64,000 nt of DNA from an uncultured Bordetella sp. (GTDB taxonomy: Bacteria; Pseudomonadota; Gammaproteobacteria; Burkholderiales; SG8-39): positions 19,902 to 83,901 of the forward strand of contig CAYLPI010000001.1 of assembly GCA_964385505.1 (NCBI GenBank), read 5' to 3'. This document shows positions 1 through 64,000 of this stretch, one piece after another. A model generated the notes under the pieces. It made no database searches and was not told the DNA's origin. It saw only the letters and a program-made list of their open reading frames with translations. A program made the translations under genes and the position numbers. The first letter of the stretch is position 1; every line of letters begins with the position of its first letter.

Positions 1-1183
1 CGACCATGCGGCAGGATCCGGCGTCGCCGTGGACGACCGCCTCCAGCGCCTCGGCGGCACCGCGGCGCAGGCTGTGCACCTTGGCGACGTCGCCGCGGCG
101 CACGTGCGCGAGCAGCGAGCCGATGGTCGCCTGCGCCGGCGAGATGGCGATGTCGATACGTCCGTCCTGCAGCAAATCGACATAGGCGCGGCGGTTGATC
201 AGCGCGACGACGCGGCGCGCGCCCATGCGCTTGGCCAGCAGCGAAGCCATGATGTTGTTCTCATCATCATTGGTTACCGACACAAAAAGGTCCATTTCAT
301 CGACGTTTTCGGATTCAAGCAGGGTTTCGTCGGTGACGTCGCCGTTGAGCACTAGGGCATTGTCCAGCACGCCCGAGAGCATCTCGCAGCGCAATTTGTT
401 GCGATCGATGATCTTGACCACGTAGTTCTTGTCGAGGGCGCGCGCCAGACGCTCACCGATGTTGCCGCCGCCGGCGATCATGACGCGCTTGACCGGCCGG
501 TCCATGCGCCGCAACTCCTGCATCACCTTGCGGATGTCCTTGGTCGCGGCGAGGCAGAACACCTCGTCGCCGGCCTGCACAACGGTGTTGCCCTCGGGAA
601 CGATCGGGCTGTCGCCACGGAATATCGCGGCGATGCGCGCATCGACGGTGGGGATATGCTTGCGGATGTCCTTCAGTTCGTGGCCGACCAGCGGCCCGCC
701 CTTGAAAGCGCGCACCGCGACCAGGCTGACGCGCCCCTCGGCAAACTCCAGCACCTGCAGCGCCTCCGGGAACTCGACCAGCTTGACGATGTAGTCGGTG
801 AGTATCTGTTCCGGACAAATGGCGTGATCGACGGCAAAGCATTCCGGGGCAAACACCGCCTCATTGCCGAGGTAGGCGGTGGAGCGGATGCGCGCAATAC
901 ACGTGGGCAGGTTGAACATCTGCGTCGCAATCTTGCAGGCGACAAGGTTGACCTCGTCGCTTTGCGTGACTGCAATCAGCAGGTCGGCGTCATCGACGCC
1001 GGCCGCCCGCAGCGTATCGGGGTGTGCCGCGCTGCCGACAAGGGTGCGCAAGTCGAGCCGGTCCTGCAGCGCGCGCAGACGCGGCCCATCGGTATCGACA
1101 ACGGTGATGTCGTTGGCTTCCGAGACCAGGCTTTCGGCGACGGTGCTGCCGACCTGGCCCGCGCCGAGAATGATGATTTTCAA
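1..1183 (-). CDS. trkA: Trk potassium uptake protein TrkA (C-terminus beyond left edge)
   Basis: Absent from the ORF track because it runs off the window. Own reverse-strand translation from TTG (plus-strand caa 1181-1183) reads MKIIILGAGQVGSTVAESL (Rossmann GxGxxG). It stays open to position 1. A second NAD-binding repeat reads MIAGGGNIGERLA. Confidence 0.9.
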   Translation of the reverse strand, partial: MKIIILGAGQVGSTVAESLVSEANDITVVDTDGPRLRALQDRLDLRTLVGSAAHPDTLRAAGVDDADLLIAVTQSDEVNLVACKIATQMFNLPTCIARIRSTAYLGNEAVFAPECFAVDHAICPEQILTDYIVKLVEFPEALQVLEFAEGRVSLVAVRAFKGGPLVGHELKDIRKHIPTVDARIAAIFRGDSPIVPEGNTVVQAGDEVFCLAATKDIRKVMQELRRMDRPVKRVMIAGGGNIGERLARALDKNYVVKIIDRNKLRCEMLSGVLDNALVLNGDVTDETLLESENVDEMDLFVSVTNDDENNIMASLLAKRMGARRVVALINRRAYVDLLQDGRIDIAISPAQATIGSLLAHVRRGDVAKVHSLRRGAAEALEAVVHGDAGSCRMV

Positions 1184-1302
1184 GTGACGGCTTCGTTTTT
1201 CATTATTGTTTGCAAACGCCCGCCATTGTATGCCTTTTGTTGCTCCGCAATAGCGCCGGCCCGTCCGTCGCTGCGGCGTTCGGCACGCGCAATCCGAAGC
1301 GC

Positions 1303-2556
1303 CTAGTCTTTGTCGTCCTTGCGCGTTGCAGCGATACCCAGGGATTTGAGCTTGCGGTAAAGGTGGGTGCGCTCCAGTCCGCTTTTGTCGGCGACGCGGC
1401 TGATCGAGCCCTGCTCGCGCTCGAGGTGATGCTCGAAATAGGCACGCTCGAAAGCCTCGCGTGCCTCGCGCAGCGGCAGGTCGAGGTAAAGCGTCGCGGA
1501 ATCGGACTCCGCGCCCGCCAGCCCGGCCAGCACCGCCTCGACTTCGTCGGTGCCGATTTCCTCGCCGAATGCGGTGATGGCGACACTCTTGACCGCCTGC
1601 TGCAACTGTTCGAGGTTGAGCGGCCAGACGAAATTTCTCAGGGCATTGAGCGCTGCGGTGGAAAAGCGGCGCGGCGGGCAAAACCGCGTCTCCACCAGTT
1701 GCGCCAGCACCACGGCGGCGATATCGGGAATGTCCTCGGCGTGCTGGCGCAGCGACGGCAGCGAAAAATTCAGCTCGCCCAGCCGCGCCAGCAGGCTGGC
1801 ATCAAACGCCTGCCCCTCAACCAGTGCTGCAGCATCGCTGGCGGTAAATGAGACGATACGCACGTTGTGACGGTCGCTGCGCGCCGCAAGCAGCGCAAGG
1901 TGCTTTTGCTGGCTGCGCGTCAGTTGCGACAGTTCTTCAAGAAACAGGATGCCGCCGCCGGCCTCCTGCAACAAGTCGTGGGCGGCGTCATCGAGCCGCC
2001 CGCTGGCCTTGACGAACGGCGCGTTGCCCGCCTGCAATGCGCGCGCATATAGCTCGGGCATGACACCACTCTCGCCGCGCAGCAGCAGCGGCGCGGCCAC
2101 GCCGGCGAGCTGTGCCAGGCGCCGCCTGAGGTCGTTGACGAGTGCGGAACGGCCGAGGTTGGCCAGCGCCAGTCCCGGCGCGGCGGCGCGCTCTTGCAAG
2201 CGCAGCGCGCGTTTTACCGTGGCCAGCAGTTTTTGCAGCGCGATCGGTTTTTCCAGAAAATCGAGCGCGCCAATACGCGTGGCCTCGACCGCCGTATCGA
2301 TGGTGGCGTGACCGGACATCATCACCACCGGCATCGTCAGCTGGCCGTTGGCGGCCCATTCCTTGAGCAAGGAGATGCCGTCGGTGTCGGGCATCCAGAT
2401 ATCGAGCAGCACCAGGTCGGGCCGCCCCCTGGCGCGCTCGGCACGGGCCGCTGTCGCATTTTCGGCCACCCTCACGCTATGCCCCTCGTCGGCGAGAATC
2501 TCCGACAGCAGTTCGCGGATGCCCATTTCATCGTCAACCACCAGTATTTGCGCCAT
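1303..2556 (-). CDS. ntrX: NtrX-like response regulator (REC, degenerate sigma54-type AAA+ domain, Fis-type HTH)
   Basis: ORF 1303..2697, trimmed to internal MAQILVVDDEMGIRELL (codon 48). REC domain includes VLLDIWMPDTDG. C-terminal HTH reads ISRVADKSGLERTHLYRKLKSLGI. Lies directly downstream of the ntrY-like kinase. Confidence 0.85.
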   Translation of the reverse strand: MAQILVVDDEMGIRELLSEILADEGHSVRVAENATAARAERARGRPDLVLLDIWMPDTDGISLLKEWAANGQLTMPVVMMSGHATIDTAVEATRIGALDFLEKPIALQKLLATVKRALRLQERAAAPGLALANLGRSALVNDLRRRLAQLAGVAAPLLLRGESGVMPELYARALQAGNAPFVKASGRLDDAAHDLLQEAGGGILFLEELSQLTRSQQKHLALLAARSDRHNVRIVSFTASDAAALVEGQAFDASLLARLGELNFSLPSLRQHAEDIPDIAAVVLAQLVETRFCPPRRFSTAALNALRNFVWPLNLEQLQQAVKSVAITAFGEEIGTDEVEAVLAGLAGAESDSATLYLDLPLREAREAFERAYFEHHLEREQGSISRVADKSGLERTHLYRKLKSLGIAATRKDDKD

Positions 2557-2578
2557 GTGCTGTGTCTTTGTGTGCCGG

Positions 2579-4702
2579 TCAAGCGGCCTGGGTCTGCGTC
2601 TGGGCCAAGGGCAGCGCGATGCGGATCTGGGCGCCTGAAACGGCCCTACCCTCGGTGCGATTTTCAACACTGATGCTGCCGTGGTGTTCGTCAACAATCT
2701 TTTTTACAATCGCCAGGCCGAGGCCGGTGCCCCTGGGCTTGGTCGTGACATAGGGTTCAAAAACGCGCTGGATGAAATTCTCCGGAAAGCCGGTGCCGTT
2801 GTCGATGATGGACAGTTGCGCCTTGTCGCCGACGAGTTCGGTCCGCACTTCGATGCGCGCAGCGGCAACCCCGGTCAGCGCGTCCTGGGCGTTTTGCAGC
2901 AGGTTGTGGATGACCTGGCGCAACTGGTTGGTGTCACCGGCCACGGCCGGCAGCCCGGGCGCAAGGCGGGCGTCTATCAGCGCACCGGCATGGCCGTACA
3001 AGCCGAGCACCTCGCCAACCAGCCGGTTGAGATCGAGCGGCGCGAGGACGGGTGCCGGCATGCGGGCATAGTCACGAAAATCATCGACCATGTTCTTCAT
3101 CGACGTCACCTGGTTGACGATGGTTTCGGTGGCGCGGTTGAGGACCGCCGCATCCTCTGCACCCAGCTTGTCGGCCAGCTTCATCTGCAGGCGCTCGGCC
3201 GACAGTTGTATCGGCGTCAGCGGATTCTTGATTTCATGCGCAAGACGGCGCGCCACCTCGCCCCAGGCCGACGCGCGCTGCGCCTGGACAAGTTGCGTGA
3301 TGTCGTCGAAGACGACGATATAGCCGCCACCCGCCGTCGGCAGTTGCGAGCCGCGAAGCAGCAGCACCTGGCCGCGGCCGGGCAACTCGACCTGCTGCTG
3401 CCAGGTGCTGCTGCCGCGCTCACGGAAGTCCTCGCGTATCGTCGTCGCAAGCTCGCTCAGATGCGTCCATTCGTCCAGCCCGGCACCCGAGAGCAGCGAA
3501 ATATCCTGTCCGAGGATCTCCCCGGCGCTGCGGTTGGCGGTCGCCAGCCTGAACCCGGCGTCAAACACCAGTACACCGGCCGACAGGTTGGCGAGGATAT
3601 TCTCGAGGTAGGTCTTGGTGGTTTCGAGCTCGGTGCGGCTGGTCTCGGTGACATTGCGCGCGTCCTCGAGCTGTCGCGTCATGCTGTTGAACGAGTTGGT
3701 GAGAATACCCAGCTCATCGCGGCTTTGCACCTGCACGCGCCGGCTGAAATCGCCGCGTGCCACCGCCTGGGTGCCCTGCGCCAGTTCGGCCAACGGACCG
3801 GACAGGCGGCGCGACAGCACGAAGGCGAGGGCTATGGCCGAGAACAGCGCCAGCAACAAGGTCAGCGTCAGCGTCAGCAGGTAGATGTCGCGCAAACCGT
3901 CGCGCGACAGCGAGAGCTCCTTGTAGGCGCGGTAAACGCTTTGCACACTCTCCGCGTTGGCGGCGAGCGCCTGCGGCACCGGTTGCGTCAGCTGCAGAAA
4001 ACGCACTTCGTCGCTGAGGCTGGCCGGTGCGAGCGGCACAATCACACGCAATGACAGCGTGCGCTCGGCGCCCTCCACCGCGGCGTAGCTGCGCGACTGG
4101 CGCGCCATTCGCAACTGCGCCTGTGTCGGCAGCTCGGGCAGCAATTTGCCCAGGTCGCGGCTGGAGGTGGCGATGACCTTGCCACCCACGCTCACCAGCA
4201 GCGCATCGGCGAGCCCAAGTTTCTCGCGCATGCGGCTGAGGGTGAAGGACTGCTGCTGCGCCGGCTGGTCGGACAGTTCGAGCGCCATACCGCGCGCCTT
4301 GCCCTGCAGGTCGACCAGCAGGTTGTCAAGCGCGGCGCGGCCAAGATTGATGCCGCCCTCGAGCGCGTTTTCGACGCGCACATCGAACCACGACTCGATG
4401 CTTTTGGCCAGAAACTGCAGCGACACGGTGTAGACCAGCGCGCCCGGAACCAGCGCAACCAGCGCGAACATCACCACCAGCCGGAAGGTGAGCAGGGACC
4501 CGAAGACCTTGGCTCGGCGCGCGCGCCACAACATCGCAAGCTGGTAACCAACGAGGCCGAGCAAGCCCAGAACGAGCACGGCGTTGAGGCCGAGCAGCAA
4601 GGGGTAATGCTGCGCGAACAGCGGCGTGTTGGCACTCGCTGCGGCGAGCAGGAACAGCAGCACGGCGCCGATACAGGCACTGGCAAGCAGCAGGTAACTC
4701 AC
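2579..4702 (-). CDS. ntrY: NtrY-like sensor histidine kinase (TM, HAMP, PAS, HisKA, HATPase)
   Basis: 707 aa ORF. N-terminal TM helices; H-box LAHEIKNPLTPIQLSAERL; ATPase motifs IDNGTGF and GTGLGLAIVKKIV. Confidence 0.85.
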   Translation of the reverse strand: MSYLLLASACIGAVLLFLLAAASANTPLFAQHYPLLLGLNAVLVLGLLGLVGYQLAMLWRARRAKVFGSLLTFRLVVMFALVALVPGALVYTVSLQFLAKSIESWFDVRVENALEGGINLGRAALDNLLVDLQGKARGMALELSDQPAQQQSFTLSRMREKLGLADALLVSVGGKVIATSSRDLGKLLPELPTQAQLRMARQSRSYAAVEGAERTLSLRVIVPLAPASLSDEVRFLQLTQPVPQALAANAESVQSVYRAYKELSLSRDGLRDIYLLTLTLTLLLALFSAIALAFVLSRRLSGPLAELAQGTQAVARGDFSRRVQVQSRDELGILTNSFNSMTRQLEDARNVTETSRTELETTKTYLENILANLSAGVLVFDAGFRLATANRSAGEILGQDISLLSGAGLDEWTHLSELATTIREDFRERGSSTWQQQVELPGRGQVLLLRGSQLPTAGGGYIVVFDDITQLVQAQRASAWGEVARRLAHEIKNPLTPIQLSAERLQMKLADKLGAEDAAVLNRATETIVNQVTSMKNMVDDFRDYARMPAPVLAPLDLNRLVGEVLGLYGHAGALIDARLAPGLPAVAGDTNQLRQVIHNLLQNAQDALTGVAAARIEVRTELVGDKAQLSIIDNGTGFPENFIQRVFEPYVTTKPRGTGLGLAIVKKIVDEHHGSISVENRTEGRAVSGAQIRIALPLAQTQTQAA

Positions 4703-5301
4703 CGCGAATCGCCCTCCGGCTGGGTCGGCTTGCCGAGCGCTTCCTGCACCGGGGCGGCGAGCGTGAACGACCAGCGCTTCCAGTCAGACGAGAGGTTCCA
4801 GTCGCGGCTGGTGAGTGCGTCGACCTGGAACGGCTTGGGCAGCTGGGTCAGGTCAAGGCGCATGCGCAGGGCACCACTGAGGCTGTCGCCGGTCTTCAAC
4901 TGCGCCGATGCCGGGATCAGCCAACTGCGCACCCGGGACAAGGTTCGCACTGCCTCGTCCAGTGTTGCGAAATTCTGATGCAGTGCGCCGCTGGAGAGGC
5001 GGTATTGCCGCGTCAGCGGCTGGTAGGTCAGACGAAAGCGCTGCTGTTGCGAAACGACTTTTTCGTCCAGCCAGTACCAGCGCGACCGCGTGGCCTCGAA
5101 TTCGACCAGGAAATAAAGCGACAGGCCCTTGTTGACCGCGTCCTCCTGGCGCGACCGCAGCTCGATGCTGAAATCGGCGTTGATGACATAACCCTCATCG
5201 CCGACATCGACGCTGCCGCGGCGCAGCTCGATGCCCTCGGCCAACGCAAACGGCGCGTGCAGCGCAAGCAACAACAACAAGATATGGCGCAACCAATGCA
5301 T
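4699..5301 (-). CDS. DUF4390-like secreted protein
   Basis: 200 aa with signal peptide MHWLRHILLLLLALHAPFALAEG. Overlaps the ntrY start by 4 nt and the rsmB stop by 1 nt. Family assigned by recollection of the conserved rsmB-DUF4390-ntrY arrangement. Confidence 0.7.
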   Translation of the reverse strand: MHWLRHILLLLLALHAPFALAEGIELRRGSVDVGDEGYVINADFSIELRSRQEDAVNKGLSLYFLVEFEATRSRWYWLDEKVVSQQQRFRLTYQPLTRQYRLSSGALHQNFATLDEAVRTLSRVRSWLIPASAQLKTGDSLSGALRMRLDLTQLPKPFQVDALTSRDWNLSSDWKRWSFTLAAPVQEALGKPTQPEGDSR

Positions 5302-6614
5302 CAGACCGGCTTCTCGAGCAGGGCGTAGAAAAAGCCGTCATGCCGCGCACCGGGCAGCAACTGGCCGTCTGCGGGCATATCCGGCGCCTGTTCCAGAGGC
5401 GCGCGCCGCGCATCGTCATGGCGCGCGAGAAAGGCATCAACCTGTAGCGCATTTTCTTCCGGAAAAACACTGCAGGTGACGTACAGCAGCTTGCCGCCCG
5501 GAGACAGCAAAGGCCACAAGGCGTCCAGCATGTCGCGCTGTGTCAGGGCAAAACCGCCGACGTCCTTGGCCCGGCGCAGCCATTTGATATCAGGATGCCG
5601 CCGCACAACCCCCGACGCGGAGCAGGGTGCATCGAGCAGGATGCGGTCAAAGGTTTTGCCGTCCCACCATGTTTGCGGCAGCAGGCAATCCGCAGTCTTG
5701 ATGTCGGCGCCGGCGGCAAGCCCCAGGCGGTCGAGATTCTGCACGATGCTCTTCGCGCGCACCGCGTCGCTCTCCACCGCCACCAGGCTGCAGTCGGTAT
5801 GTTCGAGGATATGCCCGGCCTTGCCGCCGGGCGCGGCACAGGCGTCAAGCACATGCATACCGGCACGCACATCGAGCAGCGGCGCAGCGCATTGCGCGCC
5901 GGCATCCTGCACTGAAGCCTCGCCTTGCGCGAAACCCGGAATCTGGCCGACGGGCACCGGTCGCTCAAGCATCAGCGCGGTCTGTGACAGCGGTGTCGCC
6001 GCAATACCGGCGGCTTCAAGTTGCGCGCCGAACGCGGCAAGCGTGGTTTTGCGCAGGTTGACGCGCAGACACATCGGCGGGTGACGGTTGGATTGGGCCA
6101 GAATGTGCTGCCAGTCCACGGCATAGGCCCGTTTCAGTTTATCGACCCACCACTTGGGATGGCGCCAGCGCACTGCTTCGTTTTTTTCGGCATTGCGCAC
6201 CAACGCTTCGCTGTTGCGCAAAAAATTGCGCAGTATCGCGTTGGTCAGGCCGGCCGCGGCATTGAGTCCGGCCTGCCGCGCCGCTTCGACCGCCTGATCG
6301 ACGGTAGTGTGGGCAAACTGCGGCCCTGCGCGCAGTTCATTGATGGCAACCAGCAGCAGTGCGCGCAACTCGGGATTGTCGAGCGGCTTGTGCAACAGCA
6401 CGTTGAGCACCGCATCATTGATGCCGTGTTCGCGCAGCGTCCGGTAAGACAGATCGCGCGTCGCGGCGCGCAAGGCCTCGCCGCATTCGGTGCCCGCGCT
6501 TACCCGGACCAGCGCCTTGCCCAGGCTTTCACCGGCCACCACAGCCGCGACCACGCTTGTAGCAAGGCGAATCGATTGGGCAAGCGAGTGGGTGAAAGCG
6601 GGCGGGGCGGACAT
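5301..6614 (-). CDS. rsmB: 16S rRNA (cytosine967-C5)-methyltransferase RsmB
   Basis: 437 aa. NusB-like N-terminus; SAM motif LDACAAPGGK; catalytic DAPCSASGVVRRHPD. Confidence 0.9.
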   Translation of the reverse strand: MSAPPAFTHSLAQSIRLATSVVAAVVAGESLGKALVRVSAGTECGEALRAATRDLSYRTLREHGINDAVLNVLLHKPLDNPELRALLLVAINELRAGPQFAHTTVDQAVEAARQAGLNAAAGLTNAILRNFLRNSEALVRNAEKNEAVRWRHPKWWVDKLKRAYAVDWQHILAQSNRHPPMCLRVNLRKTTLAAFGAQLEAAGIAATPLSQTALMLERPVPVGQIPGFAQGEASVQDAGAQCAAPLLDVRAGMHVLDACAAPGGKAGHILEHTDCSLVAVESDAVRAKSIVQNLDRLGLAAGADIKTADCLLPQTWWDGKTFDRILLDAPCSASGVVRRHPDIKWLRRAKDVGGFALTQRDMLDALWPLLSPGGKLLYVTCSVFPEENALQVDAFLARHDDARRAPLEQAPDMPADGQLLPGARHDGFFYALLEKPV

Positions 6615-6680
6615 GGCGCGCCCATTCTATCTGCTTGGCCGGCGCAAATCGCAATTGCGCGCCAAGCCACGGGGACGCGA

Positions 6681-7619
6681 CTAAGCCGGGAACGATGCGT
6701 CGAAACAATCCCCGGTTCGCAGCCCGGCGCCGCGCACGAATTCATCCGCCCCTTGCCGCTTGCCGCCGGCTTTTTGCAGTTCGAGCAACTGCAATGCGCC
6801 CTCGGCACAGGCGACGCGCAGATCACCAGGGGCGACGGACAACACTTGCCCGGGGGCGCCGCGGCCATCGCACTGCAGGGCGCGCCAGATCTTGACATCA
6901 CCGCGGCGCAAAGCCGTAACGGCGCCAGGCACTGGATTGAACGCGCGCACCTGGCGGGCAATGTTTAGTGCCGGTTTGCTCCAGTCGATTCGCGCTTCGC
7001 GCTTTTGAATTTTTGCCGCGTACGTCATGCCTTCCGGGGCCTGCGCCTCGGCCGGTACCCGGGCTCGCCCAAGTTCGGCGATGACATCGACAATCAGGCG
7101 CGCGCCGGTCACAGTCAGTTTTTCGAGCAGGCTTCCCGCAGTATCGGCGGCGGCGATCTGCACGGACTCGCGTTTTAGCACCGCACCGGTGTCGAGGCCG
7201 GCGTCCATTTGCATGATGCACACGCCGGTAACGGTATCGCCGGCAAGAATGGCGCGCTGCACCGGGGCCGCACCGCGCCATCGCGGCAACAGGGAGGCGT
7301 GAATATTGAGCGCACCGCGGGAGGCAATATCGAGCACCGGCTGCGGCAGGATAAGTCCGTATGCGGCTACCACCATCAGCTCGGGCGAGGTTGCGGCAAT
7401 GCGCTGATGGGCCGCTTGCTGCTGCAGATGTTCCGGCTGAAACAAGGGTAAGTCATGCGCCAAAGCCAGCGCCTTCACCGCGCTGGGCTTTTCATGCAGG
7501 CCCCGACCGCTGGAGCGATCCGGCTGAGTGAGCACCAACACAATTTCGTGTCCGGCGGCGATCAGGGCGGCCAGGGCGGCCGCCGCAAATTGCGGTGTAC
7601 CGGCAAAGACAAGCTTCAT
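6681..7619 (-). CDS. fmt: methionyl-tRNA formyltransferase
   Basis: 312 aa, MKLVFAGTPQFAA..., HASLLPRWRGAAPVQRAI. Conserved def-fmt-rsmB order. Confidence 0.95.
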   Translation of the reverse strand: MKLVFAGTPQFAAAALAALIAAGHEIVLVLTQPDRSSGRGLHEKPSAVKALALAHDLPLFQPEHLQQQAAHQRIAATSPELMVVAAYGLILPQPVLDIASRGALNIHASLLPRWRGAAPVQRAILAGDTVTGVCIMQMDAGLDTGAVLKRESVQIAAADTAGSLLEKLTVTGARLIVDVIAELGRARVPAEAQAPEGMTYAAKIQKREARIDWSKPALNIARQVRAFNPVPGAVTALRRGDVKIWRALQCDGRGAPGQVLSVAPGDLRVACAEGALQLLELQKAGGKRQGADEFVRGAGLRTGDCFDASFPA

Positions 7620-7638
7620 CGGTTCGGCGCGGCCAGTC

Positions 7639-8145
7639 TCAGGCCGTGGACTTGCGCTGGTATTGCTTTTCGAGCTTGGAGCGGATGCGGGACTGTTTCA
7701 GGCGCGACAGATAGTCGACGAAGACCTTGCCTATGAGATGGTCCATTTCGTGCTGCACGCACACCGCGAGCAGACCGTCTGCCTTGAGCGAAAAGGGCTT
7801 TCCGGCGCGATCGAGCGCACGCACGACAATCGATTCGGCGCGCTCGACCATTTCGAACACTCCCGGCACCGACAAACATCCCTCTTCACAGGTCTGCAGC
7901 CCGGAATGGGTGATGATTTCAGGATTAATCAGCGTCAGCAGATTGTCGCGGGAATCTGAGGTGTCGATGATGATGATTTGCTGGTGAACGTTGACCTGGG
8001 TCGCCGCCAGGCCGACGCCGGGCGCCTCATACATGGTCTCGGCCATGTCGCTGACAAGACGGGCGACGGACTCATCCACCCGCGCCACTGGTTTGGCTAC
8101 GGTATGCAGGCGGGGGTCTGGATAGCGCAAAATCTCTAAAAGCAT
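7639..8145 (-). CDS. def: peptide deformylase
   Basis: 168 aa with the three deformylase motifs [14 protein letters not shown] and HEMDH. Confidence 0.95.
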
Positions 8146-8314
8146 AAAAACTTGCTAATTGAACGTATTAGATGCTAAATTTAACCTAGACTGTAAGATC
8201 TTGCCAGTCATTCGTGGTGGCTGTTCGTGGCTTCGCCTTGGGACTCGCCTACCAATGTGCGCGAATTCACGCGATTTCAGCCCCACGAGTGCGAAAATGG
8301 GGGTCGAGATTTCA

Positions 8315-9385
8315 ATGTACAAGCCAATTATGCCGCGTTCGACCATATTCGCGCTGGTGCTAGCGCTTTGCACGCCCGTTGCGCTGCTTACCAGCGCCCG
8401 GGCGCAAACCGCATCGGTCCCGATCAAGGAAAACGCGCCGGATCGCTACATCGTCGAAAAAGGCGACACGCTCTGGGGTATTTCCGGAAAATTCCTCAAG
8501 GAACCGTGGCGCTGGCCCGAGATCTGGAAGCTCAACGAAGAGCAAATCAAAAACCCCAACCGCATTTACCCTGGCAACGTAATCGTACTTGATCGTTCGG
8601 GCGGCGAAGCGCGCCTTCGGTTGATGGGCGACACGGTGAAATTGTCGCCGCGCGTGCGCACCGAAATGACCAGTTCGGCCATCCCGTCGATTCCTTCGTC
8701 CATCATTGAGCCCTTTCTGGCGCAACCACTGGTGATCGAGCAGGACGGCCTTGAGCGTGCACCGCGCGTTGTCGCAACCGAAGAGGGCCGCGTCAACATC
8801 GGCCCCGGCGGCCTCGCCTACGTCGGTGGCATCAGCGACAGCAAGGTCGCCAGCTGGCAGTTTTATCGCCCGGGTAAGGCTTTGGTTGATCCCGAAACAA
8901 AGAAAATACTGGGCTACGAAGCCGTATTTCTGGGCACCGGTTCGGTCGAGAAGTCCGGCAATCCGACCTCGGTACGCATCGTTTCGGCACGACAGGAAAT
9001 AGGCCGCGGCGACAGGCTTATCGCGGTCGGCCCGCCTCAAGCCAATGATTACCTGCCGCGCGCGCCGAAAAGCGCCTTGAGCGGGCGTGTGCTCGGCGTG
9101 TACGGCGGCCTGCGTGAAGCCGGTCGCAATTCCATCATCACCCTCAACCGCGGCTCGCGTGATGGCGTCGAGAACGGCCATGTGCTTGCGCTCTACCGCC
9201 TGGGAGAGACGGTGGAGGAAAAAGCCCCCGACCGTGGCGGCGAGAAAGTCATCAGCAAGGTCAAACTTCCGGACGAGCGCTACGGACTGGTGTTCGTGTT
9301 TCGCACGTTCGAGCAAGTGTCGTATGCCCTGGTGATGGAAAGTTCGAAATCGGTAACCACCAACGACGTCGTGCAAAAACCCTGA
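8315..9385 (+). CDS. LysM domain-containing periplasmic protein
   Basis: ORF 8159..9385, trimmed to MYKPIMPRSTIFALVLALCTPVALLTSARAQ (signal peptide). LysM-like YIVEKGDTLWGISGKFL. An alternative start at 8297 is possible. Confidence 0.8.
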   Translation: MYKPIMPRSTIFALVLALCTPVALLTSARAQTASVPIKENAPDRYIVEKGDTLWGISGKFLKEPWRWPEIWKLNEEQIKNPNRIYPGNVIVLDRSGGEARLRLMGDTVKLSPRVRTEMTSSAIPSIPSSIIEPFLAQPLVIEQDGLERAPRVVATEEGRVNIGPGGLAYVGGISDSKVASWQFYRPGKALVDPETKKILGYEAVFLGTGSVEKSGNPTSVRIVSARQEIGRGDRLIAVGPPQANDYLPRAPKSALSGRVLGVYGGLREAGRNSIITLNRGSRDGVENGHVLALYRLGETVEEKAPDRGGEKVISKVKLPDERYGLVFVFRTFEQVSYALVMESSKSVTTNDVVQKP

Positions 9386-9395
9386 CGGGTGACAC

Positions 9396-10475
9396 ATGAA
9401 GGCCGACGCCGGGCTCTCGTCATGGATCCGGCTCAGCCTGGTTGACGGGCTCGGACCCGCGACGTTTCGCAAACTGCTCGCTTCATTCGGCCTGCCGGCG
9501 CAAATTTTGGGCGCAAACCAGGCCGCGTTGAGCCGTGTGGTCGCGGCGGAAATGGCGCATCGCATCCTCAGTGAGGATCATGCCGTGCGGGTTGCCACCA
9601 CGCTCGACTGGGCGGCGCGCGAGGGCAACGCCATAGTCACCCTCGCCGATGACAGCTATCCGCGCATGTTGCTGGAAACCGCCGATCCGCCGGCCCTGCT
9701 TTATCTACGCGGTCGGGTCGAGCTGCTGAACGCGCAATCGCTCGCCATCGTCGGCAGCCGTAACGCAACGCCGCAGGGGCTTGCCAACGCCCAGAGCTTT
9801 GCCCATGCGTTCAGCGATGCCGGCCTGACCATCGTCAGTGGCCTTGCGCTGGGCATAGACGCCGCGGCGCACCGCGGTGGCCTCGCCGGGCGCGGCTCGA
9901 CCATCGCCGTCCTTGGCACCGGGCTCGACACCTTGTATCCGCCGTCAAACCGTGCGCTTGGCGAGGACATCGCCGCACGCGGCCTGCTGCTGTCGGAGTT
10001 TGCGCTTGGCACGCCGCCCGTCACATCGAACTTTCCGCGGCGCAACCGGCTGATTTCAGGACTGGCCCGTGGATGCCTGGTCGTTGAGGCCGCGGTGTCA
10101 AGCGGCTCACTGATCACCGCGCGACAGGCGGCCGAGCAGGGAAGGGAGGTGTTCGCCATCCCCGGTTCGATCCATTCGCCGGTCGCCCGCGGCTGCCACC
10201 GCCTCATCAAGCAGGGCGCAAAACTGGTTGAAAGCGCGGCCGATGTACTCGAGGAACTCGGCGCTGGCGCAGCACAGGCGCACGTCAACGACCCCAAAAT
10301 GTCGATACCCCAGGACGGATTGCTACTACATATGGGGTATGACCCCTGCAATATCGACGCCCTGGTCGAGCGCTCCCGCTTGACGGCGGAAGTAGTATCG
10401 GCGATGCTGCTAACACTGGAACTCGAAGGAAAAATAGCCAGCCTCCCCGGAGGCCGTTATCAACGACTATCCTAA
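9396..10475 (+). CDS. dprA: DNA-processing protein DprA (Smf)
   Basis: 359 aa, IVGSRNATPQG...SGLALGIDAAAHRG...FPRRNRLISGL. Confidence 0.9.
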   Translation: MKADAGLSSWIRLSLVDGLGPATFRKLLASFGLPAQILGANQAALSRVVAAEMAHRILSEDHAVRVATTLDWAAREGNAIVTLADDSYPRMLLETADPPALLYLRGRVELLNAQSLAIVGSRNATPQGLANAQSFAHAFSDAGLTIVSGLALGIDAAAHRGGLAGRGSTIAVLGTGLDTLYPPSNRALGEDIAARGLLLSEFALGTPPVTSNFPRRNRLISGLARGCLVVEAAVSSGSLITARQAAEQGREVFAIPGSIHSPVARGCHRLIKQGAKLVESAADVLEELGAGAAQAHVNDPKMSIPQDGLLLHMGYDPCNIDALVERSRLTAEVVSAMLLTLELEGKIASLPGGRYQRLS

Positions 10476-10498
10476 AGGCTTGGGGTCCCACGCGCGAT

Positions 10499-10957
10499 AT
10501 GTACGAAGTCCTCGTTTATCTGTTCGAAAATTACTATCAGGCCGATCTCACCCCGGATCACGGCTCCTTGCAGCGCAAGCTCGCTGCTGCGGGCTTCGAG
10601 AACGAGGATGTGCATGATGCGCTTGACTGGCTGAAAAGCCTTACCGACGTGCCGCAGACGGCGCTGCCCGAGGCTGTCGACCTTTCCGACGCATTCCGCG
10701 GATACTCACCGCGCGAGTTCGGAAAGCTCTCGTCCGAGAGCCGCGGTTTCATCGCCTTTCTTGAAAGTGCCGGTGTTTTGACGCCAATACTGCGCGAGAT
10801 CATCATCGAGCGCGCCATGGCCGTGTCCGACGATTCTGTCGGCCTCGACAAAATTCGCGTCATCGTGCTGATGGTGCTATGGACGCAGCATGGCAACGTC
10901 GATACGCTGATTCTTGACGAGCTTTTGCCCGACGGCTCGCAGCGCCAGGTGCACTGA
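10499..10957 (+). CDS. smg: Smg (DUF494) protein
   Basis: 152 aa, MYEVLVYLFENY. Conserved dprA-smg-topoisomerase order. Confidence 0.85.
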   Translation: MYEVLVYLFENYYQADLTPDHGSLQRKLAAAGFENEDVHDALDWLKSLTDVPQTALPEAVDLSDAFRGYSPREFGKLSSESRGFIAFLESAGVLTPILREIIIERAMAVSDDSVGLDKIRVIVLMVLWTQHGNVDTLILDELLPDGSQRQVH

Positions 10958-11005
10958 AACCCGTCTGAGACGGCCGCGCCGCCATCGGCGGCAAAAGCAA
11001 TTCAC

Positions 11006-11035
11006 TTGCATTTTTGTGCGCGCCGCTCTTATTAT
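11006..11035 (+). promoter_or_regulatory. candidate sigma70 promoter for the topoisomerase gene
   Basis: TTGCAT (11006-11011), 18-nt spacer, TATTAT (11030-11035), about 85 nt upstream of the ATG at 11121. Confidence 0.35.
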
Positions 11036-11120
11036 GCTGCGCTTTTACCGTGCTGCCTTTTCCCAGGTAGGCGTATCCTCCCCCGCATGACATCAAAAGC
11101 CCATTGCGCCCAGAGCACCC

Positions 11121-13664
11121 ATGAGTAAAAAACTCATCATCGCCGAGAAACCCTCGGTTGCCGGAGACATCTCCAAGGCACTTGGCGGCTTCACCCGCCA
11201 CGGCGACTACTATGAGAGCGACGAGTATGTGCTCTCGTCTGCGGTCGGCCACCTGCTTGAGCTCGTCGCCCCGGAAACGCACGAGGTCAAGCGGGGCAAG
11301 TGGTCGTTTGCGAACCTTCCCGTCATTCCGCCGCATTTCGACCTGCGGCCGATCGAGCGCTCCGAAGACAGACTCAAGGTGCTGGTGAAACTTCTCAGGC
11401 GCAAAGACGTCACCGGCATCATCAACGCCTGCGACGCCGGCCGCGAGGGCGAGCTCATTTTTCGCTACATCATCCAGCATGCCGGCGCGAAAAAGCCGAT
11501 TGAACGCCTGTGGCTGCAGTCGATGACGCAGGCATCCATTTGTGCCGGCTTCGAGGCGTTGCGCAAGGACAAGGACATGCTGCCGCTCGCCGATGCCGCG
11601 GTCTGCCGTTCAGAATCGGACTGGCTGATCGGCATCAACGGCACGCGCGCGATGACCGCCTTCAACTCCAAGGAAGGCGGCTTTTACAAGACCACCGTCG
11701 GCCGGGTGCAGACGCCGACGCTCGCGGTGCTGGTAGAACGAGAACAACGCATTCGCAGTTTTGTGCCCAAGGATTACTGGGAGTTGCACGGTACTTTTGT
11801 CGGTAAGGGCGGCGAGTACAAGGGCCGCTGGTTTGACGAGGCCTTTTCGAAAGAAGCCAAGAGCGAGAACGCCGAACTGCGTCCCGAGCGAATCTGGGAC
11901 GCCAAAACGGCGGAGGCCCTGCGCGCCAAATGCGACGGGCAGCCGGGCATTGTCGAAGAGGAAAGCAAGCCCACCACGCAGGCCGCACCGGCGCTGTTCG
12001 ACCTGACCAGCCTGCAACGCGAGGCCAATGGCCGCTTTGGTTTTTCGGCCAAGACGACGCTTTCAATAGCCCAGGCCTTGTACGAAAAACACAAGGTGCT
12101 CACCTACCCGCGGACTGACTCCAAAGCCCTGCCCGAGGATTACATCCCGACCGTAATGGGCACCATGAAAATGCTGTCGACCGGCCCGTATGCCACTTTC
12201 GCCAAGGAAGTGATCAAGTCGAAGTGGGTCAAGCCCAACAAGCGCATTTTCAACAACGCCAAGATTTCCGATCACCACGCCATCATCCCGACGCTGCAGG
12301 CGCCGAAGGCCTTGTCGGAAATCGAAACAAAGCTGTACGACCTGGTGGTGAAGCGCTTTCTCTCGGTGTTTTTCCCGTCGGCAGAGTTTCTTGTCACCAC
12401 CCGCATCACCCGCGTCAAAGGCGAGCCGTTCCGCAGCGAAGGCCGGGTGATGGTATCGGCTGGCTGGCTGGCCATTTACGGCAAGGAAGCGGAAACCGGC
12501 GAAGCGCCCACCCTCGCCGCAGTGCCCGACGGCAAGGCGTCAACCGAGACCGTCGATGTCCTGGCGACCCAGACCAAGCCGCCGGCGCGCTTCAGCGAAG
12601 CAACGCTGCTGTCCGCGATGGAGGGCGCCGGAAAGCTGATCGAGGACGAAGAACTGCGTGAAGCCATGAGCGAAAAGGGGCTGGGAACGCCGGCAACCCG
12701 CGCATCCATCATTGAAGGCCTGATATACGAGGACTACGTCCATCGCAACGGCCGCGAATTGGTGCCCTCACCCAAGGCGTTCTCATTATTGTTTGCGCTG
12801 GGCCACCTCGGCATCACCGAACTTGCCTCGCCGGAGTTGACCGGAAACTGGGAGTTCAAGCTGCGACAGATCGAACAGGGTAAGCTCGACCGGGCCGAGT
12901 TCATGGACCACATTGTTGAAACCGCGCGCGACATGGTGGAGCGCATCAAGGGTGGAAACATTCCCGAGGACGCTTTTCTCACGCTGGATGCGCCCTGCCC
13001 GAAGTGTGGCGGCAAGGTGGTGGAAAATTACCGCAAGTTCCAGTGCCAGAAGTGCGATTTCACCATCTGGAAAGTCATGTCCAGCCGCGAGTTTGCCCCG
13101 GAAGAAATCGAGACCCTGATCACAGAAAAAGCGTTGGGCCCGCTACAGGGGTTCCGCAGCCGGCTGGGACGCCCGTTTGCCGCAGCCATGAAGCTGTCGC
13201 CCGAGTTCAAGGCAGCGTTTGATTTTGGTTCGGACGGCGCAGACGGCGGCGAGGAAGTAGACTTCACCGGCATGGAGCCGCTGGGGGCCTGTCCAAAATG
13301 CAGCAACCGCGTTTTCGAGCTGCCAATGGCCTATGCGTGCGAGAAGAGCGTGGGGCCTACGAAGAGTTGCGATTTCCGGTCCGGCAAGATTATTTTGCAG
13401 CAAACGGTCAGCCGCGAGCAGATGCACAAGTTGCTTGAAACCGGCAGCACGGATTTGCTGGCGGATTTTGTTTCCAACAAAAACCGGCGCAAATTTTCCG
13501 CCTTCCTGGTGCGCGATCCCAGCGGCAAGGTGGTGTTCAAGTTTCAGGAGAAAAAGCCAAAAGCGGAAGCTGCTGCACCCAAGGTGGTCGCGGAGAAAGC
13601 GCCCCAGACCAAGAAAGCTGTACCCACAGCAAAGAAAAAGCCCGCCAAACGCAAGTCTGCTTAG
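11121..13664 (+). CDS. topB: type IA DNA topoisomerase, topoisomerase III-like, with C-terminal zinc ribbons and a lysine-rich tail
   Basis: 847 aa. TOPRIM start KLIIAEKPSVA, GHLLEL, CDAGREGELIFR. Cys4 ribbons CPKCGGKV...CQKC and CPKCSNRV...C. Tail KKPKAEAAAPKVVAEKAPQTKKAVPTAKKKPAKRKSA. Confidence 0.85.
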   Translation: MSKKLIIAEKPSVAGDISKALGGFTRHGDYYESDEYVLSSAVGHLLELVAPETHEVKRGKWSFANLPVIPPHFDLRPIERSEDRLKVLVKLLRRKDVTGIINACDAGREGELIFRYIIQHAGAKKPIERLWLQSMTQASICAGFEALRKDKDMLPLADAAVCRSESDWLIGINGTRAMTAFNSKEGGFYKTTVGRVQTPTLAVLVEREQRIRSFVPKDYWELHGTFVGKGGEYKGRWFDEAFSKEAKSENAELRPERIWDAKTAEALRAKCDGQPGIVEEESKPTTQAAPALFDLTSLQREANGRFGFSAKTTLSIAQALYEKHKVLTYPRTDSKALPEDYIPTVMGTMKMLSTGPYATFAKEVIKSKWVKPNKRIFNNAKISDHHAIIPTLQAPKALSEIETKLYDLVVKRFLSVFFPSAEFLVTTRITRVKGEPFRSEGRVMVSAGWLAIYGKEAETGEAPTLAAVPDGKASTETVDVLATQTKPPARFSEATLLSAMEGAGKLIEDEELREAMSEKGLGTPATRASIIEGLIYEDYVHRNGRELVPSPKAFSLLFALGHLGITELASPELTGNWEFKLRQIEQGKLDRAEFMDHIVETARDMVERIKGGNIPEDAFLTLDAPCPKCGGKVVENYRKFQCQKCDFTIWKVMSSREFAPEEIETLITEKALGPLQGFRSRLGRPFAAAMKLSPEFKAAFDFGSDGADGGEEVDFTGMEPLGACPKCSNRVFELPMAYACEKSVGPTKSCDFRSGKIILQQTVSREQMHKLLETGSTDLLADFVSNKNRRKFSAFLVRDPSGKVVFKFQEKKPKAEAAAPKVVAEKAPQTKKAVPTAKKKPAKRKSA

Positions 13665-13689
13665 GCGCGCTTCCACGCCATAGCCTGAA

Positions 13690-13740
13690 ACACAATCGCC
13701 CGGAAAGCCAATGCTGGCGTGGCTTTCCGGGCGATTGTGT
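13690..13740. repeat. REP-like perfect palindrome, possibly a bidirectional terminator between convergent topB and gyrB
   Basis: 21-bp arms ACACAATCGCCCGGAAAGCCA / TGGCTTTCCGGGCGATTGTGT with 9-nt loop atgctggcg. Only weak T-tracts on either side. Confidence 0.6.
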
Positions 13741-13785
13741 TGTTAATGCCGGGTTCCGGGAGGGTTGGGGAGATGGTCTGAAAAT

Positions 13786-16227
<2,442 letters not shown>

Positions 16228-17328
16228 TCAGATGCGCATCGGCATGACGACGTACTTGAAATCGTCCTTGCCAGGTTCCGTGATGAGCGCGCTTGAATTA
16301 GCATCACCCAGCGCACATTCGATGTCGCTGACTTGGAGATTGTTCAGTACATCGAGCAGATACTGGACGTTGAAACCGATGTCCAGTGACTCTCCCTTGT
16401 AATCGACATCGAGTTCTTCCTGGGCTTCCTCCTGTTCGTTGTTGCTGCAGCTTATTTTCAGACTGCCGTCGGTAAGCATCCAGCGAACGCCCTTGAATTT
16501 ATCGCTGGTGAGAATGGCCGCGCGTTGCAGTGCATCCTGCAACACGGCCCTGCTCAGCTTGATCAGCTTTTGGTGGTTTTTCGGTATGACCCGCGAGTAA
16601 TCGGGAAACTTTCCATCCACCAGCTTTGACTGGATGACGACGCCGTTAAACGAAAAACGCGCCTGCCCGGCACCTATTTCGACCTCCACCTGGGCGTCGC
16701 TATCTTCGAGCAGACGCGCCAGTTCCAGCACGGTTTTCCGTGGAAGTATCACCTCCTGTTTGGTCTTGGCTGCACCGGGCTGTGCACTGGACGCGTACGC
16801 AAGGCGATGTCCGTCGGTGGCCACGACTTTCAGGCCTTCCTCGTCAATCACCAGCAGCAGGCCGTTGAGGTAATAACGAATGTCCTGTTGCGCCATCGAA
16901 TACAACACCAAACCAACCAGCCGTTTCAGAATATTTTGTGATATTGAAAATGTGGTTGTCGCGTCACCCGCACTCATGCGCGGAAAATCTTCCGGTGGCA
17001 GCGTCTGCAGGTTAAAACGGCTTTTACCCGCCTTGACCAGCATCTTCTTGTCGGCCAGGGACAGCACGACCTCCGCTTGGGCGGGAAGAGCCCGGAGAAT
17101 GTCGAGCAGTTTGCGCGCACCGACGGTGACGGCCTTATCGTCCCCGTCGCACGGCATGCCGGCGGATATCTCAATTTCGATATCCGTCGCGACAAACGCG
17201 AGGGTGCCGTCCTTGCGCGACAACAATACGTTGGAAAGCACTGGCAGTGTGTGCCTGCGTTCGATAATTCCGGACACGGCTTGCAACGGTTTGAGCAGGG
17301 ATTCCCTGCTGGTCTTTATTAGATTCAT
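16228..17328 (-). CDS. dnaN: DNA polymerase III beta sliding clamp
   Basis: 366 aa, ends YVVMPMRI. dnaA-dnaN-gyrB order. Confidence 0.97.
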   Translation of the reverse strand: MNLIKTSRESLLKPLQAVSGIIERRHTLPVLSNVLLSRKDGTLAFVATDIEIEISAGMPCDGDDKAVTVGARKLLDILRALPAQAEVVLSLADKKMLVKAGKSRFNLQTLPPEDFPRMSAGDATTTFSISQNILKRLVGLVLYSMAQQDIRYYLNGLLLVIDEEGLKVVATDGHRLAYASSAQPGAAKTKQEVILPRKTVLELARLLEDSDAQVEVEIGAGQARFSFNGVVIQSKLVDGKFPDYSRVIPKNHQKLIKLSRAVLQDALQRAAILTSDKFKGVRWMLTDGSLKISCSNNEQEEAQEELDVDYKGESLDIGFNVQYLLDVLNNLQVSDIECALGDANSSALITEPGKDDFKYVVMPMRI

Positions 17329-17494
17329 ATCTTTGTATACCCCTGGTAATGATAATGAAGGGCACCCTTTTTCGGGAAAACCGGTAAACCCCCAACAGAT
17401 TTAGCAACTTGCGCTAAAGGAGCCTTGTGCATTGGACGTGGCACGAGACTGTATAAACGGGGAGAACAAATGCCCGTTTTCGTGCATGACGCTG

Positions 17495-17503
17495 ATATCC
17501 ACA
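17495..17503. promoter_or_regulatory. DnaA-box-like 9-mer (8/9 match)
   Basis: ATATCCACA versus consensus TTATCCACA, in the dnaA-dnaN spacer. Confidence 0.4.
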
Positions 17504-17519
17504 AATGATGCACAGGCGT

Positions 17520-18902
17520 TCAGCCTTTTAATACCTGCTCTAACACATGAAAATCCCGGTTCATCACGGTGTCCTTCTCCCGCAATGACGCGATGGTCCT
17601 GCAGGCATGCAGAACGGTGGTGTGATCACGATTGCCGAAGGCCTCGCCGATCTCTGGAAAACTCATTGAAGTAAGTTCCTTCGCCAGTGCCATGGCCACC
17701 TGGCGCGGCCTTGCTATGTTGCGGCTGCGCTTTTTCGAATGCATGTCCGAAATTTTCAGTTTGTAATAATCAGCGACGGTTTTCTGGATGTTATCAATGG
17801 AAATCTGCCGATGTTGCAGCGTCAGCAAATCCTTGAGAGCTTCCTTGGCCAGGTCCAGGTTGATGTCTTTGCCGGTAAACCGCGCAAACGCTATAACGCT
17901 TTTCAGTGCACCCTCGAGTTCCCGCACGTTCGACCGGATGTGCTTGGCGACAAAAAAAGCCACCTCTTCGGGAATGAACAAGCCGACGGCTTCGGCCTTT
18001 TTCAAAACAATGGCGACACGCATTTCCTGTTCTGGTGGCTCGATGGCGACCGTAAGGCCCCAGGAAAAGCGTGACTTGAGACGTTCACCCAAGCCGGCGA
18101 TATCCCTTGGGTAAGTGTCGCAGGTGATGATGACCTGTTTGCGCGATTCTATGAGTGCGTTGAAGGCGTAGAAAAACTCTTCCTGGGTTCTGTCCTTGCC
18201 GGTGAAAAACTGGATGTCGTCAATTAGCAGGGCATCCAGCGAATGGTAGTAACGCTTGAATTCGTCGAACGATTTTTGTTGGTAGGCCTTGACCACATCA
18301 GAGATGTACTGCGCAGCGTGGAGATAGCGTACGCGGGATCCGGGAAAGCGGGCCGCGACATGGTTGCCGACAGCGTGCATAAGGTGCGTTTTACCCAACC
18401 CCACGCCGCCGTAGATGAACAAAGGGTTGTACGAGGTGCCGGGGTTGTCCGCGACCTGCATGGCGGCCGCACGTGCGAGCTGGTTGGCCTTGCCCGGCAC
18501 GAAGTTGTCGAAAGTGAAATCCGTGATCAGGCTGGAGCGGTCCGCCGCCGGTTTGGATACCGGCGCGCGGGAGGCCGCGTGCGCGGGATTGCTCGCGGTT
18601 TTTTCCGGCGACCTCGGCCGGGGGCTTGCGGCCGCCGGCGCGGAAGCGTCCTCGGCAAGCGGCAGTGTCATCGCCAGGCGCATCGGCGCACCAAAAAACT
18701 CACTTGCAAGATGCTCTATCCGGCCAGCAACACGCTCATTAATCCACTGCAATACATAGCGGTTTGGCGCGAGCAGCGTCAGCTCGCCTGCGACAGGGTT
18801 GGCGGCACCCATGCGCAACGGTCGAATCCATGTGTTAAACTGCTGATTAGGAAGCTCTTTTTCGAGCTGAATAATGCAGGAGGGCCAGAAACCATCAGTC
18901 AT
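17520..18902 (-). CDS. dnaA: chromosomal replication initiator DnaA
   Basis: 460 aa. Walker [19 protein letters not shown], domain [18 protein letters not shown]. Confidence 0.97.
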
Positions 18903-18972
18903 TTTTTGGGGTGGCGCAGTAGCGCAGATGCGGCACGAAACAAGGGTCGAATTTTACCTTTTTCAGCTTGAG

Positions 18973-18981
18973 TTATCCACA
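18973..18981. promoter_or_regulatory. consensus DnaA box
   Basis: Exact TTATCCACA in the 161-bp dnaA-rpmH spacer. Confidence 0.7.
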
Positions 18982-19001
18982 GGCAGGCTTAAAAATTAAC
19001 C

Positions 19002-19031
19002 TTGACGTGACACGGACTTAGCACGTCTAAT
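19002..19031 (+). promoter_or_regulatory. candidate rpmH promoter
   Basis: TTGACG (19002-19007), 18 nt, TCTAAT (19026-19031), about 30 nt upstream of the rpmH ATG. Confidence 0.4.
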
Positions 19032-19063
19032 AACGGGTTTGATTCCAGCAAGAAAGCAGAATT

Positions 19064-19198
19064 ATGAAACGTACCTACCAACCTTCAGTCGTACGCCGAA
19101 AACGTACCCACGGTTTTCTCGTCCGCATGAAAACCAAGAGTGGTCGCGCGATCATTCGCGCCCGTCGCGCAAAAGGCAGAGCCAGCCTGGCTGTTTGA
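19064..19198 (+). CDS. rpmH: 50S ribosomal protein L34
   Basis: Below the ORF-track size cut-off. Own translation: [44 protein letters not shown], stop TGA 19196-19198. Confidence 0.95.
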
Positions 19199-19536
19199 AC
19201 GGGCGGCTGTTCTATCCCGGAAGCAGACGGCTGGATGAAGCGCATGTCGCAGCGGCTTTTCGCAGCAAGCCGGTTGCTCGGTCACGGTTTTTCCTCGTGT
19301 ACCGGCGTGGCAATGGACAGAGTTACGCGCGTTTGGGTATGGCTGTTTCCAAAAGATTGCTGGCGCGGGCGGTGGATCGCAATCGCGTAAAGCGGCTGGT
19401 CAGGGAGCGGTTCCGGCTGGTTCAGTCGGACATCGCGGGGCATGATTGGATGGTCAGGCTGGTCAAGGCTCCGGTGATGCGTACGGAGGTTTCTGACGAC
19501 ATCAAAACACTGTTTCGCAAAGCCGATGCTGACTAA
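19195..19536 (+). CDS. rnpA: ribonuclease P protein component
   Basis: C-terminal two thirds of track ORF 19039..19536 ([40 protein letters not shown]). Start placed at in-frame TTG 19195, overlapping the rpmH stop. The start is uncertain. Confidence 0.75.
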
Positions 19537-19738
19537 GTTACTGGCGCTCCTTATACGCGCCTACCAATACGCAGTCAGCCCCATGCTCGGGAACAACTGC
19601 CGGTTCGCGCCATCTTGCTCGGAGTACGCCGAGCAAGCAATAACACGTCATGGCTTGGTCAAGGGCGTATGGTTAGCCCTGCGCCGTATTGCACGATGCC
19701 ATCCCTGGAACCCCGGCGGCTTCGACCCCGTCCCGTAA
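19526..19738 (+). CDS. yidD: membrane protein insertion efficiency factor YidD
   Basis: 70 aa, [27 protein letters not shown]...[14 protein letters not shown]. Confidence 0.9.
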
Positions 19739-19754
19739 GAAGACCTCCCCCGCA

Positions 19755-21431
19755 ATGGATACCCAGCGTTTAGTACTGTTTTTCGTATTTTCCTTTTCGC
19801 TTTTGATGCTTTGGGAGTCCTGGCAAAAGGAAAACCGACCGCCACCGGCGCAGGCGGTCGCCCAGTCGGCTGCTACCGGGGTCCCGACCGTAACGCCCGG
19901 TGCCACCTCATCTGTTCCCGCCGCGACAGCCGTCCCTGTGACGCCGGTTGCGCGTCTGGACGCCGTGCCTGGTGCCGCGGCAACGCCCGCTGTGGCGACG
20001 CGCGAGAAAATCCGTGTGCGCACCGATGTCCTGGTCGCTGAAATCGATACTCAGGGCGGCGATCTCGTCTATCTGGAGTTTCTTGACCAGAAGGACATCA
20101 TCGATCCGAAAAAGAACCTGGTCTTGTTGTCTGCCGAGCACAAGTACGCGGTGCAAAGCGGACTTATCGGCGCCAGTCTGCCGAATCACCGATCCATGTT
20201 TAGCGCTACCGCAAAGGATGTTGCCCTCGCCGATGGCAAAGACACGGTTGAACTAAAGCTGGAGGCGGCTTCCACCGAAGGCGTCAAGGTCACCAAGACG
20301 TATGTGTTCAACCGCGGCAGCCATTTGATTGAAATGCGGCAGGATGTGTTGAACGGCAGCGCACAAGCGCTTGCAAGCCACGCCTATTTCCAGATCACCC
20401 GCGACAGCAATTCGCCGCCGGGAGACTCGGCGATGATGCAGACCTACACCGGCGCGGCGATTTATACCGACCTGGAGAAGTTCCAGAAAGTCGCGTTCAG
20501 TGATATTGAGAAAGGCAAAGCGGTTTTTCCCAAAACACCCGACAACGGCTGGGTGGCGATAATCCAGCACTATTTCACCACCGCCCTCGTACCAAGCCAG
20601 AAGCAGCGCGAGGTCTATATGCGCAAACTGGACGGCAATCTTTTCGCTGTCGGTGTCATCTTGCCACTACCGTCGATCGCGCCCGGCGCGTCAACCAGTG
20701 TATCGGTGCCGCTTTATTCAGGGCCTAACGATCAGGACAAGCTCAGGGCCATCGCGCCGGGACTGGAATTGGTGGTCGACTATGGCTGGCTGACCGTCAT
20801 CGCCGCCCCGCTGTTCTGGGTGTTGCAGCATTTTCACGGTTGGGTCGGTAACTGGGGGGTGGCGATCATTCTGCTCACCCTCGGGCTCAAGTTGCTGTTT
20901 TATCCGCTTTCTGCGGCGAGTTACCGCTCCATGGCCAAAATGAAGATGGTCGCGCCGCGACTGACCAAGCTGCGAGAACAGTACGGCGACGATCGCATGA
21001 AGCTGAATCAGGCGATGATGGAAATGTACAAGCAGGAGAAGATCAACCCCCTTGGCGGCTGTCTGCCGATTGTCGTCCAGATTCCGGTATTCATTTCACT
21101 TTACTGGGTGTTGCTAGCCAGCGTGGAGCTGCGTCAGGCGCCGTTCTATGGCTGGATTCACGACCTTTCGGCACAAGATCCGTATTATGTGCTGCCGGTA
21201 CTGATGATGATCTCGATGGTGTTCCAGACCAAGATGAACCCGACACCCCCCGATCCGGTTCAGGCCAAGGTGATGATGATCATGCCGTTTGTGTTCGGCG
21301 TGATGTTCTTCTTCTTCCCCGCCGGTCTGGTGTTGTACTGGCTGGTCAACAACGTCTTGTCGATTGCGCAGCAATGGCAGATCACCCGCATGGTCGAGGG
21401 TGCCAGGAAAACCGCAGTCGCCAAGCGCTGA
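19755..21431 (+). CDS. yidC: membrane protein insertase YidC
   Basis: ORF 19689..21431, trimmed to MDTQRLVLFFVFSFSLLMLWESW. Conserved C-terminal 60-kDa insertase region (GGCLPIVVQIPVFISLY). Confidence 0.95.
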   Translation: MDTQRLVLFFVFSFSLLMLWESWQKENRPPPAQAVAQSAATGVPTVTPGATSSVPAATAVPVTPVARLDAVPGAAATPAVATREKIRVRTDVLVAEIDTQGGDLVYLEFLDQKDIIDPKKNLVLLSAEHKYAVQSGLIGASLPNHRSMFSATAKDVALADGKDTVELKLEAASTEGVKVTKTYVFNRGSHLIEMRQDVLNGSAQALASHAYFQITRDSNSPPGDSAMMQTYTGAAIYTDLEKFQKVAFSDIEKGKAVFPKTPDNGWVAIIQHYFTTALVPSQKQREVYMRKLDGNLFAVGVILPLPSIAPGASTSVSVPLYSGPNDQDKLRAIAPGLELVVDYGWLTVIAAPLFWVLQHFHGWVGNWGVAIILLTLGLKLLFYPLSAASYRSMAKMKMVAPRLTKLREQYGDDRMKLNQAMMEMYKQEKINPLGGCLPIVVQIPVFISLYWVLLASVELRQAPFYGWIHDLSAQDPYYVLPVLMMISMVFQTKMNPTPPDPVQAKVMMIMPFVFGVMFFFFPAGLVLYWLVNNVLSIAQQWQITRMVEGARKTAVAKR

Positions 21432-21446
21432 CAGGAGTCCGGCGTA

Positions 21447-22787
21447 ATGGTCGCGGCTGACACCATTGCGGCGGTGGCGACGGCACCGGGGCGCGGGGGC
21501 ATTGGCGTGGTGCGGGTGTCCGGGGCGGAGCTTGGTAACTTCGCAATGGGGCTTTTGGGCTTGACGCTCGAGCCGCGCCGCGCGACTAGGGTGACCTTCC
21601 TGTTCGCTGACAAAAGTCAGATCGATGACGGGCTTGCGGTTTATTTCCCCGGGCCCGCCTCGTTTACAGGTGAAGATGTGCTTGAGTTGCATGGGCACGG
21701 TGGTCCGGTGGTGCTCAACATGCTGCTCAAGCGCTGCCTGCAGCTTGGAGCGCGACTGGCCGCACCGGGCGAGTTCACCCGGCGGGCCTTTCTTAACGAC
21801 AAGATCGATCTGGCCCAGGCCGAAGCGGTTGCGGATCTCATTGACGCCGCTTCCGAGCGCGCCGTCCGCAGTGCCCGGAGATCGCTGAGCGGTGAATTTT
21901 CGGCGCAGATCGGCCGGTTGGCGCGCCAACTCACTGATTTGCGCATGCTGGTTGAAGCGATGCTCGATTTTCCGGAAGAGGATGTTGAAAGCCTTGACCG
22001 GGAGAGTGTGTTGCGCCGGCTCGAGCCGCTGTCCGAGGGCGTCGCTACAATTCTGACAAAGGCGCAGCAGGGCAGTGTTTTGCGCCAAGGCCTCACGGTC
22101 GTCCTGGCCGGCCAGCCCAATGTCGGCAAATCCAGCCTGTTGAACAGTCTTGCCGGGCAGGATCTCGCAATTGTTACTCCGGTTCCGGGTACGACGCGCG
22201 ACAGCGTGCGCGAAACCATTACGCTCGATGGCGTGCCGCTTAACATTGTCGATACGGCTGGATTGCGGGACACCGATGACGAGGTCGAGAAGCTCGGTAT
22301 TGCGCGCAGCTGGCGTGAGATTGAAAACGCCGACGTCTTGTTGCTGGTATGTGATGCACGCGCGGGACTTTCAGAACAGGATATTGCCATTCTGGCGAAG
22401 GTGCCGCAGCGACTGGCGCGCGTGATCGTATTCAACAAGATCGATATCGCAGGCGTCGTCGCAAAGATCGAGTCCGCCGAGGGCTTTTCCCGTGTTTGGT
22501 TGTCAGCCAAAACAGCGGATGGATTACAGGAGTTGCGTGATGTTCTGCTGGCGGTCGCCGGATGGAGTGTGCCAGGCGAAGATGTGTTTCTCGCGCGGGA
22601 GCGGCACATCGAGGCATTGCAGGCGGCGCAATCGTTTCTCGTCGCGGCAAAGCTGGAGCTTTCCCGGCCGGAGTTGTTAGCCGAAGAACTGCGACTGGCA
22701 CACCAGCGCCTGAGTACGATTACCGGGGAGTTCACCGCAGATGATTTGCTGGGAGAAATTTTTTCCCGGTTTTGCATCGGCAAATAG
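21447..22787 (+). CDS. mnmE: tRNA modification GTPase MnmE
   Basis: 446 aa. G1 motif GQPNVGKSSLLN, DTAGLR, C-terminal CIGK. Confidence 0.95.
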   Translation: MVAADTIAAVATAPGRGGIGVVRVSGAELGNFAMGLLGLTLEPRRATRVTFLFADKSQIDDGLAVYFPGPASFTGEDVLELHGHGGPVVLNMLLKRCLQLGARLAAPGEFTRRAFLNDKIDLAQAEAVADLIDAASERAVRSARRSLSGEFSAQIGRLARQLTDLRMLVEAMLDFPEEDVESLDRESVLRRLEPLSEGVATILTKAQQGSVLRQGLTVVLAGQPNVGKSSLLNSLAGQDLAIVTPVPGTTRDSVRETITLDGVPLNIVDTAGLRDTDDEVEKLGIARSWREIENADVLLLVCDARAGLSEQDIAILAKVPQRLARVIVFNKIDIAGVVAKIESAEGFSRVWLSAKTADGLQELRDVLLAVAGWSVPGEDVFLARERHIEALQAAQSFLVAAKLELSRPELLAEELRLAHQRLSTITGEFTADDLLGEIFSRFCIGK

Positions 22788-22900
22788 GTAAAGGCGCGTC
22801 AATTGCGGTATTGCACACCCGGGACATGCGTGGATCGTTTACGGTCGCGGAACATCGGGACCGGGTGTCCCGCCTTTGACGCCGGATTCGGGCGGATGGC

Positions 22901-23950
22901 GTGACGCGCCGGTCATGGGTTCCGCTCAAGTCCCTGGCGGCATGCGCCGTCGGCGGCGCGTTTTGCCAGCTGCTTCATATTCCGCTGCCATGGATGATAG
23001 GTCCGCTGGTTGCGATGGCCATCCTCAAATTTCGCGGTATTGATTTGCCGTCGCCACGGGGTGGCCGTGAAACGGGGCAGATCATCATTGCCAGTGCGCT
23101 TGGCCTGTATTTCACGCCCATCGTCGCGCGGGAGGTGCTGGCCAGTTGGCATTTGCTTGTCGCTGCAGCGGTGTTTGCGACGGTGCTCGCCTACGGTGGT
23201 GCATTCTTCTTGTGGCGTTTTGCCGGTGTGGACCGGACAACGGCGTTTTTTGCCAGCGTGCCGGGCGGTGCGGCTGAAATGTCCAATCTTGGCGAGCGCT
23301 ACGGGGCGAAGACGGACCGGATCGCTGTTGCACAGTCGCTGCGCATCGTTTTTGTAGTCGTTCTGGTGCCGGTCGCAATGACGGTTCTGGGGACGCACGG
23401 CAGCGACGTGTTTCTGCCCACGATGCAGTCCGTTGATGCCGGGGGGCTGGCCTTGCTGCTTGGGCTTGGCACGGCGACCGGGTGGTTGCTGCGCTTGCTG
23501 CGCATTCCCAATCCCTGGTTTCTGGGTGCGCTGGCGTTGGCAATCACGCTGACGGTGCTGGAGGTGCACTTGTCGTCGATGCCGGCGTTGTTCAGCAATG
23601 TGGCGCAATTGTTGATCGGTTGCGCCTTGGGATCGCGGTTCGACCGGCAGTTCTTGCGCAGTTCGCCGCGGTTCGTAGTGGTCGTCAGCATCAGCATTCT
23701 GGGGGCGATTTGCATATCGGCATTGTTCGCGCTGATACTGGCCAAACTGGGCGGGCTATCCGTACCAACCATGGTGCTTGCGACCGCGCCTGGCGGCGTT
23801 GCGGAGATGTGCATTACCGCCAAAGTATTGCAACTCGGGGTACCGCTGGTGACGGCGGCACAGGTCACGCGCGTGATCATCCTCGTTACCACCACCGCCC
23901 CGCTGTTTCGGTTCGTCCGTCATGTGGCTGGCCGTATCGGACTGCGTTAG
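22901..23950 (+). CDS. AbrB-family (COG3180-type) duplicated membrane protein
   Basis: 349 aa, highly hydrophobic. Two similar halves, each ending in a PGG(A/V)AEM motif (VPGGAAEMSNL; APGGVAEMCIT). Confidence 0.7.
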   Translation: MTRRSWVPLKSLAACAVGGAFCQLLHIPLPWMIGPLVAMAILKFRGIDLPSPRGGRETGQIIIASALGLYFTPIVAREVLASWHLLVAAAVFATVLAYGGAFFLWRFAGVDRTTAFFASVPGGAAEMSNLGERYGAKTDRIAVAQSLRIVFVVVLVPVAMTVLGTHGSDVFLPTMQSVDAGGLALLLGLGTATGWLLRLLRIPNPWFLGALALAITLTVLEVHLSSMPALFSNVAQLLIGCALGSRFDRQFLRSSPRFVVVVSISILGAICISALFALILAKLGGLSVPTMVLATAPGGVAEMCITAKVLQLGVPLVTAAQVTRVIILVTTTAPLFRFVRHVAGRIGLR

Positions 23951-23992
23951 GCCAGAATACTCAGCCACTTAGATGCAGGTCAGACGTCGTAT

Positions 23993-24020
23993 TTGCGTGC
24001 CATCACCTTCGGCGTAAAAT
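23993..24020 (+). promoter_or_regulatory. candidate pckG promoter
   Basis: TTGCGT (23993-23998), 16 nt, TAAAAT (24015-24020), about 80 nt upstream of the ATG at 24102. Confidence 0.3.
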
Positions 24021-24101
24021 GTTTGCTGCTACGATATGGCCCTCGCGCTGCCAGCGCGGTTATCAGCCGGGCCGAACATATTCTTATCCAAGCGAGGACG
24101 T

Positions 24102-25937
24102 ATGAACCAGCCACGTATTCCCCGGGCCATTGAGACGGCAGCACCGTCGTACGTGCGTCACCAGCGCCTCAAGGAATGGGTCGCACAGATTGCGGCGCTG
24201 ACCAAGCCCGAGCGCGTGGTCTGGTGCGACGGTAGCGAAGAAGAATACGATCGTCTTTGCGCCGAGATGGTCGATAGCGGAATGATGAAGCGGCTCAATC
24301 CGAAGCTTCGTCCGAACAGCTATCTCGCCCTGTCGGATCCTGCGGATGTCGCCCGCGTTGAAGAGCGGACCTTCATCAGCTGTGAGCATCAGGATGACGC
24401 GGGTCCGACCAACAACTGGGTAGCGCCCTCTGAAATGCGCAAGACCATGGATCGCCTGTTCGACGGCTGCATGCGCGGCCGCACGCTGTATGTGATTCCG
24501 TTCTCGATGGGGCCGCTCGGCTCGCATATCGCGCATGTCGGCGTGGAACTGAGCGATTCGCCATATGTGGTGGTGAGCATGAAAATAATGACGCGCATGG
24601 GTAAGGCGGTCTTTGACGTGCTTGGCGACGATGGATATTTCGTTCCTTGCGTGCACTCGGTCGGCATGCCACTCCAGCCGGGCCAGCAGGACGTGCGCTG
24701 GCCCTCGAACAAGGAGGAGAAGTGGATTGTCCACTTCCCGGAAACGCGTGAGATCTGGTCATACGGATCAGGTTACGGCGGCAACGCGCTGCTCGGAAAA
24801 AAATGTCTCGCCTTGCGCATCGCGTCCATCATGGCGCGAGATGAGGGCTGGCTGGCGGAACACATGCTCATTCTGGGCATCACCAGCCCACAGGGGAAAA
24901 AGGCTTATGTCGCTGCGGCATTCCCCAGCGCATGCGGTAAAACCAATCTGGCCATGTTGGTGCCGCCCACGGGCTTTGAGGGCTGGAAAGTGGAAACCGT
25001 AGGCGAGGATATTGCCTGGATCAAACCCGGCAAGGACGGTCACTTTTACGCCATCAATCCGGAAGCCGGATATTTCGGTGTCGCTCCTGGAACCAGCGTT
25101 CAGTCCAATCCGAATTGCATGACGGCCGTCGAGCGCGATACGATTTTCACCAATGTCGCAGAGACACCCGATGGCGATGTCTGGTGGGAGGGGATGACGG
25201 ACATACCGCCGGCCAAGTTGACAGACTGGACAGGTCAGCAATGGACGCGAGGTTGCGGCAGGAATGCCGCCCACGCCAACGCGCGATTTACCGTGGCATC
25301 AACGCGTTGCCCGTCGCTTGATCCGCGGTGGAACGACCCGAACGGGGTACCGATAGCCGCGTTTCTTTTTGGCGGCAGGCGCACCAACACCGCGCCGCTT
25401 GTTGTCGAGGCGTTTAACTGGGAAGACGGTGTTTACAAGGCCGCGACAATGGGTTCGGAAACCACCGCGGCCATCGTCGGGCAGGTTGGCGTTGTACGAC
25501 GCGATCCGTTCGCCATGATTGCTTTTTGCGGCTACAACATCGGCGACTACTTCAAGCACTGGCTGGACATCGGTAAGACAGTCCGGCATCCGCCGCATAT
25601 TTTCCAGGTCAACTGGTTCCGCAAGGACCGCAACGGCAAGTTTGTCTGGCCGGGTTTTGGCCAGAATATGCGTGTATTGCGCTGGGTCGTTGAGCGCTGT
25701 CAGGGGCAGGCGCATGCGCGCGAAACAGCCATTGGCTGGGTCCCGGAGTTTGACGATTTGTCGTGGCAGGGACTGGATTTCGGCGCAGACAAATATGCTT
25801 CCGTAACGGATATTGATGCATCCGACTGGTTGAAGGAGCTTGCACTTCATGACGAGCTGTTTGCGAAGATCAAGGATCGCCTGCCAAAGCAACTGGCACT
25901 GAGCCGCGAGCTTCTCGGTATGCGTCTGGGCCGCTGA
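24102..25937 (+). CDS. pckG: phosphoenolpyruvate carboxykinase (GTP)
   Basis: ORF 24036..25937, trimmed to MNQPRIP preceded by GAGGA. Motifs [11 protein letters not shown] and kinase-1a FPSACGKTN. Confidence 0.92.
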
Positions 25938-26002
25938 CCGGCTTTTTTGTTTGTTGCGACCCTGGCTCAGGGCGGCGTGCGCGGCTTGGTTAGAATGCGA
26001 AG

Positions 26003-27325
26003 ATGAGCCACGTATTTCATCGCAATCCGAATCACGCCTATGCGTGGGCAGTCGCCGGTGACGGTGCCTACATCATCGACGCCAATGGCAAGCGTTACCT
26101 TGACGGGTGCGGCGGTGCGGCCGTGTCCTGCCTCGGGCACAGCGACCCCGAGCTTGCCGAAGCCATTCGCAGGCAACTCGACCGGGTGGCTTTTGCACAC
26201 ACCTCGTTTTTTACCAATGCGCCGATGGAGGAACTCGCATCCGAGCTGGTGACCGGGGCGCCGCAAGGACTCGGCCGCGCTTATTTTGTTTCGAGCGGAT
26301 CCGAGGCGGTGGAAGCGGCACTCAAGCTGGCACGCCAGTATTTTGTCGAGCGCGGTGAGCCCGACCGGAATCGCGTGATTTCACGCCGCCAGAGTTATCA
26401 CGGCAATACGCTCGGCGCGCTTGCCGTGGGCGGAAACCCGATTCGACAAAGTTACTATGCACCTTTGTTGTTCGAGGTCAGCCGTATTTCTCCTTGCTAT
26501 CCCTATCGCGAACAGCAGGCCGGTGAAACTCCCGAGGCGTACGGTGTGCGTCTCGCCCTGGAGCTTGAAAACGAGATTTTGCGGATCGGGCCCGGCCGTG
26601 TGATGGCGTTTATCGCTGAGACGGTATGTGGCGCGACCCTTGGTGCCGTGCCGCCGGCGCCAGGTTACTTTGCTCGTGTGCGCGAGGTTTGCGATCGCCA
26701 TGGCGTGCTGTTGGTGCTTGACGAAGTCATGTGCGGCATGGGCAGAGTGGGCACACGCTACGCCTGTGAGCAAGAAGGGATATCACCGGATATTCTCGTT
26801 GTTGGCAAGGGCCTGGCTGCGGGTTACCAGCCTGTCGCGGCCATGCTTTGCCATACTAGAATATATGACGAAGTCATAAACGGCTCTGGTGCATTTCAGC
26901 ATGGTCACACCTATAGCGGGCACGCATTGGGTTGTGCAGCAGCATTGGCGACACAAAGGCTTATTGCACAAAGGAAGCTGCTCGAGAACGTCCGGACGCT
27001 GGGTGTAAAAATGGGTGAGCAATTGCGGGAACGGTTTGGCAGGCATCCCCATGTCGGCGACATTCGCGGTCGCGGTTTCTTCTGGGCCGTTGAGCTGGTC
27101 GCCGATCGTGACCAAAAGACGCCTTTCGCGCCCGAGCGCAAAATCAATGTCGCACTCAAGCGCAAGGCGCTTGAAAATGGCCTGCTGTGTTATCCGATGG
27201 GCGGGACGATTGATGGGCATCGCGGTGATCACGTGTTGCTCGCACCACCGTATATCCTGACCCAGGCGCAACTGGATGAGATGCTGGATAAGCTTGCGCT
27301 GAGTCTCGAGCAGATTCTGACCTGA
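26003..27325 (+). CDS. class-III (omega) aminotransferase family protein
   Basis: 440 aa, SGSEAVEAALKLAR and LVLDEVMCGMGRVG (PLP-fold type I, class III pattern). Confidence 0.85.
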   Translation: MSHVFHRNPNHAYAWAVAGDGAYIIDANGKRYLDGCGGAAVSCLGHSDPELAEAIRRQLDRVAFAHTSFFTNAPMEELASELVTGAPQGLGRAYFVSSGSEAVEAALKLARQYFVERGEPDRNRVISRRQSYHGNTLGALAVGGNPIRQSYYAPLLFEVSRISPCYPYREQQAGETPEAYGVRLALELENEILRIGPGRVMAFIAETVCGATLGAVPPAPGYFARVREVCDRHGVLLVLDEVMCGMGRVGTRYACEQEGISPDILVVGKGLAAGYQPVAAMLCHTRIYDEVINGSGAFQHGHTYSGHALGCAAALATQRLIAQRKLLENVRTLGVKMGEQLRERFGRHPHVGDIRGRGFFWAVELVADRDQKTPFAPERKINVALKRKALENGLLCYPMGGTIDGHRGDHVLLAPPYILTQAQLDEMLDKLALSLEQILT

Positions 27326-27336
27326 CGTTCGTCAAA

Positions 27337-27352
27337 GGTTTCACGTGGAACA
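27337..27352. other. parS-like centromere site (1 mismatch)
   Basis: GGTTTCACGTGGAACA. Its reverse complement TGTTCCACGTGAAACC matches parS TGTTNCACGTGAAACA at 15/16 positions. Confidence 0.75.
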
Positions 27353-27374
27353 TATAGCGCGCGACTTAAGGGCT

Positions 27375-27390
27375 TGTTTCACGTGAAACA
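27375..27390. other. parS centromere site (perfect 16-bp palindrome)
   Basis: TGTTTCACGTGAAACA, exact match to the ParB-binding consensus, 66 nt upstream of mnmG. Confidence 0.85.
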
Positions 27391-27420
27391 TTGGTCTGCG
27401 TAGGCGAAACCGGCTAAAAT
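27391..27420 (+). promoter_or_regulatory. candidate mnmG promoter abutting parS
   Basis: TTGGTC (27391-27396), 18 nt, TAAAAT (27415-27420). Confidence 0.35.
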
Positions 27421-27455
27421 TCGCATCCCCCCAAGTTTGGGCTGTGCCAGGCAGA

Positions 27456-29354
27456 ATGCAGTTTCCTTCTGAGTTTGATGTCATTGTTATCGGTGGCGGC
27501 CATGCCGGCACGGAGGCTGCGCTTGCAGCTGCGCGCGCGGGCAGCAAAACCCTGCTGCTTACGCATAATCTCGAAACCTTAGGGCAAATGTCTTGTAACC
27601 CCTCGATCGGGGGGATCGGCAAAGGGCATCTGGTGCGTGAGCTTGACGCCTTGGGCGGCGCGATGGCCATCGCCACCGACGAAGCCGGCATTCAGTTCCG
27701 CACCCTCAACTCCAGCAAAGGTCCGGCAGTGCGGGCGACCCGGGCCCAGGCAGACCGCGTGCTGTATCGCAAGGCAATTCGTCGGCGCCTTGAAAACCAA
27801 CCGAACCTGAGTTTGTTTCAGCAAGCGGTTGATGACCTCACGCTTGAGGGAGATCGCGTTAGCGGCGTTGTCACGCAGCTTGGCATCCGTTTCAAAGCGC
27901 GCACCGTTATTCTCACCGCCGGAACCTTTCTGGCCGGTCTGGTGCATGTCGGTTTGTCCAATTACGAAGCAGGCAGAGCAGGTGATCCCCCGGCAACAAG
28001 TCTGGCAGCCCGCTTAAGGGAGCTGAAGCTTCCTGTAGGACGCCTGAAAACCGGCACACCGCCGCGAATTGACGGCCGAACCGTGGATTTTTCCGTCATG
28101 CAGCCGCAACCCGGAGATACGCCCGAGCCGGTATTTTCATTTATCGGTAGACGGGATATGCACCCGCGGCAATTGCCATGCTGGATTACGCATACCAACG
28201 AGCAGACCCACGACATTATCCGGGGAGGGCTGGACCGCTCACCGATGTATACGGGCGTAATTGAAGGTATCGGCCCGCGGTATTGCCCGTCCATCGAAGA
28301 CAAGATTCATCGCTTTGCGTCCAAGGCGAGTCACCAGATTTTCCTTGAGCCTGAAGGTTTGGACACGCACGAAATCTACCCCAACGGTATTTCCACCAGT
28401 CTGCCATTCGATGTTCAGCTCGCGCTGGTGCAAAGTATTCGCGGCATGGAGAACGCGCACATCCTGCGCCCGGGATATGCCATTGAATATGATTTTTTCG
28501 ACCCGCAGGAATTGCGTTCATCACTCGAAACCAAGGCGATAAGGGGCTTGTTTTTTGCCGGACAAATCAACGGCACCACCGGCTACGAGGAGGCGGCTGC
28601 ACAAGGGCTGCTTGCCGGTATAAACGCCTCGCTGCAGGTGCGCGGCAAGGATGCCTGGTGCCCGCGGCGTGACGAAGCCTATCTGGGGGTCCTTGTCGAT
28701 GACCTGGTCACGCGTGGCGTGACCGAACCCTATCGCATGTTCACCAGCCGCGCCGAATACCGCTTGATGCTGCGCGAAGATAACGCCGATCTCCGACTTA
28801 CTGAAATCGGCTACAAACTAGGCCTTGTTGATCAGCAGCGCTGGGAGGCCTTTGCGCGCAAGCGCGATACGGTGGCTCGCGAAATGGAGCGGCTGAACAG
28901 TACTTGGGTCAACCCCAAAACCTTGCTCGCGGAAGACGCTGAGCGGGTTCTCGGTAAAGGTATTGAACGCGAATACTCTCTTGCCGACTTGCTGCGGCGA
29001 CCGGCCGTGACCTATACCGGCTTAATGTCGATTCCCGGACTTGGATCGGATGGCATTGACGCCGAGTCTGCGGCGCAGGTGGAAATCCAGACCAAATATC
29101 AGGGCTATATTGACCGCCAGCACACCGAGGTTGCACGCCACGAACACAATGAATCGACGCGGTTACCACAAGAGCTCGATTATCGCGACGTTCATGGCTT
29201 GTCGAACGAAGTTCAGCAAAAGCTCAACCAGCACAAACCGGGCACCGTCGGTCAGGCCTCCCGCGTTCAGGGGGTTACGCCGGCAGCCATTTCCCTGCTG
29301 CTGGTTCATCTCAAACGTGGCACGGCAAAGCCACCACAGAAGTCCGCCGCATGA
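27456..29354 (+). CDS. mnmG: tRNA uridine 5-carboxymethylaminomethyl modification enzyme MnmG (GidA)
   Basis: Track ORF starts at GTG 27444. ATG 27456 gives [22 protein letters not shown] (FAD fold). Confidence 0.95.
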
Positions 29355-30004
29355 TCCCTACCGCCAACGTTTCCCCAGCAGTGCTTGGATCCATACTATC
29401 CCGTGGACTTGACGAAATGCGGGTGCCGCTCGACGCGACCATTCAGTCGAAGCTACTGCAATACCTTGATTTAATGGCGAAATGGAATCGTGTCTATAAC
29501 CTGACGGCAATTCGGGACAAACAGCAGATGGTGAGCAATCACTTGCTCGATAGTCTCGTATTGACAGGGCACATGACGGGTCCGAGGATTCTTGACGTCG
29601 GTAGCGGCGCAGGTCTGCCAGGCATTCCCATAGCGTTGTCGCAACCCGATTGGGATGTCACGGTGCTTGACAGCAATCACAAGAAAGCAGCTTTTTTGCG
29701 TCAGGTCAGTGCAGAGTTAGTGCTTGCCAACGTGAACGTCGTGTCGGAGCGTGTCGAAGCGTGGCGGCCGGTACAAAAATTTGATTGCATCGTGTCGCGG
29801 GCCTTTGCTGACCTTGCCGAATTTGTAAATCAGGCAAAGCACCTGTTGCACCCTGGCGGTTATTTCGCTGCGATGAAGGGGCTTCACCCGTACGAGGAAA
29901 TTGAAAAACTCCCGTCTGGCTGGCGTGCGCGGGAAGTCGTCGAACTCAAGGTCCCGGGCTTGAACGCGGCGCGTCACCTCGTGCTGATCGACGCCACGAC
30001 ATGA
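29351..30004 (+). CDS. rsmG: 16S rRNA (guanine527-N7)-methyltransferase RsmG (GidB)
   Basis: 217 aa, [16 protein letters not shown]. 4-nt overlaps with mnmG and parA. Confidence 0.92.
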
Positions 30005-30816
30005 CCACGATTATTGCGATTACCAACCAGAAGGGTGGCGTCGGTAAAACCACGACAACGGTCAATTTGGCTGCCGGACTGGCGGCGTCAGGCAAACGCG
30101 TGCTTTTGGTTGATCTCGACCCGCAAGCCAATGCGACAATGGGTAGTGGCATAGATAAGCGTGCGCTCACATCGACTATATACGAAGTTTTGCTTGGGCT
30201 ATCAGTTACGGAGTCTGTCCGAACACACTCAGCGCCCGGCGGCTATGACGTGCTGCCGGCGAATCGCGAGTTAGCCGGTGCAGAGGTCGAAATGGTAGAA
30301 CTCGAGCATCGCGAAACGCGGCTCAAATCGGCTTTGGCTACAGTTGCCGATCAATATGACTTTATTCTCATTGATTGTCCTCCCGCACTAAGTCTGCTGA
30401 CGCTAAACGGGCTTGTGGCCGCGCACGCCGTCATGATCCCGATGCAATGCGAGTACTACGCACTTGAAGGCCTTTCCGATCTGGTCAGCACCATAAAAAA
30501 AGTGCGTGCCCATCTCAACCCGACACTGGAGATTGAAGGCTTGCTGCGCACCATGTTCGATCCACGCAATACCCTGGCGGTCCAGGTTTCAGACCAGTTG
30601 CAGGAGCACTTCGGCGACAAGGTATACGCCACCATAATCCCGCGTAATGTCCGCCTTGCTGAAGCCCCGAGTTATGGCGCGCCGGCGATAAATTTCGATC
30701 GCGGCTGCAAGGGCTCGCAGGCCTATCTCGCCCTCGTCGAAGAAATCCTCAAAAGACAGGTTCGAAGTCCGGCCGTGGCAAAGGCGGAAACCGAAAAAAA
30801 TGGGGGTATCACATGA
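30001..30816 (+). CDS. parA: chromosome partitioning ATPase ParA (Soj)
   Basis: 271 aa, deviant Walker A IAITNQKGGVGKTTT. Confidence 0.92.
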   Translation: MTTIIAITNQKGGVGKTTTTVNLAAGLAASGKRVLLVDLDPQANATMGSGIDKRALTSTIYEVLLGLSVTESVRTHSAPGGYDVLPANRELAGAEVEMVELEHRETRLKSALATVADQYDFILIDCPPALSLLTLNGLVAAHAVMIPMQCEYYALEGLSDLVSTIKKVRAHLNPTLEIEGLLRTMFDPRNTLAVQVSDQLQEHFGDKVYATIIPRNVRLAEAPSYGAPAINFDRGCKGSQAYLALVEEILKRQVRSPAVAKAETEKNGGIT

Positions 30817-31679
30817 AATCCAAGGGGCTTGGCCGCGGACTGAGCGCACTACTCGAAAAAGACGGTGCGGAAGAAAGTGCCGCCGAATCGCAATCCCTGG
30901 TCAAGCTCGACCATCTGCGACCGGGGAAGTACCAGCCGCGAACCCGCATGGACGACGCATCACTCGCCGAGCTCGCGGCGTCAATCAAAGAACAAGGCTT
31001 GATGCAGCCGATTCTCGTCCGTCCCGTTGCCACAGACGGAAACAAAAGCCGCTACGAAATCATCGCCGGAGAGCGGCGTTGGCGTGCCGCCAGAATCGCC
31101 GGGCTTGCCGAGGTTCCGGTCCTGGTGCGCGAGGTCCCGGACAAGGCGGCATTGGCGATGGCGTTGATCGAGAACATCCAGCGTGAGGACCTCAATCCGC
31201 TGGAGGAAGCGGCCGGCATCCAGCGGCTGGTGACGGAGTTCAAGCTCACGCACCAGGAGGCCGCGGACGCACTGGGTCGTTCGCGCACCGCTACGACCAA
31301 TTTGCTGCGCTTGTTGCAATTGACCGAGCCGGTGCAAAGGCTCATCTTTGAAGGCAAGCTTGATATGGGGCACGGCAGGGCTTTGCTGTCTCTGGATGTG
31401 CCGCGGCAGGAGACCGTTGCGCGCAAAGTTGCCGATGAAGGGCTTTCGGTGCGCGAAACCGAGCAGCTTGTGTACAGCCTGCTGCACCCCAAAACGCCCC
31501 AGGCGCCGCCACCCGCGACCCGTGCAAATCGCGATGTGCAACGGCTTGAAGAAGAACTCTCCGAAGCGCTTGGCACGACAGTGAATATCAAGGCCGGGAA
31601 AAAGGGCGCCGGCACGCTGGTAATTCATTTCGCCGATGCCGAGCACCTTGAAACCGTGCTTTCGCGCGTACGCCGCTAG
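30813..31679 (+). CDS. parB: chromosome partitioning protein ParB (Spo0J)
   Basis: 288 aa, ParB box IIAGERRWRAA, HTH region LTHQEAADALGRSRTATTNLLRLL. Confidence 0.92.
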   Translation: MKSKGLGRGLSALLEKDGAEESAAESQSLVKLDHLRPGKYQPRTRMDDASLAELAASIKEQGLMQPILVRPVATDGNKSRYEIIAGERRWRAARIAGLAEVPVLVREVPDKAALAMALIENIQREDLNPLEEAAGIQRLVTEFKLTHQEAADALGRSRTATTNLLRLLQLTEPVQRLIFEGKLDMGHGRALLSLDVPRQETVARKVADEGLSVRETEQLVYSLLHPKTPQAPPPATRANRDVQRLEEELSEALGTTVNIKAGKKGAGTLVIHFADAEHLETVLSRVRR

Positions 31680-31724
31680 CCCGGGACTTGCCCCGTCCGC
31701 GGGGCGCGACAATCTGCGGTGCAG

Positions 31725-31753
31725 ACATGGTGTGCAACAAAACATGGTGTGCA
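31725..31753. repeat. 12-bp direct repeat, two copies, 17-bp period
   Basis: ACATGGTGTGCA at 31725-31736 and 31742-31753. Lies immediately upstream of TTGACA (31761-31766) and an AT-rich stretch before nadC. Confidence 0.6.
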
Positions 31754-31822
31754 CCCACCCTTGACACACCTTTTTATTAAGTATTTACTAACAAAAATTC
31801 TTGAGCCGGAGCGCAAAAAAAA

Positions 31823-32665
31823 ATGATCGATCCCCTTATCGTGGAGCGCCTTATCGACCAGGCTTTGGTCGAGGACATTGGTTTTGTCGACCTGACCAGT
31901 GAACTGGTTATCCCCGCCGGCGCCACGGCAAAACTCGCCATCAACGCACGACAGGAAATGGTGATCGCCGGCATCGACATCGCCGGACAGGTATTTCGTC
32001 GGCGGGTGCCCGACTGTCATTACGAGCGCAAGGTTGAAGACGGCGCGAAAGTCGCCCCCGGTGCGGTGCTGGCGCTGGTGTCCGGCCCGGCCCGCGGGCT
32101 GCTGACGGCGGAGCGCACCGCGCTCAATATGCTGCAGCACCTTTCCGGTATCGCGACCCTCACCGCGCAATACGCCGATAAAATCAAGGGCACAAAAGCG
32201 GTGCTCATCGATACCCGAAAAACCATTCCCGGCCTGCGCGCGCTGGCCAAGCACGCGGCGCAAGTCGGCGGTGCGCGCAACCATCGCCTGCGCCTCGACG
32301 ACGGGGTACTGATCAAGGACAACCATATCGCAGTGTGCGGCGGCATCAAAGCCGCAGTGGCCCGCGCCCGCGCCGGTACGCCCACGCTGACCAAGATCGA
32401 AGTGGAGTGCGATACGCTGGAACAGGTTCGCGAGGCCCTCGCTGCCGGCGCCGATTGCCTGCTGCTCGACAACATGACCCTTGACCAGTTGCGCGAGGCG
32501 GTGGCCATCACCGCCGGTCGCATTCCGCTCGAGGCCTCCGGTGGCGTTCGTCTTGACACGATTCGCGGCATCGCTGAAACCGGTGTTGATTTTGTGTCGG
32601 TGGGGCGCATTACCCAATCGGCGCCGGCGGTGGATATCGGATTGGACGTTGCCATCGGCGTATGA
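31823..32665 (+). CDS. nadC: nicotinate-nucleotide diphosphorylase (carboxylating), quinolinate phosphoribosyltransferase
   Basis: 280 aa. Overall QPRTase pattern (TAERTALNMLQHLSGIAT...DTRKTIPGLR...IKDNHI...IEVECDTLEQ...LLDNM). Confidence 0.9.
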   Translation: MIDPLIVERLIDQALVEDIGFVDLTSELVIPAGATAKLAINARQEMVIAGIDIAGQVFRRRVPDCHYERKVEDGAKVAPGAVLALVSGPARGLLTAERTALNMLQHLSGIATLTAQYADKIKGTKAVLIDTRKTIPGLRALAKHAAQVGGARNHRLRLDDGVLIKDNHIAVCGGIKAAVARARAGTPTLTKIEVECDTLEQVREALAAGADCLLLDNMTLDQLREAVAITAGRIPLEASGGVRLDTIRGIAETGVDFVSVGRITQSAPAVDIGLDVAIGV

Positions 32666-33252
32666 GTCATCGGGCAAGCATCGGTCTTTTTTGTTCGGCG
32701 TCGGATGCGCTGCCTGAGCCGACAAAGCGGCTGGCGCGGCAGTTTGGCGAGTATTGCGCGCGAGAAGGTTATCGACTGGTCTATGGCGGCGGTTCGCGCG
32801 GACTGATGGGGGAAGCGTCACGCGCCGCGCACGCGGCCGGCGGCGCGCTGCTGGGTGTGATTCCGGCATCGTTGAAAAAGCGCGAGCAGGACCCGGGCAG
32901 GAGCATTGGCGAAATTGAAGTCGTCGGTACCTTGTCCGACCGCAAGCATCGCATGGCGGTGGAATCGGACGTATTTGTTGCGCTGCCCGGCGGCGTCGGT
33001 ACGCTTGACGAATTGTTTGAGATGATTACCTGGAATGATCTTTGCATTCAGGACAAGGCAATCATTGTGTGCGATGAGGGCGGGTTCTGGGACCCTCTGC
33101 TCCAGTGGTTTGCGGGCGCCAATGCACTGGGAGCGATCCGGCCCGGTGCAATGCGGCGCTTTCACAGCGTCGCATCATTGGGCGCGTTGTTCAACCTGCT
33201 GCAGACCGAATTGCAGTCCGATCCAGCCGCAATAACGCGGGTATCCACATGA
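32662..33252 (+). CDS. LOG-family (TIGR00730-type) protein
   Basis: 196 aa, GGGSRGLMG and PGGVGTLDELFE motifs. 4-nt overlap with the nadC stop. Confidence 0.8.
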   Translation: MSHRASIGLFCSASDALPEPTKRLARQFGEYCAREGYRLVYGGGSRGLMGEASRAAHAAGGALLGVIPASLKKREQDPGRSIGEIEVVGTLSDRKHRMAVESDVFVALPGGVGTLDELFEMITWNDLCIQDKAIIVCDEGGFWDPLLQWFAGANALGAIRPGAMRRFHSVASLGALFNLLQTELQSDPAAITRVST

Positions 33253-33265
33253 TAAGGAATTCACC

Positions 33266-34234
33266 GTGATCAATCGAAAATCCCTGCGCCTTGTGCTGTT
33301 CCTGGTTGCTGCGTTTGCTGTCGCGCCGGCTTTTGCGCAGTCGTTTCCATCCAAGCAGATCCGCCTGGTCGTTACCTTTCCGCCCGGCGGCGGCACCGAT
33401 GCCATTGCACGGCTGCTCTCGGTGCCGCTGTCCGAGGCTCTGGGCCAGCAGGTCGTGGTCGAAAACCGGCCCGGCGCCAGTGGCAACATCGGTGCGGAAA
33501 TCGTCGCTAAATCCCCGGCCGACGGCTATACATGGCTGATCGTCAACAGCACTTACGCCATGAACGCCGGTTTGTTTCCGAACATGCCGTTTGATTCGGA
33601 AAAAGACCTTACCGGTGTCGCCACCATCGCCTCCACGCCCATCATGCTGGTGGTGCCGGCGACGTCTGCGGCAAAAAGCGTCGCGGATCTCATCGCCATG
33701 GCCAAGGCCAAACCCGGACAGCTGTCCTACGCTTCCTGCGGCAACGGCACACCGCAACACCTCGGCGGAGAACTGTTCAAGCGCATGGCCGGCATCGACA
33801 TGGTGCATGTTCCCTACAAGGGCTGTGCGCCGGCGTTGCAGGACGGCCTGGCCGGGCGGGTTGATGCCTTGTTCAACACCGTGCCGAACACCGTTCCGCA
33901 TCACAAGGCCGGCCGCGTGCGCGCGATCGGCGTCGGCTCGAAAAAGCGTACCGCAGGCGCACCCGATGTGCCGACCATCAACGAGGGCCTGCCCGGCTTC
34001 GACGTTGATCAGTGGTATGTCATTCTGGTTCCGAGCGGCACGCCGCGCGACGTGATCCAGCGTATCAACCGCGAAATCGACCGTGCCGTTGCGCGCCCGG
34101 ATATTCGCGACCGCCTGATTGCGCAAAGCTTCGACCCCTTGAGCATCCCGCTGGATGACGTGCAGCCGCTCATTCGCAGTGATATCGCCCGCTGGAGCAA
34201 GCTGATACGGGAGTTGGGCGTAAAAGTGGACTGA
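33266..34234 (+). CDS. Bug-family tripartite tricarboxylate transporter substrate-binding protein (TctC-like)
   Basis: 322 aa. Signal peptide, then PSKQIRLVVTFPPGGGTDAIAR. No tctA/tctB gene adjacent. Confidence 0.85.
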   Translation: MINRKSLRLVLFLVAAFAVAPAFAQSFPSKQIRLVVTFPPGGGTDAIARLLSVPLSEALGQQVVVENRPGASGNIGAEIVAKSPADGYTWLIVNSTYAMNAGLFPNMPFDSEKDLTGVATIASTPIMLVVPATSAAKSVADLIAMAKAKPGQLSYASCGNGTPQHLGGELFKRMAGIDMVHVPYKGCAPALQDGLAGRVDALFNTVPNTVPHHKAGRVRAIGVGSKKRTAGAPDVPTINEGLPGFDVDQWYVILVPSGTPRDVIQRINREIDRAVARPDIRDRLIAQSFDPLSIPLDDVQPLIRSDIARWSKLIRELGVKVD

Positions 34235-34260
34235 GCCTGCCGCTCTCGAGACGCAAGATT

Positions 34261-34291
34261 CAGCAGACTCAGCAGACTCAGCGGACTCAGG
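34261..34291. repeat. 9-bp tandem repeat, three copies plus a partial copy
   Basis: cagcagact cagcagact cagcggact cagg, in the convergent spacer. It overlaps the nadD stop codon. Confidence 0.8.
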
Positions 34292-34979
34292 CGCGCGGCG
34301 TCTTGCCGGCATACAGCCGCCGCGCGTCAATATAGGCTTCCACCGGAGGAGGCAGTAAATCGGTCGCGCTTTCACCGTTGACAAGGCGTTCACGCACGAC
34401 CGCCGCGGCGAGCCTGGATTGGCGCATCGAAAAATGCACGATGCGGCCTGCGCGTTCTTCGCGCGCCATGTCCGGCGTACCTATCTTGCGCGTTATCGCG
34501 GCGCGCAGCATTACCGACATGGTGGCGGTATCAAGCGAGTAGCCCGGTCGCTGCGCAACACCGACATGCGCAAGCTCAAACAGCCGCAACCAGTCCCTTT
34601 GGCGGTCAAGACGCAGCAATTGGTCCGCGCCGAGAATCAACACCAGGTTCGTTTCCGGCGCCGTTTCATCACGCAGTCACTGCAGTGTTCTGACGAGGTG
34701 GCTGGGGTCCGCAGACATGGCGTCACGGCTGTCGAGACCGAAGCCCGCTGCGCCGGTAATCGTCAGCCTCACCATTTCCAGTCTGTCCGCGGCAGCCGCG
34801 ACGGGCGGGCTGTGATGCGCCGGCACGCCCGCCGGGACCCAGCGTACTTCCTGCAGCCCGAGTTGCTCCTGTGCGGCTGTCGCCAATTGCAGGTGGGCGT
34901 TATGCACCGGGTCGAACACACCGGCCAGGACACCGAGCAGGTTCACAGGGGCCGCAGCGGTCTGGCCGGACGCCGGCAT
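34287..34979 (-). pseudogene. nadD: nicotinate-nucleotide adenylyltransferase NadD interrupted by one in-frame TGA
   Basis: Track ORFs 34677..34979 and 34287..34643 are the same reading frame. Own reverse translation across the gap: HLVRTLQ-TGA-LRDETAPETNLVLILGADQLLRL. NadD-like motifs VFDPVHNAHL and VVRERLVNGESATDLLPPPVEAYI. Confidence 0.75.
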
Positions 34980-35049
34980 GGACCCAGGTTCAGGCGGATG
35001 AGGACAAGCGTCTTCATTTGAATGCCGTCACGATAGCACCCCGGCAAGG

Positions 35050-36318
35050 CTAGATACGGATCTCGCCGTGACCGAAAACGACGTATTTGAGCGAGGTCAG
35101 GCCTTCCAGGCCGACCGGTCCGCGGGCGTGCAGCTTGTCGGTCGAGATGCCGATTTCGGCGCCCAGCCCGTACTCAAACCCGTCGGCGAAGCGCGTCGAG
35201 GCGTTAACGATCACTGAACTCGAATCCACTTCGCGCAAAAACCGCTGCGCGTGCGCCTTATCCTCGGTGATGATGGCGTCGGTGTGCTGCGACCCGTACA
35301 AGGCGATATGGTCCATGGCTTCGTCGATGTCCTTGACCAGACGCACCGCCAGCACCGGGGCGAGGTATTCGGCATACCAGTCTTCTTCGGTCGCCTTGGT
35401 CATGCCGGCGACCAGGCGCCGGGCGCCGTCGTCGCCGCGCAACTCGACGCCTTTGCCGGCGTAGATTTGCGCCAGTTCGGGCAAAACCCTGGGTGCAATC
35501 GCCTCATGCACCAGCAGCGTTTCCATGGTGTTGCAGGTACCGTAGCGCTGGGTTTTTGCGTTGTCGGCAATACGCACGGCTTTTACCGGGTCGGCCGCTG
35601 CGTCGATGAAAACATGGCAAACGCCATCAAGGTGCTTGATCATCGGAATGCGCGACTCGGCCATGATGCGCGCGATCAGACTCTTGCCGCCGCGCGGCAC
35701 GATGATATCGACGTACTCGGGCATGTTGAGCAGCGCGCTGACGGCTTCACGGTCGGCGGTCGCCACCACCTGCACCGCTGACTCGGGCAGGCCCGCAGCG
35801 TGAAGGCCCTCGCGCACGCAGTCGGCAATGGCGAGATTGGATCGCACCGACTCCGATCCGCCGCGCAGAATGCAGGCATTGCCCGATTTGAGACACAGCG
35901 CCGCCGCGTCGGCCGTCACGTTCGGACGCGACTCGTAAATGATACCGATGACACCCAGCGGCACGCGCATGCGCGCAACCTCGATACCTGTCGGCTGGAC
36001 GCGGCGCTCGCTGATTTCGCCCACAGGATCGGCCAGTGCGGCGATCTGTTCGACGCCCATGGCCATGCCCTCAACCGAGCCGGCCGACAGCGTCAGGCGG
36101 TCGATGAAGGCGTTGTCCTTGCCGGACGACTTTGCCGCGGCGACATCGACCGCGTTGGCGGCCAGCAGCGCTTCTGTGTTGCGGCGAATGGCGGCGGCCA
36201 TGGCGAGCAAGGCCTTGTCCCTGGTTCCGCCGTCGCTGCGGGCGAGCACGCGCGCGGCGGCACGGGCCTGGCGGCCGAGTTCCAGCATGTAGGTCTTGAT
36301 ATCGTGCGGGGCATTCAT
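35050..36318 (-). CDS. proA: glutamate-5-semialdehyde dehydrogenase (gamma-glutamyl phosphate reductase)
   Basis: 422 aa, full-length ProA pattern ([12 protein letters not shown]...[10 protein letters not shown]...[15 protein letters not shown]). Confidence 0.93.
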
Positions 36319-36378
36319 GGCGCTTCGATTTTACGCTTTATGGCGGCGACGGAGAACCCGCGCTGCGGAACTGCCAGC

Positions 36379-37383
36379 TTAGCGGGCGAAGCGCAGGCCC
36401 AACTGCAGCATCTCGTTCCAGGGATCGCCCTCACCTATGCCTTTGGCCATGCGGTCGATGCGCGCGGCGTGGCGCAGCGCATTACGTGCCACCGCAGCGG
36501 GCAGGGCCCGCGCCGCCCGCGACAGTAGCGATTTTCGCGGTTCACGCCAGACCCGCGCGGCGCTGAGCAAATCGGGCAGCGCCTGGCCCTCGGCAAGACC
36601 GGCCTGCACACGCGCCAGCGCGCGAATATCCTCGGCCAGAATCCACAATACCCGCGGCACCGCCTCGCCCTCGCCCTCAAGGCCCTCGAGCATGCGTGCC
36701 AGGCGCGCAATGTCGCCGGCCAGCAGGGCTGCGGACAGATCCGCCACGTCATAGCGCGCCACGTTGAGCACCGCGGCACGGATCGCTTCATCGGCGATTT
36801 CGCCCGGCGGGTGCAGCAGGCCGAGCTTCTGGATTTCCTGGTGGGCCGCAAGCAGGTTGCCCTCGACGCAATCGGCGATGAATTCGAGGCTTTCACGCGC
36901 GGCCGTTTGTTTTTGCGTCGCGAGGCGTGCGGCAATCCAGTCGGGAAGCCGCGCCCGGTCCACCGCCGATACCGTAACGAGGACTGCGGCGGCGCTCAGG
37001 GTGCGAAACCAGGCTGTTTCCTGCGATTTGCGGTCGAGCGTCGGCAGGATTGCCAGCGTCAGTGTGTCCGGCGGCAGCCTGGTGCAATAGGCCTCGATCG
37101 CCTTGGCGCCCTCGGTGCCGGGTTTGCCGCCGGGCATGCGCAACTCGATCAGGCGCTTTTCGGCGAATAGCGACATGCTCGCGCCGGCGGCGCCAAGCTG
37201 GCCCCAATCGAAATAGCGCTCGACCGAGAGCACCTCGCGTTCGCTGTGCCCGGCGGCGCGTGCCCTGGCACGAATGGCATCGGCCGCCTCCAACGTCAGC
37301 AACGGCTCGTCTCCCAGCACCACATACAGCGGCGCAAGGGCGCGCGCAAGATGACCCGCGAGCTGGTCCGCCCGCAGCTGCAT
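36379..37383 (-). CDS. holA: DNA polymerase III delta subunit
   Basis: 334 aa, MQLRADQLAGHL...PLYVVLGDEPLL. leuS-lptE-holA order. Confidence 0.85.
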   Translation of the reverse strand: MQLRADQLAGHLARALAPLYVVLGDEPLLTLEAADAIRARARAAGHSEREVLSVERYFDWGQLGAAGASMSLFAEKRLIELRMPGGKPGTEGAKAIEAYCTRLPPDTLTLAILPTLDRKSQETAWFRTLSAAAVLVTVSAVDRARLPDWIAARLATQKQTAARESLEFIADCVEGNLLAAHQEIQKLGLLHPPGEIADEAIRAAVLNVARYDVADLSAALLAGDIARLARMLEGLEGEGEAVPRVLWILAEDIRALARVQAGLAEGQALPDLLSAARVWREPRKSLLSRAARALPAAVARNALRHAARIDRMAKGIGEGDPWNEMLQLGLRFAR

Positions 37384-37937
37384 TACTGCGCTGATGCGCT
37401 CGGCGGTTTGGCTGCGGCCAGCCGGCGCAGCACCTGTTGCACCATGTCGGCCTGCATGTCGCGATAAAGCAGGCCTTCCTCATTCTCCTTGGCCAGCACC
37501 GCGGAGTCATTGAAGCTGATGTCGCGGGTCAACAAGATTTCGTTCGAGGGCACGAACTCGAGTCCTTTGGCGTCGGCAACGCGGAAGCGATAGCGATAAC
37601 GCAATTGGTACTCGCGCACGCGGCCAGCGGAATTAAGACTCAAAATGGATTTTTCCTGCGCTTCATACAGGACGCTGAAGGTGGCCTGGGCGAGTTTGGG
37701 GTCGTCCACCAGCCGGGTGTTGGTGCCGGCGATGATGTTGCGCTTGAGCTGGACCGCGAGCCCGGTGTTCGAGGCGACGTAAAGCGAGTCGAACGGCAAC
37801 GTCGCCTGTCCGCGCAACTGGAAACCGCAGGCGCCAAGGGTCATGCACAGCGCCGCAACGAGAAACAGCGACGCGCGCGAAGGCCGCCCTGAACCGGACT
37901 GCAGTTTTGGATTCATCGTGTCGTCCTGAGGCTTCAT
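37383..37937 (-). CDS. lptE: LPS-assembly lipoprotein LptE
   Basis: 184 aa, lipobox-like MTLGACGFQLRG. The start may instead be the internal MNPK at 37916. Confidence 0.8.
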   Translation of the reverse strand: MKPQDDTMNPKLQSGSGRPSRASLFLVAALCMTLGACGFQLRGQATLPFDSLYVASNTGLAVQLKRNIIAGTNTRLVDDPKLAQATFSVLYEAQEKSILSLNSAGRVREYQLRYRYRFRVADAKGLEFVPSNEILLTRDISFNDSAVLAKENEEGLLYRDMQADMVQQVLRRLAAAKPPSASAQ

Positions 37938-37955
37938 TCTGGGCTTTGTTGGCGC

Positions 37956-40604
37956 TTACACTACCACGTTGATAAGCCGCCCGGGCACGACGATGACCTT
38001 CTTCGGCGCCTGCCCGCCGGTGTGTTTTTGCGTGACCTCGCTGGCGAGGGCCAGACGTTCGAGCATCGCCTTGTCGGCGTCATGCGGCACCCGCAACTGG
38101 CCGCGCAGCTTGCCGTTGATTTGCAGCACCATGTCGATTTCGTCCTGCGCCAGGGCTGCCTCGTCCACCACCGGCCACGGCGCGTCAAGAATCTCGCCCT
38201 GCTTCGCGGCGAAGCCCAGTTCACGCCAAAGCGCGTGCGCGATATGCGGCACAACGGGGTAGAGCACGCGGATCAGGATGGAAAGTCCTTCGCCGAGTAC
38301 TGCGGCGCTCGCCGGTCCTTCGGGCAGCTTGGCCGACTCCAGCGCATTGAGCATTTTCATCGTCGCCGAAACGACGGTGTTGTACTGGATGCGTTTGAGG
38401 TCGTAGTCGGCCTGGCGCAAACCGAGATGAATTTCGCGGCGCAGCGCCTTGTGCGCTTCGGTGAGACCGCCGCCCGGGGCGCCGGTGTCCCTGATCAGGT
38501 CGTGCTGTTTGTGTGAAAAGGCCCAGACACGCTTGAGAAAGCGGTGCGCGCCGTCAACGCCCGCTTCCGACCATTCCAGCGTCTGCTCGGGCGGGCTGGT
38601 GAACATCACGAACAGGCGCGCAGTGTCTGCGCCCATTTTGTCGATTAGTTGCTGCGGGTCGATGCCGTTGTTCTTGGACTTGGACATGGTGGTCCAGCCC
38701 TCATAGGTGACCGGCTGGCCGTCGGACCTGGCCGTGGCCGAGACCACCTTGGCATGCTCGTCGCGCACGATGTCGAGGTCGTGCGCCCAGAAGTACTGCT
38801 TGCCGGCTTTGTCGCCGCTGCGCACGAAGGCCTCGTTGAGCACCATGCCTTGTGTCAGCAGCTTGGTGAAGGGCTCGTCGACTTTGACCAGGCCCATGTC
38901 ACGCATCACCTTGGTCCAGAAGCGCGCGTACAACAAGTGCAGGATGGCGTGCTCGATGCCGCCGATGTACTGATCCATGGGCATCCAGTAATCGGCGCCG
39001 GCGGCGACCATGGCCTTGTCGTTTTTCGGGTCGCAGTAGCGCATGAAATACCACGACGAATCGACAAAGGTGTCCATGGTGTCGGTTTCGCGCCGCGCCG
39101 GCTTGCCGCACTGCGGGCATGTGCAGCGAAGAAAGCGCTCGTCCTTGGCGAGGGGATTGCCCGAACCGTCGGGAATCAGGTCCTCGGGCAGCACCACCGG
39201 CAGGTCATTTTCCGGTACCGGCACCGGTCCGCAATCGGTGCAGTGGATGATGGGGATGGGTGTGCCCCAGTAGCGCTGGCGCGAAATGCCCCAGTCGCGC
39301 AGACGGTAAGTCGTCCGCGCCTCGCCCAGGCCCTTGGCGCCGAGCTCGGCCGCAATGGCGCTGACCGCCGCTTTGAAGCCGAGGCCGTCGTATTGGCCGC
39401 TGTTGATGCATTTGCCGACCTGCTTGTTGGCGTACCACTCGTCCCAGGCCGCGGTCGAAAAGTTTTTGCCTGCGAGGGCGACGACCTGCTTGATGGTGAG
39501 GCCGTACTTTTTTGCGAATGCGAAATCGCGTTCGTCATGCGCCGGCACGCCCATCACCGCGCCGTCGCCGTAGCTCATCAGCACGTAGTTACCGACCCAG
39601 ACCTCGACTTTTGCACCGGTCAGCGGGTGGGTGACGAACAAGCCGGTGGGCATGCCGGCTTTTTCACGCAGCGCCAACTCGGCTTCGGTGGTGCCGCCTT
39701 TTTTGCAGTCTTCCATGAAGGCCGCCAGCGCCCGGTTGCCCAATGCAGCGTGCTCGGCCAGCGCATGCTCCGGCGCGACGGCGCAAAAAGTTACCCCCAT
39801 GATGGTGTCGGCGCGGGTGGTAAACACGTACATGCGCCCGTCCTGGATCAGCTTGCCGTCGGCGCCCTTGATGTCGTGCGGGAACGCAAAACGCACGCCC
39901 TCGCTTTTGCCTATCCAGTTCTCCTGCATCAGGCGCACGCGCTCGGGCCAACCCGGCAGCTTGGTGGTGACAGCGTCCAGCAGTTCGTCGGCGTAGCGCG
40001 TGATGGCGAGGTAATAGCCCGGGATTTCGCGTTTTTCCACCAGGGCGCCGGTGCGCCAGCCGCGGCCGTCGATGACCTGCTCGTTGGCCAGCACGGTCTG
40101 GTCAACCGGGTCCCAGTTCACCACTTGGGTCTTGCGGTAGGCGATGCCTTTTTCCAGCATTTTCAGGAACAGCCACTGGTTCCACTTGTAATAATTCGGG
40201 TCACAGGCGGCGATTTCGCGCGACCAATCGATGGCGAGGCCCATCGATTGCATCTGCTTTCTCATGTACGCAATGTTGTCGTAAGTCCATTTTGCCGGCG
40301 CCACCTTGTTGGCCATGGCGGCGTTTTCGGCCGGCAGGCCAAAGGCGTCCCAGCCCATCGGCTGCAGCACGTTGTAGCCGTTCATGCGCAGGTAGCGGTA
40401 CATCACATCATTGATGGTGTAGTTGCGCACATGCCCCATGTGCAGCTTGCCCGAGGGGTAGGGCAGCATCGAGCAGGCGTAGTACTTGGGTTTTTCCTTG
40501 CCCGTCGCATCCCTGGCGTGTTCGACGGCGCGGTAGGCGTCCGTGCTCCGCCAGTGTTGCTGCGCTTCGCGCTCGATATCGGTCGGGCTATACTGGGCTT
40601 GCAT
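37956..40604 (-). CDS. leuS: leucine--tRNA ligase
   Basis: ORF 37956..40742, trimmed to codon 47 ([18 protein letters not shown]). HIGH-type [15 protein letters not shown] and KMSKS motif TMSKSKNN. Confidence 0.95.
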
Positions 40605-40730
40605 TGTTGTTTTCGCAGCGTAAATGAAGCTGGCAATTATAGCCTGCGCCCGGCTGCGGGCCTGAATCCGGGCAGCGGCGGTCACCGTATAAGCCTGCAT
40701 CTGCATGGCAAACCAGAAAAGGGGCGAAAC

Positions 40731-41660
40731 ATGGGTACACATTCACAGCTTTTACCGGTGGTGCGGCCGTTCCTCGCCTTCACCTTTACCTTTACCTTTA
40801 CCTTTAGCCTGGCCCTGGTATTGGGCCTGGCGGTGGCGCCGGGCGTGCATGCCGCGCCCAACGCCACCGTCGAAGCGGTACAAATGCCGGCCTGGGTGGA
40901 GCGCGGCTCCGGACGACTGCCCTTGTCGCCCGGCATGGAGTTGCAAAACGGCGACCAGGTGCGCACCGGCGCCAATTCGCGCCTGTTGCTCAAGACCGCC
41001 GATGGCAGCGCGGTCAAGCTGGGTCAGAACGCCAGCCTCAGACTAAGCGACATGGCGCAGCAAAAGGACGGCGTGTTTGCCGCCTCGCTGGCCGTGGGTG
41101 AGGGCGCGTTTCGCTTTACCACCGATATTTTTGCCAAGTTGCGTGGCAAGCGCCTGGTCAATGTCTCGGTTGCAACCGTGACCATAGGGGTGCGCGGCAC
41201 CGATTTGTGGGGCAAGTCGGACCTCAACAAGCAGATCGTCTGCCTGATCGAGGGCCGCATCGAGGTTACGCCGCCGGGCGAGCAAGCTTTCAACCTTGAC
41301 CAGCCCTTGCAGTTTTACATCCGCGACAACGGCAAGTCCTTGCCTATCGCCGCGGTTGACGCCAAGTTGCTGACGCAATGGGCGACCGAAACCGAGGTAG
41401 CCGCCGGCGCCGGGGCGGCGCGTCGCGGCGGCAAATGGAAGGTCGTACTGGGTACGGCAGACACCCAGGCCGACGCGCTCAAACTCTATGATGATGTGCG
41501 TAATGCCGGCTATGCCGCCGAAATCCAGCCGGTGCTGGCCGGTGAGAAGCGCAGCTACAACGTGCGCCTCGCCAACCTGCCCTCGCGCGACGAAGCGCAG
41601 GCACTGGCGGCGCGGCTCAAGGGCAGCATGGGCGTGAATGAGCCAAGGGTGAGCATGTGA
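40731..41660 (+). CDS. secreted FecR-domain / SPOR-domain protein
   Basis: C-terminal 309 codons of track ORF 38649..41660, whose upstream part is antisense to leuS. ATG 40731 follows AAGGGG. Signal peptide ends VHAAPNA. FecR-like [27 protein letters not shown]...IGVRGTDLW...[13 protein letters not shown]-like [33 protein letters not shown]...[22 protein letters not shown]. Confidence 0.75.
40776..40808 (+). repeat. hexanucleotide repeat (ACCTTT) x4 with flanking imperfect units, inside the signal-peptide coding region
   Basis: gccttc ACCTTT ACCTTT ACCTTT ACCTTT agc, encoding [11 protein letters not shown]. Confidence 0.85.
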
Positions 41661-41767
41661 ACAGGTGAGCACGTAATTGGCGTGACGCGTTTCCCCGACG
41701 CGCAGCTTGCGCCGGCGTTTTTACTGGTGCCGCGCTGCCTGACGCGGCCACACGAAAAGTACAACAA

Positions 41768-41800
41768 GCTGGAAAGCCACGACTGGCGTGGCTTTCCAGC
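41768..41800. repeat. REP-like hairpin, same family as 13690-13740
   Basis: GCTGGAAAGCCA cgactggcg TGGCTTTCCAGC. 12-bp stem, 9-nt loop ending CTGGCG as in the first copy. Lies 108 nt after the FecR/SPOR stop. Confidence 0.6.
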
Positions 41801-41928
41801 CTATGCTCTGGGTATTTTCTGGCGCGGTGCGCCAGCGGGAAAACTGCCCTGTTGCGCACCGGAACGTCAATTTGGCACAGGCGCTGCGGTAGAATGCGCG
41901 CAGTCCAACGCCCCCGGCGCCAGCGGCA

Positions 41929-44247
41929 ATGCCCCCCCTACTCGACAATCTCAACCCTGAACAACTCGCTGCGGTAACCCTGCCCAACCAGTCGGCGCTT
42001 ATCCTCGCCGGTGCCGGATCGGGCAAGACTCGGGTACTGACGACGCGTATCGCCTGGTTGATCCAGACCGGCAACATCAGCCCCAACGGCCTTCTGGCGG
42101 TGACCTTTACCAACAAAGCGGCCAAGGAAATGCTGGTGCGCCTGTCGGCGATGATGCCGATCAACACGCGCGGCATGTGGGTGGGCACCTTTCACGGCCT
42201 GTGCAACCGCATGCTGCGCGCGCATTACCGCGATGCCGGGCTGCCGCAGACTTTCCAGATTCTCGATACGCAGGACCAGTTATCGGCGGTGAAGCGCATT
42301 CTCAAGTCGCTCAATGTCGATGAAGACCGTTTTCCGCCGCGCCAGGTGCAGTGGTTCATCAACGGCGCCAAGGAAGCCGGCGATCGCGCCGACAAGGTTG
42401 AGGTGTCCGACGAATTTTCGCGCCGTGCGGTGGAGTTGTACGCCGCATATGACGCGCAATGCCAGCGCGAAGGCGCGGTCGATTTTCCCGAATTGCTGTT
42501 GCGCTGCTTCGAACTCTTGTCGCGCAACGAAATCCTGCGCCAGCACTACCAGGCGCGCTTTCGCCACATTCTGGTCGATGAGTTCCAGGATACCAACCGG
42601 CTGCAATACCGCTGGCTCAAACTGCTCGCCGGCCACGGCACCACCCGCGCCGGCGGCGGCAACGCGATTTTCGCCGTCGGCGACGACGACCAGTCGATTT
42701 ATGCGTTTCGCGGCGCCAACGTCGGCAACATGGCCGACTTCGAGCACGACTTCAATGTCGGCAACATTATCCGGCTGGAGCAGAATTACCGCTCCCACGG
42801 CCACATTCTCGACGCCGCCAACGCGCTGATTTCGCACAACAGCAAGCGCCTGGGTAAAAACCTGTGGACCGCCGCCGGGCACGGCGAACCGCTGCGGGTC
42901 TATCAGGCGCAGTCCGACGGCTACGAAGCGCACTGGATCGCCGAGGAGGTGCAGTCGCTGGCGCGCGAAGGCATGGCGCGGCGCGACATGGCGGTGCTGT
43001 ACCGTTCCAACGCGCAGTCGCGCATCATCGAACACGCGCTGTTCTCGGCCGGCATTCCCTATCGCGTCTATGGCGGCCTGCGCTTTTTCGAGCGCCTCGA
43101 AATCAAGCACGCCCTCGCCTACCTGCGCCTGCTCGCCACCCCGGAGGACGACGGCGCCTTCTTGCGCGTGGTGAATTTCCCCACGCGCGGCATCGGCGCT
43201 CGCTCGCTCGAATCGCTGCAGGACACGGCCAGGGCGCGCGGCATCCCGCTCTACGCCGCGGTTGCCGCGCTCGAGGGCAAGGCCGGCGCGGTACTGGCCG
43301 CGTTCACCCGTCTCATCGACAATTTGCGCAGCGAAACGCAAGGCCTGTCATTGCCCGAAGTGGTCGAACACATGCTCGAGCGCAGCGGCTTGCGCGCGCA
43401 TTATCAAAAAGAGAAAGACGGCGCCGACCGGGTTGAAAACCTCAACGAACTGGTCAATGCTGCGGCCGGCTTCATGCAGGAAGAGGGTTTATCGTCGATC
43501 ATGGTCGATAGCGTGGTACCGGCGCCAGAAGCAGCCGCAGCAGCGGCCGGTGCTGCGCAATCGGGCTTGGATTTCGACGCGCCCGATCAGGCGCCAGCGG
43601 CCGCGTCCGAAACGCGCGAGCGCATCGACCCGCTGGCGAATTTCCTCGCGCACGCCGCGCTCGAAGCCGGCGAGCACCAGGCCGGCGAAGGCAGCGACGC
43701 GCTGCAATTGATGACCGTGCACTCGGCCAAGGGCCTGGAATTTCACGCCGTGTTCATCAGCGGCCTCGAAGAAGGCCTGTTTCCGCACGAGCAAAGCACC
43801 GCCGCCGATGACGGCCTTGAAGAGGAGCGGCGCCTGATGTACGTGGCCATAACCCGCGCGCGCCAGCGCCTGTACCTGACGCTGGCGCAAACGCGCTTGT
43901 TGCATGGCCAGACGCGCTACAACGTCGCCAGTCGTTTTATCGAAGAAATTCCGCCGGAACTGCTGAAGTGGTTGTCACCGCGCATCGGCTCGGGCATGAG
44001 CGCGCATGACAGTGCCAACGAACTGGCCTGGCCGGCGTCGCCCCCGCGCCAGGCCGTTTTCGCGTCCAATGCGGCCTCCGACGATTCACCCTGGCGCATC
44101 GGCCAGAACGTCGTCCATGCCAAGTTCGGTCAGGGCGTCATCGTCAACGCCGAGGGCCGTGGTGCCGAGGCGCGGGTACAGATCAATTTCGGCCGCCACG
44201 GCATGAAATGGCTGGCGCTCGAATACGCCAATCTCACCGCCGCCTGA
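41929..44247 (+). CDS. uvrD: ATP-dependent DNA helicase UvrD (helicase II family)
   Basis: 772 aa. Walker A AGAGSGKTRVL, VDEFQDTN, TVHSAKGLEF, YVAITRAR. Confidence 0.93.
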   Translation: MPPLLDNLNPEQLAAVTLPNQSALILAGAGSGKTRVLTTRIAWLIQTGNISPNGLLAVTFTNKAAKEMLVRLSAMMPINTRGMWVGTFHGLCNRMLRAHYRDAGLPQTFQILDTQDQLSAVKRILKSLNVDEDRFPPRQVQWFINGAKEAGDRADKVEVSDEFSRRAVELYAAYDAQCQREGAVDFPELLLRCFELLSRNEILRQHYQARFRHILVDEFQDTNRLQYRWLKLLAGHGTTRAGGGNAIFAVGDDDQSIYAFRGANVGNMADFEHDFNVGNIIRLEQNYRSHGHILDAANALISHNSKRLGKNLWTAAGHGEPLRVYQAQSDGYEAHWIAEEVQSLAREGMARRDMAVLYRSNAQSRIIEHALFSAGIPYRVYGGLRFFERLEIKHALAYLRLLATPEDDGAFLRVVNFPTRGIGARSLESLQDTARARGIPLYAAVAALEGKAGAVLAAFTRLIDNLRSETQGLSLPEVVEHMLERSGLRAHYQKEKDGADRVENLNELVNAAAGFMQEEGLSSIMVDSVVPAPEAAAAAAGAAQSGLDFDAPDQAPAAASETRERIDPLANFLAHAALEAGEHQAGEGSDALQLMTVHSAKGLEFHAVFISGLEEGLFPHEQSTAADDGLEEERRLMYVAITRARQRLYLTLAQTRLLHGQTRYNVASRFIEEIPPELLKWLSPRIGSGMSAHDSANELAWPASPPRQAVFASNAASDDSPWRIGQNVVHAKFGQGVIVNAEGRGAEARVQINFGRHGMKWLALEYANLTAA

Positions 44248-44340
44248 GCACCTGCGCGCGCAGCGGCGTGCGCGTAACCCGATAAAATCAGCATGCTAAG
44301 CCCTGAAAAAGCGCACCGGGCGTGGCTTTGCGGCCGATTA

Positions 44341-44360
44341 CCTTGTCCGATCTGACAAGG
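44341..44360. terminator. short hairpin between convergent uvrD and the small ORF
   Basis: CCTTGTC cgatct GACAAGG, 7-bp stem, no clear U-tract. Confidence 0.3.
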
Positions 44361-44373
44361 ATTCGCGACCGGA

Positions 44374-44637
44374 TCAATCCTCGAACAAGCCCATTTGCGT
44401 GACGCCTTGCTCGGTCAGGGTCTCGACCATGCGTTTGGCATCGACGAGGGTCATGGTTTCGCCGGTGCGGTTGCCGGCCTGCCACTGGTAGCGCGTCTCG
44501 CCTTCACCTTTAACTTTACCTTTGCCCGATTGGCGAACATCGCCGAGCTTGTCTTTGCCCAGCCAGTAGCCGTGCGAACTGTAGCCGCGCTCCCACTGCG
44601 CCTTGGCCAGCGCTTTTCTGGAATTTATTTTTGCCAT
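44374..44637 (-). CDS. hypothetical small protein (87 aa)
   Basis: ATG start, G/C-rich third codon positions like neighbouring genes. It fills an otherwise empty spacer. No family recognised. Confidence 0.5.
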   Translation of the reverse strand: MAKINSRKALAKAQWERGYSSHGYWLGKDKLGDVRQSGKGKVKGEGETRYQWQAGNRTGETMTLVDAKRMVETLTEQGVTQMGLFED

Positions 44638-44648
44638 TTCCGTACTCC

Positions 44649-45077
44649 CTACAGGCTCGCACCCTGGGCGACCACCCAGTAGCGGGCAAGACGTCCGGCG
44701 GCCTGGAAAACCAATACTGCAGGCCAGTTCAGTTTAAGCCATCCGGCGGCGACACACAGTGCATCGCCGACCACCGGCAACCAGGCCAGCAACAAGGCCG
44801 GCGCGCCCCACCGGCGCAGGCGCGCGAGCTGCGTCAGCGGTTTTTGCTGCGCGATAAAGCGTCCGATAAGGTAGGAGCTCATGCCCCCCAGGGTGTTGCC
44901 GAGCGTGGCCACGGCGATGGCCGGTACCAACAACTCCGGGTGCAGTTTGAGCACACCGAACAGCACCGCCTCGGACGACAGGGGCACCAGCGTCGCGGCG
45001 ATGAAAGAGGCGGCAAACAGCGACCACAAGCCGGCTTCGGCGGTGAACCATTCGGCGGGAGTGAACCATTCAATCAT
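44649..45077 (-). CDS. YqaA-family (DedA/SNARE-associated-like) inner-membrane protein
   Basis: ORF 44649..45185, trimmed to MIEWFTPAEWF. Hydrophobic 142 aa with LVPLSSEAVLFGVL and LAWLPVVGDALCVAAGW. Confidence 0.7.
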   Translation of the reverse strand: MIEWFTPAEWFTAEAGLWSLFAASFIAATLVPLSSEAVLFGVLKLHPELLVPAIAVATLGNTLGGMSSYLIGRFIAQQKPLTQLARLRRWGAPALLLAWLPVVGDALCVAAGWLKLNWPAVLVFQAAGRLARYWVVAQGASL

Positions 45078-45177
45078 GGCGCGAGAATAGAGGGAAACGG
45101 GCCGCTCGTGTAGAGTAGCCGCCTTGGTATCCGCGTGCGTCCCCATGCTGCGGATGCGGTGCCGCAAAGAAAACACC

Positions 45178-46710
45178 ATGACCATCGATTACCTCGAAAA
45201 AATCCTCACTGCGCGCGTCTATGACGTCGCTGTCGAGACGCCGCTTGATCACGCGCCCAACCTGTCGGCGCGCCTTGGCAACAACATCATGTTGAAGCGA
45301 GAAGACATGCAGCCGGTGTTCTCGTTCAAGCTGCGCGGCGCCTACAACAAGATGGCCTTGCTGCCGACCGCGGTGTTGAAGCGTGGTGTCATCGCGGCAT
45401 CGGCCGGCAACCACGCCCAGGGCGTGGCGCTGGCGGCGCAAAAGCTCGGCTGCCGCGCTTTGATCGTGATGCCGGTGACCACGCCGCGCATCAAGGTCGA
45501 TGCGGTGGCGGGCCGCGGCGCCGAGGTGGTGCTGGTCGGTGATTCATATTCGGACGCCTACGCGCACGCACGCAAGCTCGAACAGCGCAGCAAGCTCACC
45601 TTCGTTCATCCCTACGACGACCCGGATGTCATCGCCGGCCAGGGCACGGTCGGCATGGAAATCCTGCGCCAGACCAGGCGCCCCATCCACGCCATTTTTG
45701 TCGCCATCGGCGGCGGCGGCCTGATCTCGGGCATCGCCTCCTACGTCAAGCGCCTGCAGCCTGGCATCAAGGTGATCGGCGTGCAGCCGGTCGATTCGGA
45801 TGCGATGTCGCGTTCGCTCAAGGCCGGCCGCCGCGTCACGCTCGATCACGTCGGCCTGTTCGCCGACGGCGTTGCGGTCAAGCAGGTCGGGGTCGAGACC
45901 TTTCGCATCTGCCGCGAACTGGTCGATGACATCATTCTCGTCAACACCGACGAGATCTGCGCCGCGATGAAAGACGTGTTCGAGGACACGCGCTCGATAC
46001 TCGAGCCGGCCGGCGCGCTCGCCGTCGCCGGCGCCAAGGTCTATGTCGAAAAAACCGGCGCACGCGGTCTCGACCTTGTGACCATTGCCTGCGGCGCCAA
46101 CACCAATTTCGACCGTCTGCGCTTTGTCGCCGAGCGCGCCGAGGTGGGCGAGCGGCGCGAAGCCATCCTCGCCGTGACCATCCCCGAGCGGCCGGGCAGC
46201 TTCAGGAAATTCTGCGCCACGCTGGGCGCACGCAACATCACCGAGTTCAACTACCGCATCGCCGACCCGAAAGAGGCGCATGTGTTTGTCGGTGTGCAGG
46301 TGCGCGACCATGCCGAGAAGGCGAAGCTGGTGCGCTCGCTGGTCCGCCACGGCCTGAAGACCCTCGATTTTTCCGACAACGAAATGGCCAAGCTGCATGT
46401 CCGCCACCTCGTCGGCGGCCACGCGCCGCAAGCCGCAGGCGGCAAGGGCACGGCAAAAAACGAGTTGCTTTACCGCTTCGAATTCCCGGAACGCCCCGGC
46501 GCACTGATGAACTTTTTGTCCAGCATGCGCAGCGACTGGAACATCAGCCTGTTTCACTATCGCAACCACGGCGCCGACAACGGCCGCGTGCTGGTCGGCA
46601 TGCAAGTGCCCAAAAAAGAAATGCCGCAGTTCAGGAAATTTCTCGACACGCTTGGTTATCCCTTTGTCGATGAAAGTGCCAATCCGGCCTACCGTTTGTT
46701 TCTGGGCTGA
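45178..46710 (+). CDS. ilvA: biosynthetic threonine ammonia-lyase
   Basis: ORF 45124..46710, trimmed to MTIDYLEKILTARVYD. PLP-lysine motif FSFKLRGAYN. Duplicated C-terminal regulatory domains. Confidence 0.93.
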   Translation: MTIDYLEKILTARVYDVAVETPLDHAPNLSARLGNNIMLKREDMQPVFSFKLRGAYNKMALLPTAVLKRGVIAASAGNHAQGVALAAQKLGCRALIVMPVTTPRIKVDAVAGRGAEVVLVGDSYSDAYAHARKLEQRSKLTFVHPYDDPDVIAGQGTVGMEILRQTRRPIHAIFVAIGGGGLISGIASYVKRLQPGIKVIGVQPVDSDAMSRSLKAGRRVTLDHVGLFADGVAVKQVGVETFRICRELVDDIILVNTDEICAAMKDVFEDTRSILEPAGALAVAGAKVYVEKTGARGLDLVTIACGANTNFDRLRFVAERAEVGERREAILAVTIPERPGSFRKFCATLGARNITEFNYRIADPKEAHVFVGVQVRDHAEKAKLVRSLVRHGLKTLDFSDNEMAKLHVRHLVGGHAPQAAGGKGTAKNELLYRFEFPERPGALMNFLSSMRSDWNISLFHYRNHGADNGRVLVGMQVPKKEMPQFRKFLDTLGYPFVDESANPAYRLFLG

Positions 46711-46770
46711 ACGCGGCCGTATCTGCGGCACCGGCTTGATCCATAGGCGCCCCGTGTGTCCCTGAAGACC

Positions 46771-46805
46771 GGCTGGAAAGCCTCGCCCAGCAAGGGTTTC
46801 CAGCC
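46771..46805. repeat. REP-like imperfect hairpin, related to 13690 and 41768
   Basis: GGCTGGAAAGCC tcgcccagcaa GGGTTTCCAGCC. 9 perfect bp plus 2 after one mismatch. Lies 60 nt after the ilvA stop. Confidence 0.45.
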
Positions 46806-46935
46806 GATGCCCCGAATTTTCCTGAGGGCCAGCAGCACAGCCTGGTGCTGCCACACCCATCGCGCCGTCCCCTTGCGGGCATCACAACAACGTAATCCAG
46901 GCGTCATCGCCCTGTCATTTTCAGCGCAGGCCGAT

Positions 46936-46998
46936 CTGACGATTTGCATCGTGCGCCACGGCCAGACCGACTGGAATCGCGAAAGCCGTATCCAGGGC
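46936..46998 (+). pseudogene. N-terminal fragment of a histidine-phosphatase (phosphoglycerate-mutase-like) gene
   Basis: LTICIVRHGQTDWNRESRIQG carries the RHGxTxWN catalytic motif of the family. Similarity is lost after about 21 residues, 18 nt before the convergent GGT stop. No canonical start codon lies just upstream. Confidence 0.45.
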
Positions 46999-47016
46999 GG
47001 CACCCGCGCGTCGTGT

Positions 47017-48576
47017 TTAAAGCCCTCCGGCCGTCGCTTCGCGCCGGTGGTCGGCGTGACCGAGCAGGCTGCCATCGGGCATCTGCTCGATGGCTTTTAC
47101 CGAGCCGAAGAAGTTTGATCCGCTGGCGCGGGTCACCGCATGTCCCTTCGTCGCGAGTTGCGCGACCACGCCGTCTTCGAACGCCGTCTCGATCACCTTG
47201 GCGCCGAAACGGTCTGTGCTCCAGCGCGGCGCGTCGATGGCCTGTGCAAGGTCCCAGCCGCGATCCAGGCGGTTCACCATCACCTGCACGCAGGAAATAG
47301 TCTGGCTGATGCCGCCCGGTGTCGCCATCGCGAGGCGAAGCCGGCCGGCGTCGGTGACCAGAACGGGATTGTGCGTGTGGGCCGGCCGCTTGCCGGGCGC
47401 CACGACGTTGGGGTCCTTAGGGTCGGCGCTGAAACACATCATGCGGTTGTTCAGCAGGATGCCGGTGTCCTGGTCGAGGAACGCGCATCCGAACGGCTGG
47501 AAATTGCTCTGCAGCATGACGATGGCGTCGCCGCTGGCCGCGTCGGCCAGTACAAGGCCCGTCGTGCCGCCGGGAGACGGTGGCGTTACTGTGGGTACAT
47601 GGACATGCAAGGCTGCCTGCAATTGCAGTGTGGCGGCCGCGCCCAGCAGCCCGTCCTGGTCGAACACCCGCGTTCTGGAGTCGAACACGCGCGGTTTGGC
47701 CAGCGCCAGCGCGGCAAACGCTGCGCGCATCTCAAAGTCAAGACAGGTGACCGGGTCGCCCGCCAGTTGCGCCGGGTCAAGGCCGGCCAGTGCGTTGAGT
47801 TGCGCCAGCATCAGCGCGCCATAGGCATTGGGAGGCAGGCCATGCACGGTGAGCCCGCGGTAAGACGTTGAGAGCGGGGTCACCCATTCGGGCCGGAATG
47901 CCACAAGGTCGGTCGTGCTGATCAGTCCGCCGGCGGCTCCGACCGCACGCACCAGCGCCTGTGCGACTGCGCCCTGGTAAAACCCCGCGGCGCCGTGTGC
48001 GGCAATCGTGCCCAGCGTGCGCGCGAGTGCCGGCTGCTTTAGCATTGCGCCCGCCGCGAGGGGCTGGCCGTCCGCTACATAGATTGCGCTGCAGCCCGGG
48101 TCGGCGCGAACGGTGGACAACTCGGCGTCCAGATTGCGCAGCAATACCACCGAGGCCGTATGGGCTTGCGCGGCCGCGATGGCCGGTTCGATGAGGCGGG
48201 ACCAGGGTAGCCTGCCATGACGCTCGTGCAGGGCTCCCCACATGCGCGGCAGGCCGGGCACGACTGCGGCGATGGCGCCCTTGGCCGGAATGCCGCCGGC
48301 AAAGCGCGCGGCATCGGCGGTACCCGGTGCCGGTCCCGAGCCGTTCAAGCCCTCGATGCGGCCGCCGACTTGTCCGCCAAAACGCAGCAGTACAAACCCG
48401 TCGCCACCGACCGAATTGGCGTGGGTTGCGACGACCGAGAGCAGCGCCGATGCGCAGACCGCGGCGTCGGCCAGGCTGCCGCCCTGTGCCAGGACGTCCA
48501 GCGCGGAATCGGTGGCCAGAGGGTGGCCGCTGACCACCATGAAGCGCTCCGCGTGGACGGTCCGCTGGCGAGGCAT
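47017..48576 (-). CDS. gamma-glutamyltransferase-family protein
   Basis: 519 aa, FMVVSGHPLATDSALDVLAQGG. Candidate autoprocessing Thr in PGGTTGLVLAD. No signal peptide seen. Confidence 0.85.
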   Translation of the reverse strand: MPRQRTVHAERFMVVSGHPLATDSALDVLAQGGSLADAAVCASALLSVVATHANSVGGDGFVLLRFGGQVGGRIEGLNGSGPAPGTADAARFAGGIPAKGAIAAVVPGLPRMWGALHERHGRLPWSRLIEPAIAAAQAHTASVVLLRNLDAELSTVRADPGCSAIYVADGQPLAAGAMLKQPALARTLGTIAAHGAAGFYQGAVAQALVRAVGAAGGLISTTDLVAFRPEWVTPLSTSYRGLTVHGLPPNAYGALMLAQLNALAGLDPAQLAGDPVTCLDFEMRAAFAALALAKPRVFDSRTRVFDQDGLLGAAATLQLQAALHVHVPTVTPPSPGGTTGLVLADAASGDAIVMLQSNFQPFGCAFLDQDTGILLNNRMMCFSADPKDPNVVAPGKRPAHTHNPVLVTDAGRLRLAMATPGGISQTISCVQVMVNRLDRGWDLAQAIDAPRWSTDRFGAKVIETAFEDGVVAQLATKGHAVTRASGSNFFGSVKAIEQMPDGSLLGHADHRREATAGGL

Positions 48577-48579
48577 CGC

Positions 48580-49536
48580 TCAGGCCTCGCCAGTACGCGG
48601 CTGTCGCGGACGGCGCTCGACCGGCTCGAACTCCTTGGCGACTTCGCGGATTGCCTGGCGCAAAAAACGGTGGCCCGGATCGCGATGGGTGCGCTCGTGC
48701 CAGATCATCAGGATGTTCGGGTCGGCCAGTGCCAGCGGCGGTTTGAGCAACTGCAGCGACAGCATGCTCGCCAGCTCGCGGACGATACGCTCGGGCACGG
48801 TTGCGATCAGATCGGTGCCCGCAACCACGGCGCTCGACACCAACAGATCCGGTGTCCGCACGCCAACAATGCGGCTGCGCCGGCGGCGCTTGAGCGCCCG
48901 CTCGACACTCACCTCGATCGTTGAAACCGGTGAGGAGCCGGCGCCCAGCACCACGTGCGGAATGCTCAGGTAGTCCTCAAAGCTGATCTTGCCGCGAATG
49001 CGCGGATGTCCGCGCCTGGCGATGCAGGCAAGGCGCAGCCGGAACAGCGGTTGTGCGTGCAGCCCGGAGGAGACGCTGGGCGGGTAGCCAAGCACCATGT
49101 CGCATTCGTTGGCCTCGAGCATTTCGTGGGTCCGCCGCACGTCCGCAGGCTGCATCATCAGACGAACCCCCGGCGCGCGGTCCTCGAGGTGGCGCACCAG
49201 CCTGGGCAGCATCGAAAAAGCCAGCGAAGAGAGCGCGACGATGCGAAAGTCCATCGTGGTGCTCCCCGGCTCGAAGCGCTCGTGCCCGGATAGCGCATCC
49301 TCAATCAGGCGCAGCGCTTCGCGCGCCTGCGCTGCGGCGTGCAGCGCCCGCGGCGTCGGCGTCATGCCCTGGCGGGTGCGAACGAGCAGCGGGTCGCCGA
49401 AAACCAGCCGCAGCCGCGCCAGCACCTCGCTCATCGCCGGCTGGCCGATGCCGATGCGGCTTGCGGCACGGGACACGTGGGCTTCTGTCACCAGCGCGTC
49501 GAGGCAGGCGAGCATGTGCACATCAAGGGACTTCAT
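48580..49536 (-). CDS. LysR-family transcriptional regulator
   Basis: ORF 48580..49578, trimmed to MKSLDVHMLACLDALVTEAHVSRAASRIGIGQPAMSEVLARLR (wHTH). Confidence 0.88.
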   Translation of the reverse strand: MKSLDVHMLACLDALVTEAHVSRAASRIGIGQPAMSEVLARLRLVFGDPLLVRTRQGMTPTPRALHAAAQAREALRLIEDALSGHERFEPGSTTMDFRIVALSSLAFSMLPRLVRHLEDRAPGVRLMMQPADVRRTHEMLEANECDMVLGYPPSVSSGLHAQPLFRLRLACIARRGHPRIRGKISFEDYLSIPHVVLGAGSSPVSTIEVSVERALKRRRRSRIVGVRTPDLLVSSAVVAGTDLIATVPERIVRELASMLSLQLLKPPLALADPNILMIWHERTHRDPGHRFLRQAIREVAKEFEPVERRPRQPRTGEA

Positions 49537-49616
49537 CCGCCTATTGTAGCCACACGGAGGCGACATCGCCGACATCAACCCAGTCGATATTGCTTATCGT
49601 CCATGGCATATAGACC

Positions 49617-49637
49617 TTACGTGCCGCAGCGGCGTAA
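49617..49637. promoter_or_regulatory. candidate LysR-type operator (T-N11-A dyad)
   Basis: TTACG tgccgcagcgg CGTAA in the 125-bp divergent spacer between the LysR gene and the Mo-enzyme operon. Confidence 0.35.
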
Positions 49638-49661
49638 AGTGCTTGCTTTAAGGAACAATTG

Positions 49662-52094
49662 ATGGAAGCTGCGGCACGCACCGCCACCGGATGGGACCGT
49701 CTTGCCGAGCCTTCGTGGATTGGCTCGGGCGTGCACCGCCTCGAAGACCGGCGCCTGCTGGTCGGCCACGGCCGCTTCCTCGCCGATGTGGACCTGCCCG
49801 GCATGCGCAATGTGGCCTTTGTGCGCTCCAGCGTCGCGCATGGCGTTCTCGGTGCGATTGCCGCGCCGGCGGGGACGGCGCAAGGGCTGGTCTGGACGGC
49901 AAACGAACTGCAAGGTGTGGCGCGGCCCATGGTCGCCGGGCTGCTGCGCGACGGCTTTCGCCGCGCCGCCTACCCCGCGCTCGCCACCAAACGGGTGCGC
50001 TTTGTCGGTGAAGCCATTGCCGCGGTCATCGGTGGCAGCCGCGCCGAGGCCGACGACCTCGCCGAGGCCATGACCGTCGTCATCGAGCCGCTGGACGCTA
50101 CGGTGGACGCCCTGGCAGCCCTCGCGCCCGGTGCGCCGCGCATTCACGCCGACTGGCCCGACAACAGTTACCTCACGCTCGAGCGCGCGAGCGCCGGTTT
50201 TGACGCGGCGGTTGCGGCGGCCGAGGTGCACATGACGCGACGCTTTCGCATGGCACGCGCCGGGCCGATGCCGATAGAGACCCGCGGCTGTGTCGCCTGG
50301 TTTGACCGGCGCAACGACCAACTGGTGTTGTGGACTTCGACCCAACGGCCGCACCTGATACGCAGTTTTTTGGCGCAGCACCTGGTCGGCTTTGACGAAA
50401 GGCGGGTGCGCGTGGTCGTGCCCGACGTCGGCGGGGCGTTCGGCGTGAAAACCAATTTTTATCCCGAGGAACTCGCGCTTGCGGCCATGGCCGTGCAGCT
50501 TGATCGGCCGCTGCGCTGGATCGAAACGCGTTCCGAACACATGCTGAGCGCCTGTCACGCGCGCGAGCAGTTTCAGACGGTTACGGCGCACGCCATGCGC
50601 GACGGTACACTCGTCGCACTCGATGTGGACATCGTCGGCGACGGCGGTGCCTACTCGATGATCACATCAACCAGCGCGATCGAGGCGAACATGGCGGTCA
50701 GCGTCCTGCCCGGTCCCTACCGTATCGGGCAGTACCGGTTTCGCGCGCGCTCGGCCTGCACCAACAAGACGCCGATAGGCCCGTACCGCGGCGTCGGGCG
50801 GCCGTCGGCGGTGTTCGCGATGGAACGCACCATCGACGAACTGGCGCTTGAACTGCAATTGCAGCCCAATGCGGTAAGGCTGAAAAACGTCGTCACTCCG
50901 GCGGAGTTTCCGTGGAAGACCGCGTCCGGCCTTACCTACGACAGCGGCGACTACCCCGGCCTGATCCGGGCCGCGGAGCGGGCGATGCACGACGCCGGCA
51001 ACAGCCCGGCCGGCGCCCACGAACGCATTGGCACCGGCTTTGCGATGTATGTCGAACAGACGGCCCACGGAGCGGCGGAATTCGTTGCGCGTGGATCGCC
51101 GGTGTTGTATGGGTTTGAATCGGCGCGGGTGAAGCTCGATTTGAGCGGCACGCTCACCGTGGAGGTGGGTGTCCTGTCGCAGGGCCAGGGCCTGGAGACC
51201 ACGCTGGCGCAGGTTGCCGCAGCGGTGAGCGGGTTGCCGCTGCAGCATATCAGCGTGCGCCAGGGCGACACCGATGTTTGTCCCTACGGCATGGGCACCG
51301 TGGCGTCGCGCTCAATGGTCAAATCCGGCGGCGCGGTGTACCACGCCTGTCTCAAACTGACCGACAAGCTGCGCGTGATCGCCGCATCGCAGTTCGGTTG
51401 CACCGCCGCGCAGGTGGTGCTCGCCGGTGGTGCCGCGCACCACGGTGCACGCAAACTCGACTATTCAGAGCTGGCCGACATCGCATGGCAGAACGTGCAA
51501 AAGCTGCCCGCCGGCGTCGAGCCTGGCCTGGAATTTCTGCACCTGTACCGGCCGGAGGTCGAGACCGGCACCTATGCCTCGGGCATGCATGCCGCGCGCG
51601 TGGCCGTGGATATGGAGACCGGTGCGGTGCGCATTATCGACTATGTCGTCGTCGAGGACTGTGGCCAGCAGATCAATCCGGTGATCGTCGAGGGCCAGGT
51701 GCGCGGCGGCGTGGCGCAGGGTATAGGCCAGGCGTTGTCGGAGGCGTTTCGCTTTGATGAAGCGGGCCAGCCGCTTGCGGGCACCCTGATGGACTATGCG
51801 CTGCCCGGATGCGCCGACATGCCGGACATCCGGATCGAGCACCAGCACACCCTTTCGACCTTCAGCGTGTTTGGCATGAAGGGCACCGGCGAGGGCGGCG
51901 CAATCGCGCCGCCTGCGGCCATCGCCAACGCCGTCGGCAATGCGCTTGCCGCGCTCAATATCGGTGTGCACGAAGTGCCCCTTACCGCCAACGCGGTCTG
52001 GAACGCGCTGCATGCCGCGCAGCGACGAAGTGGCGGGGACGGCGCGCAACGCATCTACATTGGCAACCTTCAATCAGCAAAGGAATCCGCATGA
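49662..52094 (+). CDS. xanthine dehydrogenase / CoxL-like molybdopterin-binding large subunit
   Basis: ATG 49662 follows AAGGAA (track start is TTG 49659). 810 aa, GGAFGVK, GPYRGVGRP (form-II CoxL-like AYRGAGR position), FGMKGTGEGG. Confidence 0.88.
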   Translation: MEAAARTATGWDRLAEPSWIGSGVHRLEDRRLLVGHGRFLADVDLPGMRNVAFVRSSVAHGVLGAIAAPAGTAQGLVWTANELQGVARPMVAGLLRDGFRRAAYPALATKRVRFVGEAIAAVIGGSRAEADDLAEAMTVVIEPLDATVDALAALAPGAPRIHADWPDNSYLTLERASAGFDAAVAAAEVHMTRRFRMARAGPMPIETRGCVAWFDRRNDQLVLWTSTQRPHLIRSFLAQHLVGFDERRVRVVVPDVGGAFGVKTNFYPEELALAAMAVQLDRPLRWIETRSEHMLSACHAREQFQTVTAHAMRDGTLVALDVDIVGDGGAYSMITSTSAIEANMAVSVLPGPYRIGQYRFRARSACTNKTPIGPYRGVGRPSAVFAMERTIDELALELQLQPNAVRLKNVVTPAEFPWKTASGLTYDSGDYPGLIRAAERAMHDAGNSPAGAHERIGTGFAMYVEQTAHGAAEFVARGSPVLYGFESARVKLDLSGTLTVEVGVLSQGQGLETTLAQVAAAVSGLPLQHISVRQGDTDVCPYGMGTVASRSMVKSGGAVYHACLKLTDKLRVIAASQFGCTAAQVVLAGGAAHHGARKLDYSELADIAWQNVQKLPAGVEPGLEFLHLYRPEVETGTYASGMHAARVAVDMETGAVRIIDYVVVEDCGQQINPVIVEGQVRGGVAQGIGQALSEAFRFDEAGQPLAGTLMDYALPGCADMPDIRIEHQHTLSTFSVFGMKGTGEGGAIAPPAAIANAVGNALAALNIGVHEVPLTANAVWNALHAAQRRSGGDGAQRIYIGNLQSAKESA

Positions 52095-53092
52095 AAACCA
52101 TGATCCGTTCGTTGGTATTGCTACTTGCCGTCGTGTTGGCGGGTGCGCCGGTGCCGGCATTTGCACAGACCGCACCCGCAGGCGCGGCGCCAGGTTACCC
52201 GTCAAAGCCGATCCGCATCATCGTGCCGTTTCCACCCGGCGGACAGACCGACATCGTCGCCCGCTTCATTGCCGAGGGACTGACCAAGGCCTGGGGGCAG
52301 CAAGTCGTGGTGGAGAACCGTGCCGGCGCCGGCGGCACCATCGGCACCGACTATGTCGCCAAAGCGGCGCCCGATGGATACACGCTGCTGCTATGCACGC
52401 TGGCGGCCAATTCGATCGCGCCCAGCGTCTATCCCAAGCTGCCGTATGACGCGGGCAAGGATTTCACGCCCATCATGGCGCTCACCGGAACGCCTTCTGT
52501 CATCGGCATCAATCCGGCGCTGCCGGTCAAGAACCTGGAAGAGTTCATTGCCTACGTCAAAGCGCGCCCGGGCGAACTTGCGTTCTCCTCGCCGGGGGCG
52601 GGCGTGTCCAGCCACCTGGCGATGGAAAATTTCGCGCTCACCGCGGGGCTCAGGATGATCCATGCCCCGTACAAGGGCAGCGCGCCGGCGTTGAACGCGG
52701 TAATGACCGGTGAAGTTGCCGCGACCTTCGATCCGATCTCGACCTTGGCCCCGCTCGCCAAGGCCGGAAGGGTGCGTGCCATCGCCATGTCGGGGGCAAG
52801 GCGCTCATCCCTGCTTCCCGATGTCCCGACGCTGGCAGAAGCAGGCCTGCGCGGGGTCGAGTCGTATGCCTGGAACGGCCTGATGGGACCCGCGGGGATG
52901 CCGCGCGATATCGTCGCCAGGTTGCACCGGGAGGTCGACATCATCATCAAGAGCGCCGGTCTTCGCGACAGGATGAACGCGCTCGGCACGGACATACTCG
53001 ATATGGGACCCGATGAGTTTGCCACCTATGTGCGCGTCGAGACCGAAAAGTGGGGCGTGATCGCGCGCCGCGTCGGCGCCAAGGCGGAGTGA
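52091..53092 (+). CDS. Bug-family (TctC-like) substrate-binding protein
   Basis: Real part of track ORF 51809..53092. ATG 52091 overlaps the upstream stop (ATGA). MKTMIRSLVLLLAVVLAGAPVPAFAQ...PSKPIRIIVPFPPGGQTD. Confidence 0.88.
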   Translation: MKTMIRSLVLLLAVVLAGAPVPAFAQTAPAGAAPGYPSKPIRIIVPFPPGGQTDIVARFIAEGLTKAWGQQVVVENRAGAGGTIGTDYVAKAAPDGYTLLLCTLAANSIAPSVYPKLPYDAGKDFTPIMALTGTPSVIGINPALPVKNLEEFIAYVKARPGELAFSSPGAGVSSHLAMENFALTAGLRMIHAPYKGSAPALNAVMTGEVAATFDPISTLAPLAKAGRVRAIAMSGARRSSLLPDVPTLAEAGLRGVESYAWNGLMGPAGMPRDIVARLHREVDIIIKSAGLRDRMNALGTDILDMGPDEFATYVRVETEKWGVIARRVGAKAE

Positions 53093-54180
53093 GCGCTGCG
53101 GACGCCAGCCAGGCGGGTTTTGTCGGCGCCGCCGCGGTGCCGCATGCGCCACAGATGCTGTCGCTGCCGCGCAGCGAGGACGCCGCGCAGGTGGCGCGCG
53201 TGCGCGCTGCAATGCAACGCATCGGCGACGGTTTTCGCGCGCAGCGGCCGGACCTGGTGATCGTGATCGGCAACGATCACGGCGACGACTTCATCGTACG
53301 CTCGGTACCGGCCTTCATGTTTCACTGCGGCCCGCGCGCGGCCGGACGCGACGGCCACGGCGGCCACTGGGCCGTTGACGGCGAGGCCGGCTACCGCCTG
53401 GTCGAATTGATGCAGGACGAGGGCTTCGATCCGGCCTTCACGCTCGACGCGCAGCTTGGTACGTTTTTCACCATTCCGATCGAGTTCATGGGCTGGTCGC
53501 GCGAAACCAGCGTGCTGCCGCTGTTTGTCAATTCCTATGTGCCGCCGCAACCCTCGGCGGCGCGCTGTTTCGCGTTCGGACAGGCCTTGTCGCGTGCGGT
53601 GGTGCGCATGGGACGAAGGGCCGTGCTGGTGGCGAGCGGCGGTCTGTCACATTATCCGGGCACCGCGGCGTATGCCGAGCCCGGGCCGCACAATGCGACC
53701 GACGAGAAAATTGTCGAACGCATTAGCGCGGGCAATTTGCGCCATCTGCTGTCCCTTGACGAGGCGGCGCTCGATGCCACCGGCAACATCGAGCTGCGCT
53801 CGTGGTTGATACTCGCCGGCGTCGTAGGTGAGCGCAGGCCTGATGTCGTCAGCTACGAGCCCAACTGGCATCACAACTATGGCACCTTCGGCTGGACTTC
53901 GCTCGGCGCGCTGCCGGCGCCCAAGCTTTATTACACACCCAATCCGACACGGCGGGCCGAACTCGCGCGTGCGCTGTATGCGCTGCGTACCGATGTGTCT
54001 GCGGCGCGGGCGTGGCTGGCCGGTCCGGCTGCGTTTGCGGCCGGATACGCGCTTGCCGCGGACGAGCGCGCCGCGCTCGCGATACTCGACGAGGCGCAGA
54101 TGCGCGATGTGTTTGGCATCCATGCCCTGCTGACCTCTGGCGCGATCCGACACGTTGAAAAACTGAAAAAGGGCAACTGA
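53089..54180 (+). CDS. class-III extradiol ring-cleavage dioxygenase, LigB-like domain fused to a LigA-like C-terminal domain
   Basis: Start set at GTG 53089 (GTGA overlap with the Bug stop, AAGGCGGAG upstream). N-terminus FVGAAAVPHAPQ, VIGNDHGDDF, SGGLSHYPG. C-terminal ~90 aa resemble the small LigA subunit, as in gallate-dioxygenase-type fusions. Confidence 0.8.
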   Translation: MSAADASQAGFVGAAAVPHAPQMLSLPRSEDAAQVARVRAAMQRIGDGFRAQRPDLVIVIGNDHGDDFIVRSVPAFMFHCGPRAAGRDGHGGHWAVDGEAGYRLVELMQDEGFDPAFTLDAQLGTFFTIPIEFMGWSRETSVLPLFVNSYVPPQPSAARCFAFGQALSRAVVRMGRRAVLVASGGLSHYPGTAAYAEPGPHNATDEKIVERISAGNLRHLLSLDEAALDATGNIELRSWLILAGVVGERRPDVVSYEPNWHHNYGTFGWTSLGALPAPKLYYTPNPTRRAELARALYALRTDVSAARAWLAGPAAFAAGYALAADERAALAILDEAQMRDVFGIHALLTSGAIRHVEKLKKGN

Positions 54181-54611
54181 TGAGCAATCCGGCCGTACCG
54201 GCCCGTCAAGGCGGGCGGACTATCGTCACATCCGACGCGCTGCACAAGGTGAAGGTGCCGCTCTCCCATGCGGTCAGGGTCGGCAACCTGGTATTCGTTT
54301 CCGGCACGCCGCCCTACCAGACCGGGCCGGGCGCGGGCTATCGGCAGCTTGCCGTGGGTGACTTTGCCGCGCAGTTCCACCAGAGCATGGCCAACATGAA
54401 GCTGATTCTCGAGGCTGCCGGGTCGTCCCTCGACCGGGTCTGCAAGGTGGTGGTGTTTCTCGGTCGCCGCACGGATTTCGCGCAGATGAACGAACTGTAT
54501 CGCGGCTATTTCAGCGAAGGCGATTATCCGGCACGCACCACGGTCGAGGTCGGGCATGTCGTGCCGGACGTCCTGCTCGAAATCGAATGCGTCGCGGAAG
54601 TGGTGCAATGA
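54180..54611 (+). CDS. RidA (YjgF/YER057c/UK114) family protein
   Basis: 143 aa, VGNLVFVSGTPPY...YPARTTVEVGHVVPDVLLEIECVA. 1-nt overlap (TGATG) with the dioxygenase stop. Confidence 0.88.
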   Translation: MSNPAVPARQGGRTIVTSDALHKVKVPLSHAVRVGNLVFVSGTPPYQTGPGAGYRQLAVGDFAAQFHQSMANMKLILEAAGSSLDRVCKVVVFLGRRTDFAQMNELYRGYFSEGDYPARTTVEVGHVVPDVLLEIECVAEVVQ

Positions 54612-55759
54612 AAGGGCACGCTGAAATCGCCGGCGGTGGCATCGGCGGGCTCGCACTGGGCACCATGCTCTGCCAGCGCGGCTGGAGCGTGCGCGTGCAC
54701 GAACGCGCGCCGGCGATTCGCGAAATCGGCGCCGGGATTTACATCAAGGACAACAGCATCAAGGTGATGGAGGAGGCGGGGATGTTTGCCGCGCTGGCAC
54801 CCCGAGGGACGCGCCTGCTGCGGGCCGATGTCGTCGATAGCGAGGGGCAGCCTTTGCTATCGAGGCCGCACGACACCGAGCGCACGCGCGTCTATGTGTT
54901 TTCGCGCCAGGCCCTGATAGAAGCGTGGCGCGACGCCGCGACCGCGGCCGGCGTAGATGTGGTGACCGGTTCCCAGGTTGCCGGCGCGGAGGCGTCGGGC
55001 GTGCTGATCCTTGGTGACGGAACACGCTGCAAGGCCGATGTGGTGATCGGATGTGATGGTTTCAGTTCGCCGGTGCGCGAGTCGCTGTCGCTGGATGCGC
55101 GATCGAAGTTGCTGCCGACGGTGATCAACCGCTATTTGCTGCCGCACCGGCGTTTCACGCGCGAGCCGGTTACCACCGAGCACTACGCGGGCCAGCGGCG
55201 CATCGGCATTACACCGGCGGGAGATGCGCTGACCTATGTGTTCACTGTCAGTCCGCTGCGCGACGAAATGTCCAACCGCCTGCCGCTGGACGTCGCCGAC
55301 TGGCTGGCGATGTACCCAAGACAGGGTGAGTTGTTCGAACACCTCGCGGCGACCGAGGGCACGTCCTACCAATACTGCCTGGTGCGCTGCCCGCGTTGGC
55401 AAAAAGGACGCGTCGCGCTGGTCGGCGATGCCGCGACGGGCATGCCGCCCACGCTCGGTCAGGGGGCGGGGCTTACCATCATGAACGCCCGCGCCCTGGC
55501 CGAAGCACTCGACCGCTCGCAATCGGTTGAGGCGGCATTGCCCAGATGGGAACATGCGGTGCGCTTTGTAAGTGATTCGACACAGGACTGGGCCTTGCGC
55601 TGGGACTGGATCAGCAGAACCTGCCCGCCGCACCTCGCCTGGCTGAAGCCCATCCTGCTGGGTGCCCTGCGCGCGATGCCCGCAATCAACCGGCGGATGC
55701 GCATCGCTGATCGCGGACTCGATCTTATCCTGCCGCGGGTGCGTGCGGCGACCGGCTAG
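54608..55759 (+). CDS. FAD-dependent aromatic-ring monooxygenase (UbiH / salicylate-hydroxylase class)
   Basis: ATG 54608 overlaps the RidA stop (ATGA). IAGGGIGGLALG dinucleotide fold. VALVGDAATGMPPTLGQGAG. Confidence 0.85.
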   Translation: MKGHAEIAGGGIGGLALGTMLCQRGWSVRVHERAPAIREIGAGIYIKDNSIKVMEEAGMFAALAPRGTRLLRADVVDSEGQPLLSRPHDTERTRVYVFSRQALIEAWRDAATAAGVDVVTGSQVAGAEASGVLILGDGTRCKADVVIGCDGFSSPVRESLSLDARSKLLPTVINRYLLPHRRFTREPVTTEHYAGQRRIGITPAGDALTYVFTVSPLRDEMSNRLPLDVADWLAMYPRQGELFEHLAATEGTSYQYCLVRCPRWQKGRVALVGDAATGMPPTLGQGAGLTIMNARALAEALDRSQSVEAALPRWEHAVRFVSDSTQDWALRWDWISRTCPPHLAWLKPILLGALRAMPAINRRMRIADRGLDLILPRVRAATG

Positions 55760-55905
55760 CTGCATACATACCCGGGCCGGACGCAGCCGGCGGCGGCTGC
55801 AGAACGCCGGCGTGCGGCCGTTGCCATCATGCGCAGAACGGGGCAATATGCCTACTTCGCTTGGTCCATCACTTGCTTGGTATTCCCTTGCATGTGAATT
55901 TGTGA

Positions 55906-55937
55906 ATGTACAGATGTACAGATGTACAGATGTACAA
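55906..55937. repeat. 8-bp tandem repeat ATGTACAG, four copies
   Basis: ATGTACAG ATGTACAG ATGTACAG ATGTACAA, preceded by TGTGAAT t TGTGAAT (55893-55907). Each unit holds the palindrome TGTACA. Confidence 0.85.
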
Positions 55938-55958
55938 AATTGCGATGGCCCCTCGCGG

Positions 55959-55980
55959 GGGACACCCGAGATGGTGTCCC
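55959..55980. promoter_or_regulatory. 8-bp-stem palindrome upstream of the second Bug gene
   Basis: GGGACACC cgagat GGTGTCCC, 42 nt before the ATG at 56022. No U-tract. Confidence 0.35.
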
Positions 55981-56021
55981 GATTCCAATCTCCGCTGAAC
56001 TCGTCCGAGAGCTGATACCTG

Positions 56022-57047
56022 ATGAAAACACCGATGCCCAATGCCTTGAAAAAAACCTCCGCAGCCCGTTCACGCCATGGCGTGTTCGTGTCTGTGCTTG
56101 TTGCCCTGCTCTCAGTGCTTGCGCCCGGTAGCGCAAGCGCCCAAGCCGCATGGCCGACCAAACCGCTGAAAATCATCGTGCCCTTCCCGCCGGGTGGCAC
56201 CACCGACAACCTCGCGCGCCTGCTGGCGCAAAAACTCTCCGAAGCCTACAAGCAGAACGTGCTGGTGGAGAATCGTGCCGGTGCCGCCGGCGTGATCGGC
56301 TCCGATGTCGTGGCCAAATCCGCCCCCGACGGCTACACGCTGCTGCTCTCGAGCCTCGCCTCCCAGGTGATTGCGCCGGTGATCCAAAAGACCCCCTACG
56401 ACGGCTTGCGCGATTTTACGCACATCGCCATTCTTGGCGGTCCGCCCACCGCGATCGCCGTCGGGCCCGGGCTGCCCGATATCAAGGACCTGCAATCCTT
56501 TATTGCGCTGGCCAAGGCCAAGCCCAACAGCGTCGGCTATGCCACACCTGGCAACGGCACCCATGGTCATGTCATCGCCGAGTTGTTCAAGCAGTTGAGC
56601 GGCGCGCAGATCGCACATGTGCCGTACAAGGGTTCCGGTCCGGCCTTCGCCGACCTCGTAGCCGGCCACGTGCCCGCCGCGTCGCTGACGATTTCAGCTT
56701 TGGTGCCGCAAATGCGCACCGGCAAAATCCGTGCGCTCGCCAGCACCTCGGCCAAGCGCCTGGCGGATTTTCCCGATGTGCCGACCTTTGCCGAACTGGG
56801 CTACCCCGGCATGACTGCCATCACGTGGTTTGGCATCGCCGGGCCGGCGAAAATGCCGGCCGAGGTGACCGAGAGTCTCAACCGTGAAATCCGCAAAGCC
56901 ATGCAGGCTGCCGATGTGCGTGAGCGCCTGCAGGCCGAGACCTTCGAGATTCCCGACTACAACGTGACGCAGGCCGGTGACTATGTGCGCAGCGAAACGG
57001 CGCGCTGGCAACCGGTGGCGCGCGCGTCTTCGGCCAAAAATGACTAG
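56022..57047 (+). CDS. Bug-family (TctC-like) substrate-binding protein
   Basis: 341 aa. Signal peptide ending SASAQAA, then PTKPLKIIVPFPPGGTTD. Confidence 0.88.
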   Translation: MKTPMPNALKKTSAARSRHGVFVSVLVALLSVLAPGSASAQAAWPTKPLKIIVPFPPGGTTDNLARLLAQKLSEAYKQNVLVENRAGAAGVIGSDVVAKSAPDGYTLLLSSLASQVIAPVIQKTPYDGLRDFTHIAILGGPPTAIAVGPGLPDIKDLQSFIALAKAKPNSVGYATPGNGTHGHVIAELFKQLSGAQIAHVPYKGSGPAFADLVAGHVPAASLTISALVPQMRTGKIRALASTSAKRLADFPDVPTFAELGYPGMTAITWFGIAGPAKMPAEVTESLNREIRKAMQAADVRERLQAETFEIPDYNVTQAGDYVRSETARWQPVARASSAKND

Positions 57048-57119
57048 GAACGATTAGGACCTCCTGGTTGACCCGGGGGGGCGCGTTGCCGTCCCCCGAT
57101 TCACTTTGTACTGAGCCCC

Positions 57120-58916
57120 ATGCCCACTCCCCTGCCACCAGGCACCGATAATTTCTGGGGCGAATACGGCGCCGACGAATGGTCGGACGCTATTGTCGCG
57201 TCAATGAAGCTCGGCGGCATCGAGCATTTGTTTTTTGTCTCTGGCACCGAGATGAACTACTACCAGGAGGCCACCGCCAAGGCGCAGGTGCGCGGCTGGC
57301 CGGCGCCCAAACTGGTGACGATGATCCACGAATCGGTGGCGCTCAATGCGGCGCTGGGTGTGGCCATGGTCAGCGGCCAGCCTTCGGCCGCGACAGTACA
57401 CGTTGATGTTGGCACACTGCATTACGGTGCCGCGGTGCATACCGCCTGGCGCGGCGCTTATCCGGTGCTGATGACCGCAGGCACCGGCCCACGCGCCTTT
57501 CCGGGTTCGATGCGCGGCGCGCGCGACTCGCATGTGCAGTGGTTGCAGGAGCCGCGCGACCAGGGCGAGATCGTGCGCCAGTACACCAAGGCCGATCACC
57601 GGCTCGAACATCAGGACAATCCGGGCTTGATGGTGAGCCGACTGCTGCAATTGGCGATGAGCGAACCCAGGGGGCCGGTGTACATGTCCATCCCGCGCGA
57701 GACGGCGATGTTGCCGTTGCCGGGCACCACGCGCTTTCCCACGCGCGACCAGCTCGGCGTGTCGCGGCCGCTGTGGCCCGACCCGGATGACGCACGCGCC
57801 ATCGCGCGCTGGCTGGTGAAATCGGAGAACCCGGTGATTTTCACCGACCGCCTCGGCCATGACCCCGACGCCGTGCCCGAACTGGTACGACTGGCAGAAC
57901 TGCTGGCGCTACCGGTCAATGAGTCGAGCAATTCGGACCGCATCAATTTCCCGATGACGCACGCACTGTACGGTACCGGCCCGGCTGCGCCCGATGCCGA
58001 CGTGGTGCTGGTGTTCGAGAGCGTCGCGCCCTACCGGCCCGGACTCGAATCGCCGCCGGCGCAGGCAAAAATCGCTTGGATAAGCGTCGATCCGGTGATG
58101 TCGCGTTTCAAGACCATGGAATTTCGCGCCGACCTGTGGATTGCCGCGACGCCGGGCAAGGTGGCGCGCGCGATACACGATGCGGCCACCGGCATGCTGG
58201 ACCATACCGACCTCGCGCGCATTGCCGCACGCCGGCGGCGGCTCGAGGAAAAGCGTCACAAAGCCTTGGCGCTGCAGACGCAGCAAGCCGCAGCCGCCGG
58301 CAAGCTCGGGCACCCGACCGGGCGCTGGGTCGCGCACGAACTGGGCGGCCTGCTGACGCCCGAAGCCATCGTGCTCAACGACGGCCTCAGCAACGGACCC
58401 TTTGTGCAGAATTACGCCATGCGCGCGCAACCCGGAACCTATTACCGCAGCGGCAGCAGCTCGGGCGGGTGGGGTTCGGGCGCCGCCTTCGGCGCCAAAC
58501 TGGCCGCACCGGAACGCGATGTGGTGCTGGCGAGTGGCGACGGTTACTTTGCGTTCGGCACACCGATGGCGGCGCTGTGGGCCGCGACTTATCACAAGGC
58601 GCCGTTCCTGTCGGTGGTGTTCGTCAACGGCAGCTATAGCACCGGCACCTCGGGCTTGCGCAAATCCTATCCCGAAGGCTATGCGGTAAAGAGCGGCAAT
58701 TATGCGGGCGGCAGTTTTGACCCGCCCCCCGATTTCGCCAAACTGTCCGAAGCCGCCGGTGGTTATGGCGAATACGTCACCGCCACGGCCGCGGTCGGTG
58801 CGGCTTTGCAGCGCGGTCTGCGCGAAGTACGCGCCGGGCGGCCGGCAGTCATCGCGGTGCGTGTACCGGGACCCTTGCAGCAGGACGCAGCGCCGGCGAC
58901 CGCCGGCGGCGATTAA
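57120..58916 (+). CDS. thiamine-diphosphate-dependent enzyme (acetolactate-synthase-like fold)
   Basis: 598 aa. TPP-binding GDG...N motif SGDGYFAFGTPMAALWAATYHKAPFLSVVFVNGSY. Confidence 0.85.
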   Translation: MPTPLPPGTDNFWGEYGADEWSDAIVASMKLGGIEHLFFVSGTEMNYYQEATAKAQVRGWPAPKLVTMIHESVALNAALGVAMVSGQPSAATVHVDVGTLHYGAAVHTAWRGAYPVLMTAGTGPRAFPGSMRGARDSHVQWLQEPRDQGEIVRQYTKADHRLEHQDNPGLMVSRLLQLAMSEPRGPVYMSIPRETAMLPLPGTTRFPTRDQLGVSRPLWPDPDDARAIARWLVKSENPVIFTDRLGHDPDAVPELVRLAELLALPVNESSNSDRINFPMTHALYGTGPAAPDADVVLVFESVAPYRPGLESPPAQAKIAWISVDPVMSRFKTMEFRADLWIAATPGKVARAIHDAATGMLDHTDLARIAARRRRLEEKRHKALALQTQQAAAAGKLGHPTGRWVAHELGGLLTPEAIVLNDGLSNGPFVQNYAMRAQPGTYYRSGSSSGGWGSGAAFGAKLAAPERDVVLASGDGYFAFGTPMAALWAATYHKAPFLSVVFVNGSYSTGTSGLRKSYPEGYAVKSGNYAGGSFDPPPDFAKLSEAAGGYGEYVTATAAVGAALQRGLREVRAGRPAVIAVRVPGPLQQDAAPATAGGD

Positions 58917-58934
58917 CGGCCGGCGGTTAGCGGT

Positions 58935-59081
58935 TCAGGCCGGGCGCAAGCGCGGCAGAAGGCGAAGCGCGTTGTCGCGCTCTATGGGGCGGACCTTTGC
59001 GGCACTCAATCCCGGTGGCGCAACACCGGCGGTGAGTGCGGCGCCATCGCGAAACGGGTAATCCGTGCCTTGGATGACCGG
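58935..59081 (-). pseudogene. C-terminal remnant of an amidohydrolase-2 (ACMSD-like) family gene
   Basis: Last ~48 codons of track ORF 58935..59210 read PVIQGTDYPFRDGAALTAGVAPPGLSAAKVRPIERDNALRLLPRL. This is the usual C-terminal GxDYPF...NAxRLL ending of that family. Nothing upstream resembles the rest of the fold. Confidence 0.4.
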
Positions 59082-59219
59082 CATCCTTTGCCCCTCTTCA
59101 TTCAACATCGTGCCGCCTCTTCGAGTCGGGAATAGCCCTTGTTTTTGCTTTGCTGATTCGCTGGCAATCGGCTGAAAAGCCGCGCCAGTCGGGCATTTCC
59201 AGCCATCCACCCATACGGC

Positions 59220-60977
59220 TTAGGTGGCCAGCGTCGCCGGCGCGAACAATTCCTCTATCGTCACCGGCCTTGCCTGCAAGCCATCCTCGCGCGACCAGCG
59301 CAACTGGGTGTCCAGCACGGCGCCGTTGGCGGCGAGGCCGTAGGGCCAGAAGTCATCGCCCATCAACGCGCGCGTGCGCCGCAGTTCGCCGGTGCCCCAG
59401 GGCAGCGTGACCTTGGGCGCCTGGACGATCTCGAGTTCGCTCACCGCCAATTGCTTGGCTTCGCAAAAGGCGTGATACAGCGCGAGGGGCAGGTCCGGAT
59501 GTTTTTCGACCAGCGATTTTTTCAGCGCCAGCGCATGCATGATGGGAAACACGCCCTTGCGCCCGAACCAGTCGCGCTCCGCCGCTTCCGGGTCGGCGAA
59601 CAGGCGCCGGATGCGCCCGTCGGCGGCGGCGGCCGGTTCGCGCAGCGAAATGATGGCGTCGAGTTCGCCCTCCAGCATGCGCGCCTCGAGGCTGGTGCCC
59701 GGCGGCAGTATGCGGAAATCCAGGCCCTCGGGAATCTCCGGTAGCGGAAAGCCCAGCGGCTTGGTGCGCTCGCGCTCGCCGACGCGCCAGTGAATCGAAC
59801 GGGTATCGACGCCGTATTCGTCGCGAAGAACGCCGCGCAGCACCACTGCGGCGGTCATGTCGTATTCCTGCAGGCCCACGCGCATGCCGGCGAGGTCGGA
59901 CGGCTGGGCGATGCCGCTGTCGCTGCGCACGAACAGTGCGCCATGGCGGAAGCTGCGCGAGGGGAAGACCGGGAGCAGCCAGTAGGGAAAGTCCCGCCCC
60001 GAAGGCAGCGATCGCGTAGTGATGGTGTTGCTGAGCGAAATCTCGGTCAGGTCGTAGGGCGCGGCACCGAAGGCGAGCGCAATCGATTCCTCGGGCCGCA
60101 ATATCGTGCAGTCGAGCTCGGCACCCTGCACGCCGACCCGCCCGTCGATGAGCGGCTGCGTCCTGTCGTAGCGCCAGAACGCCGTGGTGATCCGCGGCAC
60201 GCCCACGCGACGGCCGTTACGCTTTGAGCGCTTTGACGGTCTTGCGCGGCGCGGCAGCGTGAACAAGCCCTTGGGCAGCGTGTTGATGAAGGCCAGCGTC
60301 TCTTTGAGGCTGACCACGTCGGCGTACTTGGCGTGCATGTCGCAAAGATTGATGGCGTGCGAGACTTCGACGCGGTCGAAGCAGCCTTCGGCCACCACGG
60401 CGACGCGGTAGTTGTTGGAAAACGCGTCGATCACCGTGGCGCGCACGCAGCCGCTGGTCGATACGCCGACCACCAGCAGCGAATCCACCTTGAGGTCAAT
60501 GAGGAAGGAATTGAGCGGCGTGCCGTAAAACGCGCTCGGCTTGGTCTTGAGCACCACCACATCTTGCGGCGCGGGCGCGATCTCGGCGACGATTTCGTTG
60601 CTGAGGATGTCCTCTTCCACATCCTCGAGCTCTCGCGAGTTTTTCCAGCGCCAGCTGCCGGCGTCAAAGCCGTCCGGGCGACGCGTGTTGGTCGAATAAA
60701 ACACCGGCAGCTCGCGCGCATGGCAGGCGTCGATGAGCTTGCGGATGACCTTGACCGCCGCCCAGCCCTCCTCGCCACAGGAGTTGCGCCAGCGCTTGAT
60801 CGATTCGAGTATCGGCGCCGGTTCACCGCCGACAAAATTGGTGCTGACGTCGACGATCATGAGGGCCGGACGCTGACCAAAACCCATGTTAGCGCCGTAC
60901 CCCGAGGCATCAAGCACCTTGCGATCGCGCTCGGTGATGTACTGCATCCACACCGGTTCCTTTTCCGTATTACTCAT
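59220..60977 (-). CDS. fusion protein: isochorismatase-family hydrolase (N) plus 4,5-dihydroxyphthalate-decarboxylase-like / NMT1-fold domain (C)
   Basis: 585 aa. The N-terminal ~232 aa carry the cysteine-hydrolase triad context (LMIVDVSTNF, VVLKTKPSAF, VGVSTSGCVRATV). Basic linker LPRRARPSKRSKRNGRRVGVPR. C-terminal ~327 aa start ITTAFWRYDRTQPLIDGRV...YDLTEISLSN, as in PhtD-type proteins. GGAGAA lies upstream of the ATG. Confidence 0.8.
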   Translation of the reverse strand: MSNTEKEPVWMQYITERDRKVLDASGYGANMGFGQRPALMIVDVSTNFVGGEPAPILESIKRWRNSCGEEGWAAVKVIRKLIDACHARELPVFYSTNTRRPDGFDAGSWRWKNSRELEDVEEDILSNEIVAEIAPAPQDVVVLKTKPSAFYGTPLNSFLIDLKVDSLLVVGVSTSGCVRATVIDAFSNNYRVAVVAEGCFDRVEVSHAINLCDMHAKYADVVSLKETLAFINTLPKGLFTLPRRARPSKRSKRNGRRVGVPRITTAFWRYDRTQPLIDGRVGVQGAELDCTILRPEESIALAFGAAPYDLTEISLSNTITTRSLPSGRDFPYWLLPVFPSRSFRHGALFVRSDSGIAQPSDLAGMRVGLQEYDMTAAVVLRGVLRDEYGVDTRSIHWRVGERERTKPLGFPLPEIPEGLDFRILPPGTSLEARMLEGELDAIISLREPAAAADGRIRRLFADPEAAERDWFGRKGVFPIMHALALKKSLVEKHPDLPLALYHAFCEAKQLAVSELEIVQAPKVTLPWGTGELRRTRALMGDDFWPYGLAANGAVLDTQLRWSREDGLQARPVTIEELFAPATLAT

Positions 60978-61009
60978 GCATTTCTCCTACAAACGGGGAT
61001 CGTACGCGG

Positions 61010-61795
61010 CTAAAAACGCGTGGCAAGCGCCTTGGTTTCCTTGATACGGTGCGACACATGCCAGGGGCAGACGAGGCGCTCTGCGAGGTCCACTGCGTAA
61101 AAGAGGATCGTTCCGGCAACGCCCAAGAGCACGATGGAAGCGAAAACACGCACGGTCTGGAACATGCTTTGCGCGGTGATGATGACGTAGCCCAGGCCTT
61201 CCTGCGAAGCGACGAACTCACCCGCAATGGCGCCGACGAGCGCCAGCGAAATCGCCACTTTCATGCCTGCAAACATGTGCGGCAGCGCGCCGGGGAAGCG
61301 GATTTTCCACAAGGCCTGGATGCGCGATCCGCGCATGGTGCGTATCAGGTCAAGCGCGTCCGGATCGGCCGAACGAAGGCCGAGCACCGCATCGATCACC
61401 ACTGCGAAAAGCGCGATGAGGAAAGACACCGCCACCTTGGATGGCGTGCCGGTGCCAAGCCAGATGATAAAGAGCGGTGCGAGCGCGATCTTGGGGATGC
61501 TGTTGAGGGACACCAGGAGCGTATAAAGCGTGTTCTCCAGCCAGCGCGAGTAGACGATACCGATCGCCGCCGCCACGCCCAGCAACAGCGCCAGGCTGAA
61601 TCCCAGCATGGTTGTGTACAGGGTGTAGAGCGTATGCATGGCATACCACTTGGGCTCGCCCACAATTTCAAGGAGCACGGCCGATGGCGGCGGCAGGAAG
61701 TGCGCCGGCAGGCCAAGCAGCCGTACCAGCGCCTCCCAGACGACAAAAAACGCGAGGATGACCGCGGAAACGGAAAAGACGCGGTTGTTCATCAC
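61010..61795 (-). CDS. NitT/TauT-family ABC transporter permease
   Basis: 261 aa, six hydrophobic segments. 4-nt overlap with the ATPase gene. Confidence 0.88.
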   Translation of the reverse strand: MMNNRVFSVSAVILAFFVVWEALVRLLGLPAHFLPPPSAVLLEIVGEPKWYAMHTLYTLYTTMLGFSLALLLGVAAAIGIVYSRWLENTLYTLLVSLNSIPKIALAPLFIIWLGTGTPSKVAVSFLIALFAVVIDAVLGLRSADPDALDLIRTMRGSRIQALWKIRFPGALPHMFAGMKVAISLALVGAIAGEFVASQEGLGYVIITAQSMFQTVRVFASIVLLGVAGTILFYAVDLAERLVCPWHVSHRIKETKALATRF

Positions 61796-62643
61796 ACCGC
61801 TCCCGCCGGCACAGCGCGGCCCTGCCGCGCTGCATCCATCACGCCCATGGACAAGAATAGCCCGCGTATATGGCGCACCATCGTGCCAAATTCCGGCGTT
61901 TCACGTATATCAAGATCACGCGGGCGCGGTAGCGTCACGTCGACGATCTCAACGATGCGCCCCGGTGAGGGGGACATCACCACCACGCGATCGCCAAGGA
62001 ACACCGCCTCCTGTATCGAATGGGTGACAAAGAACACCGTCTTCATGTCCCCCATCCAGACACGCTGCAACTCGAGGTTCAGTTCGTCACGCGTCATGGC
62101 ATCGAGCGCACCGAAGGGCTCATCCATCAGTAAAAGACTGGGGTTCATCAGCAAGGCGCGGCAAATGGACACGCGCTGTCGCATACCCCCGGATAATTCC
62201 CAGGGATAGCGGTCCTCAACACCGGTCAGACCCAGCAGGGCGAGCAGCGCGCGCGCTTTTTGTTCCCAGCCGGCCGGTTCGAGCCGGTGCACCTCTATGG
62301 GTAGCATTACGTTTTCGAGGACGGTGCGCCAGTCAAGCAGCACATCGCGCTGGAACACCACCCCGAGGCCGTCTGGCGGACCGTCGTGGGGAAGCCCGCC
62401 GACAAGGATGCTGCCGCTCGTGACGTGATCGAGCCCGGCAAGACAGCGCAACAGCGTGCTCTTGCCGCAACCGCTTGGCCCGAGCACGCTGACAAACTCA
62501 CCCGAACCGATGCCAAGATCAATGCCCGAGAGGGCAACCACGTCACCGCGGCGCGAGCGGTAGGTCTTGCCAACGCCGCGAATATCGACAAAGGCCGATC
62601 CGGCAGAGGCGGAATGTTCGCCGGGTCGGCCCCCTTCCATCAT
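61792..62643 (-). CDS. NitT/TauT-family ABC transporter ATP-binding protein
   Basis: Walker A GPSGCGKSTLL, signature LSGGMRQRVSICRAL, Walker B LLLMDEPFGALD. Confidence 0.9.
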   Translation of the reverse strand: MMEGGRPGEHSASAGSAFVDIRGVGKTYRSRRGDVVALSGIDLGIGSGEFVSVLGPSGCGKSTLLRCLAGLDHVTSGSILVGGLPHDGPPDGLGVVFQRDVLLDWRTVLENVMLPIEVHRLEPAGWEQKARALLALLGLTGVEDRYPWELSGGMRQRVSICRALLMNPSLLLMDEPFGALDAMTRDELNLELQRVWMGDMKTVFFVTHSIQEAVFLGDRVVVMSPSPGRIVEIVDVTLPRPRDLDIRETPEFGTMVRHIRGLFLSMGVMDAARQGRAVPAGAV

Positions 62644-63641
62644 TGCGGCAGGAATTTATTGGTGTAGAAGTCGGCCGATTTCCAGCCCGGCTTGATGATG
62701 CTGACCTGCTCCATGGCTTTGAGCGCGTCCTGCCAGTCCGCCTCGGCCTGCCAGCCCAGCGGCCGGCCCTTGGTGGCGGGCGTGGCAAAGAGGGGCATGT
62801 AGGCCTTGAGCTGGCCCATCATCACCTTGCGGTCAAGGCGCAGGCCTGCGCGCTGCGCCATCATGGCGTCGATCGCCTCCTCTTCCTTGCCGCTGAAGAT
62901 GTAATCCCAAACACGCTTGTTGACCGCGACCACCTTGGCCAGCATGTCGGCGCGCTTGTCCACGGCGTCCTTCTTTACCACCAGCCCGTAGCCGGGGATG
63001 CGCAAGCCCACGTCGGCGAAGAGGATGCCGGTCGAAGGCCGTGTCTCCGAAACGATGGGACCGAAAAACGCAACCGTGGAGAGCGCCCCCTCGACCTGAC
63101 CCGAGGCGTAGGTGGCAACCATGGCCTGGCTGTCGACGTTGATCACCTGGATGTCATTGCGCGTCACGCCGCCGGCCTTGAAAAAGGCATCGACAAAGGG
63201 TGCGGTCGCCGCGCCGTTGGGCACGACGATCTTCTTGCCCACAAGGTCCTTCAGCGTCTTGTAATTGCCCGCGATGGGCACGATCAGGCCGTTGTCGCCG
63301 GCGCGCACAAATCCCATGATCGAGGTCACCGGCAGGCCGTTGGCCACCGCCGGCGCCATGGCGCCAAGCTGCGCGAAACCGACGTCAATCTGGCCCGCCG
63401 CCACCTGCTGGATCGTTGCACCAGAGCCCTTGCCATCGAGCACCTCGACGTTCAGTCCCGCTTCCTTGAACCAGCCTTTTTGCATCGCGAGGTGCAGCCC
63501 GGCATGCATGCCGTGCGGTGACCAGTCGGTCATGATGCTGATTTTCTCCTGCGCCAGTGCGGCACCGGAGGAGAACATTGCCACGGCCAAGGCACCGGGC
63601 AGCAGCCGCTTCAATACCGAAAACACCTGAGTACGCATCAT
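62640..63641 (-). CDS. NMT1/THI5-like ABC transporter substrate-binding protein
   Basis: Track ORF starts at GTG 63665. ATG 63641 is preferred because AGGAGA lies 5 nt upstream. Signal peptide MMRTQVFSVLKRLLPGALAVAMFSSGAALAQ. Confidence 0.85.
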   Translation of the reverse strand: MMRTQVFSVLKRLLPGALAVAMFSSGAALAQEKISIMTDWSPHGMHAGLHLAMQKGWFKEAGLNVEVLDGKGSGATIQQVAAGQIDVGFAQLGAMAPAVANGLPVTSIMGFVRAGDNGLIVPIAGNYKTLKDLVGKKIVVPNGAATAPFVDAFFKAGGVTRNDIQVINVDSQAMVATYASGQVEGALSTVAFFGPIVSETRPSTGILFADVGLRIPGYGLVVKKDAVDKRADMLAKVVAVNKRVWDYIFSGKEEEAIDAMMAQRAGLRLDRKVMMGQLKAYMPLFATPATKGRPLGWQAEADWQDALKAMEQVSIIKPGWKSADFYTNKFLPQ

Positions 63642-63878
63642 CTTTGTCTCCTGAAAGAACCCCACCCGGGCCGGCGGAATCGGTACCGCGGCCGCTTGAC
63701 AGCGTCACGACGGGTATCGATACTGAAAACGCCGACGCAACTAACCAGGCAGTACAATAGCGGCAATTTCCCGCCGGTGCAATCGGCGGTGGCGGCGGGG
63801 GCCTGAAACAGACTTGCCGCAGCGCAGATTTCCGATTCGTTTTACGATATCCACGACATTCCTGCCACGAGGCCGCCC

Positions 63879-64000
63879 ATGAGCGCAATTCCCAAGCCCG
63901 TCCCGCAACGTCCCATGGACGCCTTCTGGATGCCCTTCACCGCCAATCGCCAGTTCAAGGCCAAGCCGCGCATGCTGGCGCGCGCCGAGGGGATGCACTA
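63879..64000 (+). CDS. class-III aminotransferase, omega-amino-acid:pyruvate type (N-terminal fragment, continues beyond window)
   Basis: Own translation MSAIPKPVPQRPMDAFWMPFTANRQFKAKPRMLARAEGMH. The FWMPFTANRQFK segment is characteristic of beta-alanine/omega-amino-acid pyruvate transaminases. Confidence 0.7.
   Translation, partial: MSAIPKPVPQRPMDAFWMPFTANRQFKAKPRMLARAEGMH

Follow-up and report, generated by a model that had tools for sequence, protein, structure and literature searches.

The conserved replication-origin neighborhood of this genome is followed by a dense set of catabolic and transport genes, which raises the question of whether these genes form one pathway for a single substrate or several separate units. 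The core genes dnaA, dnaN, gyrB, yidC, mnmE, parB, proA, leuS, uvrD and ilvA were present upstream in the stretch of DNA analyzed (64,000 nucleotides, referred to as the window), and the order proA-holA-lptE-leuS-uvrD-dedA-ilvA was shared with relatives. This synteny broke immediately past ilvA, and the variable region starts directly 3' of this gene, about 28 kb from dnaA. The genes located here, which we divided into units U1 to U3, were absent from this site in every relative with enough sequence, in agreement with the switch from core to accessory content that had been proposed. A histidine-phosphatase remnant (IVRHGQTDWNRESRIQGGT..., 46,944 to 47,012, plus strand) marks the left junction and abuts the stop codon of a GGT-like gene. 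Its Pfam His_Phos_1 match covered only profile positions 1 to 33 of 194 (29.2 bits; cut-off, 21.7), confirming the truncation noted in the original prediction. Neither an integrase nor a tRNA nor a flanking repeat was detected around the variable region, and GC content hardly changed. The term "island" is used here for a variable region only. This region begins at 47.0 kb, reaches the window edge and extends for at least another 10 kb. The genes and families originally named for it were all recovered by Pfam and NCBIfam calls. Overall, the 17 kb past ilvA varies between strains and is a mosaic in which at least three separate modules for breakdown and uptake can be distinguished.

In U3, a 585-codon open reading frame (59,220 to 60,977, minus strand) was found to join in one frame an isochorismatase-family amidohydrolase (60,207 to 60,977; PF00857, 104 bits), which NCBIfam matched weakly to RutB, BiuH and nicotinamidase, and a homologue of 4,5-dihydroxyphthalate decarboxylase (PhtD-like; 59,220 to 60,206; 9jp7_A, E = 5e-70). 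A blastn alignment with locus L002 detected a 10-bp deletion (GCGCCGCGCC missing) at 60,248/60,249. Four 99.9%-identical metagenome contigs from four samples keep the 10 nt and carry two genes, the PhtD-like product being a stand-alone protein of 328 amino acids. The best 120 PhtD-like homologues were all stand-alone and nearly all of 320 to 346 amino acids, with none long enough for a fusion. These results indicated that the fusion reported earlier does exist as a single frame with both domains in this sequence but is the product of the 10-bp deletion; the possibility of a designed bifunctional enzyme was rejected because the deletion is strain specific and the homologues stand alone. A NitT/TauT-type ABC importer (61,010 to 63,641, minus strand; Pfam BPD_transp_1, ABC_tran and NMT1) consists of a permease (61,010 to 61,795), an ATPase (61,792 to 62,643) and an NMT1-type binding protein (62,640 to 63,641). 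U3 continues past the window, whose last nucleotides hold the 5' end of a class III (omega) aminotransferase gene (63,880 to 64,000, plus strand). The 99.9%-identical contigs contain the full gene, as identified with Pfam, and beyond it a TetR regulator, a GST, a second molybdenum (Mo) hydroxylase with FAD and FeS subunits, a nitrile hydratase and another ABC importer.

U2 is separated from the monooxygenase gene of U1 by a spacer of 262 nt that includes a tandem repeat (ATGTACAG x3.9, 55,906 to 55,936; Tandem Repeats Finder, 100% matches, score of 62). It comprises a second Bug/TctC receptor (56,022 to 57,047, plus strand; PF03401, 223 bits) and a TPP-dependent enzyme of the PRK08327 family (57,120 to 58,916, plus strand; NF006203, 480.7 bits, above the cut-off of 456), for which the best solved relative, benzoylformate decarboxylase, is distant (E = 5e-24).

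The association of these units with U1 was assessed from loci carrying relatives of the U1 dioxygenase, 36 of which had at least 4 kb on either side of the dioxygenase relative, with 53 loci in the wider set. A TPP enzyme or isochorismatase gene was present near the dioxygenase gene in none of the 36 loci, and a U3-type ABC importer was never seen beside a dioxygenase relative in the loci examined. A relative at the 70% level carries the same five-gene ABC/isochorismatase/PhtD block, with the aminotransferase, TetR and second Mo enzyme, next to lgt and ilvD and without U1 or U2. Taken with the spacer and the deletion-made fusion, these results indicated that U1, U2 and U3 are separate units, and the original assignment of all genes to one pathway was not upheld. 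We therefore regard it as distinctly unlikely that everything from the GGT-like gene to the aminotransferase co-evolved as one island directed at a single N-containing aromatic acid, with the PhtD-like protein, isochorismatase and TPP enzyme serving the LigB pathway; the modules also have distinct regulators (LysR or TetR) and run in opposite orientations, which argues against it. Such an island would be consistent with the adjacency of the modules in at least five metagenome contigs of this lineage, and the combined logic of the modules mirrors the conversion of phthalate to protocatechuate followed by LigAB. Furthermore, a PhtD-like gene adjoined a dioxygenase relative once in the 53-locus set, directly upstream of LigB (L029), and an isochorismatase and PhtD pair in L059 adjoins a Rieske oxygenase and GFO/IDH/MocA dehydrogenase pair, which accompanies LigB-Rid-GGT in Achromobacter, Caballeronia and Burkholderia. 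These two loci and the co-location of U1 and U3 lend weak support to the modules being functionally linked. The reading that we favor, with confidence a little better than even, is that independent catabolic and uptake modules accumulated past ilvA and that U1 acts on an N-heteroaromatic carboxylate.

U1 (47,017 to 55,759) is the sole coherent and widely conserved unit of the region. Among the 36 loci, a GGT-like gene was detected in 23, the Mo-hydroxylase large subunit and a Bug receptor in 19 each and the monooxygenase in 16, while Rid-family genes, from either of two subfamilies, lay no more than 8 kb from the dioxygenase gene at 19 of the loci and followed it immediately in most locus maps. 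The order Bug-MoL-MoM-MoS-LigB-(Rid)-FMO-(CoxG)-GGT recurred in Bordetella, Verticiella, Pigmentiphaga, Ramlibacter, Variovorax and Ralstonia, and in some relatives the Rieske and GFO/IDH/MocA pair replaces the Mo enzyme and monooxygenase. The comparison of neighborhoods across the Burkholderiales thus found U1-type clusters repeatedly around dioxygenase relatives. No characterized cluster that matches was found, as had been anticipated. U1 belongs to a widespread operon family whose most likely role is degradation of a nitrogen-containing aromatic acid.

The U1 operon lies on the plus strand and starts with the large subunit of a CoxL/Qor-type Mo hydroxylase (810 amino acids, 49,662 to 52,094; Pfam Ald_Xan_dh_C, MoCoBD_1 and MoCoBD_2), followed by a Bug/TctC periplasmic carboxylate receptor (52,091 to 53,092; PF03401, 237 bits), a LigB-type (class III) extradiol dioxygenase whose helical C-terminal domain resembles LigA (53,089 to 54,180; PF02900), a RidA/YjgF-family imine/enamine deaminase (54,180 to 54,611; PF01042, 97.9 bits) and a group A FAD monooxygenase of MHPCO/NicC-like type (54,608 to 55,759; PF01494). 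All U1 reading frames are intact and the start/stop overlaps read, in order, ATGA (at the Bug receptor), GTGA, TGATG and ATGA, so the proposed translational coupling stands. The large subunit had quinoline 2-oxidoreductase as its best solved relative (1t3q_B, E = 6.5e-137) and contains the motifs GPYRGVGRP, without the CODH cysteine, and GTGEGG, with the glutamate. No CoxM or CoxS homologue (FAD and FeS subunits) was detected in the 64-kb window, a gap that the original prediction had overlooked, whereas both genes adjoin the large subunit in 18 related loci. This absence, together with other lesions nearby (the truncated phosphatase gene and the 10-bp deletion), could indicate a decaying remnant with lost subunits, a dead Mo enzyme and an incomplete pathway. 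We consider such decay very unlikely, given the intact and coupled U1 frames and the same arrangement in L006, which likewise lacks the FAD and FeS genes and in which the large subunit is as conserved as its neighbors (75% identity, against 73% for LigB and 78% for the monooxygenase). Furthermore, the 99.9%-identical contigs encode FAD (292 amino acids) and 2Fe-2S (160 amino acids) subunits beside the second Mo large subunit, some 7.6 kb outside the window and about 20 kb away from the orphan subunit gene. The orphan large subunit is therefore probably functional, and we assume that it shares these subunits with the second large subunit. Locus L008 has the rest of the cluster without any Mo subunit, which also counts against decay; the pathway may be able to do without the Mo step, or the copy in the window may be idle.

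Judged by sequence, the U1 enzymes are too distant from characterized ones for transfer of a substrate, and NCBIfam equivalog models all scored far below their cut-offs on these proteins, the TPP family excepted. BugE, Bug27 and terephthalate-binding proteins were all equally close to the U1 Bug receptor. The monooxygenase was most similar among solved structures to 2-methyl-3-hydroxypyridine-5-carboxylate oxygenase (3alm, E = 4e-41) and then to 6-hydroxynicotinate 3-monooxygenase (E = 1e-17). H19, H64, H188 and E235 are among the invariant residues of the dioxygenase family. An AF2 model of the dioxygenase (pLDDT of 87.8) placed the helical LigA-like domain at residues 287 to 362, its best Foldseek matches were to DesB (fused LigB and LigA) across both domains, and Pfam LigA matched weakly in 18 of 24 family members. 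The dioxygenase profile matched MhpB (E = 3e-19) and LigB (E = 1e-13) far better than the catalytic beta subunits of aminophenol dioxygenases (E = 0.005 to 0.03), while the non-catalytic alpha subunit gave an E value of 2.4e-7; the closest solved relatives are thus MhpB, LigB and DesB.

The cytoplasmic GGT-family Ntn amidohydrolase (47,017 to 48,576, minus strand; PF01019, 336 bits) scored 258 with TIGR00066, under the cut-off of 358. Compared to Escherichia coli GGT, the Thr nucleophile and Gly-Gly are kept but the gamma-glutamyl contacts are lost (R114N, N411F, Q430R, D433C, S462H and S463T), and both features were invariant in 19 cluster-linked homologues. A true gamma-glutamyltransferase was therefore rejected. 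HpxW is a precedent for a GGT-fold amidase acting on a small amide acid, and the structure 5hft was among the matches.

These closest relatives and the loss of the gamma-glutamyl pocket make an N-heteroaromatic carboxylate our best guess for the substrate class, and the N-containing aromatic acid originally proposed would fit U1, with its conserved Rid and amidohydrolase partners. We infer an order of steps in which the Bug protein would capture a carboxylate of pyridine or quinoline type and the Qor-like Mo enzyme, drawing on FAD and FeS subunits from another locus (probably those past the window edge), would hydroxylate the carbon adjoining the ring nitrogen. The flavin monooxygenase would add a second hydroxyl, the LigB-LigA enzyme would cleave the resulting vicinal diol in extradiol fashion, and nitrogen would be released by Rid as an imine/enamine deaminase and by the GGT-like hydrolase acting on an amide. 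Against this reading, the known substrates of LigB-type enzymes are carbocyclic catechols and aminophenols, and we know of none of these enzymes for pyridine diols.

Rid-family proteins also act as 2-aminomuconate deaminases, and hence an aromatic amine is also possible as a substrate for U1. The GGT-like hydrolase might then split an amide conjugate to release an arylamine or an aromatic acid, the monooxygenase yield an aminophenol or catechol, LigB cleave in the manner of 2-aminophenol 1,6-dioxygenase and Rid act as an aminomuconate-type deaminase, without any heterocycle. AmnAB and CnbC belong to the LigB superfamily and are among the structural neighbors of the dioxygenase, an M20 hippurate-hydrolase-type amidohydrolase adjoins the dioxygenase relatives of Stellaceae, and the Rieske and GFO/IDH/MocA variants point to dihydroxylation of a benzene ring. 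This carbocyclic route nevertheless appears unlikely, since the Qor-like hydroxylase and MHPCO-like monooxygenase are conserved partners in most Burkholderiales loci, the aminophenol dioxygenase beta subunits are remote in profile comparisons and the window contains no gene for an aminomuconate-semialdehyde dehydrogenase, decarboxylase, hydratase or aldolase.

In U1, a LysR-type gene (48,580 to 49,536, minus strand; Pfam HTH_1 and LysR_substrate) is divergent from the operon and co-oriented with the GGT-like gene, whose start codon lies 3 nt past the LysR stop. Orthologues with 54 to 58% identity adjoin LigB relatives in L008, L009 and L010. The two transcription units diverge from a control region (49,537 to 49,661) that contains a palindrome, TTACG-N11-CGTAA, at 49,617 to 49,637.

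Every gene that the original prediction had named between 47,017 and the window edge was recovered by ORF listing and profile searches. The U1 module (47,017 to 55,759) begins on the minus strand with a GGT-family gene (47,017 to 48,576), whose start codon lies 3 nt past the stop codon of a LysR regulator gene (48,580 to 49,536, minus strand). Divergent from this pair is a five-gene plus-strand operon encoding a molybdenum (Mo) hydroxylase large subunit (49,662 to 52,094), a Bug/TctC receptor (52,091 to 53,092), a LigB dioxygenase (53,089 to 54,180), RidA (54,180 to 54,611) and, last, an FAD monooxygenase (54,608 to 55,759); the sequence reads ATGA, GTGA, TGATG and ATGA at the junctions, exactly as predicted. 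A palindrome, TTACG-N11-CGTAA, in the divergent control region (49,617 to 49,637, 25 to 45 nt 5′ of the operon start codon) is a candidate LysR site; its 5-nt arms were missed by the inverted-repeat tool and were read directly. Past a 262-nt spacer lies U2, consisting of a second Bug receptor gene (56,022 to 57,047) and a TPP enzyme gene (57,120 to 58,916). The spacer contains a perfect tandem repeat of ATGTACAG (3.9 copies, 55,906 to 55,936), which might bind a regulator or be prone to slippage, and a promoter/terminator scan of 55.6 to 59.3 kb gave signal at chance level. In U3, isochorismatase and PhtD-like sequences share a single ORF of 585 codons (59,220 to 60,977, minus strand). Permease, ATPase and NMT1-type binding-protein genes come next (61,010 to 63,641, minus strand), and the window closes 40 codons into a class-III aminotransferase gene that continues beyond the edge.

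All of these genes had been predicted to form one catabolic set. Conservation was surveyed by aligning 24 homologues of the dioxygenase and by fetching 53 genomic loci with relatives, each of which was scored for relatives of every window protein. Neighbors were counted wherever the dioxygenase relative had ≥4 kb of sequence on each side (36 loci), using tblastn counts since ORF-based clustering undercounted. GGT-like genes were present in 23 of the 36 loci, Rid-family, Mo large-subunit and Bug genes in 19 each, flavin monooxygenase and CoxG genes in 16 each, and an FAH-family hydrolase gene in 14, while TPP enzyme and isochorismatase genes were present in none (0/36 for each). A PhtD-like gene adjoined a dioxygenase relative only once (locus L029) in the wider set of 53. 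In a 70%-identical relative, the importer/isochorismatase/PhtD block had the same aminotransferase, TetR and second Mo large-subunit genes on one side and DUF465, lgt, EamA and ilvD on the other, without U1 or U2. These conservation data speak against a single-pathway island spanning the GGT-like to the aminotransferase gene, a reading that is therefore disfavored, and they caution against taking adjacent catabolic genes for one pathway. Searches of a plasmid collection yielded distant relatives only (<40% identity for the TPP enzyme and <32% for the dioxygenase).

The usual gene order, found in Bordetella, Verticiella, Pigmentiphaga, Ramlibacter, Variovorax and Ralstonia, was a regulator and then Bug-MoL-MoM-MoS-LigB-(Rid)-FMO-(CoxG)-GGT, where MoL, MoM and MoS are the large, FAD and 2Fe-2S subunits of the Mo hydroxylase and FMO is the flavin monooxygenase. 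A second version in Achromobacter, Caballeronia and Burkholderia retained LigB-Rid-GGT; in place of the Mo enzyme and monooxygenase, it had a Rieske oxygenase of the LigXa_C type together with a GFO/IDH/MocA dehydrogenase and a PDR-type reductase. These two versions indicated a conserved core of LigB, Rid and GGT-like proteins with exchangeable hydroxylating front ends. Cultured carriers of dioxygenase relatives include Pigmentiphaga kullae K24, Achromobacter denitrificans NBRC 15125 and Verticiella sediminum. LysR orthologues with 54 to 58% identity adjoined the dioxygenase gene in three loci. In Stellaceae and other alphaproteobacterial metagenome-assembled genomes, nine loci had, instead of the GGT-like gene, genes for a luciferase-like oxidoreductase and for an M20 amidohydrolase of the hippurate-hydrolase type next to the dioxygenase relative, beside def, fmt and truA.

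The family membership of the U1 enzymes was then examined. The LigB domain of the dioxygenase scored 94 bits against a cut-off of 26 for PF02900, and H19, H64, H188 and E235, which we take to be the counterparts of LigB His12, His61, His195 and Glu242, were invariant in the alignment of 24 family members, as in class III extradiol enzymes. An all-helical, LigA-like C-terminal domain (residues 287 to 362 in the model) marks the protein as a fused LigB-LigA type, and the top Foldseek matches to the model were DesB chains over ∼410 aligned columns. The Pfam LigA profile matched weakly in 18 of the 24 members (best E value, 0.0012) and gave no match in the window protein itself. Named equivalogs were all far below their cut-offs (gallate NF009904, 45 versus 412; protocatechuate 4,5-dioxygenase NF009912, 45 versus 837), as were the PRK13370 MhpB models (56 to 90 against cut-offs of 286 to 549). 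The sole label carried by hundreds of mostly metagenomic relatives, the automatic "2,3-dihydroxyphenylpropionate dioxygenase," is probably wrong; their GGT-like neighbors are labelled "gamma-glutamyltransferase."

The large subunit of the Mo hydroxylase (810 aa) had been predicted correctly, with the hammerhead and two MoCo-binding domains of the xanthine dehydrogenase/CoxL family all detected by Pfam, but it is an orphan subunit: no CoxM- or CoxS-type genes were found anywhere in the 64 kb, and both were present in 18 related loci. Its best solved relative was quinoline 2-oxidoreductase (E = 6.5e-137), with CO dehydrogenases ranking behind. An aerobic CO dehydrogenase was not indicated, as TIGR02416 scored 451 against a cut-off of 991 and the active-site cysteine motif of that enzyme, VAYRCSFR, is replaced by GPYRGVGRP. 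Loss of the partner subunits could reflect a decaying module, which is possible but disfavored, as the U1 ORFs are intact and translationally coupled. The closest relative, locus L006, likewise has no FAD or FeS genes, and the conservation of its sequence (75% identity for the large subunit, 73% for LigB and 78% for the monooxygenase) argues for continued selection. In 99.9%-identical metagenome contigs, an FAD/FeS pair is encoded ∼7.6 kb past the window edge and is a candidate partner of the orphan large subunit.

The flavin monooxygenase had as its best solved relative 2-methyl-3-hydroxypyridine-5-carboxylate oxygenase (MHPCO; E = 4e-41, residues 4 to 336), which acts on a hydroxypyridine carboxylate, followed by 6-hydroxynicotinate monooxygenase. 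The GGT-like protein, which has no signal peptide by eye, fell short of a true GGT (TIGR00066, 258 versus 358). Residues R114, N411, Q430, D433, S462 and S463 of Escherichia coli GGT hold the alpha-amino and alpha-carboxylate groups of the gamma-glutamyl moiety, and the corresponding changes are R114N, N411F, Q430R, D433C, S462H and S463T. Among 19 cluster-linked homologues, Q430R, N411F, S462H and S463T were invariant (19/19), the R114 position was N in 17 and D in 2, and the D433 position was E or D in 17 and C in 2. T338 (E. coli T391) and G421-G422 (G483-G484) were invariant in these homologues, consistent with a GGT-fold Ntn hydrolase. Retention of the Thr and Gly-Gly together with replacement of the gamma-glutamyl contacts indicated that the protein is an Ntn amidohydrolase for another amide. 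The Rid protein matched PF01042 (97.9 bits) and fell below the RidA archetype (TIGR00004, 90.2 against a cut-off of 106.25), which places it in the Rid family, with the subfamily uncertain. Solved relatives of the operon Bug receptor (52,091 to 53,092) were about equally similar and hence gave no clue to its ligand.

The enzyme relatives, the carboxylate receptor and the Rid deaminase together suggested an order of steps for U1. The Bug receptor would take up an N-heteroaromatic acid, which would be hydroxylated next to the ring nitrogen and then a second time; extradiol cleavage would open the ring, and nitrogen would be released from an imine or enamine and from an amide. From the same relatives we infer that pyridine (di)carboxylates and quinoline carboxylates (quinaldate and kynurenate) are the leading substrate candidates. 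Our tentative reading, possible rather than probable, is that U1 represents a widespread, uncharacterized route for N-heteroaromatic acids in which LigB-LigA opens a dihydroxylated pyridine or quinoline ring, a repurposed GGT-fold Ntn amidohydrolase and Rid remove the nitrogen, and the front end (Mo enzyme plus flavin monooxygenase or Rieske oxygenase plus GFO/IDH/MocA dehydrogenase) is interchangeable between lineages. If true, genes would be assigned for the first time to an orphan pathway, e.g., that of pyridine dicarboxylates or the classical kynurenate/quinaldate route, and two large enzyme families would acquire new catalytic roles.

Literature searches, which reached part of the subscription journals, agreed with the original prediction in finding no characterized cluster that matches, and none of the defining gene sets of the nic, pic, amn, lig/gal, pht and B6 pathways was found in 47 to 64 kb. 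The nic and pic clusters of Pseudomonas, Bordetella and Alcaligenes share with U1 the logic of Mo hydroxylation next to nitrogen, flavin hydroxylation, ring opening by a dioxygenase and release of ammonia by an amidase, and the U1 monooxygenase is distantly related to NicC (E = 1e-17). In those clusters, however, ring opening is of the NicX/PicD type rather than the LigB type, the nic amidase is the isochorismatase-type NicF rather than a GGT-fold Ntn hydrolase, and a deformylase, a maleate isomerase and a PicC-type decarboxylase are present that are missing from U1, which has a LysR regulator. No NicX/PicD dioxygenase, deformylase, maleamate amidase, maleate isomerase or Amidohydro_2 decarboxylase was found among the 47- to 64-kb genes. 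The dip cluster for dipicolinate was considered and rejected, being GntR regulated and independent of the molybdenum cofactor.

The quinoline pathway of Pseudomonas putida 86 (Qor, OxoOR, 8-hydroxycoumarin, 2,3-dihydroxyphenylpropionate and MhpB-type cleavage) resembles U1 in that the large subunit is closest to QorL, the best sequence matches of the dioxygenase are to MhpB, and the variant clusters carry a LigXa_C-type Rieske oxygenase, the class to which OxoO belongs, and a PDR-type reductase. Identities were low, however, QorM and QorS are absent from the window, and the Bug carboxylate receptor suggests an acid substrate. To our knowledge, GGT-like and Rid genes are not among the described quinoline genes. 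A PhtD homologue and a LigB-LigA dioxygenase in the same region recall the conversion of phthalate to protocatechuate and its 4,5-cleavage (pht/oph plus lig/pmd), and the Rieske oxygenase, PDR-type reductase and GFO/IDH/MocA dehydrogenase encoded in related loci are of the types that carry out the phthalate upper pathway. The window itself lacks a Rieske oxygenase, the dehydrogenase and ligC, ligI, ligJ and ligK; the dioxygenase is far below the protocatechuate and gallate equivalog cut-offs, and the breakdown of phthalate leaves no role for the nitrogen-handling enzymes. The Rieske-plus-dehydrogenase variants and the occasional PhtD-like neighbor (L029 and L059) hint at an aza- or amino-analogue of the route from phthalate through protocatechuate to LigAB.

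Vitamin B6 degradation (MHPC oxygenase of Mesorhizobium loti) shares the MHPCO-like monooxygenase, but its other genes (acetamidomethylene-succinate hydrolase and the pyridoxal and pyridoxate enzymes) are absent here, and MHPCO opens the ring by itself whereas U1 has a separate dioxygenase. In the Klebsiella hpx system (HpxDE, HpxO and HpxW), a Rieske oxygenase stands in for a Mo hydroxylase, a group-A flavin hydroxylase is included, and HpxW provides a precedent for a GGT-fold amidohydrolase acting on a small amide acid from N-heterocycle breakdown. The GGT-like protein matched HpxW (5hft; E = 3e-23) and the HpxO family was also matched (E = 1e-28), but the GGT-like protein has nearer relatives than HpxW in E. 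coli GGT and the Bacillus halodurans "cephalosporin acylase" (2nlz), the allantoin/oxalurate genes are absent here, and the LigB dioxygenase has no hpx counterpart. With the 2-aminophenol meta pathway (amn/nba/cnb), only the Rid-family gene is shared: profile searches detected no AmnAB two-subunit dioxygenase, aminomuconate-semialdehyde dehydrogenase, decarboxylase, hydratase or aldolase, and the dioxygenase family profile reached E values of only 0.005 to 0.03 against catalytic AmnB-type chains. An aromatic amine, aminophenol or amide conjugate as the U1 substrate would accommodate the Rid deaminases, the AmnAB-like folds and the M20 amidohydrolase neighbors in Stellaceae; as the Qor-like and MHPCO-like partners fit it less well, we consider it unlikely. 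Salvage of catecholate-siderophore fragments through the GGT-like or M20 amidohydrolase was rejected, since the Mo hydroxylase and MHPCO-like monooxygenase do not fit. The LigB-Rid-GGT-like core with its exchangeable front ends offers a testable handle on a route that characterized clusters do not explain, and its chief value is as an experimental target.

In U3, the predicted isochorismatase::PhtD fusion is indeed one ORF in the window, with both domains intact, but it did not extend to near-identical sequences. Comparison with four 99.9%-identical contigs (L001, L002, L004 and L062) revealed a single gap, ten bases (GCGCCGCGCC) missing at ∼60,248 (L002, 13130 to 13139). The site is a GC-rich short repeat in which GCGCCGCGCC lies between GCGCG and GCGCGG, and the contigs without the deletion come from four samples. 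These contigs carry two separate genes, one for a 256-aa isochorismatase and, 10 nt away, one for the 328-aa decarboxylase homologue, and the best 120 homologues of the decarboxylase part were all stand-alone, nearly all of 320 to 346 aa and none long enough for a fusion. The single 10-bp gap and the stand-alone homologues indicated that the fusion is a strain-specific deletion or a sequence error. The PhtD-like part is homologous to the solved enzyme 9jp7_A (E = 5e-70, residues 5 to 327), and its context in the window includes no Rieske oxygenase or dehydrogenase. Past the edge, Pfam analysis of the 99.9%-identical contigs gave the order aminotransferase, TetR, GST, a 787-aa Mo large subunit and divergent FAD (292 aa) and 2Fe-2S (160 aa) subunits, followed by nitrile hydratase beta and alpha subunits and a second NitT/TauT importer (L061, 1 to 6929). 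Speculatively, the nitrile hydratase, isochorismatase amidase and PhtD-like decarboxylase might act in a sequence from nitrile to amide to acid to CO2.

The genomic position of the region was examined from its left side. The window includes a replication-origin neighborhood with gyrB, dnaN and dnaA (minus strand, 13,786 to 18,902), where GC falls to 0.53 at 16 to 18 kb; 3′ of the dnaA region are yidC, mnmE, a GTP-type PEP carboxykinase gene and parB (19,689 to 31,679) and then proA, a holA-like gene (so named by eye from its translation), leuS, uvrD and ilvA. Directly 3′ of ilvA is a fragment that matches positions 1 to 33 of 194 in a histidine-phosphatase profile and runs up to the stop codon of the GGT-like gene; a strict motif search detected no full-length phosphatase 3′ of ilvA in relatives. 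A metagenome scan anchored on ilvA yielded 80 loci from relatives with 70 to 83% identical IlvA, many of which kept the upstream order proA-holA-lptE-leuS-uvrD-dedA-ilvA. None of the window genes 3′ of ilvA was found there in these loci, and the content varied by relative (toxin-antitoxin pairs, a 1308-aa protein, Bug genes and methyltransferases). Farther 3′, folate cycloligase-like, Slt, epimerase or cca genes, named by eye from translations, were common to four, possibly five, of six relatives examined. These results indicated that the region is a variable spot, which bears out its predicted accessory character. The term "island" holds in that sense but not in that of a proven mobile element: there is no tRNA at 40 to 64 kb, no integrase or transposase among called genes in the window and the contigs beyond its edge, and hardly any shift in GC (0.62 to 0.68 versus 0.62 to 0.66 upstream), with the right end of the region lying outside the window. 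Among the upstream housekeeping genes, a third Bug/TctC receptor gene was observed at 33,266 to 34,234, and genes for the TctA and TctB membrane partners were not observed in the window. The segment between the PEP carboxykinase gene and parB (26,381 to 30,004) consists of short ORFs with a lower GC content of 0.57 to 0.59.
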